Below the pieces are notes generated by a model, which was given only the letters and a program-made list of their open reading frames with translations, did not search any database and was not told the DNA's origin. The position numbers were made by a program, and so were the translations under genes. DNA of 64,000 nt from Hemiscyllium ocellatum (taxonomy: Eukaryota), in assembly GCF_020745735.1 (NCBI RefSeq), contig NW_026867491.1, positions 186,001 to 250,000 of the forward strand. The letters are read 5' to 3'. How positions within the stretch are numbered: the stretch's first letter is position 1; each line of letters opens with the position of its first letter. Of the stretch, positions 1 to 64,000 are shown in pieces.

Positions 1-199
1 GCCCATTGGCCCACCTGAACAATTCTAATTTATAATGAACTCTCTTTCCTCTCTTATTCCCTAGAAGCTGAAAATCCCCATCCCACATACTCTCTTTCCA
101 TTTGCCGAACCTAATCCCTGCTGTACCTCATCCTGAAGGGTCTGCTTCATGCTGACTAACAGGCCCACACTCAGGAGAGATCTAATTGAAACACAGAAT

Positions 200-552
200 A
201 TGAATGGCCTGGACACGTGGATGTTGGGAAGATGTTTCCGTTGGTAGGAGAGACTCGGACCCGAGGGCACAGCCTCAGAGGAAAGAGAAGGCCTTTCAGA
301 ACAGAGATAAACATAAAACTCTTCAGCCATATAGTGGTGAATCTATGGAATTCACTGCCACAGAAGGTTGCAGAGGCTAGGTCATTGAGTACATTTAAGA
401 CTGAGACATATGTTCTTGAGTACCAAGGGGATCGAGGGTTATGGAGAGAAAGCAAGAGAATGGGATTGAGAAACCTGAGTCACAATTGAATGGTATGAGC
501 AGACTTGATGGGATGAATGGCCTACTTTCTGCTCCTATGTCTTATAGTCTCT
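200..552 (+). mobile_element. CR1-type LINE 3' end fragment
   Basis: ORF 217-489 ETRTRGHSL...FSHIVVNLWNSLPQKVAEARSLSTFK is the CR1 ORF2 C-terminus; the fragment ends in a ttctgctcctatgtcttat tail. Confidence 0.85.
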
Positions 553-1295
553 TGCTGTCCTGGACACAGTAAGAGAACTAGGAACAGAAGTCGGCCATTT
601 GGTCTTTCGAGCCTGCACCAGCATTGAACAAATCATAACTGGATATGAATCAAACTACATCTAAGTGGATAGGCTGGGACTTTTTCACTGGAGCACAGCA
701 GGTTGCTATGTGACCTTATAGAGGTTTATAAAATCATGAAGGATATAGATGAGGTGAACAGGGGTCTCCTTTCTCTAGGGTGGTTTCAAGATTATGCAGC
801 AAAGTTTGACGGTGAGTGGAGAAAGATTTTAAAATGATATGAGGGGCACCAGTTTTTAAAAAAAAAACACAGAGCGTGGTTTGTGTGTGGAATAAATGTC
901 CAGAGGAAGGATGCAGGTACCATAACAACGTTTCAAAGAAATTTGGACAAGTACATGAATAGGAAATGTTTGGAGGGATATGGGCCAAACACAGGCAGCT
1001 GGGACTAATTTAGTTTGAAAATATAGTCAGCATGGACTAGTTGGACTGAAACTGTTCTCAAACCATTTCCTTGCCTTCCCCCATAAACATCACTTCTTTG
1101 TTGTTCAAAAATCAGATGAACTCAGCCTTGAATACATTCAATGACCCCCTAACTGCAGGAAGGCATCCCCACTTCTGAACTCAATTCCTCTTGTTAATAT
1201 ACCACTTGCCTTGCTGATTGCTTGCTGCACCTGTCTGACAACTGGCAGTGACTGGTGTGGAATGACACTGAGCCCCCTTTGTACATTCACACATC

Positions 1296-1850
1296 ATTCC
1301 TGATGAAGGGCTCATGCCCAAAACGTCAACTCTCCTACTCCTTGAATGCTGCCAGACCTGCTGTGCTTTTCCAGTGCCACACTTTTCGACTCTGATCTCC
1401 AGCATCTGCAGTCCTCACTTGCTCCACATCCCAATACATCACCATTTAAACAATACACCTCCTTTCTGCTTTTTTTCACAGCAGAGGCTATAATTTTACA
1501 TTGTGGTACTGCATTTGCCATGTGCTTGCCAATTGTGGACTTCTTTACATCGGGGAGACTTGGGGAACAGTTCACCGAGCATCATACCTGGGCCTGCAGA
1601 GGCCACATGGACTTTCCAGTCACCAGCCATTTTAAATCCCCTTACCACTCCCTTTCTGACAAAACCATCTTTGGCCTCCTCCATTACCACAATGAATCAA
1701 ACTGCAAATTGGAGGAACAACATCTCATCTTCCGCCCGGGCTGCGTAGAGTTGGGAGGACTCAACATTGGGGAAGTAAATTTCAAATAAGCTCCCTATCT
1801 TTCTAGCTCCTCCTCTTCCTCCCTGCCACCAACCAGATTCCTTCCTCTCA
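1296..1850 (+). mobile_element. Penelope-like element fragments (terminal repeat with mutated hammerhead core plus GIY-YIG C-terminus)
   Basis: ORF 1346-1789 ends RLGEQFTEH..DFPVTSHF..LEEQHLIFR..GLNI, a PLE endonuclease tail. CTGATGAAGGGCTCATGCCCAAAACGTC lies at 1300-1327. Confidence 0.8.
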
Positions 1851-2469
1851 TTGACGGGGGCTAGAGGGTGGGGCTGTGGAGAACAGAAAGAAAATGGACG
1901 GGGGCTGGGGAGAATAGAGAGAGAATGGACGGGGACTGGGTGGTGCTGTGGAGAACAGAGAGAGAGAATGAGGGTGAGGGTGAGGAGAAGGCCTTGGGCG
2001 GGGGGAGAGAAAGGCCTGCAGGGCAGAGCATGGGGGACCCAGAGAAGGGGGGGGGGAAGGGTCTGAGAGGGAGAATGTGGGGATAGAGTGTTGGAGGGGG
2101 GGGAAGGGGAGACAATGATGTGGGGTGCAGAATGTGAGGAGAGACAGAGAATGGATGGGGCAGAGGGTGGGTGGAGAGAGAGAGAATGAGTGGCAAGGAG
2201 TGGGTGGGGGCGGTGGAAGAATGGGCAGATTTGGTGGAGAGAGAGAATAGACAGGGAACAGAGAGATGGAGAGTGGAGGGTGGATGGCGGGCAGAGGGTG
2301 GGGAGAGAAAAATGGACATGGGGCACTGTGGGTGGCAGGGTGGGAATGGACAGGAGGAGCTGTGGATGGACAGGGGGTGCTGAAAGTGGTGGGGGAACGG
2401 AGAGGAGGTGCTGTGGGTAGAAAGAAGGGAATGAGTGACCTCAACGACAATCTTTTTATACAGAGGGTG

Positions 2470-2539
<70 letters not shown>
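1850..2539. repeat. Purine-rich low-complexity tract followed by a (TG)n microsatellite (2473-2539) inside a CR1 3' fragment
   Basis: G/A-rich degenerate repeats and about 33 TG units, both directly visible. Confidence 0.9.
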
Positions 2540-2540
<1 letters not shown>

Positions 2541-3234
2541 TCTCTGTGTAAAACAAGCTACCAGGGAAGTGGTGGAGATGGGTACAATTACAATATTTAA
2601 AAGGCATCTGGGAGGGATATGGGCCAAAGGCTGGAACTTGGGACTGGGTCAGCTTGGGACATCTGGTCAGCATGGATGAGTTGAACCAAAGGATCTGTTT
2701 CCGTGCAGTGTCTCTAGATGCCTGTAACTCTATGATTGAAACCAGACCTTTTTACTGATAATCTTCCTGCTGGACTTTTGTAGTGCACCCAGTTTCAGGA
2801 GATTTGTGGTGGGTACAAGTGGCACATGTCTCCTATCATGGGAATTCTGGAAAATATAAAGGGGCTGTTAAAAGTACTTCAACTTTGGGAACGCTGGGTC
2901 ATGTGGAAGCAGGGCATTTGACAAACCTTTTCAGAAAAATTCTCTCCAACTGGTGGACTATAGACAGTTTTCCCATGGAATATTACACAGATATTAAGAA
3001 TGTTACCTTCTGTTAAACATTTTCCTGAAAAATGCAGAAGAATTCAACTTGCTAACGTGAAACAAATGTTGGAGAGAAAGGAAACTGCCAAGATCAAAAG
3101 GCTGATGAAAGTCAACATTTATCAGATTTTTTCGAGAACAGAAAAACCTGCACTGGAGACACCCTGAAGAGGGTTTTCTCATACCTATTCCTTCAATTAG
3201 TTTTGTATGTCTTAATTGTTAAGTCATACCTAGC

Positions 3235-4170
3235 ACATGGAAAGGTGGCTATGGTTTGTGGAGGTCAGTCATCTCGGCTTCCGGACAACTCTGCAGGAGA
3301 TCATAGGCCGAACCATCTTCATCAATGACCTTCCTCCATCATAAGTTCAGAAATGGAGATGTCGCAATAATTGCAGATGTTCAGTACTATAAACAACTCC
3401 TCACAAACTGAAGCAGTTCAGTTTGAAATGCTACAAGATCTTAACCATATCCAAAGGGCTGATGAGTGAATGCCACGCAAATGTCACACAATGAGTCATC
3501 CCCAAAAGAGATAATCTGACCACTGACCTGTGATATCAACAATGTTACTGTCACTAAATACCCCACGATCAATATCCTTGGGGTTTACCATTGAACAGAA
3601 ACTCAACTAGATGAACCATATATACACAGTGGCTACAAGAGCAGGTCAGAGGCCAGAAATACTGCAGTGAGTAACTCACCTCCTGACTCTCCAAAACGTA
3701 TTCGAACTTCTACAAGCCACAAGTTAGCACTGTAATGGAATATTCCCCACTAGCTTGGATGGGGTTCCAGCTTCAACTGTATTTGAAACGCTTCATACCA
3801 TCCAGGTCAATGTTACCTGCTTGATTGGGACCATATCCACTATTCAGAAGCAGTCGTATCTACAAGATGCACTGCAAAAATTTACCAAAGCACCTTACAA
3901 ATCGCCTTTCAAACTAAAATCCACTTCCATCAAGAAGGAACAGGGAAACAGATACATGGGAACACAACCTCTTGCAAGTACCCCTACAAGCCACTCACCA
4001 TCTTGACTTGGAAATGTGTCACTGGTCCAAATCCTGGAATTCCTTCCCTCAAGACATTGTGGGTCACCGTACAGGATGTGGACTGCAACGGTTCAAGAAG
4101 GCAGCTCACCACCACATTCTCAAGGAGAACCAAATGCTGGCCAGCCAGTGACGCCCATGTACCAAAAGTA
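3235..4170 (+). mobile_element. Degenerate LINE of the CR1/L2 group (RT C-terminal half and 3' tail)
   Basis: Broken motifs FINDLP and YK.QV..VMEYSPLAW; tail aaggcagctcaccaccac...aaatgctggccagccagtgacgccca. Confidence 0.7.
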
Positions 4171-4459
4171 GATTTTAATAAATTATTGAAACAGTGTTGT
4201 AATCTGCAAACTAAAGAAAATCAACGTTAAGAAGGGTCAGATGGAGGGCATTGATTCGGTGCTTATTTGAGAACAGATAAAGAGCGATTATACTGACACC
4301 GAATTGGAACTAGAGTTTAGAGTTAAACACCTGTAGTGTTCCACTCAATGTATAAATCTAAAATCGATGAAACATTTGCCCCTGACGTGTACTTCATTAA
4401 TACATGAATAGGACAATTAGGAAGGCATGTGGGATACTGGATTTCATGACATTAATGGC

Positions 4460-5030
4460 GCCTTCAATTCCCACGATCCCATGCGATGGAGACACCACTC
4501 TATGGGGCCCTGGCAGTGCGCATGCGTGCGGTGAGGCAAAGTTACTGAGTGCGGAAGAGAAATGGCGCCGGCGGCTGAAGGAACAAGAACAGAAACCGCT
4601 GGAAAAGCTGAGCAGGTCCGGCAGCTCGTGTTGAGAGAAATGTGAGGACGTGTTTCGGGTCTGGGGATCCTTCTTCAGAACAGGACCAGGTTTCAGAAAC
4701 ATCCCGGGGAGGTCGCCAGGTCCGAGCGCCAAGACCTGGCTCCTGCCCCCGGGGAGAGGAGACAGTGAGACAGGGTAGGATTGGGAACCGCGGGAGGAGG
4801 GAGACTGGGGAGTTTATAAACTCCTAGGGGGAGGCCGCAGGCCGCGAATAAAAACCTCCCCAGGCCCACTTCACCACCGAAGTTGCTCTCATGTTGCCCG
4901 GGCAACAGGGCGCCATCATTGTAAGGATAAGGCGCATGTTCACTTGGGGCGGGGAGCGCGGGCGGCCATCTTGGTGAGGGCACCATCAACCGTCACTTCC
5001 GGGAGAGAAATGACAGTTGGTGCCATTCAA
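4460..5030 (+). promoter_or_regulatory. CpG-rich promoter/first-exon module type A (probably for ZNF1; possibly bidirectional)
   Basis: High CpG. NRF1-like TGCGCATGCG (~4517), ZNF143-like TTCCCACGATCC (~4468), YY1-like AAATGGCGCC (~4560) and GGCCATCTT (~4964), palindromic RFX box GTTGCCCGGGCAAC (~4893), GC box, ETS CACTTCCGG (~4994). Confidence 0.65.
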
Positions 5031-5365
5031 CTAGAATGTCCTCATTTCACTCTGAGAGACCTGGCCCTGAGCCTGGTCTGTGTGTCATTAACACAGGAAA
5101 AGGGAGTGGGAGGGAGAGAGAGAGAGATCTGGAATGACACGAAGGCGAACTGTGAATTTGAGGTGAATGAATCTGATCATTTGTGGCGCTGGAACAGAAA
5201 CTGGGTACTTCCAAGATCGCAGTGACCAGGAGAGCATTGATGTGCTGATGTTATTTTCAGTTTGTAGACTGGGAAAAGAGAACACCAGGAGTGGAGGAAA
5301 GACATGATGAAGATGGATTTGAAATTCTATACAGGAGGAGGGATAACTTGAACCAGCATCCGCCC

Positions 5366-6032
5366 TTATCCCTCCAAACCCTTCCTGTTCATATACCCAT
5401 CCAGATGCCTTTTAAATGTTGCAATTGCACCAGCCTCCTCCACTTCCTCCGACAGCTCATTCCATCACTTACCACTCTCTGTGTGAAAAAGTTGCCCCTT
5501 TGGTCTCCTTTAAATTTTTCCCCTCCCATCCTAAACCTGTGTTCTATAGTTATCGACTCTCCCACCCCAGGGAGGAGACTTTGTCTATTTATTCTATCCT
5601 CATCATTTTATAAACCCTTATAAGGTCACCTCTTAGCATCCAACTCTCCATGGAAAACCGCCAGCCTGTTTAACTTCTCCCTATAGCTCAAATCTCTCAA
5701 CCCTGGCATCATCCTTGTAAATCTTTTCTGAACCATTTCAAGGTTCATACGTCCCTCTGATAGGAAGGAGACCAGAATTGCATGCGATATTCCAAAAGTG
5801 ACCTAACCAGTGTCATGTACAGCCGCAACATGACCTCCCAACTCCTGTACTCAATACTCTGACCGGTACAGGAAAGCATACCAAACACCTTCTTCACTAT
5901 CCTATCTAATTGCGACTCTGCTTTCAAGGAGCTACGAATCTGCACTCCAAGTTCACTTTGTTCAGCAACACTCCGTAGGACCTTACCATTAAATAGTTCT
6001 GCTAAGATTAGCTCAGGATTTGCCAATTGCAT
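5366..6032 (-). mobile_element. CR1 LINE 3' fragment
   Basis: Minus ORF 5745-6032 LGVQIRSSLKAESQLDRIVKK...LYMTLVRSLLEY.MQFWSP. Confidence 0.9.
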
Positions 6033-6779
6033 GACCTTGGACCATAGTTTGGGGTGTGGGTTACCAGCACCGGAATTTGTGAATGTTTAATCCCATCAAT
6101 TTTCCCAACACCATTTCCCCACAACTACTCATTTCCTTCAGTCCTGCTCTCAATGGACCTTGTGTTTCCCAACATTTTGGGGATGTTACCTGTGTCCTCC
6201 TTTGTGAGGATAGAAGCAACATGTGTGGTTAATTGATCTGCCATCTCTTTGTTCACATGAGACTTTTGCCTGTTCTAGTTGTTATTGTTTTCTCTAATCT
6301 TTTTTTGTCTTCACATACCCATTTTTGCCTTTTGATCAATCTTTTTGTTGAAACCTGAATTGCTGCCAGTCTTCAGATCTGCCACTTTATTTTTAGTCAA
6401 TTTGCACGCCACTCCTTTGGATCTAGTCCTATCCATCATGTCCCTTGTTAGCCATGTCTGTGCCACCTTCTGTGTTTTATTTTTTCAGACAGGAATGGAC
6501 AACTGTTGCAGTTCTTCCAAGTGCTCTTTAAATGTTTATCATTTCTTTCAATAATGTTCCCTCATTTGTTGTGGCCTGTTTGTGCCTCTGCCGTTGTAAT
6601 TTCCTTGCTTTAGATTTAAGCCCCCAGTCACAGAATCACCTCTGTTCCTCTCTATTTTAATGGAAAGTTCTCTCACTCAGTTCTACACTCTTCTGCAGGA
6701 GACCTCTTACAGCTACATGGCCATTTATTCCCTTCTCATGAAGAAATTAATATTTTGGAATTAAATTGCCATTGTTCAG

Positions 6780-7280
6780 CAGAACCATGGCCACTTTTGG
6801 AATGTTGTGTGCAGTTCTGGTCTCACTCCTATCAGAACGATGTTGTGAAACTTGAAAGGGTTCAGAAAGGATTTACTAGGATGTTGCCAGGGTTGGAGAT
6901 TTGATTGATAGGGAGAGGCCAAGCAGACTGAGGCTGTTTCCCCTTGTGCACTGGAGGCTGAAGTTGATAAAATCATGAGGGGCATGGATAGGGTAAAGAA
7001 TCAAGGTCTTTTCCTTGAGATGGGATACTTCAGAATGTAAGGGTAATAGGTTCAGGGTGGGGTGGGGAAGGAAAGTGAAAAAGTTGCCCCTCACGTCCCT
7101 TTTAAATTCAAAGGGCTGTATGTGTAAGGAACAAGCTGCTAGAGGAAGTGGTGGAGGCTGGTACAATCACAACATTTAAAAGGCCATCTGGCTGGATATA
7201 TGAATAAGAAGGGGGTTAAAGGAATATAGGCCAAGTGCTGGCAAATAGGCCTAGATTGATTCTGGATATGTGGTCGGCAT
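6780..7280 (+). mobile_element. CR1 LINE 3' fragment, partly rearranged
   Basis: gtgcagttctggtc...gaaacttgaaagggttcagaaaggatttactaggatgttgccaggg, shared with the other CR1 copies in the window. Confidence 0.8.
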
Positions 7281-8146
7281 GTTCACTTTCTCTCTGGTGT
7301 CGGGGTCAATACCTTAATGTCTCGTTTTCTCCCCCTTCCTGGGGACGTTAACCATTTCGTGTCTCATTGTTCATCAAGAAGCTGTGTTGCAGGTTCACCC
7401 TGACTTGACAGGTTTTGCTTCCCAAAATCAGACCTGCTCACTCTCAGCAATATTCCAGTGTTGGGAAAGAAACTAACTTTCAGATGGAGCTATCCAAAAT
7501 TCAGAGAGATGTCAGTCTTGATATTTTTGCTTTTCTGCTCCTGTAAGATCCTGAATCAGCACCTTCAGGGGAATTAGAGTGGATTGAGAACAGAGGGAGA
7601 GCGAGAGAGAGAGTAGGATGATGCTTTCAATTTTGTGGAATAACAAAAGAAAAGAACGTTCTGCAGAAAGTAGAGTTGCTTGTTCTGTATTTCTACCCTG
7701 GACTGACAGTGATGACTTTTGAAATCTTTTTTTTACAGAGTATTTGAAGATCTGAAGACAGAAGTTTCAAAGTCAACAGATGAAGGGCTTATGCTTGAAA
7801 CATCGACTTTCCTGCTCTTCGGATGCTGCCTGACCTGCTGTGCTTTTCCAGCACCGCACCTTTCGACACTGAGTGTCCAATGTCTGCAGTCCTCACTTTG
7901 ATGTCAATGTCTGACAGTCACTCAATCCATTGGAAACACAACAATTTTCGACTGTGATTCTGTGAGAAGGAGCAAAGCTTTTTGGTTCTTGTTTCTATAT
8001 GTTTTCAGAATCAGTGGGACTGGATGAGAGACCGTACTGTTGCAGTGCACTGAGTGTGGAGGCAGAAATAGTCATACGACTTGGAAAGAGGAATTTACGG
8101 CAGGGAGGGGCTCTACACATGTTTGTGTGCAGCTGAAGTTTTGGCC

Positions 8147-8863
8147 ATGGAGAAACCTGAGGGACCCTGCCCCGTAGAGAAACCATGTAAGTGTGGTGAC
8201 TGTGGGAAAAGTTTCCATTTCCCGTCTGCCCTGGAGACTCATCGGCGCACTCACACCGGGGAGAGGCCGTTCCCCTGCACAGAGTGTGGTAAGACCTTCA
8301 GCAATTCCTCTGACCTACTGAAGCACCAACGGGTCCACACGGGGGAGAGACCCTTCAGCTGTCCCAAATGTGGGAAGGGCTTTACCCAGGCCTCCAGTCC
8401 GCTGGCCCACCGGCAGGTCCACACCGGGGAGAGGCCGTTTCTTTGCACCAAGTGTGGGAAGGCCTTCAGCAATTCCTCCGCCCTGCTGAGGCATCAGCGG
8501 GTCCACACGGGGGAGAGGCCCTTCAGCTGCCCCGAGTGCGGGAAGGGCTTTACCCACACCTCCACCTTGCTGACCCACCGGCGGGTCCACACCGGGGAGA
8601 GGCCCTTCACCTGCCCCAAGTGCGGGAAAGCCTTCAGCAATTCATCCGACAGACTGAAGCACCAGCGGGCCCACACTGGGGAGAGGCCCTTCAGCTGCCC
8701 TGAGTGTGGGAAGGGCTTTACACATTCCTCCACCCTGCTGGCCCACCAGCGGGTCCACAGTGGGAAGTGGCCATTCACCTGCTCTTTGTGTGGGAAGGGA
8801 TTCACCCGCTCTTCCCACCTGCAGAGGCACCAGCGAGTTCACATGCCATGGCAGGGGGATTGA
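8147..8863 (+). CDS. C2H2 zinc-finger protein ZNF1 (8 tandem fingers, no KRAB seen)
   Basis: Open ORF with TGERPF linkers; gccATGG Kozak at 8147; splice acceptor ttttacag|AG at 7738/7739; AATAAA at 9397 and 9413. Confidence 0.9.
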   Translation: MEKPEGPCPVEKPCKCGDCGKSFHFPSALETHRRTHTGERPFPCTECGKTFSNSSDLLKHQRVHTGERPFSCPKCGKGFTQASSPLAHRQVHTGERPFLCTKCGKAFSNSSALLRHQRVHTGERPFSCPECGKGFTHTSTLLTHRRVHTGERPFTCPKCGKAFSNSSDRLKHQRAHTGERPFSCPECGKGFTHSSTLLAHQRVHSGKWPFTCSLCGKGFTRSSHLQRHQRVHMPWQGD

Positions 8864-8879
8864 AGGAGCAATGGCAGAG

Positions 8880-9145
8880 TCCCATTATCGACTGGACCCC
8901 TGGGTTTGAATCCCGTCGTGGCAGATGGCGGAATTGGAATTCGGTCAGAAGTCCGGAGTTCCGAATCTAACGATGAAACCATTTTTTGGGGGCAGGGGCT
9001 TGAGATCCCCCATCTGATTCACTCATGTCCTTTTTAGGAAAGGAAACTGCCGTTGTGGGAAAAGATTCCCTCAGTTGTCCCAGCTGCATCCTTTACCCGG
9101 GTGGCCTACATGTGACTCCAGACCCACAGCAGTGTGGTTAACTCC
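8880..9145 (+). mobile_element. Old tRNA-headed SINE embedded in the 3' UTR; paralogous copies follow ZNF2, ZNF3 and ZNF4
   Basis: B-box-like gggtttgaatccc, then ...catctgattcactcatgtc...ggaaaggaaactgccg...ggcctacatgtgactccagacccacagca. Same sequence at ~21975-22215, ~32720-33005 and ~43185-43470, with a free copy at ~53745-54090. Confidence 0.65.
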
Positions 9146-9420
9146 CCCACCTGCAGAAATGAACAGGGAGAAACTTGCTTGGATACAGGGTCTGGGTTGA
9201 AATTGCTGAGTGAGGCAATACTTCCCACGTGTTAAGGCTGTACCAAGGATCCAATTACAAAGGGATTACTCGGTGCTGACCAATAGTAAAGAAAGTTGGG
9301 GATGGGGGGGACTGTGTACGCTTTGAACTTGAACTGTTTTTTAAAAAAATAAGCTACTTTTTCTATGTCTTTTTGCTGGGGGGGATCTGAAGCTGTAATA
9401 AAGTTGGGTCTCAATAAAGG

Positions 9421-9927
9421 TCTATGGGGTGAATTTGCATTTGCAGGTACATTCAATTTTGATCAAAAAGCACACAACCTGCAGGCAGTTGATATATGTA
9501 ATATTTGTAAATTCCTACTTTAAAAATAGAACCAGTCTGATTCAAGATTGGGATACAGATCGACTCAAACCTCACACATTTTGTTGTTGTCTGACCTGAG
9601 ATGAAACCTATTTATATAAAACCTTAAGTCATCTCGAGAATCTGACTTCAAAGACTTTCTGGGATTTACACATTAACGAACTAAAACTTGCAACCTATTC
9701 TAAAAGACAAAAGACTTAACAACAATCTAGGTTTGTTCAATATATCTGATCAGTTGCACTATACTGTGATCTTTTGCTATAAATTCTGTCTTATGATCCT
9801 GCTCCACGGCTTCCTGGTGAAGGAGCAGCGCTCCGAAAGCTAGTGCTTCCAAATAAACCACTATAACCTGATGTGTGATTTTTTTAACTTGATCCAACCC
9901 AGTCCATCTCTGGCCCCTCCACATCAT
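9421..9927 (+). mobile_element. Penelope-like element 3' region (family 2), inserted just after the ZNF1 poly(A) signal
   Basis: Matches copies at ~17965-18370(-), ~19735-20060, ~33515-34305(-), ~40600-41095 and ~44145-44800(-). Hammerhead-like CTGGTGAAGGAGCAGCGCTCCGAAAGCTA at ~9814. Confidence 0.75.
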
Positions 9928-10183
9928 TTCTAGTGAAGGCAGCCCACTTACTGCTGGGCTCAGAATGTCATTGAAAGCTTTGAGCTCCAAGAGGTTTTTG
10001 TTTTAAAGCTGCTCATTTCATTTCAACCTCCTGCACTAAGTTCCCAATGTAGTGGAGCAGTGAATAAGTTGCTGGTATCGTTAGAAATTGTAAATTTTTC
10101 ATGAGTGCAGGTACTGCGTCATTTCATCAGCATTGTAAAGGTTACTGGCAGCACTGGGAGGTGTGGGCTGCCTTCACTAGAAA

Positions 10184-13100
10184 TCCTTGCTGGTGCCTCT
10201 CTGTCTGACCTGCTGTTTGTGTATTGTTGGGTTGTGGAACTGCCCTTGGGGCTTTGAGATACCTGTGGTGCTCTGTCATTGTTAGTGAGGTTGAAGTGTA
10301 TTCCTTTGTCCGTGTGTGCTGTCGGGTTTGGTTTGCGAGCCGACATGGGCATTCTGGGTGTTTTAGGTACAGTTTGGCCAATTTTGCTTTTGTGGGTTGG
10401 CAGAGTGGCAGATCTTTTTCCACAATCTCTCCCCCCCCCTCACCCCCCCATTTCTTTTTGTTTTGCTTAGGGGAGGGACGAGAAGGGGCAATGTAGCTGG
10501 ACTCAGGGGGATTGTCGGGTGGGGGTCGCGGTATCAGACAGATAGCTCTCAGTGTCTGAGTCTGGTCCAGGAGAGGTTATTTTAGGGGCAGGGATGTTCT
10601 CCCAGTGGATCTGTGCAAGCTGAGTGGTGAGGGTAACAGAATTGTACATAGGCATGAACAGCACAGTCGGATAGCCATGGCTAGCACTCTAAGCCCGGTA
10701 ATGATAGCGATGAGGACTATCAGTCCCTGCAGTCAGGCTCTGCGCATGCCCTCTTTCACAGCGAGTGGGCAGTCCAGGGCCATCCTGTTCTGCAGAGCCA
10801 CTGTACAGATGGCAACAGCCTCCACATTCAGCTGGGCGAGTGTGTCTGCTGTGGAGTTTGTCACCTCCTGTACTATGACAGCAAGTTTGTGGGCTTCTAC
10901 CTGTAACTGTAAGGTTGCAGAGTGGGGTGACATCAGGTAGAGAGCTGCTTCGATGGCAGCGAGGGCTTGTCTGCTGGGTGGCATGGGCTTTGGGAAGGGA
11001 GGGGACTGGGAGTGATAAATGAATGGTACCGCATACCCAACATTGTAGCTCCCAGTCCAGGGCAACAGCAGCCAGGGGTAGGCTTTGTGGCCACAGATAA
11101 AATAGGTGCCATTGTCAGTTGGAGATGGAGTGTCTGGGTCCCTGTCCAGCTGGTGAGGAAGGTGGTATTCTGGGTGATCCTTTTGAGGATCTGTCGGTTT
11201 AAAATGCTGCCTTCTGCAGCGGATCAGCATGCTGTGGGAGTTAGGAGCAGGGGGTCAGTGCACCGGCTCCAGCCAGCCTCTCATCCGGGTGGCTGTGTGT
11301 GTTTCAAACAGATGGATCCCGCGGGTGGTCCGTGTGGGCTGGTGTCAGCAATGGTCAGGGCTGGGGGCTCATGGGAGGGGTTGTAGGCCGGATAAAACCA
11401 CCCTTTAAATTTGTCCAGGTGGTAACCCGCAGACCTCCAGCGGGCTGGGCTGTTGTCCCCATATTTGGTCATTGCTGGTGGTATTTTGAGTGTGGTAACT
11501 TCAGGGAACCTGTCTGGTTCCAGGCACCATTCCGCCATGTCAGAGATATTGAAGGGGATTGAGGCGAAGGAAATGCCCCCCCGTGAGAGTGGACAGGGAT
11601 CTAGTGCAGACCCAGCAGCGGGTCTGATTAAATCTCTGGGCATACCCATGGGCCATTTTGAGGAAGGTGTTGACCTGCAAATCACAGTGGGTTATGAAAT
11701 GTGCTGCCCCTGGGCCCTGTTTACCAGCAAGCCACAGTGTGATGGTCAGACAGATCAGATGGTGATGGCTGCCGCGAGCAGCTGGATCCATCCTGGGTGG
11801 TCGGAGTGGTGCCTTCCTCTGTGTGGTCCCTGTTCAGAGGTTGTGGAGCCCTCTTGCAGCGGGTGGCATGTGTCCATTCGGGCCATCCTTCCAGTTTCAC
11901 AGCAGTCCAGGTTGTCATCAGGATCAGGTACAGGCCTTTCCACCGAGGGGAGAGAGAATCTTTTTGTGGTGATTTTATCATGACATAGTCCCCGGGTCAG
12001 AACAGATGAATGGGCACTGATTGGGGTGTGGACAACGCAGCCCTGACCTGGTTGTGTGTAGCACTAATGCTCCTGCTAAGGGCCTGGACATACTCTAGTG
12101 GGGCCTCTTGTGTCAGAAGCGGGGCTGTGTCTGTGGTGAGTGTCAGGGCTCTGGTGACAGTGAGCATAGGCTGCCCCATAAGTCCTTGAAAAGGGGTGAG
12201 CACAGCTGTTCAGTTTGGCTGTGCATGTGTAGCACAGAGGGCAAGTGGCAAGGCGTCTGACCAGGTCAGTCCTGTTTTCTGGGTGGTTTTAGTCAGTGTG
12301 GTCTTCAGGATGCCACTCATCCGCTCGACCATGCCTGACGACTGGTGTTGGTAGGGGATGGGGTGTTGCTGTGGTATCCCTAGTGCCTCGCTAATGGTGG
12401 TCACAAGCCAAGCTGTGAGTGAGTCCCCCTCTCCGTCTCTATGCTACTGGGAACTCCAAATCTGGGGATGACATCCTTTAGGAAGCATTTTACTACCATA
12501 CGTGCATCATCCTTTCTTGTGGGAAATGCTTCCACCCATTTGGAGAACAAGTCTATGATGACCAGGATGTACTTGTAACCCTGTTTTTGGGACATGTTGT
12601 GAAGTCAATCTGTAAGTGGCTGAAGGTCCCTCAGGAATTGGCAGGTACTTGGCAACTGGCTTCCCTGCATTGTTCTGCCAGCAGATGAGGCACTGTGATA
12701 TCAGGGCTTGGGCAGCAGCAGTGAATCCTGTTGCATACCAGGACTGTGTTACAGTGTGTATCATGCCCCTCTTGCCCGTGTGGCCAATGCTGTGGGCTGC
12801 TAGGGCCAGTGTGTGTAGGTGGGCACTTGGGCAAATGATGCGGCCATCAGGGTGCATTAGCAGGTTGAGGGAAGGAGATTGTGTGGCCCCAATGCAGACC
12901 CAACTGTCCTTTTTCTGCTTTGGAGCAGTTTCTTGGGTAGCTTGCACAGCCTCCATGGGGTCAGGGAATACTGGGGCCTTCACTATTCCGGGGGCCTGCA
13001 GGCTGTAGATGGTGGGGTGCAGTGTGACTTCCGGGCTGCTGTGTCAGCTGAGGCATTCCCGAGGGTGACCGGGTCAGTGGCAGAGGTATGGGCACGGCAT

Positions 13101-14123
13101 TTGATCATTGCTAGGGCTGAGGGTAACGGGGAAGCTTCCAGGAGATTAGAAATCAGCGCAGCGTGTTGTAGTGGCCTCCCTGCTGACGTGATGAAGACTC
13201 TCTGTTTCCAGAATGTGCCAAAATCATGGATGACTCCGAAGGCATATCTGGAGTCAGGATAAATGTTTGCTGTGTGTCCTTTAGCAATGACACAAGCCGT
13301 AGTGAGTGCAGTTTGTGCAGATGTGCCATTTGGCAGTGCAGCTAACTCTAGGACTGAGAAAGGAGTGCAGATGGCATACCCTGCCAGTGTGCAGTGGTCT
13401 GAGGGCCTGAAGGATGAGCCATACGTATAGAGTATGAGGTCAGAGTTGTCTAGAGGTGTTTCAGAGAGGTCAGGGCATGGGACAACGACCTGCTGGACAA
13501 TGTCTAAACAGTCGTGGTCATCTGTAATGGTGGTCAGAGTGAGTGGGAGCAGGGTGGCGGGGTTCGGGGCAGGGGCACGTTGTAGGGACAGGTTGGCTTT
13601 AGGTAGTAAAGCAACCTTAGCCAATTGTCTGGGTGGCAGTGAAATGTTGCTGCTAGAAATGGAGTAATCTAGATACAATGATGCTAATCAGAAACAGTTA
13701 TCAGAGGAATGTCCTAATTCTCTACACAAAGCAACATTCTGACAGTATCGATGGATCAGGAGCTTCCATTCCTCTTCGCAGGGAGGTGCTAATGTCTCCT
13801 CTGAAGTGGTGAGTTGCTTCCATTGTCCTGTCCTGGGAGTAGTGCTTTTGCTGGTGCCTCTCTGTCTCACCTGTCCTTTGTGTGGCTTTGGTGTTGCTGG
13901 GTTGTGAAGCTGCCCTCGGGGCTTTGGGATAGCTGTGGTGCTCTGTCATTGTTAGTGGGTGCTTGAAGTGTACAGGTATTCCCTTGTCTGCGAGTGCTGT
14001 CTAGTTTCGCTTGTCAGCCTGCTTGGTCCGTGCTGATGCATTCTGGGTGTTTCGGTACAGTTTGGCCAATTTTGCTTTTGTGGGCCTATTGTGGGGTGCC
14101 AGGGTAGCAGATCTTTTCCCACA
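10184..14123 (-). mobile_element. Degenerate class I (gamma/epsilon-like) ERV: LTR-like ends, RNase H, integrase and env; gag-pro-RT deleted
   Basis: RNase H LILYTYGSSF..NIYPDSRYAFGVIHDFG..IKCRAHT..GNASAD (12983-13630). Integrase HHCC and YKYILVIIDLFSKWVEAFP..IPRFGVP (12400-12830). env CWVC and LQNRMALD (10620-11791). Polypurine tract (10425-10440) abuts a TG-starting repeat 10184-10424 that recurs at ~13847-14123. Confidence 0.9.
10620..11791 (-). pseudogene. env: Frameshifted gamma-type env of ERV-1
   Basis: NTFLKMAHGYAQRFNQTRCWVC, NGTYFICGHKAYPWL and the ISD-like VALQNRMALD are spread over different frames. Confidence 0.85.
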
Positions 14124-15397
14124 TACAATTACCAAGAATACTTGGATTCCTGAGAAGGATTCACGTGAATCCTAGAGAGATGTTGCATCCTTTGCACTAT
14201 TCCCAGAAAGTGAATGAACTATCAAGACTCTTGTAAAGATTCATGGGAACTCTTGCAGGGATGTAAAGAAAACTAGATTTACAATTTAAGGCTATACATC
14301 CCATTCTGCTAAGTTACTCCAGTTAATTGGTAACTTTTATTTGTTTAAAAATGTGAACTTAATGAGAAGTTTTTCCAGTTAATCACTGGGTATTCAAATT
14401 TCTCTTCAGAATTAAAGATCATAACAAAACAGGGTGTCATTGTGGGATGTTGAATCTGTAGTATGTGTTTGGTAAAATTTGGATGAACAATATTTCAAAG
14501 TGAATCTTATCATGTTAGGTACTAAGACTTTCTGGAGAGGAAAGATTTGCCCTTGTGTGTTTTGCAACACTTAATCAAGGTCAGTTCAATAGAATAAGCA
14601 GACAGGTTGATGCTCAAGTTGAGGGCTGTGGCAAAACATCAGAAATAATGCAGGCAGTAGCACGGCAATTAGAGTTAGAAAGTTAGCTAAAAAAGTATAA
14701 AAACAGGTTGGAATTTTTTTTCAGCTTTTCTTTAAAGAAGTTATCAAAATAAGTGTTGGTGGTACAGAAAATGGGGATTCAGTAACGGAGGATAAAGAGA
14801 TGGCAGGTGAATTGAAAAGAATTTGAATCTGACTTCACTAGAGAGGATACAAGTAACACCCTAGAACTAGCTGTAAATCAGGAATTGAAAGGGAGGGAGG
14901 AACTGAAGAAAATTACAATCACCAAGGAACTAGTACTGAGTAAACTGTTGGAACTAAGAGCTGATAAGTCCCGGGTATTTGAAGGAATTCATCCTAGACT
15001 CTTAAATAGAAATTAGCAAGTGAAATAAGACCATAAGACATAGGAGTGGAAGGAAGGCCATTCGGCCCATCGAGTCCACTCGACCATTCAATCATGGCTG
15101 ATGGGCATTTCAACTCCACTTACCCGCATTCTCCCCGTAATAGTTAATGTATTGATTTTAATTTTCCAAACCTCATTAGTTTCAGGGATGGTTTCTTTAA
15201 ATTGGAAAAATCCTTTCTTCAAAAAAGCAGACCGAGAACAGGAAACTGCAGAGCATTTAACTCAACATATGTGATGGGGAAAATGTTCAAAGCTATTATC
15301 AAAGATATTATGACAGGGCATTTGTATAAGTTCAAGGTATTCAGGCAGCGTGAATGTGTTTTTGTCAATGAGAAATAATGTTGTAATGATTTTTTGA

Positions 15398-15660
15398 AGA
15401 ACGGCCTCTCCGCACTGCGACTGAGCTGATGAATCTCCAGTGCCCACGGGGAATGGAATCCCTTCCCTCAGTCCCCACATTTCCACAACTTCTCCACCGT
15501 TCTGGTGACTTTTTGGCTCTGTGTTTCCGATGAACAATTGAAAGTGTGATCACACTCAGGAAACGTGTACAGTTACTCCCTCCTGCGAATAGTGTAATGT
15601 TTCTTCAGTCTGTATAACAGGTTAAAGCGCTGCCCACAGTCCACTCACGCGGAGACTCTC
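15398..15660 (-). pseudogene. C2H2 ZNF pseudogene fragment
   Basis: The minus strand reads ..[57 protein letters not shown], with stops and a frameshift. Confidence 0.8.
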
Positions 15661-15789
15661 TCAACAAGGGGAAAAGACATACAAAGGTTGAGCAGCGAGA
15701 CAAAATGCAAAAGCAATAAAATGTCGAACACGGGGAAAAAATATTGTGGCTCTACCCCTTTTTTTTCCTGTTGGCATTTGGGCACTTAA

Positions 15790-16106
15790 AATCTGTCAGT
15801 AACACCAGCATCCCGATAGAGCATACAGCGCATGTTTGCCGGTGTCAGCAACGCCATGCGCATGCTCACCGGGTGTCAGCAAAACACTGGGCATGCTCGT
15901 CGCAGTCCGCACAAAAAGGCGCGCGATCTTCTTTTGATTGACCAATAGGGAGTACTGGAGGACCGGAAGGAGTCTAGTCTTCCTGCCAATCAGAGCCACC
16001 CCATTGTCTGAATGCGGAAGTTGGACCATGAGCTCCTGTTTCTCCGAGTGAAGATTGAGCTTCACCCCAGACTGCAATCTCCTTCCTCTGTCCAACATCT
16101 GTGAGT
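15790..16106 (+). promoter_or_regulatory. Promoter plus short first exon, type B (ZNF2); donor GTGAGT at 16101
   Basis: NRF1-like GCGCATG repeats, two CCAAT boxes (gaccaatag, gccaatcag), ETS CCGGAAG and GCGGAAGT, consensus donor. Three more paralogues occur in the window. Confidence 0.7.
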
Positions 16107-16426
16107 ACGGCACTCTCTTTTCTCACCACCTTTTCCAATTTTTTTTTTTCATTCTGGGGTTCAGTTGTTGACTTGCAGCAACTGAAAGGTGGGGACAGAC
16201 TCTGGAAACGTTGCTCCACGTCTGTGTCGCAATTGGCAAAATAGACAGGCAGGAGGCTGGAAGAACAGAACAAACCAGGTAACATCAGGAGGTGGAGAAG
16301 TCGACGTTTCAGGTGTAACCCTTCTTCAGGATTGGGGATGGGTGCAGATAAAGGGTGTCCTGGGGGCAGGGTGGTGAAGTGGGGATAGGTGAAAGGTCTG
16401 ACCTGGTTGGTGAATGGGAGGAATAA

Positions 16427-16643
16427 GAGTAAAAAATGAGGTCTGCAGATGCTGGAGATCACAGCTGCAAATGTGTTGCTGGTCAAAGCACAGCAGGCCA
16501 GGCAGCATCTCAGGAATAGAGAATTCGACGTTTCGAGCATAAGCCCTTCATCAGGATGAAGGGCTTATGCTCGAAACGTCGAATTCTCTATTCCCGAGAT
16601 GCTGCCTGGCCTGCTGTGCTTTGACCAGCAACACATTTGCAGC
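16427..16643. mobile_element. Young Penelope-derived insertion forming an 89-bp-arm palindrome, with a 15-bp TSD
   Basis: Arms 16464-16552 and 16555-16643 with 1 mismatch. GAATGGGAGGAATAA at 16412-16426 and 16644-16658. Confidence 0.85.
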
Positions 16644-18929
16644 GAATGGGAGGAATAAATCTGGTTTGTGACAGGGAGGAGCGGAAATGAGGGGGAGGGG
16701 TTGAGAAGGGAGTCAAGGGGTGGGGCGGGGATGGGAAGTGAGGTTTGAGACTGGAGAGCTCAATGTTGAGTTCTTTGGGCTATATGCTACCCAGGCGGAA
16801 TTTGAGGTGTTGTTCCTCCAATTTGCTGTTTGGTTCATTGTGGCAATGGAGAAGGCCTAAGATAGTCTTTTCAGAAAGGGAGTGGGAAGGGGAATTAAAA
16901 TGGGTAGTGACTGTGGACCCGCCTGCGACGCTCAGCAACCGTTCCCAAGTTTATGCTCAGTCTCCCCAATGTAGAGAAGATCACAATTGGAAAATATGTG
17001 AGAAAGAGTACAACAATGTGAAGTTGTGAAAAAGAGCAGAAAGGAAGTGTATTATTTAAATGGTGATAAACTGAGACGTGGAGAAAGTGAGATCTGCAGA
17101 TGCTGATGATTAGAGTCAGTAAGTGTGGCGCTGGAAAAGCACAGCAGGCCAGACAGCATCCGAGAGGCAGGATAGTCGATGTTTCGGGCCCAAGGGAATA
17201 GGGAATGATATGTGGATGTAGAAAGGGGGCTCAGTGTCTTTCTACACCAGTCACTGCCAGTTGTCAGACAGGTGCAGCAAGCAATCAGCAAGGCAAGTGG
17301 TATATTAACAAGAGGGATTGTGTTCAGAAGTGGGGATGTCTTCCTGTAGTTAGGGGTCATTGAATATATTCAAGGCTGAGTTCATCTGAGTTTTGAGCAA
17401 CAAAGAAGTGGATGTTTATGGGGGAAAGCAAGAAAATGTTTTTAAGACAAGTACAGAACAGTTAGAGGCATACAGCAAAGAAACAGACCACTCAGTCCAA
17501 CTAGTCCATGCTGAATATATTCACAAACTAATCTAGTCCCACCTGCCAGTGTTTGGCCCATATCCCTCCGAACCTTTCCTATTCATGTATTTAACCGAAT
17601 ATCTTTTGAAAGTAACATCACTTCCTCTGGATATTCATTCCACACATGAACCACTATATTTGAAAAAAAGCTGTCTCAAGTCTTTTCAAAACCTTTCTCC
17701 TCTCTCCTTTCCAAATTTGCTGCCTAATCCTGAAACCCCCACCTGAGGGAAATGACACCTGCCATTCACCGCATGTATACTTCTCATGATTTTATAAACC
17801 TCTATAAGGTCACTTCTCAACCTCCTGTGCTCCAGTGAAGAAAGTCCCAGCTTATCACCGAGATGTAGGAAGATTCATATCCAGTTATGGTCTGTTCAAT
17901 GCTGGTTCAGGCTCGAAAGACCAAATGGCCGACTCCTGCTCCCAATTCTCACACTCTGTGTTCGAAGTTTAAAAATCAAAATCACAGGGTTATGGTCCAA
18001 CAGGTTTATTTGGAAGCACTAGCTTTCAAACTGCTGCTCCTTCATCAGGTGGTTGTGAAGAATAAGATTGTAAGACACTGAATTTAGCAAAAGTTTACAG
18101 TGGGATGTAACTGAAATTATATATTGAAAAAGAGCTGGGTTATTTGTTAAGTCTCTCCTCTTTTAGAATAACCATGTTGGTTTCAGTTCTTTCATATGTA
18201 AATAGCAAAACTTTTTTTAAAAGTTCCATTCCCAATTGCTGTCATGTTGTCCCAGATAACGTATTGAAGGTGTGAGTTTCCCTGTGTGAGGCTGTCTGTA
18301 CCACAATGGTTAGACTGATTCTAATCTTAAAAAATGGATTAATAGAATCTTACTTGGATTCATGCAGTTGTGTCCAGGACAGCAAGAGACCATCAGATAT
18401 AGGAACAGCAATTAGGCCATTCAGCCCATTGGGTTTGCTCATACCATTCAATCGTGGCTGTTAAGTTTCTTATCTGCATTCTCCTGCTTTTTCTCTGTAA
18501 CCCTGGATCCCCTTGATACTCAAGGACCTATCTATCTCAGTCTTAAATATTCTCAGTGACCTGGCCTTCACAGCCTTCAGTGGCAGTTAATTCCATAGAT
18601 TCATTACTCTCTGGCTGAAGACGTTTGTCCTTATCTCCAATATAAAGGGTCTTCCCTTTACTCTAAGACTGTGTCTCGAGTCCAGTCTCTCTTCCCAATG
18701 GAAAGATCTTCCCAACATCCACTCTGTCCAGGCCATTCAGTATTCTGTATGTTTCAATTAGATCTCCCCTGAGTGTGGGCCTGTTAAACAGCATGAACCA
18801 GACCCTTCAGGATGAGATACAGCAGGGATTAGGTTCTACAAAGTGAGAAAGGAGGGAGAGTGTGTGGGATGGAGATTTTAACTTCTAGAGAATAAGAGAG
18901 GAAGCAGAATTCACTGTAAATTAGAATTG

Positions 18930-19730
18930 ATCGGATGGACCAATGGGCCAAGGAGTGGCAGGTGGAGTTTAATTTAGAGAAATGTGAGGTTTTGCATTTT
19001 GGTCAAGCAATCCAGACAGGACTGGTACAGTGAAGGGGAGTGTTGCAGAACAAAGAGACCTTGGAGTGCAGGTTCATAGTTCCTTGAAAATGGACTCTCA
19101 GGTAGACAGGATAGTGAAGAATGTGTTTGGTATGCTTTCCTTTATTAGTCAGAGCATTGTGTATAGGCATTGGGAGGTCATGTTGTGGCTGTATATTGGT
19201 AAGGCGACTTTTGGAATAGTGCGTCCATTTCTGGTCTCCCTGCTTTTGGAAAGAACGTGTGAAACTTTGAGAGGGGTCGGAAAAGATTTGCGAGAATGTT
19301 GCTAGACTTGGAGGGTTTGAACTACATGGAAAGGCTGAGTAGGTCCAGGATATTTTCCCTGGAGCATCTGAGGCTGAGGGGCAGCCTTATAGAGGTTTAT
19401 AACGGGCATGGATAGGGTGAATATCCAAGGTCTTTTTCCCCAAGGTAGGAGAGTCCAAAACTAGAGGGCATATGTTTGAGGTGAAAGGGGAATGATTTAA
19501 AAGGGCCCTGACGGGCAACTTTTTCACGCAGAGGGTTGTGCATGTTTGGAACGAGCTGCCAGAGGAAGTGGTGAGGCTGGTACAATTATATTTAAAATGC
19601 ATCTGGCTGGGTACATGAATAGGAATGGTTTAGAACCATAAGAGCCATATGTTGGCAAATGGGACTAGATTAACTTCAGATAGCTGTTTGGCACAGACGG
19701 GTTTGACCAAAGGGTCTGTTTCCATGCTCT
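18930..19730 (+). mobile_element. CR1 LINE 3' fragment (paralogue at ~38495-39220)
   Basis: ORF 19030 EQRDLGVQVHSSLKMDSQVDRIVK and a CR1 3' tail. Confidence 0.85.
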
Positions 19731-21193
19731 GACCTCATACCTTTAATGCATTGTCTGAGCTGAGATGCCACCTTTTGTTATAAAGCCTTATGTTATCTTG
19801 AGAAGGTGCCTTACAGGAAGTTCTGGGATTTACATATTAATGATACCTGCAATCCATTCTAAAAGATGAAAGACTTAACAATCCAGATTTGTTCAATATA
19901 ACATTTCAGTGGCAGGGCGCAAATGTCTTTCCATAAATTCTGTGCCTTATGGTCTTATTCTCCACAACCACCTGATGAAAGAGCAGTGCTCCAAACGATG
20001 GTCCTTCCAAATAAACCTGTTGGACTATAACCCAGGTTTGTGTGATTTTTAACTTTGCCCAGGTTAGGGTGGATTGACCATGTTAAATTATGCATAATGC
20101 CCAGGGTTGTGCAGGTGAGGGGGGATTGGCCGTATTAAAATACCCATCGTGCCCAAGGAGGTGCAGGTTTGTGTGGGATAGCCATGCTAACTTACACATA
20201 GTGTCCAGGGATGTGCAAGGTAGGGGGAATTGGCCAAGGGATATGCGCCAAGTGCTGGCAAATGGGACTAAATTGATTTACAATATCTGGTCAGCATAGA
20301 CTAATTGGACCAAAGATTCTGTTACTCTGCGGCATATCTTAATGACTCTGGCTTTCTACTAACGTTTGTCACATCTCTTCTGTTCAGTTTCTCTCTGGTG
20401 CCTGTGTTAATGCCTTGATGTGTCTGGTTATTCCTCGATAACCAATCCCGATTTATCCTGAATTGACACATTTTGTTTTGCTTCCCAAAATCAGACCTGC
20501 TCACTCTCAGCAGTATCCCAGTGTTGTGAAAGATGTTAACTTTCAGGTGGAGTTATCCAAGGTCTAAGTCTTGACGTGTTTGCTGTTCTGATCCTGAATC
20601 AGCACCTTCAGGAGAATTGGTTAGAGCAGAGAGAGAGAGAGCGAGAGAGAGAACAAGAAAGAAAAGGATGTTCCTTTCAATTTTGTGGAATAACAAAAGA
20701 AAACAATGTTCCACAGAAAGTAGAATAGCTTGTTCTGAATTTCACTCAGTGCAGGGTAGATGACTTTTGTAATCTCTTTTTCCAGAGTATTTGAAGATCT
20801 GAAGACAGAAGTTTCAAAATGAACAGATGAAGGCCTTATGCCTGAAATGTTGACTCTCCTGCTCCTCGGATGCTGCCCGACCTGCTGTGCTTTTCCAGCA
20901 CCACACTTTTCAACACTGACTCTCCCCTGTCTGCGGTCTTCACTTTCACATCAATATCTGACAGTCACTCAATCGATTGGGACAGCCACGATTTTTGATT
21001 ACAATTCTGTGAGAAGGAGCAAACCTTTTTGGTTCCTATTTCAGGACATTTTCATTGTCAGTGGGACTGGATGAGAGACCCTACTGTTGCTGCGCACTGA
21101 GTGTGGAGTCTGATACAGTTATACGGCCTGGAAAGAGGAATTCCCAGCAGTGAGGGGCAGTACATGCGTTTGTTTGTGGCTGAAGCTTCGGAC

Positions 21194-21967
21194 ATGGAGA
21201 AACCGTGGAAGTGTGGTAACTGTGAGAAAGGCTTCCGTACTCCGTCTGACCTGGAGATTCATCGGCGCACCCACACCGGGGAGAGGCCGTTCTCCTGTCC
21301 CAAGTGCAGGAAGGGCTTTACCCAGGTCTCTGCCCTGCTTAGGCACCAGCGGATCCACACGGGGGAGAGGCCTTTCAGCTGCCCTGAGTGTGGGAAGGCC
21401 TTCAGCGATTCATCCTCCCTACTGACCCACCGGCGAGTCCATACGGGAGAGAGGCCCTTCAGCTGTCACGAGTGCAGGAAGGCCTTCAGCAATTCCTCAT
21501 CCCTGCTGAGGCACCAGCGGGTCCACACGGGAGAGACCCCCTTCAGCTGCCCTGAGTGTGGGAAGGCCTTCAGCCGTTCCTCCACTTTGCTGACCCACCA
21601 GCAGGTCCACACAGGGGAGAGGCCCTTCAGCTGTCCTGATTGCGGGAAGGCCTTCAGCTATTCCTACTCCCTGCTGAGGCACCAGCGGGTCCACACGGGG
21701 GAGAAGCCCTTCAGCTGCCCCGAGTGCGGGAAGGCCTTCAGCTATTCTTCCTCCCTGCTGACCCACCGGCGAGTCCATACAGGGGAGAGGCCCTTCTGCT
21801 GTCCCGAGTGCGGAAAGGCCTTCAGCGATTCCTCCTCCCTGCTGACCCATGGGCGAGTCCACACTGGGGAGAAGCCCTTCAGCTGCCCTGAGTGTGGGAA
21901 GGCCTTCACCCGCTCCTCCCACCTCCGGAGCCACCAGCGACTTCACGTGCCATCGCAGGGAGACTGA
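21194..21967 (+). CDS. C2H2 zinc-finger protein ZNF2 (9 fingers)
   Basis: Open ORF starting [10 protein letters not shown] (an in-frame ATG also at 21164); acceptor tttccag|AG at 20785/20786; AATAAA at 22423. Confidence 0.9.
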
Positions 21968-23259
21968 CGGCGAGTGCCATTATCGACTGGACTGTCAACT
22001 CAGTTCTGGGATCTGTTGGGTTTGAATCCCACCGCGGCAGAATTGGAATACGGTCAGAACCTAACGATGAAACCATTTTCTGTGGGGGAGGGGTTGTTTT
22101 TTTTAAGGGAAAGAAACTGCCGTTGTGGGAAAGGATTCGCTCAGTCGTCCCAGCTGCATCCTTTACCCGGTCTGGCCTACACGTGACTCCCGACCCACAG
22201 CAGTCTGTTTCACTCCACACTGCCCCCGTTCCCGGCCCCACGGGTTAAGGCTGTACCAAGGATCCAATTACCAAGGGACAACTCTGTGCTGTCCGATAGT
22301 AGAGAAAGTGGGGTGGGGGAGGGGGAGTGTGTGCGCTTTGACCTTGAGATGTTTAAAAAGCTGCTACTTTCTCTCCCCCTTTTTGCTGGGGGGGATCTGA
22401 AGCTGTAACAAAGTTGGGTCACAATAAAGATTACCTGAACTTACTGCCGGGCTCAGACTCTCATTGAAAGCTTTGAGCTCCAGATGGTCTTTGTTTTAAA
22501 GCTGCTCATTTCTTCCAGCCTCCTGCACTAAGTTTCTAATGTCGTGTATCAGATGGAGCAGTGAATGAGGAGCTGGTATCGTTAGAAATTGTAAATTTTT
22601 AAGGAGTACAGGTGCTGCATCGTTTCATCAACATTGTAAAGGTTACTGGCAGCAGTGGGAGATATGGGCTGTGTTCGCTCGAAACTCTTCTCTTTAAAAT
22701 TTGAGAGTAGCTAAAATGTTATTTCGGAAACATCACTGAAGTCTAAACTCATTTCAATTTTTTAAAAGAGCTGCTGAAATCTTTCTGAAACTTGCACTGA
22801 AATATGTGCAGTTAGGCCACAGCTCAGGACAGGCTGGAAGGGGTGAATGACCTATTCCTCATTTTGTGAAATTGGTTTCAACTATGTAGACATAGTCATC
22901 GAGTTGTAGAGCCGGAAACAAACCCCCCAGTCCATATCTTAAATGAATCTAGTGACCCATTTGCCAGCATTTGGCCTATGTTCATCTGTCCCCTTCCTAT
23001 TCATATCCCATCCAGATGCCTTTTAAATGTTGTAATTGTACCAGCCTCCACCACTTCTGCTGGCAGGTCATTCCATAAACGCACCACCCTCTGCATGATA
23101 ATGTTGCCCCTCAGGTCCCTTTCCCCACTCACCTTCAACCTATGCCTCCTCAGTGCTGGACTCCTCTACCTGGGGAATGACCTTGGATATTCACCCTCTC
23201 CATGCCCCTTACAAATGTCTATAATTTTGAAGAGAAAATGAGGACTGCAGATGCTAGAC

Positions 23260-23822
23260 ATCATTCCCGCCCCACCCCAACTTTATCCAAGTCCCATGCC
23301 TTCAACTCAGCACCACCCTCTTGACCTGTCCATCAACTTTTCAATCTATCAGCTCCACCCACTTCTCCAACCTATCCATCGCCAAACCGTTACTACCCGA
23401 TGCCTGGAGGAGGACCGCTTCATATTCTGCTTTGCGATCCTGCAACCACACAGGACAAGTGTGGATTTCAACAGTTTCCTCACCTCCCCCACTTTATCCC
23501 AGTCCCAAGCCACCAACTCGGCACTGCCCTTCTGACCTGTCCATCATTTTTCCTATCTATCTGCACCATAACCCCCTCCGAACTATCATCTTGCGCCCCC
23601 CCCCCCCCACCCAACAACCATCTCACACATACACACACCTTCATGTACCTATGGCATTCTCAGCTACTTTCTCCCCCAACCCCATCCACTTCCCATTTAT
23701 CTCTCAGCACCCCTGGCCCACAAACTTCATTCCTGATGAAGGGCTTATGCCCAAAACGTCAATTCTCCTGCTCCTTGGCTGCTGCCTGACCTGCTATGGT
23801 TTTCCAGCACCACACTCTCGGC
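23260..23822 (+). mobile_element. Penelope-like element 3' end (family 1)
   Basis: RCLEEDRFIFCFAILQPH..DFNSF tail, pyrimidine-rich UTR, CTGATGAAGGGCTTATGCCCAAAACGTC at ~23733. Confidence 0.8.
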
Positions 23823-24049
23823 ATAATTTTAAGGTAATTGGAGGAAGGTTTCAGGGAGATGTCAGAGTAGGTTCTTACTCAGATAGTGGTGACTGTGTGA
23901 AATGCACTGTCAACAGTGGTAGTAGAGTCAGATATATTAGGGATATTTAATCGATTCTTGGATAGGTACATGAAAGTTAGTACAATAAGTGGTATGTAGG
24001 TCAGTCTGATCTTAGACTAGTATATACTGTGCTATATACCTAAGTAGAG

Positions 24050-24605
24050 TCAAAAGTTTTGTTTTATCAGCAGTCCAGTCAGATCCGAGCAAACGAGGGC
24101 ATGCAGGTCATACTGCGCTTAGACAGAGTGAGGCGTACAGGGTTACAGCTGCACAGGAGGTGCGCAGAAGCAAGGTCAACATTAGATTTCAAATTGGAGA
24201 GCTCCATTCAGCAGGCTAATAATGGCAGGGAAGAAGCTATTCTTGAACCTGTTGGTACAGTGTTCAAGCTTCTATATCTTCTGCCTGACAGAAGATGGTA
24301 CAAGAGATCATTCCTGGGGTGGGAGGGGGTCTTTGAGGTTGGTAGCCTTTCCACGACAACGAGAAGTGTACATGGATTTCATGGGTGGGAGGTTGGCTTC
24401 TGTGATGGACCGTGCTGTGCACACAACCTTCTGTAATTTCTTCCGGTCCTGGGCAGAGCAGTTGCCGTAGCAGGGTGAGATGCAACCAGATACATTACTT
24501 TCTGTGGTGTATCTGTAAATGTTGGTGAGTGTCATTATGGACATGCCGAATTTCTTAAGCATCTTGAGGAAGAAAAGGCGTTGTTGTGCCTTCTTGACCA
24601 TTGCA
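24050..24605 (-). mobile_element. Rex1/Babar-type LINE 3' fragment
   Basis: ORF 24308-24601 VKKAQQRLFFLKMLKKFGMS..YGNCSAQDRKKLQKVV, typical of the Rex1/Babar RT C-terminus. Confidence 0.8.
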
Positions 24606-25529
24606 TGGGTAGGTTTAGATATTTAGCTGCTCCTTTCTCATTCTTACCATCTCCTTTACTTGATGCAGTCACACAGTCAGCTTCATACCTTGTGCTAATC
24701 TCTTCTTCAGAAGGATAAAATATTACGAGGGGCAAAGGTAGTGTACATACATAATATGAAATCTTTAAACTTGAATTCATTGTAAAGAGCGGAACAACGT
24801 ATTTATGGTAAAAATGGGTAAATTTAACAGGTTTTATGAAGGGTGAGAGTGGGAAGTATGTGGAGGTGCATGTTAAAACAGGCCCGAGTCTGCATGGCTT
24901 TGACAAGAGGAGGTCATGTCTGACAAATCTATTAGGATTCTTTAAGCATGTAATGAGTAAGTTAGACAAAGGGAGAGCCAGTGGACGTGAGCGATTTGGA
25001 TTTCCAGAAGGCCTTTGACAAGGTGCCGTGCAGGAGGCTGCTAAATAAGATGAGTCCCTGGTGTAGGAGCAAGGTACTGGCACGGATCGAGGATTGGCTG
25101 ACTGGCAGAAGGCAAAGAGTTGGCATAAAGGGGTCTTTGGAGTTCCAAAGGGGTCAATGCTGAGAATGCTGGGACAGGTCAGGAGAATGTATTCCATTTG
25201 CCCCTTCTGTGACCAATGTGGTAAAGTCTGTGGGGGAGTAAAGGATTATACCATTCAGAGGGGCACGATTGTATCATTCAAAGGTGGAGGTGTGTGGAGG
25301 AGGGAAAGGGAAGGGGAGGATTGTACCATTCACATCACGGGGTGTGGATTGTACCATTCACAGGGAGAATTATTTATTTTTATTTTTCAGAATTTCCAGG
25401 ATACAGGACATATGCCAATTTTACCTCCCAGAAATCGACTGAAACTGGGTGCACTAAAAAAATCCAGCAGGAAGATTATCAGTTAAAAAGGTCTAGTTTC
25501 GGTCATAGCAGTTATAGACTTCTGGAGTC

Positions 25530-27930
25530 ACACCGCACAGAAACAGACACTTCAGTTCAACTCATCCATGCCGACCAGATGTTCCAATTTGGCCCAGTCC
25601 CAAGTTCCAGCATTTGCTCCATATTCCTTTAAATCCTAACTATTCATCTAGACACCTTTTAAATGTTGTAATTGTACCCATCTCCACCACTACCTCTGGC
25701 TGCTCATTCCATACACGGTCTACCTTCTGCGTGAAAACGTTGCCCCTTAGTTCCTTTTTAATTCTTGTCCCCTCTCATCTGAAACTTATGCCTTCTAGTT
25801 TTGGACTCCTCCATCTTGGGGGAAAAGACCTTGGCTATTCGCTCTATCTGTGATTTTCATGATTTTATAAACCTTTCAGGTCACCCCTCAGCCACCTCCA
25901 CTCCAGGGAGAACAGCCTCAGCCGAGTCAACTTCTCCCTGTAGCTCAAATCCTCCACCCTGACAACATCCTTGTAAATCTTTTCTGAAGCCTTTCAAGTT
26001 TCACAACATCCTTCCAAGAGGAAGGATGCCAGAATTGTACACTTATTCCAAAAGTGGCCTAAACATTCTCCTGTACAGCCACGACATGACCTCTCAAATC
26101 CTATACTCAATACTCTGACCAATAAAGGAAAGTATACCAAACACCACCTTCACGATCCTATCTACCTGCAACTTCACTTTCAAGAAACTGTGAACCTGCA
26201 CTCCAAGGTCTCTTTGTTCAACAACTCTCCCTTGAGCCTTACCATTAAGTGTAGATGTGCTGCTCTGATTTGTTTTTCCAAAATGCAGCACCTCGCATTT
26301 ATCTAAATTAAACTCCATCAGCCACTCTTCAGTCCATTGGTACATCTGATCAAGATCCCATTGTAATCTGAAGTAACCTTCCTCGTTGTTCACTACACTT
26401 CCAATTTTGGTGTCATCAGCAAACCTACTAACTATACATCCTATGTTCACATCCAAGTCATTTGCATAAAAAAATACAGAAAGTAGTGGACCTAGCACCG
26501 ATCGTTGTGGCACTCCACTGGTCATAAGCCTCCAGTTTGAAAAACAAGCCTCCACCACCATCTTCTAACTTCGAGCCAGTTCTGTATCCAAATGGCTATT
26601 TCTTTCTGTATTCCATAAGGTCTAACCTTGCTAACCAGTCTCCCTAGAGGAACCTTGTCAAACAGCTTACTGAAGTCCATATAGATCATGTCCTTTGCTC
26701 TGCTCTCATCAATCTTCTTTGAGTGCTTTGAAGAAGTAACAAATCAAGTTTGTCAGACATGATTTCCCATGCACAAAGCCATGCCGACTATCCCTAATCA
26801 GTCCTTGCCTTTCCAAATGTGTGTAAATCCTGTCTCTCAGGTTTCACTCCAACAACCTGTCCACCACCAATGTCAGGTTCCCTGGCTTTTCCTTATCACC
26901 TTTTCTTAAATAGTGGTACCACGTTAATATTTTCCGGTACCTTACCTGTGACTATCAATGATACAAATATTTCAGCAAGGGGCCCGACAATCACTTCCCG
27001 TAGCCTCCCACAGAGTTCTCGGGTACACCTGATCAGGTCCTGGAGATTTATCCACCTTCGTAATTCACGACATCCAGCACCACCTCCGCTGTGATATGGA
27101 CATTTTTTAAATGTAATAATCTATTTCCCCTACATTCTATATTTTCATGTCCTTCTCCAGAATAAACATTGATGCAAAACACTCGATTAGTATCTTCCCC
27201 ATCTCCTGCAGTTCCACACATTGGCTGGCTTACTCATCGTTGATGTGCCCTATTCTGTCCCTAGTGACCCTTTTGTCCTTAATGCATTTGTAAAAACTCT
27301 TTGGATTCTCCTTAACCCTATTTGCCAAAGTTATCTCATGTCCAGTTTTTGTCCTCCTGATTTCCCTTTTAAGTACATTCCTACTACCTTTATATTCTAA
27401 GGATTCACTCAATCTATCCTGTCAATACCTGACCTATGCTTCCTTCTTTTTCTTTACCAAACACTCAATTTCTCCAGTTATCCAACATTCCCTACACCTA
27501 CCAGACATTCCTTTCACCCTAACAGGAATATACTGTGTCTGGACTCTCGTTATCTCATTTCTGAAGGCTTCCATTTTCCAGCCGTCTCTTTACCTCCCCA
27601 ACAGCTTTTGAAAGTTCTTGCCTAACACTGTCAAAATGAGACATTCTCTAATTTAGAATTTCAACTTTTAGATCTGGTTTATCCTTTTCCTTCACTATTT
27701 TAAAATTAATAGAATTATGGTCGCTGGCCCCAAAGTGCAGCCCCACTGACACCTCAGTCAGCTGTCCTGCCTTATTTCCCAAAAGTAGGTCAAGTTTTGC
27801 ACCTTCTCCATAGGTATATCCACATACTAAATCAGAAATCTTTCTTGAACACGCTCAACAAATTCGTCTCCATCTAAACCATTAAACCGATGGCAGTCTC
27901 AGTCTATGGTTGGAAAGTTAAATCCCCTAC
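25530..27930 (-). mobile_element. Long degenerate CR1 LINE ORF2 fragment (~2.4 kb)
   Basis: SGVPQRSVLGPLL..FADDTKIG..FNLDKCEVLHFG (26094-26561) and ANRVKENPKSFYK (27230-27412). Confidence 0.9.
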
Positions 27931-28019
27931 CATAACCATATAAGGGGAAATGAGTTTAAAACTGGGCGTAATCCTCCAGGTGCAGTTTCAGGAATGCTAT
28001 GTTTGGTTGCAGCAACACT

Positions 28020-28880
28020 TCCTTCCCTTTATGTTCTATTCCTTTAGCGATAAAAGTGAATGCTGCATTCACTTACTTTATTATCTACTGTACCTGCAAG
28101 CTAGTTTTCTGTGACTCATTAATGAGGATACCCAGATCTCTCCGCACCAGATCATCCCAAACCTTCTATTAGATAATAGGTTGCTTTGATGTTTTTTTTG
28201 ACCAAAATGCATGACCTCTCACTTATCCACCTTAAACCCCATCTGCCACATTTTGACCCACTCTCCTAACCTATCTAGATCCATTTGAAAGGTTTGTATT
28301 TCCTCATTGCAATTTACCATCGCGCCTCTTTATGTGTCATCTACAAATTTGGCAAATGAGCCTTTTATCCCTGTATCCCTGTCACTAATGTAGATTGAAA
28401 ATAGCTGGGGTCCAAGGACCCAACCCTGTGGCACCTGACTTGCCACATCTTGCCATCCAGAAAAAAAGCCATCAATTCAGACTGTCTGTCTTCTGCCCTT
28501 CAGCCAGTCACCTATCCAAGCTGATAAATCAGCCCGTATCGCATATGATCTAACCTTGCGAATAATGCTTTGAGTGGCACTTTAGCAAATACCTTCTGAA
28601 AAGCCAGATATATTACAACTACAGGATCCCTATTATCCACTTTGATCATCTATGAAGAACTTAGTCAAATCTGATTTGCCCATCATAAAACCATGCTGAC
28701 TCTGATGGATAGAGTTTTGACTTTTCAAACGTCCTGATATTGCTTCCTTGATAATTGAGTCTAACACCTTCTCAACAACAGATGTTAAACTAACTGGTCT
28801 GCAATTTCCCACATATTGCCTGCCTCCCTTTCTGAATACAGGCATTACATTAGTATTTTTCCAATCCACTGGAACCATAA
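28020..28880 (-). mobile_element. CR1 LINE RT fragment (second subfamily)
   Basis: VPVDWKNTNVMPVFRKGG..NCRPVSLTSVV..QHGFM. Confidence 0.85.
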
Positions 28881-29389
28881 GATATAGGAGCAGAAACTAA
28901 GTCATTCAATCATGGCTGAAACGTTTCTCAAGTCCTTTCTCCCCATAACCTTTGATCACCTTGACAGTCAAGAACCTACCTATCTCTTACTAAATAAACT
29001 CAATGTATCTTTCTCATGTCTAGGGAATTTCGGAATATTGTAACTAATGAATCCACAATCTCCACTTCCACTTCCTTTAGTACCCTAGGAGGTAGGCCAT
29101 CAGCCGCAGGGGATTTGTTTGCCCTCAATCTTTATGGTGTACCTATCGACGCTGATTGTTTAAGTTCTACCTTTTCTACAGCCTTTGACTTGCTTGTTCC
29201 AATACGAATCTGGTTTCCAGCATTTGCAGTCATTGTTTTTACCTTCTTTCGTAATTTACCTGACCTATTTCTATTCATTTTTTAAAACCCCTTTGTTTGT
29301 GTCTGGAAGTTTCCCGATGTTTCAGCTTTCCAAAGGTCTGGAGTAACATTCCTGAACAGGCTGGAAATTAAAAAGAAACACACCTTTCA

Positions 29390-29960
29390 GGAGGCTGGGG
29401 GCGGGGAAAACCAACCCCCATTGTCCCCTATTGGTCGGAGGACTCCCATGGCCACGCCCCCTCAGTTGGTGACGACGCGGCCTGGACAACGCCCCCTGCG
29501 TGTTGGCGCATGTGCAGTGTAGGTCCCGCGGCCGGACCGAGACAGTGTGACTGAGTGTGGGAGAGGAATGGCGCCGGCGGCTGAAGGAACAAGAACAGAA
29601 ACCGCTGGAAAAGCTGAGCAGGTCCGGCAGCTCGTGTTGAGAGAAATGTGAGGACGTGTTTCGGGTCCGGGGATCCTTCTTCAGAACAGGACCAGGTTTC
29701 AGAAACATCCCGGGGAGGTCGCCAGGCCCGAGCGCCAAGACCTGGCTCCTGCCCCCGGGGAGAGGAGACAGTGAGACAGGGTAGGATTGGGAACCGCGGG
29801 AGGAGGGAGACTGGGGAGTTTATAAACTCCTAGGGGGAGGCCGCAGGCCGCGAATAAAAGCCCCACAGGCCCAGTGTTTACTTCACCGGGGAAGGAGCTC
29901 TCGGGTTGTCCCGGCAACCAGCCGCCAGCTTTGTGAGGGTCAGGCACATGTTGTCTTGGG
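29390..29960 (+). promoter_or_regulatory. CpG-rich promoter/first-exon module type A (probably for ZNF3)
   Basis: GC boxes, inverted CCAAT, NRF1-like GCGCATGTGC, RFX-like GTTGTCCCGGCAAC. The core is near-identical to 4561-4853. Confidence 0.65.
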
Positions 29961-31819
29961 ACGGGGTTGTTGGATTGTTGTATAATGTTGATCTCCTCTG
30001 TACTTTTAATCTTGAAGATTTTTAAAATGTACATTGGCTTCAATTTATGAATTCTAAGTACAGAAGCAAAATATAAACATCTCCTTACATGCATCCCAAC
30101 ATGTGCATAGGAGCCAAGACTGCCTCAAGATTTACTGAGGTGCTGAATCAATAGCTCTTTCCCTTTTGATTAATGAAGGTGGTGCCCAGCAGACTCCTGC
30201 TCACAGTCAGTGTCAGCCTTTATGGGAAAGATAGGATAGCAAAACCGAGACACCAATGTAGCCAAGTAATCTGAACTCACACTTTGGTGCTTTAATCGCC
30301 TCAAACGCATGCCATTCATAATAACGTCAAGGCTATAGGGGTACCAGGCTCCCCAAGACAGCCAGGATGGATAACAAAGAAGAGAGCTGAAGTGTTATCC
30401 TTATCAAGCCTGTAACGTCTTCACAAATCTCCAACAAGTTAGTTAAATGCAGTGTCCCTGTCAGAAATACCTTGCAGACTCTTCCTACTCAATCCACCTT
30501 TCTCCATGTGACTACTAATTTTGACCAGAATAAGTATTACTGGAAGCTTCTCCACCAAATTTAAACTGGCAGGTGGGACTAGATTGGGTTGGGATATCTG
30601 GTCGGTATGGACGGGTTGGACCGAAGGGTCTGTTTCCATGCTGTACATCTCTATGACTCTATAATCACTGAGGTTAGCATTACAACCTTTCTTAAACCAG
30701 GCTGCAATGTTTGCAGTTCTCCAGACTTCTAGCACCACCTCCAAGTCCATGGAAGACTGAGAAATTGTGGAAGCCATAATTTATATCGTCCCTTCCTTCA
30801 AGATTGTTGGATGCATTTCATCAGTGCCTTGTCAAACTTTAAGTACCAAATGCTTATCGAAGACTTCTTTCATGTAAATTTTGAACTCTTGGGAGGTCAT
30901 GTTGTGGCTGTACAGAACATCGGTCAGACCACTGTTGGAATATTGCATGCAATTCTGGTCTCCTTTCAATGAAAAGATGTTGTGAAACATGAAAGGGTTC
31001 AGAAACGATTTACAAGGATGTTGCCAGGGTTGGAGGATTTGAGCTATAGGGAGAGGCTGAACAGACTGGAGCTGTTTTCCCTGGAGTGTTGGAGCCTGAG
31101 AGGTAACCTATAGAGGTTTAAAAATTTATGAGGGGCACGTATAAGATAAATAGACAAAGTCTTTTCCCTGGGTTCGGGTCTGTTTCCATGCTGTACATCT
31201 CTATGACTCTGTTGGTTGCATCTGCAAGATCCTGAATCAGCACCTTGAGGAGAATTAGAGCGAAGTGAGAACAGAGGCGGAGAGCGAGTGGGATGGTGCT
31301 TTCAATTTTGTGGAATAACAAAAGAAAAGTATATTCTGCAGAAAGTAGAATTGCTTGTTCTGAATTGTCACCCTGCACTGAATGTAATGACTTTTGTAAT
31401 CTCCTTTTACAGAGTATTAGAAGATCTGAAGATGGAAATTTCAAAATCGACAGATGAAGGCCTGATGCCCGAAGCATTGACGCTTCTGCTCCTTGGATGC
31501 TGCCTGACCTACAGTGCTTTTCCAGCATCACACTTTTGAACTCTTAACTCTCCAGTAACTGCAATCCTCACTTTCACATCAATGTCTGACAGTGACACTG
31601 GGACATCGGGACAGCAACGATTTTTGACTGTGATTCTGTGAGAGGAGCAAAGCATTTGCTTCCTGCCCAAGTACATTTTCAGAATCTGTGGTACTGGATG
31701 AGAGACCCTACGTTGCAGCGCAGTGAGAGTGGAGCCTGAAACAGTTATACGGCCTGGAAAGACAAATTCACGGCAGGGTGGGGCTGTACCCACGTTTGTG
31801 TGCGGCTGAAGTTTCGGCC

Positions 31820-32704
31820 ATGGAGAAACCTGAGGAATCCCGCTCTGTGAAGAAACCGTGGAAGTGTGGCGACTGTGGGAAAGGCTTCTGTGCCCCGTCT
31901 GCTCTGGAGACTCATCGGCGCAGTCACACCGGTGAGAGGCCCTTCAGCTGCCCCGAGTGCAGGAAGGGCTTTACCCAGGCATCCGCCCTGCTGACCCACC
32001 GGCGGATCCACACGCGGGAGAGGCCTTTCAGCTGCCCTGAGTGTGGGAAGGTCTTCAGCAATTCCTTTGCCCTGCTGAGGCACCAGCGAATCCACAAGGG
32101 GGAGAGGCCACTCTCCTGCCCCGAGTGCGGGAAGGCCTTCAGTGATTCCTCCCACCTTCTGACACACCGGCGGGTCCGCACAGGGGAAAGGCCCTTCAGT
32201 TGCTCTGAGTGCAAGAAGGCCTTTACCCAGGCCTCTGCCCTGCTGATCCACCAGCGGCTCCACACAGGGGAGCGGCCCTTCAGCTGCCCAGAGTGCGGTA
32301 AAGGCTTCAGCGATTCCTCCACCCTGCAGACCCACCAGCGGGTCCACACGGGGGAGAGGCCCTTCAGCTGTTGTGAATGTGGGAAGTGCTTTACCCAGGC
32401 CTCTGCCCGGCTGAGACACCAGCGGTCCCACACTGGGGAGAGGCCCTTCAGGTGCCCCGAGTGCGGGAAGGGCTTTGCCCGGGCCTCCAACCTCCAGACC
32501 CACCAGCGGATCCACACGGGGGAGAGGCCCTTTAGTTGTCCCGAGTGCGGGAAGTGCTTTACCCAGGCCATCACACTTCAGAAACACCAGCAGGTCCACA
32601 TGGGGGGGAGGCCCTTCGATTGCCCCAGGTGCAGTAAGGTGTTCACCTGCTCCTCCCACCTGCAGAGGCACCAGCAAGTTCACGTACCATCGCAGGGGCA
32701 TTGA
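31820..32704 (+). CDS. C2H2 zinc-finger protein ZNF3 (10 fingers; finger 4 lacks its last His)
   Basis: Open ORF; gccATGG at 31820; acceptor ttttacag|AG at 31412/31413; AATAAA at 33249. Confidence 0.9.
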   Translation: MEKPEESRSVKKPWKCGDCGKGFCAPSALETHRRSHTGERPFSCPECRKGFTQASALLTHRRIHTRERPFSCPECGKVFSNSFALLRHQRIHKGERPLSCPECGKAFSDSSHLLTHRRVRTGERPFSCSECKKAFTQASALLIHQRLHTGERPFSCPECGKGFSDSSTLQTHQRVHTGERPFSCCECGKCFTQASARLRHQRSHTGERPFRCPECGKGFARASNLQTHQRIHTGERPFSCPECGKCFTQAITLQKHQQVHMGGRPFDCPRCSKVFTCSSHLQRHQQVHVPSQGH

Positions 32705-33514
32705 AGGAGTGACGGCTGAGTGCCATTATCGACTGGAGTATTAACCCAGTTCCGGGCCCTCCCGGGTTCGAATCCTGCCGTGGCAGATGGTGAAATTGGA
32801 ATTCAGTAAGTAATCTGGAGTTCCAAGTCTAACGATGAAGCCATTTTTGGGGGGAGTTGGGGTGGGGTGGGGGTGAAGGGTGGGAGAAAACCCCCATCTG
32901 ATTCACTCACGTCGTTTTTCGGGAAGGAAACTACTGTTGTGGGAAAGGATTCACTCAGTCGTCCCAGCTGCATCCTTTACCCTGTCTGGCCGATGGTTGA
33001 CTCTACGCACCTCCCCCCGCCATCCCCATTCTCTCCCCCACTGGGCCCCTCCTCTCACCGGCAAATGAACAGGGAGAAACCTACTTGGATACAGAGTATA
33101 CGTTGAAATTGCTGAGTGAGGCAATACTTCCTACAGGTTAAGAAAGGGAGTGTGTGCGCTTTGACCTTGAGCTATTTTTAAATGAAAAGCTACTTTTTCT
33201 ACGCCTTTTTGCTGGGAGGAATCTGAAGCTGTAACAAAGTTGGGTCACAATAAAGGGTTACCTGAACTTACCGCCAGGCTCAGACTCTCATTGAAGGCTT
33301 TGAGCTTCAAATGGTTTTTGTTTTAAACCTGTTGATTTCTTTCAGCCTCCTGCACTAAGTTTCCAATGTCGTGTATCAGATGGAGCAGTGAATGAGTAGC
33401 TAGTATTGTTGGAAATTGCAAATATTTCAGGAGTGCAGGTACTGTGTCGTTTTATCAGCATTGTAAAGTTTACTGGCAGCACCAGGAGGTGTGGGCTGTG
33501 TTAATTAGAAATTA

Positions 33515-34305
33515 TGTGGAGTTGCTGGTGTTGGACTGAGGTGGATAAAGTTAAAATCTACACAATTCCAGGTTATAGTCCCAACAGATTCATTTGGAAG
33601 CGCTAGCTTTCGGAGCTCTGCTCCTTCATCGGGTAGCTGTTGAGCAGGAAATTAAGACATAGAATTTATCGCAAAACATTACAGTGTCATGCAGTTGATA
33701 AGATTTCCTGAACAAGTCCAGTTGCAATTCAGTCTTTTATCTTTTAGAATGGTTGCAGTTTCGGTTCATTAACATATATATCCCAGAACTACTTTTAAGT
33801 CACATTCTCCCGATGACGTAAGATTTTATAAAAATAGGTGACATCTCAGCTCAGACAATGCAAGAAAGATGTGAGGTTCAAGTCTGTCTGTATCCCAGTC
33901 CTGAGTCACACATGTTCTATTTCTAAAGTAGGAATTTATAAAATATTACATAGATTGACTGCCTGCAGATTATGTTTTGCTCAAATAGCACAATGTATCT
34001 GCAAATGCAAATTCACTGCATTGGTTTGTGTGTGTGTGCATGTGCATGAGAGAGAGAGAGAGTGTGTGTTTGCATGTGCATGCTTGAGAAAGTGTGTCGA
34101 TGCAATGGAGTATAAGCCTGTGAGAGGGTGTGTGCATGGATTTGAGTGTGGGAGGTGTATGTGTGTGAGAGAGGGTCTGTGTGACTGGGTGTGTATGTGT
34201 GTGTGTGGGAGTGAGAGACAGTGTTAAGTGTAGTGTGGTCACCCAAGGTCCCGGTTGAGACCGTCCTCATGGGTTCCAAACTTGGCTATCGGCCTCTGCT
34301 TGGCC
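33515..34305 (-). mobile_element. Penelope-like element 3' end (family 2)
   Basis: The minus strand encodes KQRPIAKFGTHEDGLNRDLG (PLE C-terminus), followed by a CA-rich UTR and a hammerhead-like core at ~33600-33632. Confidence 0.8.
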
Positions 34306-34329
34306 AGTAGAAACAATTCAGCAGTTACT

Positions 34330-34752
34330 GGGTGGCGTGGTGGCTCAGTGGTTAGCAATGGGAAAGGATTCACTCGGTCGTCCCAGCTGCATCCTTTATC
34401 CTGTCTGGCCTATGGTTGACTCTACACTGCCCCACAACACCCCGTTCTCTCCACCACTGGGTCCCTGGTGGGATCCGGGTTCGATTCCCAAATCGGGCAA
34501 CTGTCTATGTGGAGTTGGCACATTGTCCCCATGTCTGCATGGGTTTCCTCTGGGTGCTCCAGTTTCCTCCCACAATCCAAAAGATGTGCAGGTCAGGTGA
34601 ATTGGCCATGCTAAATTCCATATCGTGTTGGGTGCATTAGTCAGGGGTAAATATAAGGTAGGGGAACAGGTCTCGTGGGTTACTCTTTGGAGGGTCAGTG
34701 TGGACATTTTGGGCCAAAGGGCCGGTTTCCATTCGGTAGAGAATCGAATCTA

Positions 34753-34756
<4 letters not shown>
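34330..34756 (+). mobile_element. HE1-type SINE with a foreign insert between its A and B boxes, followed by (CA)n at 34757-34807
   Basis: A box TGGCTCAGTGG, B box GGTTCGATTCC, V-SINE-like core tgtctgcatgggtttcctctgggtgctccagtttcctcccaca. Confidence 0.85.
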
Positions 34757-34808
<52 letters not shown>

Positions 34809-34849
34809 TGGAGAAGGCAGGGTGAGACTTGTCTTTCACTTTGCAGAAG

Positions 34850-35360
34850 GTGGGAGGTTCTGGATGCTGTGATTCAGGGTAAACACATGCTGGAAGACCT
34901 TTGGCTCAGAGAGATGGAGTTGGAAGCCAGGCTGCAGACACGTCACGGGGAATGTTAACCGGACCCTTTATTCCAGGAGATGGTCATTCCCCTCTGGACA
35001 GAGCCTTCTGATTAGGTCAGTGGACAGGGTCAGAAGGGTGTGAGTGTGAATCACACAGGTAAAGGGGATCTGAGATTGGGAGGCAAGGGGAGGAGCTCAT
35101 TGGCTGAGTGGTGGGGGGATGGGCACACCAGGTAAGGGGCAGAATATTGGCAGGTGATTGTTGTCTTTCTCTGAAGTTAGCAGTAGGAGGCCAGATGGCA
35201 TCAGTGTCTGTCTGGCACCAGGTTCACGAACCGACGTGCTCAGGACAGGAGAAGTGGGAAAGGGAGGCTGCAGTGGGTGTGGTCCACAAATCTCAGGAGG
35301 GCAGAGCCTCTGCTGAGGGCGCAAGAGAAGTCAGAAGCTATAAAGACAAAGCAGAACATC
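34850..35360 (+). mobile_element. Possible degenerate CR1 ORF1 remnant
   Basis: Reads WEVLDAV...LREMELEARLQT...LFQEMVIP, resembling the CR1 ORF1 leucine-zipper region. Confidence 0.4.
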
Positions 35361-35367
35361 AAAGCTC

Positions 35368-35690
35368 TGGGTGGCATGGTGGCTCAGTGGTTAGTACTGC
35401 TGCCTCACAGGGCTGGGTTTGATTCCAGCCACAGGCGACTTTGGCACACTGTCCCCCTTGTGTCTGCGTGGGTTTCCTCCAGGTGCTCCGGTTTCCTCCC
35501 ACACTCTAAAGATCTGCAGTTTAGGGTGGATCAGCTGTGCTGAAGTGTCCAGGGATATGCATTTTTGGGTGCGTAAGCCATGGGGAACTGCAGGGTTGTA
35601 TGGGAAGTGGGTTGGTCTGGTGGGATGCTGTTTGGAAGGTCAGTGTGAGGTGAATGGGCTGAATGGCCTGCAGGGATTATGTGATTCTAC
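35368..35690 (+). mobile_element. HE1-type SINE
   Basis: gggtggcatggtggctcagtggttagtactgctgcctcacag head plus the conserved core. Confidence 0.85.
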
Positions 35691-36679
35691 TGCTTCAGCC
35701 ATTTTGTATATTGAGAAATGATTACTGTGGTCCTGGGGAAGGTGGGATTTGTAGTGTCACTGCCCTCTGTCCATTCTCTTTCTGTCCTCCTGTCCATTTT
35801 CTCTCTCTTAACATCCATCCTGAGCTCCTCCTCCCCCCAACCCCAACCCCAACCCCAACCCCAACCATTCTCTTTCCCCACCACCTGTTATTTCTCGTGC
35901 TGCTATCCCTCTTTGATCGCTGTATCAAGCCCTTCTTAGAAGAGAGAGACAGATCGTGATGACTCCCAGAGATGGGGGTGCATGAGAAATGACTGATCTT
36001 TAACATTGAGAATAGCTAATCAGAAACAACATTAAAGCATGTTCAATTCTATTTTTTAAAAAGCTACAGGCATCTTTCTGAAACTTGTGTTGAAATATGT
36101 GCAATTTGGCCATAGTTGAGGACAGGCTGTAAGGGGTGAGTTCCCTATTCTAATATTGTGAAATTGATTCTGACTATGTAGAAATAGAGTTATGGAGCAT
36201 GGAATGAAACAGTTTGGTCTGTGCCGACCAGATATCCTAAATTATTCTATTCCTATTTGCCAACACTTGGCCCAAACCCCTTTAAACCTTCCTATTCTTA
36301 CACCCATCCAGATGCCTTTTAAAAGTTGTAATTGTACCAGCCTCCACTCCAGCAGCTCATTCAATACGTTTACCATCCTCTGTGTGAAACAAGTGACCCC
36401 TTAGGTCCGTTTTAAACCTTTCCCCACTCACCCTAAACTCATGTCCTCTAGTTCTGGCATTTCTTGAGGCAAATTAAATGTCACACGTTTTTTCTAATCC
36501 TTTGGTCCCTCATCTTTCCCCACTCAACTTAAACCTATGCCCTCCAGTTTGTGACTCCCCTAACTAATACAAAAGTTGAGCAGCCAGCCATACTGCAAAA
36601 GGAATACAATGTCAAGTCACAGGGGAGAAAAAAATTGTGGTTCTACTTTTTCCTTCGATCGGCATTTGGACACTTCAAA

Positions 36680-37014
36680 TCTGTCAGTAACGTGAGCATT
36701 ACTGAAGAGCATAATGCGCATGCCCCTCGGTGTCAGCAAGCACTGCGCATGTCCGCTGGTGTCAGCAAAAGACTCTGCACGCTCCTGGCTGTACGCACAA
36801 ACGACTCATGACCTACTTTTGATGGACCAATAGGGAAGTCGGGAGGACCCGGAGGTGTCTTGTCCTCCTGCCAATCAGAGCACCGCTGTTGTCTGAATGC
36901 GGAAGTTGGACAATGAGCTTCTGAAGCAGCTACTGCTGCTCCTGTCTCTCTGAATGAAGATTAAGCTTTACCCCAAACTTCAACTTTCTTCCTCTGTCCA
37001 ACAAAACTGTGAGT
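36680..37014 (+). promoter_or_regulatory. Promoter plus first exon, type B (ZNF4); donor GTGAGT at 37009
   Basis: Paralogue of 15790-16106, with NRF1-like, CCAAT and ETS motifs retained. Confidence 0.7.
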
Positions 37015-40000
37015 ACGGCACTCTCTTTTCTCGCCGCTTGTTCCACTTTATTTTCATTCTGGCGTTCAACTGTTGACTTGCAGCAACGAAAGGAAAGGGA
37101 GTGAATTTAGGGGAGGGGGACAGAGTGTAGAAATATTGGTCGAGAGTGTGGTGCTGGAAAAGCAGAGCAGGTCAGGCAGCATCCAAGGAGCAGGAAAATC
37201 GACGTTTCGGGCAAAAGTCCTTCATCAGGAATTTTCCCGCTCCTTGGATGCTGCCTGACCCGCGTGCTTTTCCAGCACCACACTCTCGACTCTAATCTCC
37301 GGCATCTGCAGTACTTACTTTTTTGTCTAGAAATGTTGGTCCAGATCTGTGTCTTAATTGGCAGACACATGGCAAATGCATGACCACAATGTGATCATAT
37401 AACCTTTACTGTGGGCAAACAAAAGCAGAAAGGAGGTGCATTGTTTTCATGGTGATATGTTGGGATATGGAGAAAGTGAGGATGCTGGTGATCAGAGTTG
37501 ACAAGTGTTGCCCTGGAAAAGAACAGCGGGTCAGACAGCATCCGAGGACCAGGAGATTCAACGTTTTGGGCACAAGCCATTCATCAGGAGTGCTATGTGG
37601 ATGTACAAAGAGGTTTCAGTGTCTTTCTACACCAGTCAATACCAGTCGTCAGACAAGTGCACTCAGCAGTCAGCAGGGCAAGTGGTGTATGAGCAAGAGG
37701 AATTGAGTTCAGAAGTGGGGTGGGCCCTTCCAGCGGTTCAGGGGTCATTGAATATATTCAAGGCTGAGTTCATCTGATTTTTTGAACAACATTGAAGTGG
37801 ATGGTTATGAGGGAACAGAAAACATATTTTTAAGAACAGTTACAGAATCGTACAGTGCAGAAACAGATACTTGATTTCATGCTGATTATATTCATAAACT
37901 AAACTAGTTCTACCTTGTTTGGCCTATATATCTCTGAACCTTTCCTATTCATTTACTTATCCATAGGAGCAGAAATTAAGCCATTCAGCCCACTGGGTCT
38001 GCCCAGACCATTCAATCGCGGCTGATAAGTGTCTCAGCCCCATTCTCCTGTTTTCTCCCTGTAACCTTCGTTCCCCTTGATACTGAAGAACTGTTTCTGT
38101 CTCAGTGTTAAATATCCTCAGTAACCTGGCCTCCACAGCCTTCTGTGGTAATGAATTCCATCAGTTCACCACTTTCTGGCTAAAGATATTTCTCCTAATC
38201 TCAGTTCTGAAAGGTCTTCCCTTTACTCTAAGGCTGTGCCCTCGGCCGCTAGTCTCTCCTTCCAATGGAAACATCTTCCCAACATCAACTCGTCCAGGCC
38301 ATTGAGTATTCTGTTTGTTTCAATTAGATTCCCCTGAGTGTGGCCCTGTTAATCAGCATGAACCAGACCCTTCAGGATGAGATACAGCAGGGATTAGGTT
38401 CAACAAAGTGAGAATGGAGGGAGTGTGTGGGATGGAGATTGTGAACTTCCAGGGAATAAGAATTACAGAGAGTTTGCTATAATTTAGAATGACTGGATGG
38501 GGCAATGGGCCAGGGAGTGGCAGATGGAGATTTAATTTAGGGAAATGTGATGTTTGCATTTTGGTAAGGCAATCCAGGCAGGGCAGTTAAGGGAGTGTTT
38601 CAGAACAAAGAGACATTGGAGTGCAGGTTCATTGTTCCTTGAAAGTGCAGTCTCAGGTAGCCAGAATAGTGAAGAAGGCATTTTGTATGCTTTCCTTTAT
38701 TAGTCAGAGCATTGAGTATCGGAGTTGGGAGGTCATCGTGTGGCTGTACAGGACATTGGTTAGGCCACTTTTAAAATATTGCATTCAGCTCTGGCCTCCC
38801 TGCTACAGGAAATATGGTGTGAAACTTTGAAAGGGGTCAGAAAAGACTTTTGATCTACAGAGAGAGGCTGAATCAGTCAGGGATATTTTCCTGGAGCATC
38901 GGACGCTCGGGGGTGACCTTATAAATGTTTATAAGGGGCGTGGATAGGGTGAATGCAAAACTAGAGCGCATATGTTTGAGCTGAGGGGGGAATGATTTAA
39001 AAGGGACATGAAGGGCAACTTGTTTCACGCAGAAGATGGTGCATGTATTGAATGAGCCGTCATAGGAAGGGTGGAGCCTGATACAATTACATCATTTAAA
39101 AGGCATCTGGATGAATACAAGAATAGGAAGCTGGTAAATGGGACTAGATTAAGTTAGGATATCTGAGCGGCACATACAAGTTGGACTGAAGGGTCTGTTT
39201 CTGTGCTGTATGACTCTCTGGGTCTTTGGTGAAACCAGAAGTGTCATTGTGAAGACTGGACTTTCACAGCAGCCTTCAAAGATGTTTTGTCCTTACTGGG
39301 AGCAGAAGAAGTTACAATGAAATCTTTCATTTATGAGACAGCACCTGAGTGAGTGAGTACATCTGAGATTTTGGTGGAAAGTGGGATTTCATTGCACTGT
39401 GGGGATGAAACCCTACCCTATCCAGTCATTTCTGCTGGTGGGTGAGACCAGACCTCCAGATTAGTTGGTGTAGATTTCCGATAGAGATGAGGAAGAACTG
39501 CTTTTCCCAGAGAATAGTGAATCTATGTAATTCTCTGCCCAGGGAAGCAGTAGAGGCAGCTTAATTAAGTATATTCAGGACACAGTTAGATGGGTTTTTG
39601 CATGGTAAAGGTATTAAGGGTAGTTGGGACAATGCAGGGAGGAGAAGCTGAGACATTGGAGAGATCAGTCATGATCTAAATGAATGGCGAAGCAGGCTCG
39701 AAGGGCCAAATGGCCTACTCCTGCTTCTATTACTATGAAACTCTAACCCTGCATTTCCCATGGCTAACCCACCTAACCTGCACATCTCTGGACACTGTGG
39801 GCAATTTAGCATGGCCATTCCAAATCAAGGCCAGTAAGCAATACAGTGATGTGAAAAATGAACATCCGAGAATGACAGAAAGACATGGAGAGTAAATGTA
39901 CCAGCAATCAAAACTGGATTCTAAAGATCACAAAAATTGAAACTAAAAATGGTATGTCTGAATGTGTGCTGCATTGCAACAAAAGCTAATGAATTGACTG

Positions 40001-42790
40001 CACACATTGACGGGAATAATTAAAATATGGGACTCCTTCCAGAGATATGGCTCCAGGATGACAAGGATTGGATCCTCAATATTGAGGAGGTGATCAAATG
40101 GAAAGCAAGACAAAGGGAGAGGGTTAGCACAGGTAATCAAAGCACTGATCACAGGGTAATCTGGTGTCAGCTCCGACTTCAGGTCCTGATTTCTCACCCC
40201 TCCTGGATTTCTGCTGATGCTTTGACCCCTTTTTTTTTACATCTTTCGGAACAATAAGTCAATCCAGACCCCCAATCTCCCAGCCTGTTAACCATCCAGA
40301 CCCCCAATCTCCCAGCCTGTTAACCATCCAGACACCGAGTGTAGTCATAGCAGGGAATAAAACAAGAAATGTGAACCAAAATTAGAAATAAGTAGGTGCT
40401 TGTTCTTAATATTGTTCAATAGTAAGTAAACCAGAAATACTGCTCTTCCAGGATTCCTACAGTGCCTTATTTGAGGAATTCTCTCACCCTCACATAGAGC
40501 TATTAGTACCCACTATGATTTACAACAATACTTATGCCAACAGAAAAAAAGTCTGTTGTCAAATTGACAGAGATATACAGCATAGAAACAGACTTTTTCT
40601 CTCACTCATGCACAAGTCCATGGGGGTGAATTTGCAGAATGATATTTGCTAATGCATTCCATTTTCCACAAAAAATGCACAATCTGCAGGCAGTTAATAC
40701 ATGTAATATTTTGTAAATTTCACATTGGAAATAGAACCAGAATGACTCTAGATTGGGATACTGACCTCGCACCTTGAATGCATTGTTTGAGCTGAGGTGT
40801 CTCCTTTTGTTATAAAGCCGTAAAGTTATCCTGAGAAGGTGCCTTACAGGAAGTTCTGGGATTTACATATTAATGATATCTGCAATCCATTGTAAAAGAT
40901 GAAAGACTTAACGATTCGGGTTTGTTAATATATCATTTCAATGCCAGGACACTGTAATGCTTTTCCAGAAATTCTGTATCTTATGATCTTACACTCCACA
41001 ACCACCTGATGAAGGAGCTGCGCTCCAAATGCTAGTGCTTCCAAATAAACCTGTTGGACGATAACCTGGTGTTGTGTGATTTTTAACTTTGTCCAGGTAA
41101 GGTTTGATTGGCCAGGCCAAATTACCCATAGTGCCCAGGGATGTGCAGGTTAGGGTGGATAGGCGGTGCTAAATTACCCACAGTGCCCAGGGATATGCAG
41201 GTTAGATGTATTAGTCAGAGGGTAAATGTAGAGCAATAGGAGTAGGGGAATGGTGTGGTGAGGTTGCTATTCGGAGGTGGGTGTGGACTTGTTAGAACAG
41301 CGAGGGTTCTCTGAAGAGAAGGGATTTTTGTGAACTGTTCAGGAGGGGGGGGGAAGCGGTGTATGGGAGGAGAGGGGAGGGATGGGTGGAGTGCGGGGGG
41401 AGGAAATTTGTTCACTTGTAGCAACTGGAGTGAACCCAGGGACGGAGCAGACTCTGCAAACTCAGATATGTGTCTTAATTACCCGGGTAAAGAGGGTTGG
41501 AAGGATAGGGTGTTGCTGTTTTCCCGAGTGCGTCAGAGTGTGAGGGGTAACCTGATAGACTTTTTTAAAATCATGAGGGGCATGGATTGGGTAAATAGAT
41601 GAGGTCTTTTCCTTGGGACGGAGAGTCCAGAACTCGAGGATAATAGATTTAAGGTGAGGGTAGGGGGAGGGAGACTGGAAAGAGACCTAAGGGGCAACAT
41701 TTTCATGCAGAGGATGGTGCATGTATGGAATGAGCTGCCAAAGGAAGTGGTGAAGGCAGGTACAATGACAACATTTAAAAGTCATCAGCATGAGTGTATG
41801 AAAAGGGAGGGTTCAAAGGGATATGGGCAAAACGCTGGCAAATGGGACGAGATTAATTTTGGATATCTGTTTGGGCACAGAAGAATTTGACTGAAGTGTC
41901 TGTTTCTGTGCTGTACATCTCAATGACTCTGGCTTTCCACGAATGTTTGTCATGTCTGTATGTTCAGTCTCTCTGGTGGTGGTGTCAATGCCTTGATGGT
42001 TCATTTTGCTTCCCCCCCCACATCCCCACTTCCTGGGAATGTTAACCATTTTGTGCCTGGTTGTTCTTCAAGAACCTGCATTGCAGGCTCCCCTGAATTG
42101 ACATTTTTTTGCTTCCCAAAGTCAGACCTGCTCACTCTCAGCAATATCCCAGTGTTGTGAAAGATATTAAATTTCAGGTGGAGTTATCCAAAACTCAGAG
42201 ATGTCAGTCTTGACGTTTTTGCTTTTCAGCCCCTATCAGATCCTGAATCAACACCTTCAGGAGAATGAGTTAGAGCGGAGGGCGGGAGAGAGAGAGAGAG
42301 TGGGATAGTGCTTTCAATTTTGTGGAATAACAACACAAACAAATTGCTTGTTCTGAATTTTTATTCTAGACGGACAGTAATGAATTTTCTAATCTCTTTT
42401 TACAGAGTATTTGAAGACCTGAAGACGGAAGTTTCAAAATCAACAGATGAAGGACTTATGCCCAAAATGTCGACTCTCCTGCTCCTCGGGTGCTGCCTGA
42501 CCTGCTGAGCTTTTCCAGCGCTGCACATTTCAAATCTGACTCTCCAGCGTCTGCAATCCTCACTTTGAAAGTCACTCATTCCATCGGGACCGCAACTATG
42601 GTTCTGAGAGAAGGAGCAAAGCTGTTTGGTTCCTGTTTCAGTACGTTTTCAGCATCAGTGGGACTGGATGAGAGACCCTACCATTGCAGGGCACTGAGTG
42701 TGGAGCCTGAAGCAGTTTTTTGGCCTGGAAAGAGGAATTCAAGGTGGAGAGAGTCTCTACGTGCGTTTGTGTGTGGCTGAAGCTCCGGCC

Positions 42791-43171
42791 ATGGAGAAAC
42801 CAGAGGAATCCCGCCCCGTGGAGAAACTGTGGAAGTGTGGCGACTGCAAAAAAGGCTTCCGTTTCCCGTCTGCCCTGGAGACTCATCGGCACAGCCACAC
42901 GGGGGAGAGGCCATTCCCCTGCCCTGTCTGTGGGAAGGCCTTTACCCAGGCCTCCAACCTCCAGACCCACCGGCGGGTCCATACCGGGGGGAGGCCCTTC
43001 TGCTGCCCCAAGTGTGGGAAGGCCTTCAGGAATTCCTCCCACTTGCTGACCCACCAGCGGATCCACACGGGGGAGAGGCCCTTCAGCTGCCCCGAGTGTG
43101 GGAAGGCCTTCACCCGCTCCTCCGACCTGCGGAGGCACCAGCGAGTTCATGTGCCATCACAGGGGGATTGA
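42791..43171 (+). CDS. C2H2 zinc-finger protein ZNF4 (4 fingers)
   Basis: Open ORF; gccATGG at 42791; acceptor ttttacag|AG at 42405/42406; C-terminus VPSQGD as in ZNF2; AATAAA at 43710. Confidence 0.85.
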
Positions 43172-45076
43172 AGGAATGATGGCTGAGTGCTGTTATCGAC
43201 TGGACTATCAACCGGGTTCTGGGGACTCCCGGGTTGGATTCCCACCGCGACAGATGGTGGAATTGGAATTTGGTCAGAAATCTGGAGTTTAGAATCTAAC
43301 GGTGAAACCATTGTCGGTGGGGTGGGGGTGGAAGAAGTCCCCATTCTTTTTTAGGGAAACAAACTGTCGTTGTGGGAGAGGATTCACTCAGTCGTCCCAG
43401 CTGCATCCTTTACGTGGTCTAGCCTACACATGACTCCAGATCCGCAGCAGTATGATCGACTCTGCACTGCCCATCCAACTAACTTGGATACAGGATACAA
43501 GTTGAAAATGCTGAGTGAGGCAATACTTTCTCTGGGTTAAGGCTGTACCAAGGATCCAATTCCAAAGGGCAACTTGGTGACCAATAATGAAGAAAGTGAG
43601 GGGTTGGAGGGAGTGTGTGCAATTTGACTGTGAGCTGTTTTTAAAACATTGCTACTTTTTCTACGCCTTTCTGCTGGGAGATTCTGAAGCTGTAACAAAG
43701 TTGGGTCGCAATAAAGTTTACCTGAACTTCCCACCGAGCTCAGACTCTCATTGAGAGCTTGAAATTGCAACATGTTTTTGTTTTAAAACTGCTCATTTCT
43801 TACAGGTGAAAGTGAGAACTGCTGATGCTGGAGATCAGAGTCAAGATTAGAGTGGTGCTGGCAACGCACAGCAGGTCAGGCAGCATCCAAGGAAGCAGGA
43901 AAATCGACATTTTTCGGGCAATGTTGATTTTGCTCCTCAGATTGCTGCCTTACCTGTTGTGCTCATTTCTGACAGCCTCCTGTACCATGTTTCCAATGTT
44001 GTGTATCAGTTGCAGCAGTGAATGAGTAGCCAGTATTGTTAGAAATTGTGAATTTTTCAGGAGTGCAGGTACTGCATCATCCCATTGTCATTGTACAGTT
44101 TCCTGGCAGCACTGGGAAGTGGTGGCTGTGTCCACTGCAAACGATTTGGAGGTGCCGGTGTTGGACAGGGTGGATAAAGTTAAAAATCACACAACACCAG
44201 ATTATCTTCCTTCTGGTTTATTTGGAAGCACTGGCTTTTGGAGTGCTGCTCCTTCATCAGATAGCTGTGGAGCAGAATCATAAGACACAGAATTTATAGC
44301 AAAAGCTGATGGTGTCATGCAACTGCTAAGATAGTGAATAAATCTAGATTGCGGATTAGTCTTTCATCTTTTACCATGGGTTGCAGGTTTCAGTTCATTA
44401 ATATGTAAACCCCAGAACTACTTTGAATTCACCTTCGAGATGGTTTAAGGTTTTTCTAAAAATAGGTGGCATCTCAGCTTAGATCCTGCACAAAAGGTGT
44501 GAGGTTCGAGTCTGTATCCCAATCTTGAATCAGATTGGTTCTATTAACTAAAGTGGGAATTTATACAATATTACATGGATTATAAAATATTACATGCTGT
44601 TTGTGTGCTTTTTGAACAAAATTGAATATATCTGCAAATATAATTTTGCAAATGCAATTTCATCCCATAGACTTATGTGAGACTGTGTGCGCACGAGAGT
44701 GTGCGTGCATGTGAGTTTGTACATGCATGCTAATGAAATGTGTGTTTGGAGTATAAGCTTGTGAGACAGTGTGAGTGTTAGGGTGTGTGTGAGTGTCCGA
44801 GACAGCGTGACAGATGAAGGCAAGGCGTTGCATTTTGCTAAAACAAGGAAGGGCAGAACTCGTCCAGTTAATGGTAGGGCCCTGCGTTGTGTTGGAGAAC
44901 AGAGACACGGTGGGAGAGGGGTTCAGGTATGTGCTGTATATAATGAGACCTTGTAATGCTCAGTACGCCTTTCTTTGGGAAGGCGTCCAATTCTGCAGAA
45001 TTTGTTAATAAAATCTTTGTTCTCTTGAATTTGTCCAGAGCGATTATTTAGAAGTGAATTTTCATTTCTAACAACT

Positions 45077-45091
45077 TGGGGGCTCGTCCGG
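45077..45091 (+). promoter_or_regulatory. Primer-binding site, tRNA-Pro
   Basis: TGGGGGCTCGTCCGG equals the first 15 nt of the MLV-type tRNA-Pro PBS and lies 3 nt after the LTR-terminal CA. Confidence 0.9.
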
Positions 45092-45338
45092 CTCCACACT
45101 CCGGCTGCGGTGGGCTCGAGGAAGGACATCGGAGACGGTGCACCCTACCGAGTTCGGTAGTCCCCGATTCCTTACTCGCCGTCCCGCTTCGCGGCTTGAG
45201 CGAGTGGTATCCGGGAGGCTCAGGAGAACAAAGAGGGAGGAGACTGGCCAGTCATAAAGGGAAAAACGGGCAGGGGATCGAGTAATTTTGGTGCACTGAA
45301 GCCAGGTAGGCACAGATTTCTTCTGTTGCGTTCGGACA

Positions 45339-45620
45339 GGTTTGGTCTCTGATTGATGCGCGAAACTCAAGGATACCTTGTCTTGTCAGGTGTTGTTTAC
45401 GTACCGGAGTCTCTGCGCTCAATCGGTTACCAGGGTTTGGTCTCTGCTTGATGCACAGGACTCAAGGACACCTTGTCTTGTCAGGTGTTGTTTACGTACC
45501 GGAGTCTCTGCGCTCAATCGGTTACCAGGGTTTGGTCTCTGACTGATGCGAAACTCAAGGACACCTTGCCTTGTTTGGTGTTGTTTACGTACCGGAGACT
45601 CTGCGTTCAGTCAGTTACCA
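45339..45620 (+). repeat. Three ~95-bp tandem repeats in the proviral leader
   Basis: Units begin ggtttggtctctg at ~45339, ~45434 and ~45529. Confidence 0.9.
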
Positions 45621-45730
45621 AGGGTTGATTACCTGTTGCCGCTACCCGGTCGATCATAAGGAAATCCGGTGAGTGTGGGATATTCTTGTTTGTCGCACGG
45701 GCGGTTTATTTGCTTGTATTTATCTTCGGC

Positions 45731-47540
45731 ATGGGAAACGGGGGCGCAAGAGTGCCTAAACCGTTGCCTGATGAAGAATCCAAGGGGGTGCCGGATGATA
45801 GCCCGTTAGGACGAATGTTACGTAACTGGGGTCATGGAAAAAGAAAGGGGAAGTCTAGACGAAAAATGGTTAAATTTTGCGAAAAATGGTCACAACAACC
45901 TATTCAAGGGGGTTCTGTTTGGTGGCCCAAATTTGGATCGGACGAGGATTGGGTTTGTCAAATTTTAAATGATCATTTAAAGAATAAATATAATCCAAGA
46001 CTAAAACAGAGAGAAACAGAGAGAGAGAGAGAGAGAGAGAGACATGAGGAGAAAAGGGGATAAAGAAGTAGTGAGACTGTCCCCGCACGGGAGGTCCCGG
46101 TTGGGGAACGGACCACAGGATTTGTTGTAGCCCCATTAAACTCAAATGATATAAGACAACTGAAGTTTTTTTTTTACCAGCAGTTTGCAGTAAGACCGAC
46201 AGAGAGAGAGAGAGAGAGAGAACTGCTTGCAAAACATTTAACTCTCTGTGATTCGGGTTGAATGCACATTTGTTTGTTGGTGATTGAATGAGGAAGTTTT
46301 ATTCACTGGAACTTGAGTTCCAGGATTATTTTAAATGTGATTTTTATGAAAACTTAACATGATTTATTTTCACTATGTGAAGGACAGTTGTAGTTAGGAC
46401 TTCCATAGTTATTATATGAGACCTTGGATTCGGCTATTAGAATTTTTTTAAACTTGAAATGACAAATTATTGTAAGACAGTTATGATTATTTTATGACCT
46501 AAAGTATTGTAATTGAGAAATAGTTAGGAGTACACAAGAAAACTAATTTTGGATCTAAATTAGGATACTAAATTTGGGTGATTACAGTGGGTTTTAAAAT
46601 TTGGGAACTGTATGTATTTTATATTTTAAATATTAAATACTAAATAAATGGATATATATATATGTTTACAGTTTAGGAACAGGATTTAAAGTTAGTCAAG
46701 CATGAATTATTAAAATTGGTGTTTGAGGATATGATAAGTTTGGAACATTACAATATTTCTTAAAAAGTGCCGATAGGGGACAAGGAAATTGGGTTTGTGT
46801 GTGACCCCCTCACCAGTGGGGAGGTCGGAACATTTAAAAGGAAATGACGGTCCTGGATGAGAATCCGATAGGATTGTCAGAACAAATTAATTAATGTTTG
46901 AGGCCCAGTCTATATATGTGGGCTGAGTTAATGTCTATTTTTGAATATACTATTTACTGGGGGAGAAAGGAGACTTATATGGGGATGCTGGACAGGGAAA
47001 GTGTTAATTGAGATTTTTTTAAAAAAAACTAGTAACAGCGCCGGTATTAAGCTTGCCGGACAATTTGGCATGGGAGGGGGATGGTTAGGGGTGAGGACAA
47101 ATATCCCCTTCAGAACCCTAACTGAGACAACCATAATATAGAAAAGTGAAATAATATACTAGACATGCAAAATTTGATAATCCGAGGGATACAAACTTGC
47201 ATCCCCAAACAGCGAAAGTTAGCCAAGGTTTTCGACCTGAGGCAGGGAAAGGACGAGTCTCCCTGTCCATTCTTACACATATTAAGGGAGTCGGTTAGGA
47301 AATGTTCGGGTATAGACCCAGATGGGGAAATAGGATGACGGATGGTAAAGGTTCACTTCGTGACAAAGGCATGGCCTGATATCAGGAAGAAGTTACAGAA
47401 GATAGAGGACGGGAGCGGTAGAAATGAGTCGGAGTTGTTACAGGAGGTTCAGAAGGTATTTGTATAGAGAGGCATAATGGTGGAGGAACGGAAGGCTAAG
47501 ATACTGGTAGCAGTAGTATGGGAGGACTGTATGAAAGACA
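45731..47540 (+). pseudogene. gag: Disrupted gag (MA 45731-46010, AT-rich spacer, CA remnants ~46765-47540)
   Basis: MG myristoylation start; SPLGRML..WWPKFGSDEDWVCQ; SLYMWAELMSILNILFTG; MHR-like RQGKDESPCPFL; HFVTKAWPDIRKKLQKIE. Confidence 0.85.
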
Positions 47541-47876
47541 AAAGGAGTTGGATAAATACGGTGTTTATCTAAACCTGAATATTTATGTCTGTGTGGGCCG
47601 CCCCCCCCTGTAGGAATTTTGTGTTGGTGAAGATTTATGTGTGTCTTTGTGTGTGCAAATTTGATTGTAAAAAAAAAATAGTCTCTGTGGATGTGAGAAT
47701 TTGTGTTTGTGTATGGATTTTTTTTTATAAAAAAGGGCTTCTCAGCTAACAAGCAGTTTAACACTTTGTGGTCTGGCTTGAATTCATCTGTTTGTTAGTG
47801 CATGAATGTTTGAGTGTTTGTCACCTAGAGCGTGAGTCATGAGATATGTGGCTTCGCTGTTTCTCGTTTACTCCAC

Positions 47877-48161
47877 CAGGGATTCCTGACTCAGACCCCT
47901 CCACTCGATATCCACCTCCACAAAGTGGAACCGGGAGACTGGGTTTTGATAAAATCCTGGAAACCGAAGAAACTCCAATCACTCTGGGAGGGACCGTTTC
48001 AGGTGTTACTCACCACCGAAGTTGCCATACGAACAAAAGAAAAAGGGTGGACTCACGCCGCCAGACTAAAAGGCCCGGTGTCGCCGCCCAAAGAGGACTC
48101 TTGGTCGTGTGAGGCCGGTGATGGACTGTTGGTGGTGAAGTTAAAGAAACATCAAAAATGA
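47877..48161 (+). pseudogene. pol: Integrase C-terminal (GPF/GPY) remnant of pol
   Basis: HKVEPGDWVLIKSW..WEGPFQVLLTTEVAIRTKEKGWTH. Confidence 0.85.
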
Positions 48162-50480
48162 ACTCTCTTGGGACTCTTTTGCTACATACTGTATTATTAT
48201 TTGCCTTCCTTTTAGTGGGGAAATTGACTGGTAACTGTGATAAATGCCGCTCTAGGGTTCGGGTGTGGGACACTGAGTTAGACTTACGCGGATCTTTTGT
48301 ATCCCACTCCTCTTATGCAAATAATACTCGCTGTTATGACATATACTCACGCCAAAAGTGCTGGGAAAAAGGAAAACTATACTATCAAGTAAAAAACAGG
48401 GGATATCTCGGTCTGTCTAGGGTTAGGGCCTATCATTGCCCCTTTATGAATTACGAATGGTTGTGTATGTCAGCAGACAGTTTACAGGGACATGCTGCAT
48501 TACCGGAAACAGACAAAAATAGAACTAAAAGGGAATGTGCCAAATGCGGCGCTATAATTCAACTGGGAGATCCTAACTTCTTCTCCCTTTGCCATGATGA
48601 GGAATCACGGGAGGAATGTTGGGAGGATGGGAAATTGTATTATCAAATGTTAAATAAGGGATATATTGGATGGCCTGAGGGGAGGGTCCATGAATGTATT
48701 TGGGAAGAACACGAATGGGTCTGCATTAAAAAAAAGACAGTTGGGATAAGGCTAACAGGCCGTGCGACAAATGCTGCCAAACTGTGAAATGGGGAGACCA
48801 TGTCTTTCCGGGGTCTTTTGTGTTTCACACTAAAATAAGTGATGCCTGTTACAACCGGGAGAAAATGATACCATGTTGGGAGGATGGGGAACATTACTAC
48901 CAGGTATTCAGCCTGGGATATTACACGAGTGGAAATATAGACTGTCCACTTATGGAATAATGGCTCTGTATCAGTTTTACTGGCTCGGCAGCGGACCACT
49001 TTGACCGGGTTAAGGAAATATATCCCGGGTTAGAGAAATCTATTCCAAATTACGATGCCAGAATAGCCGCCTCAGCCAAGGTTTCCTCCCTCTATGAGGA
49101 CATTGAGAAACGGCTTACTCTTCCTGATGTTGTGAAAAATCTCTTTATTGACTTCGTCTCAAATTGCCAAAATTTTAAATGTGACGAGCTGTTGGGTTTG
49201 TGGGGGTCTGCATATGACCGAGCAATGGCCGTGGACAGGGGAGAGTTTGGATGTTCAGGAAATCCTTGAATACAATTGGACTTACTCCAAAAACAGAATT
49301 TATCAAGTCTGGAAATTGCAGAATACCCCGATGGGCCACTTCTGCATTGGGAAAAAAGGGTCCCGCCCAGTTGGTGACAGCCCCTGTCAGCGGGTCTTGA
49401 ATCTCACCACGGACACTTGGTGGCCCCGACCCTTGGGTTGGTTTCTCACCAAACAACCCCTTGGGTTGTCTATCACCCAACAAGGGGATCTTAACTGTAG
49501 GCGGTTGCATCCCACCTCTGATTCCTGGAATTGCAGTGGTTCTGGCCCTTATGCGGGAATGCCGGGAATTAGAGAGGCATGGGACGGTGTTGCCAGGGAC
49601 AGCGGAGGGGGTCCGGCTCCTGATGGTTTATTTTGGATTTGTAGGGATCTGGCGTATTCCAGGTTGCCCGAGAAATGGGGTGGCTTATGCTTCCTCGGTA
49701 TAGTCAGACCGGAGTTCTTTCCCCTCTCACGTGATCAAGGGGCTGACCTGGGGGTTAAGTTGTTCGACTCCCTGCAACGGAGGTCCGGAAAGCTAGCACG
49801 GAAGCGTAGGAGTGCTAGTCAGTGGAATGTCCACCAGTACGGAGACATCCACTTGGCCAAGTGGGGCGCAGATTGGCCACCGTCCCGTATCATTGAGTAT
49901 TATGGGCCGGCAAGTTGGGCTCAGGATGGCTCTTGGGGTTACAGAACTCCAATTTATATGCTTAATCGCATCATTCGCTTGCAGGCGGTGATGGAAATAA
50001 TCACCAACAAAACCGCCTTCGCATTGGAATTACTGGCTAGACAGCAGTCTCAAATGAGGGCTGCAATATATCAGAATCGTCTTGCTTTAGACTACCTGCT
50101 TGCCTCTGAAGGGGGTGTCTGCGGGAAGTTTAACACGACAAATTGTTGTCTGGAGATAGACGATAACTACGAGGCTGTCCTAAAAAAAAATCACCCGGGA
50201 CATCCGTAAAATAGCCCATGTACCTGTCCAGACGTGGCGACCTATAGGGGACGCTAGTTGGTGGAACACGCTTTTTGGGGGTGGCTGGTGGCGCATGGCA
50301 TTAATAATGATGGTGGGTGTCGGGGCCCTGTTCCTCGTTATTCCCTGTCTGGTCCCCTGTGCTAGAGTGTTGATCCAACGCCACATCGCCCAGATGCAAG
50401 CCATTGCCATACCCCAACATGGTACTCATGAACTTAAAGTTCTGCTGTTGAAAAGACAGAAGGACTTCCTTGAGCCGTAA
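48158..50480 (+). pseudogene. env: ERV3-like env with ~5 frameshifts and one stop; open sub-ORFs 48158-48787 and 49148-50209
   Basis: Signal peptide, CWVC, RKRR furin site, YYGPASWAQDGSWGYRTPIYMLNRIIRLQAV, ISD YQNRLALDYLLA and CX6CC. The TM helix lies after a frameshift in the A9 run at 50182-50190. Confidence 0.9.
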
Positions 50481-50531
50481 TTCAGCCGATTCTGTTACGC
50501 ATGCACATCTTAAAAAGAAAAAGGGTGGAAT

Positions 50532-51167
50532 TGTGAGAGTGAGATCTGGCTTAATAAGAATTATTAAGATGTGCATGGCATTATAATCTTTAAACGTGAG
50601 CATTATCATATTGAATAAGCTAAACTTTTTGCTGCTTTAAAACCCAGATTTCTGATGCTATTAAGCTCTCTTTGTATAACCATTTCTGTACTTAAAATAT
50701 TGTCAGCATTGAACCCTCAGAATGGGGAAGTGTTAACAGTTAATAAGAAACAAGCTACTTGGTGCAAGGGTCGGCTTTGTGTTAACAGAATGGAGAAACA
50801 AATCCAGACATCTGCTGATGTATTGTGAAACCACAGGACAAGAATAAAATGTGAGATGTCTGTTGACCTGCTTTGAACCTGCTGCAGAACCACAGAGCAG
50901 AAGAACGACCCTGTGTTTTTCTATGTGGTCAGGATTTGAGACAATGAGAGCATAACGGAAAATTACTGCTAGTTTAGAATGTGAACCCCGTGACTCTTTG
51001 GAGTCAAAGAGGGGAGGGACTTGTGCTGTATATAATGAGAGACCTTGTAATGCTCAGTACGCCTTTCTTTGGGAAGGCGTCCAATTCTGCAGAATTTGTT
51101 AATAAAATCTTTGTTCTCTTGAATTTGTCCAGAGCGATTATTTAGAAGTGAATTTTCATTTCTAACA
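50532..51167 (+). mobile_element. Complete 3' LTR (636 bp)
   Basis: Follows the PPT; TGTGAGA...TCTAACA ends; TATATAA at ~51029; AATAAA at 51101. Confidence 0.9.
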
Positions 51168-51734
51168 AGGTACATAAAGTTAAAAATCTCTCAACACCAG
51201 GTTATCGTCCAACTGGTTTATTTGGAAGCATGGGCTTTGAGTGCAGCTCCTTCATGGGATGTTTGTAGAACAGGATCATAAGACACAACTACCTGATGAA
51301 GGAGCAGCGCTCCAAAAGCTTATGTTTGCAAATGAGCCTGTTGGAGTATCACCTGGTGTGGTGTGAATTTTAACTTCGTACACCCCAGTCCAACACCAAC
51401 ATCTCCAAATCGGGGACATAGTTCTTTGAAAGTTGCATCATTGGTAGACAGGGTGGTGAAGGAGGCGTTTAGCACACTTTCCTTCATTGTTCACACCGTT
51501 CAGTGCAGGAGGTGGGACATCACGTTGAGGTTGTACAGGATATTGGTGAGACCACGTGTAGAGTACTGAGTACATTTCTGGTCGCCCTATCGACGACCAC
51601 AAGTTGTCAGGTAACCTTGTTTCGATTTATAAAGTCATGGGGTGTGTAGGAAAGGTAAATGTCACAGGGGGGAAGAAACGGTGCATCTCCCCTTTTTTTT
51701 TTACTTCTCTTGGCATTTGGACACTTCAATTCTG

Positions 51735-52016
51735 TCAGTAACAGCATCTCCAGAGAGCATACTGCGCACGCTCGCCGTTACGAGGATGAAACTGCGCATG
51801 CTCCTCGCAAAGCATGCGTCACGGCTTTCTTTTGGTGGACCAATCGGAAGCCCTGGAGGACCGGAAGGATACCAGTCCTCCTGCCAATCAGAGCCTTCCT
51901 ATTGTCTGAATCCAGAAGCTGGAACACGAGCTTCGGAAGCTGCTGCTCCTCTCTCTGAATGAAGATTGAGTTTGCTCCAGACTGTAACCTCCTCACTCCG
52001 TCACCCATCTGTGAGT
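51735..52016 (+). promoter_or_regulatory. Type B promoter/first exon with no dedicated ZNF exon; donor GTGAGT at 52011
   Basis: Paralogue of 15790-16106 and 36680-37014. Confidence 0.65.
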
Positions 52017-52838
52017 ACGGCACTCTCTTCTCAACTCCTTTTCCTTTTATTTTCATTCTTGGATTCAATCTTTCACTTCCCTTTCCTTTCGGTTGCTGCA
52101 AATGAATGCACGGCGTGGACCGATTCGGGACAAGGTTTTTATAAACAGAGAGTGGTTCATGTATGGGATGAATGTCCAGAGGAAGTGGTGGATGCACGGA
52201 CAGATGCAACGTTTGACCGACATTTGGAGAAGTACATGAATAGGGAAGGTGCGGGGGGATACGGGCCAAACACTAGCAAGTGGCACTAGTTTAGTTTGAG
52301 AACATACTCAGCGTGGAATAGTTGGGCTGAAGGGTCCGTTTCTGTGCTGTCTGACCGTAACTGTTCTGTTGTGGTCTTAAAACCATTTTCTTGCCTTGTA
52401 CCTGCTTCTAACACACAAATCACTCAAAAAAAAACCCCACCTCAACCACACAACATAAATATCCACACTTTGTTCAAAAATCAGAGGAACTCAGCCTTGA
52501 ATATATTCAATAACCCCCCTAACTGCAGGAAGACATCCCCACTTCTAATCCCAGTTCATTTTGTGATTTATACCACTTGCCTTGCTGATTGCTTGCTGCA
52601 CTTGTCTGACAACTGGCAGTGACTGGTGTAGAAGGACGCTGAGGCCTCTTTGTACATCCACACATCATTCCTGATGAAGGGCTCGGGCCTGAGATGTCAA
52701 TTCTCCTGGTCCTCAGATGCTGCCTGTCTTGCTGTGCTTTTCCAACCCCAAACGTTTCGACTCTGATTCCAGCAGCTGCAGGTCTCACTTTCTCTACATT
52801 GGATGCTGAGGGTTAACCTTATAAATGTTTAAGGGGCA

Positions 52839-53122
52839 TTCCTAGAGGCATGGCACTCTCCCACAGATTCAATCAATAAACACATCGACCTGGACCCAAT
52901 ATACCGGCCACTGCAGCGGACAGCTGGAACTGACAATCGGAAGCGGCAGAGACAAACCACTATAAATGCCGGAGGAAACAACACAGAAGTGCTTCACAGG
53001 AGACTCCCAAGCACTGAGGATGTCACCTAGACAGGGGACGAAACGTCTGCAACACAAATTCCCAGCTCGGCAAACAGAACCACAACAACGAGCAGCCGAG
53101 CTACAAATCTTTTCCCAAACTT
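52839..53122 (+). mobile_element. Penelope-like element 3' end (family 3)
   Basis: Reads FLEAWHSPTDSINKHIDLDPIYRPL..., a PLE GIY-YIG C-terminal motif, to a stop at 53030. Confidence 0.8.
53011..53050 (+). ncRNA. Minimal type I hammerhead ribozyme with an intact core
   Basis: gca-CTGAGGA-T-GTCaCCT agac AGGgGAC-GAAAC-GTC|tgc. Stem I gca/tgc, stem II, palindromic ACGT stem III; predicted cut after 53047. Confidence 0.75.
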
Positions 53123-55037
53123 GGAATACATAACATGGCTACAACACTATGATATAACTAGAAATAATTATAAATCAAATTTATACAGCCGTAAATAAAT
53201 ACATATTGCACAGTAACACTATGATATATCCCTGTCCAGTATGACTTTTACTGTTCAGTTAAACGAAACTTGAAAGGGCTCAGAAAATGTTTACAAAGAT
53301 GTTGCCAGGGTTTGAGCTACAGGGAGTGGCTAAATAAGCTGGGGCTGTTTTCCCTGGAGCATCGGAGGCTGAGGGGTGACCTTATTGAGGTTTATAAAAT
53401 AATGAGGGGCATGGATAGGGTGAATAGACAAGGTCTTTTCCCTGGGGTGGGAGAGTCCCGAACTGGAGGTGAGAGGGGAAAAGACATAAAAAGGACCTAA
53501 GGGGCAACTTTGTCAGTCAGAGGGTAGTGCGTGTATGGAATGAGCTGCCAGAGGAAGTGGTGGAGGCTGGGACAATTGCAACATTTGAAAGGCATCTGGA
53601 TGGGAATATGAATGGGAAGGGTTTGGAGGGACGTGCTGGCACATCGGACTAGATCAATTTTGGCTATGTGCTCGGCATGCACCAGTTGCACATAGGGTCT
53701 CTTTGTGTGCTATACATCTGTATGACTCTCAATGCTGTCCAGGCGAGTCAGTGATGTTATAACAACAACACTGGACCAGCAATCCAGAGGCCCTAGGCAA
53801 ATAATCTGGGCTCATGGGTCCAAATACCAGTAAAAACAAACATTGGGGAATTTAAATTTATTTTTTTAAAATCTGAATTGAAAACTAGTCTCAGTCATTG
53901 AGAGAATGAAACTTTTCTGAAAACCCATTTGATTCAATAACGCTGTTCAGGGAAGGAAACCCGCTAGCATTAACTTGGTGCTGCCTGCATATGATGGCTC
54001 ACGTGCTTGACTTTTAAAATGCCCCCTAAAGTCTGGCAATCCTCTTGTCTGAAGGGCAGTTAGGGACGAAAACATTGTTGGCCTTGCCAAAAAAAAAACT
54101 CCTTCATGGAATGTGGGCTATCTCGAATGTGACTTCACATCTGCGAATGGGTCACATCAGAACATCCAGACAAATAAGCACCAAAATGTCTGGTGCTGCA
54201 AGAGTACAGCAGGTCAGCCAGCATCGGAGGAGCAGGAGGTTTGATGTTTTGGGCATAACCCCTTGATTAGGAATGTGGGGTGGGCCCAAAGGGACAGAGA
54301 TAAATAGGAGGGAGGTGGGACTGGGGGAAGGGAGCTGAGAATGCTATGGGTAGATGAAAGCGAGGGAAGGAGGTGACAGGTCAGAGAGGAGGGTGGAGCA
54401 GATAGATGGGAAGGCAGATGGACAGGTGGGACAGTTCAAAAGAGCAGTCCCAAGTTCGAGGGTTGTGTCTGGGATTGGGCAGCTGGGGGGGGGGTAAATG
54501 AGGAAACTGGTGAAATCAATATTGATCCTGTATGGTTGGAGGGTCCCAATGCAGAGGCATTCTTCCTCCAGGTATCAGGTGGCCTAGGACCCTGCAACCA
54601 CACGGCATCAACATCGATTTCACCAGTTTCCTCACATTCCCTCCCCCCTCCCACCCCAGCTCCAACCCTCCAACTCAGCACCACCCTCTTGAACTGTCCC
54701 ACCTGTCCATCTTCCTTCCCACCAATCTGCTCCACCCTGTAGCCATCACCTCCCCCCCCAACCTGCATCTACCTTACCCCCAGCCCCACTCCCACCTTCC
54801 TATTTATCTCTCAGCACCCTTTCCACACCCCCAAACCCCCACCCCCCCCCCCTCCCCCTCCCCCTCCGCAATTCCTGATGAAGGACACGAGAGAGACACA
54901 GCGATCTCGACCAATGCATCCAGCATATGCACCTTTCCTGAGTTCACCTCCTTTCACTTCACTTCCTACAAACCAACAGTTTAATCCCAAAATGAGAAAA
55001 GAAATGGAATAGGAGGGGTGAGAAGAGAGGGTGCTGT

Positions 55038-55502
55038 ACTCACAGAGGTTGGTGCAGTCTGGGGTAACACTCAATCTTCATTCAGAGAGAGAGAGAGAGA
55101 GCAGCAGGAGCTCATGATCCAACTTCCGCATTCAGACACTGACGGGATGCTCTGATTGGTAGGAGGACCAGCCTTTCTTCCGGTCCTCCAAGGCTCCCCA
55201 TTGGTCATGCCTCCCCGTGTCAAGGTTAAGGGAGGGGCACGTGAGGGTAGTGGAGGAGAGAGGTCGCGTGGGCGTCACAAAGACCAGTGCCGCCGCGTGA
55301 CGCACGGCGCGGTGGACCAATGGGAAAGGCTGGAACGCCGCACGGGCGGGCGGTCCGTCAAATCAACGCGCGGCCTCTGTGACGACAGCGGTTCCTCGAT
55401 TCACGTGACCGGTTGCTCCTGCACATTCGCCATTGCGGGGGGGTCAAGGGGAGCTGATGTTGTGTTGGTCTGGAGGGTCCCTGTGTCCAGGAAGAGGTGA
55501 GT
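55038..55502. promoter_or_regulatory. Bidirectional CpG promoter: minus-strand type B first exon (donor at 55043) and plus-strand ZNF5 first exon (donor GTGAGT at 55497)
   Basis: 55038-55207 is the reverse complement of the type B module. 55210-55500 has CCAAT, CRE-like GTGACGCA and the E-box TCACGTGA (55401). Confidence 0.65.
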
Positions 55503-55686
55503 GTGGCTCAGTCAATGAGCATCAGTCAGACCCTGCTGGAGCATGGGGGGAGGTGGGATATTAGGTACAGCAAGAGTTAAAGAGTGTGTGGGATGGAGAT
55601 TTACAGCTTTTTTAGGTAATAAGTCCCTTTCTGGACAATACTGGGGGATGGGTAATATCAGAGACAGCAGAGTGAGAATTGAAGAA

Positions 55687-55721
<35 letters not shown>

Positions 55722-55789
55722 GGGGGGGTGGAGATTTGCAACACTTCTTAAAGTTAAAAATCACACAACTCTAGGTTATAGGAGAAAGT

Positions 55790-56048
55790 GAGGTCTGCAG
55801 ATGCTGGAGATCAGAGCTGAAAATGTGTTGCTGGAAAAGCTCAGCAGGTCAGGCAGCATCCAAGGAACAGGCGATTCGACGTTTCGGGCATGAGCCCTTC
55901 TTCAGGAATGAGGAAAGTGTCCTCATTCTTTCCTCATTCCTGATGAAGGGCTTTTGCCCGAAACGTCGATTTTTTTTTTCCCTACTCCTCGGATGCTGCC
56001 TGACCTGCTGTGCTTTTCCAGCACCACTCTGATCTCCAGCATCTGCTG
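55790..56048. mobile_element. Inverted pair of Penelope terminal repeats with two intact hammerhead cores, in the ZNF5 intron
   Basis: Plus strand CTGATGA-A-GGGC tttt GCCC-GAAACGTC at 55940-55967. Minus strand attc-CTGAAGA-A-GGGC tcat GCCC-GAAACGTC-gaat at ~55874-55909. Confidence 0.75.
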
Positions 56049-56556
56049 TCTTTTTCGCCTGGAGGTTTTACTAGCTACCTGATGAAGGTGCAGAGCTCTG
56101 AAAGTTCAAACTTCTAAACAAATCTAATGGACTACAACCTGGTGATGTGTGATTTTTTTTTAAACTTTGTACACCCCAGCCCAACACTGGCATCTGTATA
56201 TTGTAACTTGATTGTTTTAGGGAAGTTCTACAGAAACTAGAATGATCTGTTCTGAATTCCTGTCATGTGCAGGCAGCAATGACTTTTGTAATCCCCTTTT
56301 TCACAGGATATGAGAAGAGCAGCTTTGCAGGTAGAGCTCCCCAATGGAGTACCATGTGAAGGTCTGATAGAGCCCCTTGATTCGTGGGACAGGAGAGACG
56401 TCCCTCTTTCAGTCCAGAAGGGGAAAATTCTTTGAACGTTTTTGTCTGCTTCAGTAGGCTCTTAAAGTATCGTCTTCACCTGAACCACAGGGGCACGTGC
56501 CTGAGCCAGTTTGCCCACTGTGGGGAAAGGAAGTCTCAGGAGGCATTCCGCACGCC

Positions 56557-57567
56557 ATGGAGAAACCGTGGAAGTGTGGGGATTGCGGGAAAGGATTCCG
56601 CTCCCCCTCCGTGCTGGAGATCCACTGCCGTGTCCACACTGGGGAGAGGCCGTTCAGCTGCTCCGAGTGCGGGAAGGGCTTCACCCAATCGTCTATCCTG
56701 CTGACCCACCAGCGTTTCCACACCGGGGAGCGGCCCTTCACCTGCCCCGTCTGCGGCAAGTGCTTCACCCAGTCGTCCACCCTGCTGACCCACCAGCGGG
56801 TCCACACCAGGGAGCGGCCCTTCACCTGCTCCATCTGCGGCAAGGGCTTCACCGACTCCTCCCACCTGCTGACCCACCAGCGGGTCCACACCGGGGAGAG
56901 GCCGTTCAGCTGCTCGGTCTGCGGCAAGAGCTTTACCCAGTTGTCCAACCTGCTGCGGCACCAGCGGCTCCACACCGGGGAGCGGCCCTTCACTTGCTGC
57001 GTCTGTGGCAAGGGCTTCACCGACTCCTCCCACCTGCTGACCCACCAGCGGGTCCACACCGGGGAGAGTCCATTCAGCTGCTCGGTCTGCGGCAAGAGCT
57101 TTACCCAGTCGTCCAACCTGCTGCAGCACCAGCAGGTCCACACCGGGGAGTGGCCCTTCACCTGCTCTGTCTGCGGCAAGGGCTTCGCCCGCTCGTCCGA
57201 CCTGCTAACCCACCAGCGGGTCCACACGGGGGAGCGGCCGTTCAGCTGCTCGGTCTGCGGCAAGAGCTTCACCCGCTCGTCCACCCTGCTGCGGCACCAG
57301 CGGCTTCACACCGGGGAGCGTCCCTTCACCTGCTCCGTCTGCGGCAAGAGCTTCTCTCACTCGTCCACCCTGCTGCGGCACCAGCGGCTTCACACCGGGG
57401 AGCGGCCCTTCACCTGCTCCGTCTGCGGCAAGGGCTTCACCCAGTCGTCCCACCTGTTCTCACACCAGCAGGTCCACACCGGGGAGCGGCCCTTCACCTG
57501 CCCCGTCTGCGGGAGGGGCTTCGCTTCCTCTCAGCACCTGCTGCGGCACCAGCGGGGGCACAAGTGA
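56557..57567 (+). CDS. C2H2 zinc-finger protein ZNF5 (12 fingers; more divergent subfamily)
   Basis: Open ORF; gccATGG at 56557; acceptor tttttcacag|G at 56306/56307; CSVCGK-type fingers. Confidence 0.92.
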
Positions 57568-57704
57568 CGGGGCCAGCCGCTGTGAGTCACCGCCCAGGGC
57601 TGAACCCTGGGTGGGATGGGGGAGGGTCACTGCAGTTGCTGTGCTCTCATCCCCTTGGCATCCAGTGGTTCTGCGAGCCTGCGACTGCGCATTTCCTCCT
57701 GAAG

Positions 57705-58200
57705 TGGAGATGTACAACACAGAAACAGACCCTTCGCTCCAACTCCTCCATATCCTCAACTAATCAAGTCCCATTTGCCAGCAATTGGCCCTATCCCTCC
57801 AAACCTCTCCTTACACAGATACCCAAGTGGATGCCTTTTAAATGTTGCAATTGTACCAGCCTCCACCACTTCCTCTGGCAGCTCATTCCACACGCGCACA
57901 CACCACCCTCTGTGTGAAAAATGTTGCCCCTTAGGACCCTTTTTAAATCTTTCCCCTCTCACCCTAAACCTATGCCCTCTAGTTCTGGCAAAAGACTTTG
58001 TCTATCCCTATCCATGCCCCTCATGATTTTATAAACCTCTCTTAAAGTCAACCCTCAGCCTCCGACGTTCCAGGGAAGACAACCCCAGCCTGTTCAGCCT
58101 CTCCCTGTAGCTCAAACCCTCCAACCCTGGCAACATCCTTGTCAATCTTTCTGAACCCTTTCAAGTTTTGCAACATCCTTCCGATAGACCAGAAGTGCAC
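57705..58200 (-). mobile_element. CR1 LINE 3' fragment
   Basis: VRVWNELPEEVVEAGTIATFKRH on the minus strand. Confidence 0.85.
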
Positions 58201-58240
58201 ATAATACAGAGGAACTTCGATTATCCAGAATTAGATGAAC

Positions 58241-58545
58241 CAGCACGGTGGCTCAGTGGTTAGCGCTGCTACCTCACAGTACCAGGGACCCGGGTTTCAT
58301 TCCTGCCTCAGGCGACAGACTGTGTGGAGTTTGCACATTCTCCCCGCGTCTGCGTGGGTTTCCTCCTAGTGCTCCGGTTCCGTCCCACAGTCCAAAGATG
58401 TGCAGGTCAGGGTGAATTGGCCATGCTAAATTGCCCGTCGTGTTAGGTACATTAGTCAGAGGGAAATGGGTCTGGGTGGGTTACTCTTCGGAGGGTCAGT
58501 GTGGACTGGTTGGGCCTGTTTCCACACTGTAAGGGATCTAATCGT
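58241..58545 (+). mobile_element. HE1-type SINE, near full length
   Basis: cagcacggtggctcagtggttagc A box, B-box-like sequence, conserved core, and 3' tail gggcctgtttccacactgtaagggatctaatc. Confidence 0.9.
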
Positions 58546-59016
58546 CAAGCGACTGAAATACACCCTGCATGTGTCCTTTGGATAATCGAGGTTCCTGTGT
58601 ATTCCAAAAGTGGCCTAACCAACGTCCTGTCCAGACCCCAACCCCTATACTCAGTGCTCTGACCAATAAAGTGATCTGCAGAATCTGCAGGACTTGCTTA
58701 ATCCTGGGAGGTAAATCACGTGTTTCTCCTTCTCTTGCAGGTGGATCCAAGATTTCACTCTCTGACCCATGTGAGCCTCTACGCACCTCCCCTTCACTTG
58801 CTCACACTTGATTTCCCTTACAGCAGCATTCCCTTCAGTTCCTTTCTCCCTGACGTCTGTATCCAGCTTCTCCTTAAATGCCGTCCACCTCGACCTGCTA
58901 CTGTGGGGGTCATTCCCGCTGCAGACAGAGGTCTCTCCTTTGTAACCTCTTCAAAAGATTTACCGCTGACTTCCCCCTTCAGTCTTTTCCATTTCTGGGT
59001 CTTCCCGCTGTTGCGA

Positions 59017-59502
59017 AACTTGGAAGGGTTCAGAAAAGATTGACAAGGATGTTGCCAGGGTTGGAGGATCTGAGCTACAGGGAGAGGCTGAACAGGCTGG
59101 GGCTGTTTTCCCTGGAGCGTCGGAGGCTGAGGGATGACCTTATAGAGGTTTACAAAATTATGACCGGCATGGATAGGATAAATAGGCAAAGTCTTTTCCC
59201 TGGGGTTGGGGAATCCAGAACTAGAGGGCATAGGTTTAGGATGAGAGGGGAAGATATAAAAGAGACCTACAGGGCAACGTTTTAATACAGAAGGTGGTGT
59301 GTGTATGGAATGAGCTGCCAGAGGATGTGGTGGAGGCTGGTACAATTGCAACATTTAAGAGGCATTTGGATGGGTACATGAATAGGAAGGGTTTGGAGGG
59401 ATATGGGCCGGGTGCTGGTAGGTGGGACTAGTTTGGGTTGGGATATTTGGTCGGTATGGACGGGTTAGACCGAAGGGTCTGTTTCCGTGCTGTACATCTC
59501 TT
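59017..59502 (+). mobile_element. Young CR1 LINE 3' fragment
   Basis: KLGRVQKRLTRMLPGLEDLSYRERLNRLGLFSLERRRLRDDLIEVYKIM...ESRTRGHRF. Confidence 0.92.
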
Positions 59503-60519
59503 GACAAGGCCTTGTCTGAGGGTGAAATGTTGTCATTCCCGTTGATGCGGGTGGTCCCCAGTCTGTTGTCCTTTTTGTTTCCTTTCTCGGAAAGGACGTC
59601 GCGGACATGGGCAGCGTTCCCGAGCCCCGCTCCGGAACGGGCTGTTCCGTCCTCTTCCAGCCCCCGGGGGGGGGGAATGGGCAGCTTGAGTGCATTGGGA
59701 GAGTGGGCTGTTCACCGGGAAGGTGCCAATGGGACGGGAGAGCGGTACCGGTAATGGGGCGAGGGGGAGATGCCTCAGACCGCCAGAAACACTGGGGCAG
59801 CTGCTCGCGTGCTCCTTTTGGATCTCTCAGCACAGGGAGGCCATTCATCTGATTACCTCCCCGTCTCTGTCTCTCTCTGTGTCTCTCTCTCTGCATCTGC
59901 CTCTGCGTCTGTCTGTCTCTCTGAGGTGACAGCGGATTCCAGCATATTGCTGCTTGCTGGGTAAACCTGTTTTTCCTCTGTTTTCCCCCTCTCTCTCCTG
60001 CTCAAACCCCTGAACTTCAGGCCGCCCCTGACCTTGTCACTATCAGTGAATAGGGAACAGCTTTTCTTCCTCCACCTTATCTGAACCTATCACAATCTTC
60101 CCCACTTTCACCAGTTGTATCTGTGTGTGACCCTCTCTTTCTGTGTCTCTTTCTCTCCGAAGCCCCCTCCCTCACCACATCCCATTTACCCACCCCCCCC
60201 CTGTCATGCTCCCACTTTCAAACGGTCTCGTTGTGTTTTCACTGCCTCTTCCCCATCGTTTCCGTCAAGCACCTCATCTCACGCTTAGAACCCCTGCAGT
60301 GTAGGAGCAGGCCCTTCAGCCCATCCAACCCACACCTCACCCAGACCTCTGCCTGTAACCCTGCAATTCCCATTGGCTAACCCACCTAGCCTACACATCC
60401 CTGGGCACTATGGGTAATTTAGCATGGCCAATGCACCCTAACCTGCACATCCCTAGGCACTATGGGTAATTTAGCATGGCCAATGCCCCCTAACCTGCAC
60501 ATCCCCAAACACTATGTAA

Positions 60520-62570
60520 TTTTAAAAATTCTCCTGCGTGGAGGGGTGGGGGTATCGCGTGGAACTTGGAATTAATAAACGCGGGAGACGCGTGGAACTC
60601 GGTGGTAACGAGGACCCCGTAGCACAGACTTTAAAATTCCTAGAAGTGAGGGGCATTGGGTAAGGAGAGGGACAGGGGACAGAGACAGACAGAAACAGAG
60701 ATACAGAGAGACCGACACAGGAAGAGAGAGAGAGAGAAAGAGGGAGATAGATAAAGAGAGACAGAAGGTAATAAAGACAAAGGGGAGAGAAACAGAGAAA
60801 AGGGAAGAGAAAGCAAGAGAGAAGGTTAGAGAAAAAGGATTGCGAGAAATAAGGGTTAGGGGTAAGGAGACTCGCAGCAGCCAGCGAAGAGAGAGAGAGC
60901 GAGCCGATCTGTCCCAGCAGCCTGAGGAGAGAGAGAGAGAGAGTGAAAAGAGCTGTACAACTGACAGAAAGTTTAACCCTTTGTGATCTGGTTTGAATGC
61001 ACATTTGTTTGTTGGTGATTGAATGTGTAAGTTTTATTCCCTGGAGCTTGAGTTCCAGGACTGTTTTAAATGTGATTTTTATGGAAACTTAACATGATTT
61101 TTTTTAAGGTTGATGACTTCTGTTCTTTTACAAGTCATGACTGCCTTACTATCCGATTCTAACTAATCTCTTTTATCTTTACATAAAAGCAATATATGGA
61201 GGACAGTTGAAGTTTCAGTTCAACAGTAGGTTGTCGTAAAAACGAAAACTTCCATGGTTATTATCTGTGACCTTGGATTCGGCCATTGTTCATGCATTAG
61301 AAGTTTTTTTTTTAACTTGAATTGGCAAATTCTTGTAAGACAGCTCTGATTATTTTACGACCTATAGTATTGTAATTGAGTAATGATTGGTCAGGAGGAC
61401 TTAAGAAAACTAATTTTGGATCTAAATTAGGGGACTAAAACTGGGTGATCACAGTGGATTTCAAAATTGGGAACTCTATTAATTTTACATTTTAAATATT
61501 GAATACTGAATAAATGGACGTAAATATATAAATAAGTTTACAAGGTAGGAACAGGCTTTAAAGTTAGTCAAGCATGAATTGATAAATTGGTGTTTGAGGA
61601 TATGGGAAGCTAGGAACATTGCAATATTTCTTAAAAGAAAGAAAAAGGGAAGAACGTAACGACTTGTCCCCTTTGGGAAGTGCCAATAGGGGACAAGGAG
61701 ATTGGGTTTGTGCGTGTCCCCCTCACCAGTGGGGAGGTCGGAACATTTAAAAGGAAATGACGGTCCTGGTTGAGAATCCGATAGGATTGTCAGAACAAAT
61801 TGATCTATTTTTGAGGCCCAGTCTGTATATGTGGGCTGAGTTAATGCCTATTTTGAATATACTATTTACTGGGGAAGAGAGGGGACTTATATGGGGATGC
61901 TGGACAGGGAAAGATACAGAAGATAGAAGGGTGGAGTGGGAAAAACCCATTAGATGAATTGTTAGGAGAGGCACAGAAAGTGTTTGTAAAGAGAGAGGAC
62001 GAGAGACAGTAGCAGAAGGCGAAAATGACGGTCGCTGCGGTTGATGAGGTAATTAGGAGAAAAATGGAACCAAGAGTGAGCAACCGGAGCAGCGGGTGAC
62101 AGCATGGAGGGCAGAGAGGAAAGGGGATAGGGAGAGACAAGGAGGAGCATTTGGTAGAGGGTTTGAGCGACAGGGGCAGAGATGAAGGTCTCCACAGGCA
62201 GGATGCCATTATTGTGGAAAGATAGGGCATTTTAGGCGGGAGTGTCCTGATCTATAAAGGGAAGAAAGAGCCATTCCGCTTATGATTTTGATAACGACGG
62301 GGAGGGGGACAACAACTGGCATCATTTCTGAGCAGTCAAGGGTTAACAACCCAGTCATAGATTGGCTGAATAGCACATTCGGTAGATGGGGAACTGTGCT
62401 GGGACAGCTGGCCCTTGGTTTATGCATCTCTGTTGCTATCTTTATTACCTGTGGTTGTTGTTGTATACCATGTATCAGGACGCTTGTGACACGAACAATT
62501 GACCGTGCCCTGACGGGAAAGGATGACCCCCACCCGCATACCAGGCAGCGGTGCTGGAGGAGCCTGTGAT
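60520..62570 (+). mobile_element. Heavily deleted class I ERV related to the 44.9-51.2 kb provirus (spacer, gag CA/NC, env TM tail); LTRs not identified
   Basis: ~60925-61912 aligns with ~46190-47000. Zinc knuckle CHYCGKIGHFRRECP at ~62205-62250. TM DWLNSTFGRWG..IFITCGCCCIPCIRTLVTRTIDRAL. Confidence 0.8.
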
Positions 62571-64000
62571 GGGGGCACCCCAGGGAAAGATTACGGGATC
62601 GGGATCAGAGGGAATGGAGGAGATATGCCTGAGAGAGAAGCGCGGGACAATATATGATTTTACTTTATAACTGTATCTCTCATTTCTAATCCTTCCCATT
62701 TCGGGCCTCAGAATGTGAGGGCTGAGGTGCAGAGACCCCCTAGTTGTGTATTTTTTTTCTTTCCCGTTCAAATTGACAACAGGTAAATTTGTGCTTTTAT
62801 GCTGCAGTTAGAGATTGTGAAGTGCTATATGCCTCGAGACTCAAGAGACTATTGTTCACTCAAGAGATTCCTAGCCATCATCTGGTATTCTTAAATGGCT
62901 TCGATTGGTCTCGACGGCCACTGATCACAGTGATAAGCCAGTTACCACTGCCCGTGTCCGTACTTGACAGCTGTAAAATGGATGTGGGTTTTTATTGGTC
63001 AAGTGAAGGTAACTGGTTAGCCAATGATGGGTAAGATTCCTTGAGCGAGGGACAACCTAAGACCGGCACAGTCGTGCATTGACCTTCAGAATAGTGGCCT
63101 GTGGTCATGTGGTTTTAACAGATGCCTGGCTTTTGTATCCGTGTCGGGAATCTGGTCAAGTTTCTGGCTTGCAAAGCAGCTTGATATAAGGAAAATCGTG
63201 GACCCAGTAGTTTGACATTGTATTCACTGTATTTTTGACAAAGGAAAATGCCAGTTTTGTGGCATCTTCCAGAACCAACTTAACAACAAACCTTTGGGAA
63301 GGAAGGAGAGCTCATTGAATCCTATTACAAAAAAAGATTTGACACTATGTCAGTAGTTTGAAAATTTATTTTAAGATGTCATGGTATAATACGACCGATT
63401 TTACTGGGAGGTTGTACGATTGGGTGTTCTTTGGACAGCAGACAGAAGGCATTGCGTGGCAGTTTGAGACTGAAACACGGCTGGAAAGAATGTAGATTGA
63501 TGAGGAAAATCAAATGGCAGAGTCTGAATCTGTCAGTCTGGCTTGATTGCATGAGTGGTGGTTCTTCAAAAGCATCTTCCAAGCCATGACCTCAATCACC
63601 AAGAACAGAGAAGTGTGAACACAGGATTCCGACTGCAAGATATATCGCATTGCTTCTTTGTTATTGACCAAAATGCTGGAACTCACTCCTGAACGTTGTT
63701 GCAGACCACACCATGTTTGTGAAGCAATTTAAGAGGCAGCTCAGCACCACCTTTTCAAGGTCAGTTTGGAAAGAGTTGTTGGCACAGCCAATGATATTCA
63801 CATCTCATGAAATAGTAAGCAAAGAGCCCAGGGTGTTGGAGGCTGAATGTTAGCATGGATAGAGGATGGACTAACTACCACAGTTGTGGTAAGGGGCATG
63901 TTCAGGATGGCAACTTGTAACTTGTGGTGTACCACAGGGATCAGCGCTGGGGTCAACATTATTTACAATATGTATACGAATTACTTGGATAAGTAAAGTG

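What the first reader, a model, noticed from the sequence alone, without database searches (positions are those of the whole stretch)
8147..57567. Rapidly diversifying cluster of KRAB-less ZNFs with a conserved atypical first finger, interleaved with ERVs
Seen: the five genes differ in finger number (8, 9, 10, 4, 12) and in recognition-helix residues. All begin MEKP..[W/C]KCG[D/N]CxKxFxxPSxLExH, with a Pro in the helix. No effector domain is visible. Knowledge: tetrapod KRAB-ZNF clusters and some fish ZNF families evolve this way and repress transposons. Inference: a chondrichthyan TE-recognition system in which finger 1 may be a protein-interaction module standing in for KRAB. The tRNA-Pro PBS found here is a classic ZNF target in mammals.
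Basis: partly seen in the sequence, partly recalled or inferred. Interest (0 to 1): 0.7.

Follow-up and report, generated by a model that had tools for sequence, protein, structure and literature searches.

The report
Shark finger-only zinc-finger gene cluster
Five neighbouring shark genes encode fast-diversifying DNA-reading zinc-finger proteins with no silencing domain but a shared, distinctive first finger, which may be how sharks mark jumping DNA, although neither the targets nor a partner protein have been shown.

Summary
Confirmed: five intact C2H2-array ORFs (8, 9, 10, 4, 12 fingers) and three defective ERVs; a sixth, decayed copy is new. The inferred upstream exons add no in-frame coding: 4-9 in-frame stops separate acceptor and ATG, and probable RNA contigs of relatives show that splice. 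So no KRAB- or FiNZ-type exon. Base-contact positions -1/3/6 diversify (dN/dS 1.6-2.2 over all pairs, 0.8-2.2 by pairing; framework 0.2-0.45). The finger-1 signature (WKCGDC, Pro+1, Glu+5, Arg+8) recurs in 21 fingers of 10 Heterodontus/Carcharodon models; a frog control family shows no such head finger. It lies on the face that CLAMP's first finger uses for protein binding. Against: Pro+1 merely starts the helix and occurs in DNA-bound Zfp568; finger 1 varies at -1/3; last fingers are also set apart; it is the family's second finger behind a decayed one; nothing links the arrays to the PBS. Verdict: a new variant of a known kind (lineage-expanded poly-zinc-finger family). TE targeting about 0.5 and finger 1 as KRAB stand-in about 0.25, both inferred. 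The scan holds one loosely similar note on another genome.

The parts
4533..4774 (+). Type-A promoter / non-coding exon 1 of Z1 (CpG-rich; NRF1-like motif at 4517, label recalled; 27-codon upstream ORF from 4562); donor GTAGGA after 4774
   Evidence: donor seen as joint 4774>20787 in 2 of 4 probable RNA runs of relatives
7739..8146 (+). Z1 exon-2 untranslated leader: acceptor at 7738|7739, 6 in-frame stops, relic of an upstream finger in its last 70 nt
8147..8863 (+). Z1: 238 aa, 8 C2H2 fingers
10187..14123 (-). ERV-B: old, broken LTR element (LTR-like ends 74% alike; RNase H and integrase pieces, env-like piece)
15399..15662 (-). Decayed sixth family member: relic upstream finger plus finger 1 with a stop codon
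15679..16100 (+). Type-B promoter / candidate non-coding exon 1 of Z2; donor GTGAGT after 16100 (inferred; no joint among those shown)
20786..21193 (+). Z2 exon-2 leader, acceptor at 20785|20786, 5 in-frame stops
21194..21967 (+). Z2: 257 aa, 9 fingers
29539..29780 (+). Type-A promoter / exon 1 of Z3; ATG-to-donor part 99.1% identical to that of Z1
31413..31819 (+). Z3 exon-2 leader, 9 in-frame stops
31820..32704 (+). Z3: 294 aa, 10 fingers (finger 4 lacks the last His)
36567..37008 (+). Type-B promoter / candidate exon 1 of Z4 (inferred)
42406..42790 (+). Z4 exon-2 leader, 4 in-frame stops
42791..43171 (+). Z4: 126 aa, 4 fingers
44930..51167 (+). ERV-A: young, internally deleted provirus. LTRs 44930-45073 and 51022-51167 (98.6% alike), 5-nt target duplication, gag-like start, integrase tail, env-like ORFs in pieces, no RT/RNase H ORF seen
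45077..45094 (+). tRNA-Pro-like primer binding site, 15 of 18 bases
   Evidence: its first nine bases equal those given for PBS-Pro in PMC10602909
51657..52010 (+). Orphan type-B promoter/exon copy
54958..55207 (-). Type-B promoter/exon copy pointing away from Z5
55250..55496 (+). CpG island / candidate non-coding exon 1 of Z5; donor GTGAGT after 55496 (inferred)
56307..56556 (+). Z5 exon-2 leader (candidate acceptor), 5 in-frame stops
56557..57567 (+). Z5: 336 aa, 12 fingers; older paralog outside the Z1-Z4 duplication unit
60520..63200 (+). ERV-C: remnant related to ERV-A (81-84% over two stretches); ends approximate

Best explanation
This is a tandem piece of a large shark family of two-exon, finger-only C2H2 genes that evolves by duplication and loss. 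Each gene has a non-coding first exon, a leader with upstream ORFs and one coding stretch made of a head finger plus 3-11 ordinary fingers (shown for sequence anatomy; the splice is seen in relatives for one promoter type only). The ordinary fingers read DNA through positions -1/3/6 (established knowledge of C2H2 arrays). They are re-shuffled and pushed to new specificities (shown as dN/dS above 1 in most pairings), most likely to follow changing repeat or TE sequences (inferred from KRAB-ZFP and FiNZ-ZNF precedent, about 0.5). The head finger folds normally but keeps a family-wide surface away from the bases (Trp-Lys, Gly-Asp, Pro+1, Glu+5, Arg+8). It most likely provides a shared contact, to a protein or to another family member (inferred, about 0.45); that the partner is a co-repressor is a further inference (about 0.25). 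The ERVs are later insertions tolerated in a repeat-rich cluster, not demonstrated targets.
For: Intact ORFs with framework dN/dS 0.23-0.45. dN/dS at -1/3/6: 1.60 (bootstrap 1.11-2.35) at kappa 1 and 2.19 (1.58-3.10) at kappa 2.4 over all pairs of 38 fingers, above 1 within each of the 5 genes. -1/3/6 is the fastest of 680 column triples. In-frame stops and the spliced joint exclude an effector exon through the main acceptor. Head signature in shark relatives: Glu+5 21 of 21 and Pro+1 20 of 21, against 1 and 8 of 183 other fingers in the same proteins, and both together in 4 of 3501 fingers of 140 non-family proteins. In 40 frog-type control proteins, first fingers (84) resemble internal ones (626): summed divergence 1.07 against 4.43 in the shark set. 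CLAMP's first finger binds MSL2 through +1, +5, +8, +9 (10.1101/2022.02.16.480628, section read). Chondrichthyan genomes hold 475-3586 ZNF ORFs, and ZNF number tracks retroelement number (PMC10547256), while expanded KRAB-ZNFs are not reported there (PMC11603059, PMC8455134 passages).
Against: No binding, repression or partner data. The selection signal depends on pairing: 0.79-1.02 when pairs are matched on all sites, 1.30 (p 0.20) to 1.70 (p 0.008) when matched on framework residues only, and 1.07-1.38 when position 2 is included in that matching; GC3 is 0.76-0.93. Finger 1 is only modestly more conserved in bulk (72% aa identity against 68, 66 and 64% for fingers 2, 3 and last), and its -1/3/6 positions vary about as fast as in other fingers (dN/dS 0.9-2.2, few non-independent pairs). 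The last fingers of Z1-Z4 also form their own clade (100/97), so terminal position alone sets a finger apart. Pro+1 occurs in 2 fingers of the solved Zfp568 array. A small KRAB-motif control (16 array starts) gave a similar summed divergence, 4.1, though from higher variability and not from a consensus. 9 of the 10 relatives are from one species.
Confidence: 0.55

Rival explanations
1. Finger 1 is an ordinary, structurally constrained terminal finger. It differs only because end repeats escape the unequal crossing-over that reshuffles the array, and it caps the array or grips the backbone without any partner protein.
For: First and last fingers each form a clade while internal fingers mix between genes. 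Normal fold, rmsd 1.1-1.5 A to the best DNA-binding matches. Pro+1 in Zfp568. It is historically the second finger behind a finger that decayed. Framework dN/dS of finger 1 (0.19-0.51) is like that of the others.
Against: The same non-base-facing residues are kept in three shark lineages and after loss of the upstream finger. Frog-type arrays have no distinct head finger. Its -1/3/6 residues (Tyr or Phe; Ala, Glu, Gln, Lys; Thr or Ile) are unlike those of the downstream fingers.
Confidence: 0.25
2. The proteins bind DNA, but their main targets are not TEs (promoters, satellites, other family members), or they act by plain occlusion without recruiting anything.
For: No effector domain. KZNFs also bind non-TE sequences (PMC10547256 Discussion). 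The crude code scan found no PBS or clear ERV preference.
Against: Diversifying contact residues and birth-and-death clustering are the pattern of families shown to repress TEs (PMC10547256).
Confidence: 0.15
3. The cluster is mostly passive, decaying duplication debris; fast change at -1/3/6 reflects relaxed constraint plus biased synonymous sites.
For: One pseudogene; 4 of 43 fingers damaged; high GC3; ratio near 1 in one pairing; an earlier unchecked scan note on another genome reads a similar cluster this way.
Against: All five ORFs are open although the flanking non-coding DNA differs by 18-19%. Framework dN/dS is far below 1. Synonymous divergence of the positionally anchored first fingers (0.21-0.26) is not lower than non-coding divergence (0.18), so dS does not look suppressed.
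Confidence: 0.08
4. A hidden coding exon supplies an effector domain through another splice acceptor close to the ATG.
For: KZNF and FiNZ genes put the effector on an upstream exon (PMC10547256). Only 15 of about 4170 joints were shown. In-phase AG sites exist after the last stop, the best with 9 of 14 pyrimidines in Z5.
Against: The observed joint uses the far acceptor. The 66 nt before the ATG change evenly at all three codon positions (29, 33, 25 of 132). 5 of 10 shark models begin 7-16 residues before their first finger.
Confidence: 0.07

Closest known systems
Tetrapod KRAB-ZFP clusters (PMC13709654: abstract and section 3.3; PMC10602909: passages)
   Same: Tandem clusters, finger array on one exon, fast turnover of contact residues, ERVs inside the cluster, a PBS-Pro element of the kind bound by ZFP809 and ZNF506.
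   Different: No KRAB domain or coding upstream exon; a fixed head finger instead; no evidence of TRIM28 recruitment or TE binding.
Cyprinid FiNZ-ZNFs (PMC10547256: passages, Discussion, supplement rows)
   Same: Fish lineage-specific expansion, two-exon layout, positive selection at base-contact positions.
   Different: FiNZ is a 28-aa acidic domain coded by the upstream exon; here the upstream exon cannot add in-frame residues, and the family is found in sharks.
Actinopterygian KRAB-like ZNFs with TRIM33 (PMC11603059: passages)
   Same: Proposed TE silencing in fish without TRIM28.
   Different: They keep a KRAB-like N-terminal domain; these proteins have at most 15 residues before finger 1.
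CLAMP N-terminal C2H2 finger (10.1101/2022.02.16.480628: abstract and one results section)
   Same: Normal C2H2 fold, atypical base-contact residues, conserved helix positions +1, +5, +8 and +9.
   Different: CLAMP is a single conserved fly protein with a proven partner; here the finger is linked directly to a variable array in a large family, and no partner is known.
RefSeq shark models such as 'zinc finger protein 850-like', '271-like', '91-like' (XP_067869942.1, XP_067910341.1, XP_041031536.1)
   Same: Same family and head finger.
   Different: Automatic names borrowed from mammalian genes; several models fuse neighbouring genes; no description of the family was found.

Membership tests
Kruppel-type tandem C2H2 protein | C-x2-C-x12-H-x3-H fingers at 28-aa spacing with TGERP/TGEKP-type linkers | tested here: met
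   finger 1 models as a normal finger
KRAB-ZFP | N-terminal KRAB domain, usually on an upstream exon | tested here: not met
   no KRAB among the Pfam rows shown; at most 15 aa before finger 1; 4-9 in-frame stops after the acceptor; joint seen in relatives
KRAB-ZFP | Clustered paralogs with diversifying -1/3/6 residues | tested here: met
   strength depends on pairing
KRAB-ZFP | TRIM28 recruitment and H3K9me3 deposition | not testable with these tools
   needs interaction and chromatin assays
KRAB-ZFP / FiNZ-ZNF (works like) | Sequence-specific binding of TEs, e.g. PBS-Pro | tested here: inconclusive
   recalled recognition code: PBS tile in the top 5% for 1 of 24 four-finger runs, about chance
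FiNZ-ZNF | 28-aa acidic FiNZ domain coded by an upstream exon | tested here: not met
   upstream exons cannot be in frame; no FiNZ profile was available for a direct search
FiNZ-ZNF | Restricted to cyprinids | tested here: not met
   10 of 10 named relatives with the head finger are sharks
Protein-binding N-terminal C2H2 finger (CLAMP type) | Atypical base-contact residues, conserved +1/+5/+8/+9 face | tested here: met
   (resemblance only; no homology claimed)
Protein-binding N-terminal C2H2 finger (CLAMP type) | A demonstrated partner | not testable with these tools
CGx-Phi dimerising C2H2 finger (PMC12774644, abstract) | Single isolated finger with an extra adjacent beta-strand, Diptera-specific | tested here: not met
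   finger 1 is joined to the array by a standard linker; the model shows no extra strand
LTR provirus with PBS-Pro (ERV-A) | Paired LTRs, target-site duplication, PBS, polypurine tract | tested here: met
LTR provirus with PBS-Pro (ERV-A) | Complete gag-pol-env | tested here: not met
   only an integrase tail hit Pfam; no RT/RNase H ORF of 70 aa or more; env-like part in several ORFs

The most novel reading that the evidence does not exclude
Sharks evolved their own TE-silencing zinc-finger system, independent of KRAB and FiNZ, in which the effector is itself a zinc finger. A formerly second finger was repurposed as a family-wide docking module for a co-repressor, so that hundreds to thousands of finger-only genes can each aim the same silencing machinery at a new repeat.
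Probability: 0.25. Interest if true: 0.8.

Novelty: new variant of a known kind. Interest (0 to 1): 0.5.

Why it matters
Cartilaginous fishes have 475-3586 poly-zinc-finger ORFs per genome (8 genomes seen in the PMC10547256 supplement) but no reported KRAB-ZNF expansion, and how such effector-less families could act is open. This locus gives a concrete, testable handle: a 25-residue head finger with four to six family-specific surface residues that can be tethered, mutated and pulled down. If it recruits a repressor, it would be a third independent vertebrate solution to adaptable TE recognition and would bear on the state before KRAB arose. If not, it is one more lineage-specific ZNF expansion.

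Tried and rejected
No whole genome is held, so family size and ERV background could not be measured. None of the five proteins is in the protein collection by exact sequence. ESM Atlas gave only generic C2H2 clusters. No RNA holder was listed on record: 14 runs are guessed RNA with shares of 0.06-0.11, so expression of these five genes is not shown and depth was not used. A metagenome scan gave 34 loci, none of the family (1 finger with Pro+1 and Glu+5, without the Trp-Lys head). Rfam and ARAGORN found nothing. The single-sequence fold of Z4 left finger 1 at low confidence; the alignment-based fold resolved it, and Foldseek gave no match at E 0.001, only generic fingers. Complex prediction of a finger-1 dimer was not available: no verdict. 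Protein-level homology of the whole leader to the upstream finger was not significant (best p 0.04 of 25 comparisons); only the 10 residues before EKP (p 0.0004-0.001) and the DNA match to the pseudogene (above all 300 shuffles for Z2, Z3, Z4; not for Z1, Z5) were. Recognition-code scan for PBS/ERV preference: null. 'Pro in the helix means no DNA binding' rejected. A shared exon 1 spliced from the Z1 promoter to Z2 was considered and not adopted: the joint comes from other organisms' paralogs, with 30 letters on its short side. A coding role for the leader before the ATG was rejected. Paper searches that found no description of this family; the library lacks most subscription papers, and 3 supplement files of PMC10547256 were not searched.
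Full report
Observation. Four of the 43 fingers are damaged. All five first fingers read [W/C]KCG[D/N]C..F..PS.LE.H. Pro+1 and Glu+5 occur in 5 of 5 first fingers and 0 of 38 others. Of the 38 other fingerprints 33 are distinct, and no two genes share more than one consecutive fingerprint. Pfam rows shown are zinc-finger-type only.

Gene anatomy. Z1-Z4 share a duplicated unit of about 2 kb at about 77% identity with gaps and 18-19% substitutions in non-coding parts. Z5 is older. Each gene has a splice acceptor 250-408 nt before the ATG, and 4-9 in-frame stops lie between acceptor and ATG, the nearest 78-102 nt upstream. Two kinds of CpG-containing promoter-exon precede the genes. Type A (4533-4774, 29539-29780) ends in a GTAGGA donor. 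Type B (copies ending at 16100, 37008, 52010 and, on the minus strand, 55044) ends in GTGAGT. Contigs of 4 runs guessed to be RNA, from three other organisms, were laid on 4000-23500 at 82% likeness. A joint from 4774 to 20787 appeared in 2 of the 4 runs (two studies; one contig each, 30 letters on the short side). It shows that in relatives a type-A exon splices straight to the family acceptor. It does not show expression of these five genes, and only 15 of about 4170 joints were listed. The type-B and Z5 exons are inferred from sequence alone. The 66 nt before the ATG differ evenly at the three codon positions (29, 33, 25 of 132), as expected for untranslated DNA.

The family. A profile of the five heads was searched against 1.84 billion representatives; the best 150 are biased to long, often fused gene models. 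Ten of the 150 carry the head signature, and all 10 are shark RefSeq models: 9 Heterodontus francisci on 4 contigs and 1 Carcharodon carcharias. They hold 21 fingers preceded by W-K, W-E or C-K. Of these 21 have Glu+5, 20 Pro+1 and 16 Tyr-1, against 1, 8 and 3 of the 183 other fingers in the same proteins; both marks together occur in 4 of 3501 fingers of the other 140 proteins. Position +8 is Arg in 18 of 21 head fingers but Gln in 102 of 112 downstream fingers. The window's organism is inferred from these relatives to be a shark; it was not identified.

Finger 1 was not always first. In four relatives an intact finger (…CSVCGRGFSHSSGLS.HK..H) precedes it; in most others only its tail (LERH.DT.TMEKP) remains. 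The [14 protein letters not shown] heads of Z1, Z3 and Z4 match that tail in register (p 0.0004-0.001). A decayed sixth copy on the minus strand (15399-15662) keeps the relic finger and a stop-broken finger 1. Homology of the longer leader was not significant at protein level and was above all shuffles at DNA level for 3 of 5 genes. So the family lost or is losing its upstream finger but kept this one, which argues that the head finger is selected for itself.

Selection. Counts are pairwise between existing fingers. Over all pairs of the 38 non-first fingers, dN/dS at -1/3/6 is 1.60 (bootstrap 1.11-2.35) with kappa 1 and 2.19 (1.58-3.10) with kappa 2.4, the value that fits the non-coding transition/transversion counts. 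With position 2 added it is 1.16 and 1.54. The framework gives 0.29 and 0.38, and each gene alone gives a ratio above 1 at -1/3/6. Disjoint pairs give 0.79-1.02 when matched on all sites (biased down), 1.72-2.23 when matched on framework codons (biased up), and 1.30 (p 0.20) to 1.70 (p 0.008) when matched on framework residues only. -1/3/6 ranks first among 680 triples of variable columns. High GC3 (0.76-0.93) could depress dS, but synonymous divergence of the first fingers (0.21-0.26) is not below non-coding divergence (0.18). I read this as moderate evidence of diversifying selection, not proof; finger shuffling and gene conversion violate the assumptions.

What finger 1 is. It models as a normal beta-beta-alpha finger with the Pro as first helix residue, and mouse Zfp568, solved on DNA, has Pro+1 in two fingers. 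The Pro alone therefore says nothing against DNA binding. In bulk it is only slightly more conserved than other positions (72% against 64-68% aa identity), and its -1/3/6 codons change about as fast as elsewhere (few, non-independent pairs). First fingers form one clade (100/100) and last fingers of Z1-Z4 another (100/97), while internal fingers mix across genes; part of its distinctness is thus an edge effect. What remains special is which residues are fixed: the hairpin Trp-Lys and Gly-Asp, +1, +5 and +8, all away from the bases. The first finger of Drosophila CLAMP binds MSL2 with shifts at +4, +5, +6, +8, +9 and +12 and loses binding on mutation of +1 and +8 (10.1101/2022.02.16.480628; abstract and one results section read). 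As a control, 40 frog-type proteins from the same search (6 checked by name, all frogs) have first fingers like their internal ones (summed divergence 1.07 against 4.43). A 12-protein KRAB-motif set gave 4.1, but through more variable first fingers at small n.

The ERVs. ERV-A (44930-51167) has short LTRs 98.6% alike, a 5-nt target duplication, a polypurine tract and a PBS 3 nt behind the 5' LTR that matches tRNA-Pro in 15 of 18 bases. It is young and defective. ERV-B (10187-14123, minus strand) is older and broken; ERV-C (about 60520-63200) is a remnant related to A. None lies inside the duplicated ZNF unit, so they were not co-duplicated here. ZFP809 and ZNF506 do bind PBS-Pro in mammals (PMC10602909 passages), but a crude scan with a recalled code put the PBS in the top 5% for 1 of 24 finger runs, which is chance. 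Mammalian KZFP clusters are themselves enriched in ERVs (PMC13709654, abstract and section 3.3), so adjacency needs no targeting. Without a genome no enrichment could be tested.

Comparison with what is known. It works like KRAB-ZFP and FiNZ-ZNF clusters in layout and evolution but fails membership of both, because the defining upstream domain is absent. Wells et al. count 475-3586 ZNF ORFs in the 8 chondrichthyan genomes I looked up (supplement rows), note dozens of uncharacterised families (Discussion), and do not mention sharks in the main text. The whale shark paper lists KRAB among families lost in cartilaginous fishes (PMC8455134 passages), and PMC11603059 reports only PRDM9 in whale shark (passages). 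A shark and ray tandem-gene survey has no mention of zinc fingers in its main text (10.1101/2025.06.08.657570). Searches found no description of this family or its head finger; the library lacks most subscription journals.

Verdict. That lineage-specific ZNF expansions track TEs is known; an effector-less vertebrate family with a fixed head finger appears undescribed. Novelty: new variant of a known kind. Interest 0.5; the bold reading (finger 1 as KRAB substitute) has probability about 0.25 and would merit 0.8.

Noticed in passing
window 15399-15662 (-): Decayed sixth family member, head to head with the type-B promoter at 15679-16100; suggests divergent gene pairs sharing a promoter region.
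   Followed up: partly
window 4562-4774 and 29568-29780: Type-A exon 1 copies are 99.1% identical (2 differences in 213 nt) while the rest of the units differ by 18%: recent gene conversion or strong constraint. Both hold the same 27-codon upstream ORF.
   Followed up: partly
window 7779-7855, 20826-20907, 31453-31534, 42446-42554 (+); 4598-4625, 29604-29631 (-): A short dispersed repeat (19 hits in the window) with a hammerhead-like CTGATGA...GAAA core (Penelope-like; label recalled) sits sense in the exon-2 leader of Z1-Z4, where the core reads CAGATGA, and antisense in type-A exon 1. The spliced Z1 leader folds at -230 kcal/mol against -205 +/- 8 for 30 mononucleotide shuffles, with 44 cross-exon pairs.
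   Followed up: partly
window 44930-45073 and 51022-51167: Unusually short LTRs (about 145 nt) bounded by a polypurine tract and a 5-nt target duplication.
   Followed up: partly
window 45339-45626: Three tandem copies of a 95-nt unit in the ERV-A leader.
   Followed up: no
window 51657-52010 (+) and 54958-55207 (-): Two type-B promoter/exon copies without an assigned gene; one points away from the Z5 CpG island.
   Followed up: no
window 16464-16643, 37139-37290, 54390-54738, 55797-56046: Palindromic pairs of the short dispersed repeat (inverted self-matches, 75-98% identity).
   Followed up: no
proteins P0001, P0005, P0024, P0030, P0035, P0042, P0088: RefSeq shark models that appear to fuse two to four neighbouring family genes through unrelated sequence, so public annotation of this family is unreliable.
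   Followed up: partly

Follow-up and report, generated by a model that had tools for sequence, protein, structure and literature searches.

The usual picture of a retroviral envelope protein (Env) includes a single receptor-binding domain (RBD). Can a retroviral Env carry several and, if so, how might they be gained and used? This question is raised by an endogenous retrovirus (ERV) env in the genome of the shark Hemiscyllium ocellatum. We analyzed positions 186,001 to 250,000 of contig NW_026867491.1 (NCBI RefSeq assembly GCF_020745735.1), a stretch of 64,000 nucleotides here called the window. Unless a genomic locus is named, coordinates refer to the window, and all features of the env-bearing provirus lie on its forward strand. 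The original prediction, made from the letters of the window, proposed an array of three divergent RBD-like modules at the N terminus of the SU subunit, along with furin-mediated release of the first of them.

Translation of positions 47800-50560 reveals three six-cysteine modules downstream of the Env start and predicted signal peptide (48158-48235), the latter recognized as a hydrophobic stretch ahead of the first CxxC. Module 1 (M1; 48236-48466) is 77 amino acids long, module 2 (M2; 48536-48724) is 63 amino acids long, and module 3 (M3; 48763-48969), the proximal unit, spans 69 codons. All three display the pattern CxxC...C...CWExG(K/E)xYYQ...GY...C...W(L/V)C, and M2, the shortest, lacks the GSF(V)SH strand segment. 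Linker 1 (48467-48535), which is 21-23 residues long and variable, carries RTKR at 48521-48532, a site that is polymorphic in the family. Linker 2 (48725-48762) consists of ~12 residues. DNA alignment scores for the module pairs 1-2, 1-3, and 2-3 are 85.5, 81, and 59, all of which exceed the respective maxima of 52, 46, and 50 reached in 300 shuffles each. At the protein level, BLASTP gives 38% identity for M1-M2 (E 9e-18), 36% for M1-M3 (E 3e-11), and 34% for M2-M3 (E 9e-8; copy L043). The triplication of the module is real. The coordinates, the shared pattern, and both kinds of alignment bear out the original prediction on this point, and RTKR between the first two repeats and RKRR at the SU/TM boundary (49799-49810) are likewise present where it placed them. 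Its view that frameshifts inside M3 hide that module is rejected: direct translation reads M3 in a single frame, interrupted by one stop codon (48958-48960), the reading frame is broken ahead of the module, in the A-rich run between M2 and M3, and the proposed reconstruction of M3 deviates from the direct translation at two places.

The env sits in a deleted provirus consisting of a 5' LTR remnant, a primer-binding-site-like motif, a broken gag, only the integrase C terminus of pol, and a 3' LTR; most of pro-pol is absent. The 3' remnant of the 5' LTR (44930-45074) aligns to 51022-51168 at 98.6% over 147 columns, with 0 mismatches and 1 gap. The motif directly following it, 45077-45091, appears to resemble a tRNA-Pro primer-binding site. 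The gag remnant (45731-47560, end approximate) starts with MGNG; its assignment is suggested by position, and its first 110 amino acids have no match in Pfam. The integrase remnant (47829-48161; Pfam MLVIN_C, E 4e-8) overlaps the env start. Following the array come a spacer (48970-49135) with a frame break near its end, which would occupy the position of helix alphaR in RDR Env, and then the SU core, or proximal domain (49136-49798; CWVC at 49190-49201), the RKRR site, and the TM subunit (49811-50480). The TM contains an ISD, the YQNRLALDYLLA segment, and CX7CC at 50120-50149. Pfam matches to the TM, TLV_coat and Ebola-like HR1-HR2, both fall below the cut-off, and the TM of copy L043 matches the syncytin-2 TM (E 3e-9). 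A purine tract precedes the 3' LTR (50532-51168, start approximate). The accessible text of PMC9967133 defines gamma-type Envs by CXXC in SU and CXnCC in TM and gives K/R-X-K/R-R as the furin motif. The shark protein has the CXXC, a CXnCC with n = 7 (typically 6), a K/R-X-K/R-R site between SU and TM, the ISD, and a location between integrase and 3' LTR; by the definition in that text it is a gamma-type Env. The window copy itself is dead: its frame is broken in the A-rich run of linker 2, near 49135-49160, and near 50180-50190, the last of these placing the membrane anchor in another frame, and M3 contains the stop noted above.

Several other features mark this region. Three direct repeats of ~95 nucleotides occupy the proviral leader between the primer-binding site and gag (45339-45626). 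The AT-rich interior of the broken gag (46198-47001) matches 60927-61913 of the window at 83-94%, which suggests that a different repeat has landed in gag or that the second site is a further piece of the provirus. Clustered C2H2 zinc-finger open reading frames flank the provirus, at 42698-43171 (called by Pfam zf-C2H2) and near 7300-8800, 20500-22200, 31200-33000, and 56600-57600 (called by self-similarity).

Is the array a peculiarity of one dead copy? A search of the shark's own genome returned 148 matches. Querying it with a sister family's proximal module, we counted by hand ~56 three-module, 3 two-module, and 9 one-module loci, all lower bounds. We inspected 30 of the 56 three-module loci, each of the 3 two-module loci, and all but one of the 9 one-module loci. 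All three modules lie in one open frame in 9 of the 30 inspected three-module copies. Divergence among 24 three-module loci, 6 near-identical loci having been dropped, is 0.8-8.3% with a median of 4.6%, and therefore the family is young. A domesticated secreted Env would be expected at a single conserved locus whose truncated, secreted open reading frame is under selection; here there are ~56 loci with scattered breaks. The stretch occurs, whole or in part, in eleven public runs from 5 studies of four organisms. No RNA run is listed as containing it, an absence that is uninformative about expression. Among the 4 runs that we examined, contigs from two other organisms (X9 record 22, X10 record 12) join M1 to M2, and run X9 covers all 30 bins; no contig listed for these 4 runs spans the entire array. 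An assembly artefact is rejected on the grounds of the 9 open three-module frames in the shark's own genome and the contigs from other organisms that bridge M1 and M2. The two annotated Hemiscyllium proteins of the family that we examined, P0001 and P0032, begin at M3, and so annotation hides the array.

A frame break just after M2 recurs in 14 of the 30 loci, across all three types of linker 1 (window 48158-48787 and L002-L007, L009, L012, L014, L016, L018, L019, and L022). Where the upstream frame is open, this break would give a secreted product of signal peptide, M1, and M2, ~209 amino acids long, with a suppressyn-like layout. Contigs of runs X1 and X10 that cross the A-rich run have run lengths other than that of the window, so the break may be slippage or assembly error. 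Separately, in L010 (G000:C190:24789764-24793345), a second TM-encoding fragment lies on the opposite strand ~2 kb from the env start, and L011 displays the same pattern.

What is the module? A profile built exclusively from 14 shark modules (A1), searched against 177,635 PDB sequences, matches suppressyn (8oui_D; PDB 8OUI) over residues 44-113 and profile positions 1-75, with E 4.3e-8 and all six cysteines in register. This is its sole significant match in the PDB, the next having E 0.61, and it has no sequence match to syncytin-1 SU. Among individual modules, M3 of copy L043 matches suppressyn 43-116 with E 7e-7, and M2 alone gives E 0.23. Similarity to the suppressyn-family env P0027 runs past M3 into the NLF motif and SU core (E 1e-16). 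We modeled M1 with AF2 from an 18-row alignment; one of those rows is suppressyn-like, so the fold comparison and the sequence match are not independent lines of evidence. The model, of medium confidence (pLDDT 65.6), has three long strands (34-44, 47-54, and 75-79). Compared with 48,161 chains, it ranks 8oui_D first (Z 5.8, a value below the tool's reliable level; rmsd 3.2; 66 aligned) and syncytin-1 second (8ouj_D, residues 24-108; Z 3.1, rmsd 4.2, 64 aligned). Foldseek also places 8oui_D first (prob 0.97, E 0.015). Because the Z values are middling, the weight rests on the sequence match. The module corresponds to no Pfam family, a fold search of BFVD yielded nothing under E 0.001, the ESM Atlas gave no usable match for the array and only generic Env clusters for residues 40-240 of P0002, and no relative appeared among IMG/VR viral contigs. 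Thirty of the 30 database proteins matched by the module profile, 7 chondrichthyan and 23 suppressyn-like, have one module each; neither human ERV3-1 nor any bird, reptile, or RDR Env is among them. These libraries hold annotated proteins and miss unannotated ERVs, and thus three-module Envs are not shown to be confined to this genome. The module is, as judged by sequence, a homolog of the suppressyn RBD and, as judged by the modeled fold, a predicted homolog of the syncytin-1 RBD. The claim of a divergent array of RBD-like modules gains support from this homology and from a module number that varies from one to three among sister families. One macaque suppressyn-like protein, P0028, has many tandem repeats of a short FTxHTH strand segment inside the module, possibly the annotation of a minisatellite expansion.

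The sister families suggest how such an array could arise. Comparison of SU cores makes the two-module family the sister of the three-module family (support 100/99), with 78-80% identity between them; between the three-module and one-module families, identity is 61-62%. The modules tell a different story. M1 of copy L043 is 65-67% identical to the unit of the one-module family versus 49-51% to the units of the two-module family, a closeness that could also stem from shared receptor constraint and not from recombination. M2 groups with the first module (MA) of the two-module family (support 86/84, in a module tree that carries long-branch warnings), and M3 has its nearest counterpart, at 55% identity, in the second module of that family. 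Along the DNA, the signal peptide is nearer to the two-module family (76-77% vs 55-68%), M1 and the following 27 nucleotides are nearer to the one-module family, and 58 contiguous nucleotides of M2 match the single unit of L031 at 91% identity and that of L035 at 81%. Because module and SU-core relationships disagree, the data point to module-level recombination. An apparent RBD swap occurs, moreover, in a one-module env, L038 (G000:C9:9048700-9052700), whose SU core is 95-97% identical to those of L031 and L032. Its module, which lacks the third cysteine, is 50% identical to that of L031 and 68% identical to a Chiloscyllium Env module. Some one-module copies (L032, L036, and L037), and only those, carry a 7-residue insertion before the third cysteine of the module. 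The families also differ at the SU/TM boundary: in L031-L042, of the one- and two-module families, the sites there are no more than minimal R-X-X-R (RPSR, RKPR), and in the three-module family RKRR follows a short insertion of basic residues.

We think it probable, from these patterns of identity, that modules were added to the array one step at a time at its N terminus, as reverse transcriptase switched templates. Switching would occur between co-packaged sister families, at homologous modules. M3 would be the native unit of the three-module SU core, M2 and M3 together would correspond to the two modules of the two-module family, and M1 would have been acquired from the type found in the one-module family. 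On balance, we favor the reading that the window holds the env of a young, multi-copy, gamma-type shark ERV family whose SU begins with three tandem suppressyn/syncytin-1-type units that are putative working receptor binders. The occurrence of one, two, and three modules in sister families suggests that receptor-binding units can serve retroviruses as building blocks, to be added and exchanged.

What might the extra units do? According to the accessible text of PMC9967133, gamma-type Envs use mostly SLC receptors, and that of PMC13709493 describes one syncytin-1 RBD per ASCT2 trimer, bound through a beta-sheet clamp. For the idea that the added modules are putative working receptor-binding units on short linkers, the case seems to us evenly balanced. 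Such units could bind an SLC-type multi-pass transporter with added avidity, or they could bind more than one receptor or receptor variant. Use of several receptors or variants would let the virus escape when resident sister Envs block a receptor. Of the families found, the three-module one has the most copies, with ~56 loci versus 9 and 3 (lower bounds), although copy number can reflect amplification unrelated to Env. A bolder and more speculative form of this idea, one that we hold only tentatively, makes the suppressyn-type RBD a mobile cassette swapped between co-resident families of cartilaginous fish. The three-module Env would then be multi-specific, with up to nine units per trimer and different receptors for different units, and would bypass interference; the break after M2 might also yield a secreted two-module blocker.

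The independence of the units is the point on which the strongest rival differs. The modules may instead pack together into a composite RBD that has just one receptor site, an enlarged version of the two-sheet RBD modeled for RD114/MPMV-type Envs. The brevity of linker 2 and the segment missing from M2 fit such packing, but every module keeps its own six cysteines, linker 1 is longer and variable, and single modules have apparently been exchanged between families (L038; M1), as befits independent units. We consider a composite RBD unlikely.

A second rival assigns binding to M3 alone and makes M1 and M2 a shield, decoy, or spacer against antibodies. We compared variants common to at least 2 of the 24 loci as raw synonymous and non-synonymous counts, which are small numbers to be read against ~4 non-synonymous sites per synonymous site. 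The SU core, with 42 synonymous and 25 non-synonymous shared variants, appears to be under strong purifying selection, and the TM has 9 and 11. M1 exhibits at most a weak purifying signal (10 and 18). M2 looks constrained, with 14 and 14 on 34 and 155 sites, respectively. M3, with 5 and 20, has no purifying signal within the family. Private variants appear near neutral. That M3 is the module most variable in amino acids while M2 is conserved and truncated would suit binding by M3, which, in addition, is placed where the single RBD sits in one-module Envs. A decoy, though, is expected to diversify, and M1 is closer to the only RBD of a sister family than the SU cores are to each other. Binding restricted to M3 therefore strikes us as improbable.

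The remaining functional rival is the one that the original prediction drew from RTKR: furin would cut linker 1, and the M1 released in soluble form would block receptors as suppressyn does or would assist entry as a cofactor. Suppressyn itself is a soluble single unit, which lends this idea some appeal. Linker 1 ends with RTKR in 6, RDNRKR in 9, and KRRPKG or KRPKG in 15 of 30 loci, counts that come from related loci and hence are not independent. Only the 6 copies with RTKR conform to K/R-X-K/R-R as given in the accessible text of PMC9967133. The 15 copies with KRRPKG or KRPKG have no Arg at the cleavage position, and among the 9 open three-module copies, 8 have RDNRKR and 1 has RTKR. Arg at P6 can substitute for Arg at P4 in furin sites, and the basic, non-canonical RDNRKR could still be cut. 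The linker variants are separated by a few substitutions and a 6-nucleotide indel. A conserved internal furin site is thus rejected, RTKR being a minority variant of the linker, and release of the first repeat finds no support as a feature of the family; shedding of M1 appears very improbable. Finally, the notion that the repeats arose by duplication without function in a defective lineage, or through faulty assembly, draws on a window copy broken at four places with most of pol missing and on near-neutral private variants, but it is largely refuted, and we regard it as extremely improbable, given modules that are mutually only 37-44% identical yet in 9 of 30 copies still have six cysteines and an uninterrupted frame, the presence of the family in runs of other organisms, and the strong purifying selection on the SU core of the same family.

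How, then, does this multi-unit Env compare with known systems? In the literature searched, including PMC9967133, PMC13709493, PMC10536682, and PMC13461226, with partial coverage of primary papers, we found no description of a three-unit Env or of a suppressyn-type fold in sharks. Repetition of such units is not new in principle because RDR-group RBDs have been modeled as one or two tandem 3-strand sheets, as described in the accessible part of a preprint (bioRxiv 10.1101/2023.10.07.561363). In view of that modeling, the premise of the original prediction, one RBD unit per gamma-type SU, is incomplete. The tandem sheets may be equivalent to the shark module. Members of the RDR interference group use ASCT1/ASCT2 as receptor. 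Like the shark Env, syncytin-1 and other RDR-type Envs have an N-terminal RBD (in syncytin-1 the N-terminal 124 residues, per the accessible text of PMC1524976), a spacer, and then the CXXC core. The RDR group also has the motif SDGGGX2DX2R after the RBD (same source); that motif is absent after M3 in the window and in the translated one-, two-, and three-module copies, and the shark Env differs further in its three units and in the CX7CC of its TM. MLV/FeLV/EnvP(b)1-type gamma Envs share the CXXC, the furin site, the ISD, and the CXnCC in TM. In them, a lone Ig-like domain serves as the RBD, with a proline-rich region after it, and no match of this kind was found for the shark module.

The closest relatives by annotation are the "ERV3-1 Env polyprotein-like" proteins of Chiloscyllium, Hemitrygon, Hypanus, and Hemiscyllium, which carry the same module. 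Those of Chiloscyllium and Hemitrygon, the two compared, are 52-60% identical to the shark Env in the SU core and 84-88% identical in the TM. They differ in possessing one module, in 7 of 7 scanned. The closest structural relative is suppressyn (ERVH48-1/HERV-Fb env; 8OUI chain D), whose six-cysteine unit is matched over its full length. Beta-sheet clamps hold suppressyn and syncytin-1 on the transporter ASCT2, as reported in the accessible part of PMC13709493. The related env P0027 continues into an NLF...C.VC...QWPW SU core, as does the shark Env. The host has domesticated suppressyn as a secreted, ASCT2-binding fragment with one unit, whereas the shark protein has three divergent units in a full SU-TM Env encoded by a multi-copy family.

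What appears to set the shark Env apart, judging from sequence comparisons, is the three units, the one-two-three series within one genome, the signs of module swapping, and the link between a shark ERV Env and suppressyn. The series, whose members are sister families within one genome, illustrates a way for SU architecture to expand, and it provides a natural comparison for avidity versus multi-receptor use. Given a predicted suppressyn/syncytin-1 RBD fold in shark and ray retroviruses, with a sequence-level homology unrecorded by Pfam, SLC1-type receptor use in cartilaginous fish becomes testable.

Follow-up and report, generated by a model that had tools for sequence, protein, structure and literature searches.

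The locus examined here raises the question of whether an open frame inside an endogenous retrovirus (ERV) encodes a secreted factor that blocks a viral receptor, or is what remains of a decaying env gene. The window, which is the whole 64,000-nt stretch of Hemiscyllium ocellatum DNA that was analysed, contains a frame from ATG 48158 to TGA 48787. Translation confirms the 209 aa given for it by the sequence-only reading, which proposed the product as a candidate receptor-blocking factor. It is quite likely that this frame is a leftover of neutral decay and not a host antiviral gene.

The frame lies in a provirus at 44930–51167, bounded by 5-bp AGGTA duplications (Table 1). With its TG..CA LTRs, target-site duplication (TSD), many copies and defective gag-pol, the provirus belongs to the non-autonomous class I ERVs. 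An origin as a processed pseudogene was rejected, since the 3' LTR is whole through U5, no poly(A) tail is present, and the TSD is 5 bp. The 5' LTR consists of the final 144 nt only. It begins eight bases ahead of the TATA-like box, which indicates that ~490 nt of U3 are missing. The truncated LTR opens with TGTG like the full LTR, right behind the TSD. Either integration occurred at an internal end, or a deletion took place between 4-nt microhomologies. Two U3 types are present in the ERV family (compared region 50532–51030; L031, L041, L066, L087, and L095 concerned), and the window carries the minority type. L031 apparently has one U3 type at each end.

Table 1. Positions of the proviral features in the window.
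Feature	Position	Strand	Basis
5' target-site duplication AGGTA	44925..44929	+	Single AGGTA without provirus in 11/11 fetched paralogous flanks (94–98% identical)
5' LTR remnant: TATA-like box, R, U5 only	44930..45073	+	0 mismatches and one 2-nt gap against 3' end of 3' LTR; abuts TSD
Primer-binding site, presumably tRNA-Pro-like	45077..45091	+	Sequence
Three ~95-nt leader repeats, each with an upstream ATG (45356, 45451, 45546)	45339..45621	+	Sequence
Candidate env splice donor CCG/GTGAGT at 45669	45666..45674	+	Exact in 45/51 other copies; use inferred
Degraded internal region: diverged gag remnant, pol almost wholly lost	45955..47877	+	32% identity to gag residues 290–502 of long-pol sister copy
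Candidate env splice acceptor ...CTCCACCAG/ at 47879	47850..47879	+	Pyrimidine-rich upstream sequence in 43/51 other copies; use inferred
Integrase C-terminal remnant with 5-codon upstream ORF at 48121	47880..48161	+	Pfam MLVIN_C, E 4e-8
209-aa frame: predicted signal peptide, module 1, module 2, 16-aa out-of-frame tail	48158..48787	+	Translation; hydropathy
Module 1: putative six-Cys suppressyn-type receptor-binding domain, RBD-R1 class	48236..48469	+	phmmer to 8oui_D (209-aa ORF alone), E 3.6e-4; model pLDDT 77
Module 2: same six Cys, ~14 residues shorter in N-terminal hairpin region	48536..48727	+	Alignment
A-run breaking env frame; hot spot, four run lengths among copies	48728..48735	+	Frameshift here in 18/40 copies (codons 186–187)
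Module 3, beyond 209-aa frame, interrupted by TAA 48958	48763..48975	+	Alignment
Rest of env: CWVC, RKRR, CX7CC, TM; broken at ~49152 and ~50182	48976..50480	+	Sequence; sister-copy alignment
Complete 3' LTR, minority U3 type	50532..51167	+	LTR comparison among copies
3' target-site duplication AGGTA	51168..51172	+	Pairs with 5' AGGTA

The gag remnant gave no extended DNA match to the long-pol sister copy, and this internal region was likely taken from another, more abundant family. In three runs, contig depth over 46100–47800 is several-fold to ~tenfold above that of env, which suggests that this degraded gag region is shared by a non-autonomous family of larger size. Precisely at the acceptor AG (47850–47880), the degraded middle gives way to sequence common with the long-pol copies. 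Eight copies (L062, L064, L065, L067–L069, L082, and L088) have another upstream type with its own acceptor-like stretch, and they also switch at the acceptor AG. The non-autonomous type probably arose as a chimera, with two families meeting at the env acceptor.

The provirus is located inside a segmentally duplicated C2H2 zinc-finger cluster (42698–43171, 51740–52020, 56548–57603). All 11 fetched paralogous flanks represent the empty site, so the insertion is younger than the duplication of 98% identity. The empty-site joint 44924–51168 is seen in contigs of X1, X4, and X9, and paralogous flanks explain it equally well. Insertional polymorphism was dropped as its explanation, because flanks with 94–98% identity carry the same empty site in the assembly. 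For the occupied 5' junction, no bridging contig was found in X2, X4, X6, or X9, and contigs cannot show absence. The neighbours of the provirus include one zinc-finger exon and, ~600 nt downstream of the intact 3' LTR, a promoter-like stretch with CCAAT, TGCGCATGC motifs, and a donor-like GTGAGT near 52011. A cis effect of the provirus on the downstream gene is possible, and so is read-through from the upstream zinc-finger gene into the provirus.

The 209-aa frame has a hydrophobic N-terminus (Kyte-Doolittle 19-mer maximum 2.1 at residue 3), and no second hydrophobic stretch is seen past residue 30 (maximum 0.83). Its twelve cysteines fall into two sets of six, and its final 16 residues are out of the env frame. 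The predicted product is thus a signal peptide, judged from hydropathy, with receptor-binding-type domains and no TM anchor. The sequence-only reading described the same architecture with two complete modules. This description suits module 1, which appears to be a whole receptor-binding-type domain by sequence and predicted fold, while module 2 is a variant that lacks ~14 residues compared with module 1 and with the modules of single-module relatives. The missing residues likely fall in the beta1R/beta2R hairpin.

A Pfam search with the 209-aa frame gave no match, a search for it among longer proteins found nothing, and the ESM Atlas yielded no usable match. When the three modules and four fish relatives are combined into a profile, the PDB yields one match, suppressyn (8oui_D, 44–114; E 5.1e-9). 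The model of module 1 was built with 23 sequences. Foldseek places suppressyn first and syncytin-1 second for this model (E 0.01, probability 1.00). VIA-align gives the same order, with suppressyn at Z 8.0 (rmsd 2.4 Å over 67 residues) and syncytin-1 at Z 3.6. The single-sequence model of modules 1 and 2 together reaches a pLDDT of 33, so the fold evidence concerns module 1. The profile match and the predicted fold of module 1 indicate that the modules are homologous to the receptor-binding domain of suppressyn. A fold in common with suppressyn does not give the receptor here.

The module profile matches 34 of the 122 stored proteins: the two-module ORF, one family fragment, and 32 other Envs. 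These 32 Envs have one module each, against three in this ERV family, and the remaining 88 proteins do not match. Nearly all named homologues are ERV3-1 Env-like. Sister copies are co-linear across the three modules except for small deletions, and 37 of 52 copies keep the three exact core motifs. Pieces over the three-module region are also found in the run of a second organism (X9). A low-depth contig joint at 48317–48606 (X1, X4, X5) skips 288 nt, about one module length, with 30 other letters between. It may reflect a family variant that has fewer modules, or cross-mapping among the repeats.

Based on the alignment to a natural uninterrupted sister copy, env of this copy has only four breaks: at the A-run 48728–48735, at TAA 48958, at ~49152, and at the A-run around 50182. 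Two of the four are thus in A-runs, and all are downstream of module 2, as had been proposed. Two more lesions had been placed at ~48805 and ~48890. The alignment contains neither, and a single open frame spans both positions from just past the A-run to TAA 48958, a stop common to 21/40 copies. The four lengths of the A-run 48728–48735 among copies are as expected of a slippage hot spot. The caution that a 630-nt stretch can stay open by chance proved justified: given four breaks, the probability that the first 186 of 769 codons are spared is 0.33. The longest open stretch of this copy, 342 codons, is located further downstream than the 209-aa frame.

Two queries, the ORF (67 candidates, 40 of them scored) and a TM stretch (70 candidates, 40 scored), were used to find copies of the ERV family. 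After fetching 39 + 14 regions and dropping L093, which duplicates L050, and L089, a cut and inverted neighbour of L049, 52 copies including the window were available. L049 and L089 are arranged tail to tail in inverted orientation (G000:C4:69003078-69018200), and the 3' env/LTR region of one of the two is cut. The family thus has at least 52 copies, mostly non-autonomous, with 5-bp TSDs and an ERV3/EnvR-type env. The median LTR-LTR divergence is 0.48% (range 0–2.6%; 44 pairs with >300 nt aligned). The env frame is uninterrupted in two of the 52 copies, and some copies have long gag and pol frames. In most copies, gag-pol is degraded and env is broken, and many lesions are common to several copies. 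The nearest relative of the window copy differs from place to place along env, consistent with a mosaic. From this pattern, we infer copying in trans and recombination among copies. Some insertions were multiplied later by segmental duplication and have flanks in common (L036/L037/L039, L040/L042/L043, L057/L059/L060, and L083–L086), so the copy number overstates integrations.

The sequence-only reading suggested comparing ORF retention and dN/dS between this segment and the rest of env across copies. Codons 1–185 are open in 25 of 52 copies and broken in 27, versus 18, 21, and 25 open copies for three downstream segments of equal length. Apparent breaks before codon 25 in L066, L090, and L095 were disregarded, as they were put down to the effect of a variant signal peptide on the alignment, directly seen for L066. 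Distinct lesion sites in codons 1–185 number 13 of 55, against 13.2 expected (P 0.54), and private lesions 9 of 38 (P 0.57). In the first 40 copies, which were picked by likeness to this very segment, it is open in 18 versus 14, 11, and 16 for the downstream segments, and contains 7 lesion sites versus 12, 19, and 10. In the 12 copies found by the TM query only, the open counts are 7, 4, 10, and 9. The pN/pS values come from simple counting without transition correction, using variant counts and pairwise values rather than branches. Singletons give 0.94 in codons 26–186 versus 0.49–0.63 elsewhere. Distinct variants give 0.49 versus 0.43–0.58, a constraint presumably carried over from the replicating virus. 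Neither preferential retention nor purifying selection on the ORF is seen across paralogues in lesion sites or pN/pS; on the genomic side, other copies disrupt the segment as often as the downstream env.

These counts also bear on a possible effect of the family as a whole, similar to that of FeLIX. Several truncated copies, most of them with the 5' LTR complete, would secrete two- or three-domain fragments that jointly interfere with the receptor, and the window copy would be a minor or silent member. In 19/52 copies, the signal peptide and modules 1–2 are open and the first break falls between module 2 and the furin site, ahead of TM. Most sister copies have the full ~647-nt 5' LTR, and FeLIX is described as being encoded at several endogenous FeLV loci (PMC11019853). 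However, with one copy per insertion among those with degraded gag-pol (n = 36; L062, of the other acceptor type, kept in), the segment is open in just 13, against 11, 11, and 20 for the downstream segments. Of the 30 copies broken at codons 186–266, just 11 are open upstream. Among open degraded copies, pN/pS in the segment is no lower than elsewhere (0.41 versus 0.32–0.51). Such a family-level effect is improbable, but it is more plausible than co-option of this copy or an assembly error.

Co-option of this locus means that the provirus expresses a secreted two-domain analogue of suppressyn, which occupies the receptor of the family. The domain composition without TM would suit this, as suppressyn itself is described as a 160-aa secreted signal peptide and truncated SU, conserved in simians (PMC3598002). 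A TATA-like box is retained together with the splice donor and acceptor, whose survival had been pointed out correctly. However, both splice signals are intact in 23/27 copies with a broken N-terminus versus 19/24 with an open one. Since they are kept equally, they are uninformative about the 209-aa ORF; they are the ordinary signals of the ERV family. The 45668–47880 joint is absent from the short-read contigs of four runs, but as none of these is recorded as RNA, its absence counts neither for nor against expression. The 5' LTR has no U3, yet suppressyn is reported to be driven by an ancestral LTR promoter (bioRxiv 2020.08.23.263665), and four upstream ATGs (45356, 45451, 45546, 48121) precede the frame. 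Neither the retention nor the constraint is specific to the segment, and among its few window-private changes, some of them next to an in-frame indel, nonsynonymous ones prevail (4.5 N : 0.5 S). Co-option of this locus is therefore very unlikely.

It is just as hard to believe that the A-run frameshift ending the ORF is a homopolymer error of the assembly: A-runs host two of the four breaks and the short-read contigs are family mixtures unable to vouch for this locus, but the frameshift recurs with the same 209-aa frame in 6/40 copies (four independent insertions, three copies having a common flank), at the A-run, short-read contigs of three runs contain a run-length variant for just a part of their depth, the assembly is accurate elsewhere, as judged from paired LTRs with 0 mismatches over 647 nt in some copies, and TAA 48958 would end the frame in module 3 anyway.

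The 209-aa frame makes up the first (5') quarter of env, a broken gene of EnvR/ERV3 type, in one member of a young ERV family with many copies. Under neutral decay, it likely remained open by chance: this copy is young, and the first break hit a slippage-prone A-run just behind module 2. Intact relatives probably copied defective templates in trans, with recombination between the two. Env lesions would then be inherited or newly arise at A-runs, without selection. The 5' U3 of this copy was presumably lost at or after integration, and the copy is therefore likely transcribed weakly or silent. If a product is made at all, its secretion is likely, and it might as a side effect bind the receptor of the family. 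The architecture of a soluble blocker, the four independent insertions with the same frame, the 19/52 copies first broken between module 2 and the furin site, the counts in the first 40 copies, and possible read-through from the upstream zinc-finger gene can be set against neutral decay. Besides, a young useful locus would give little dN/dS signal.

Of the suppressyn-like blocking product proposed from the sequence, the architecture and the homology of the receptor-binding domain (E 5.1e-9) are retained. The blocking role itself is disfavoured by the lack of any sign of selection and by a segment broken equally often. The fragment appears to be built like a double suppressyn, and the case for a host gene at this locus is weak. 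It illustrates that a family-wide control is needed when an N-terminal env fragment is open and has splice signals. The triple-domain Env is the real, if modest, novelty of the locus. The receptor-binding fold of suppressyn and syncytin-1, as predicted here, occurs in ERV Envs of sharks and rays, and is triplicated in this family. Its natural one-, two-, and three-domain forms offer a way to ask how domain repeats contribute to binding. Should any truncated copy turn out to be expressed, fish would have a parallel to suppressyn. It can be speculated, as a rather unlikely scenario, that slippage behind domain 2 of the three-domain Env repeatedly yields secreted two- or three-domain analogues of suppressyn, which occupy the receptor and damp germ-line reinfection. 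If true, these slippage-made soluble fragments would be a fish counterpart of suppressyn caught before fixation.

The closest relatives in sequence are ERV3-1-like Envs of Chiloscyllium, Hemitrygon, and Hypanus (P0002, P0007, P0009, P0003) and of Hemiscyllium (P0006). P0006 is a near-identical fragment of this ERV family starting at module 3, while the Envs of Chiloscyllium and the rays have a single module each. According to Hotzel (bioRxiv 2024.03.17.585361), the EnvR supergroup is defined by CX7-9CC, and its groups 3 and 4, from tetrapods, have a single RBD-R1. Like Envs of EnvR group 3 (syncytin-Mar1 and avian ERV3-like Env), as described there, the Env analysed here has an N-terminal RBD-R-type domain and no SDGGG motif. 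The TM motif is present as CX7CC in the 357-aa frame of the window. The CXXC, located ~220 residues before the SU C-terminus in group 3, is at codon 342 here, 203 residues ahead of the furin site at 545. Unlike group 3, three RBD-R1-type modules are present, and the CXXC is ~316 residues past the first Cys, compared with one module and 152–160 residues in the relatives; the likely host is a cartilaginous fish and not a tetrapod. Based on the TM motif and the CXXC-to-furin distance, this Env fits EnvR group 3, but it contains three RBD-R1-type repeats.

A triplicated form of this domain was found neither in the main text of the Hotzel preprint, which surveys this domain class, nor in literature searches. 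Internal duplication of the RBD-R sheet is a described route of Env evolution, and the RDR viruses, with a duplicated RBD-R2 (Hotzel, bioRxiv 2024.03.17.585361), resemble the present case in this respect. As described, RDR Envs differ in having two repeats, the SDGGG motif, and no beta1R/beta2R hairpin, and they belong to the main Env group rather than to EnvR.

FeLIX and Refrex-1 of cats, as described, are likewise secreted truncated Envs from a multi-copy ERV family. The source of FeLIX, FeLV, has a solved RBD of MLV type, which Hotzel classes as Ig-like RBD-C. For FeLIX and Refrex-1, expression and restriction were shown, while the product of the 209-aa ORF is a prediction. The same difference applies to suppressyn, for which ASCT2 binding, LTR drive, and purifying selection were shown. 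Suppressyn and syncytin-1 are reported to bind overlapping sites on ASCT2 (PMC13709493), and an omega of 0.38 is given for suppressyn in hominoids (bioRxiv 2020.08.23.263665). In architecture, suppressyn (the ERVH48-1/HERV-Fb1 env product; PDB 8OUI chain D) is the nearest counterpart: it likewise consists of a signal peptide and a truncated SU without TM, and it has one six-Cys receptor-binding domain homologous to the two predicted in the 209-aa ORF.
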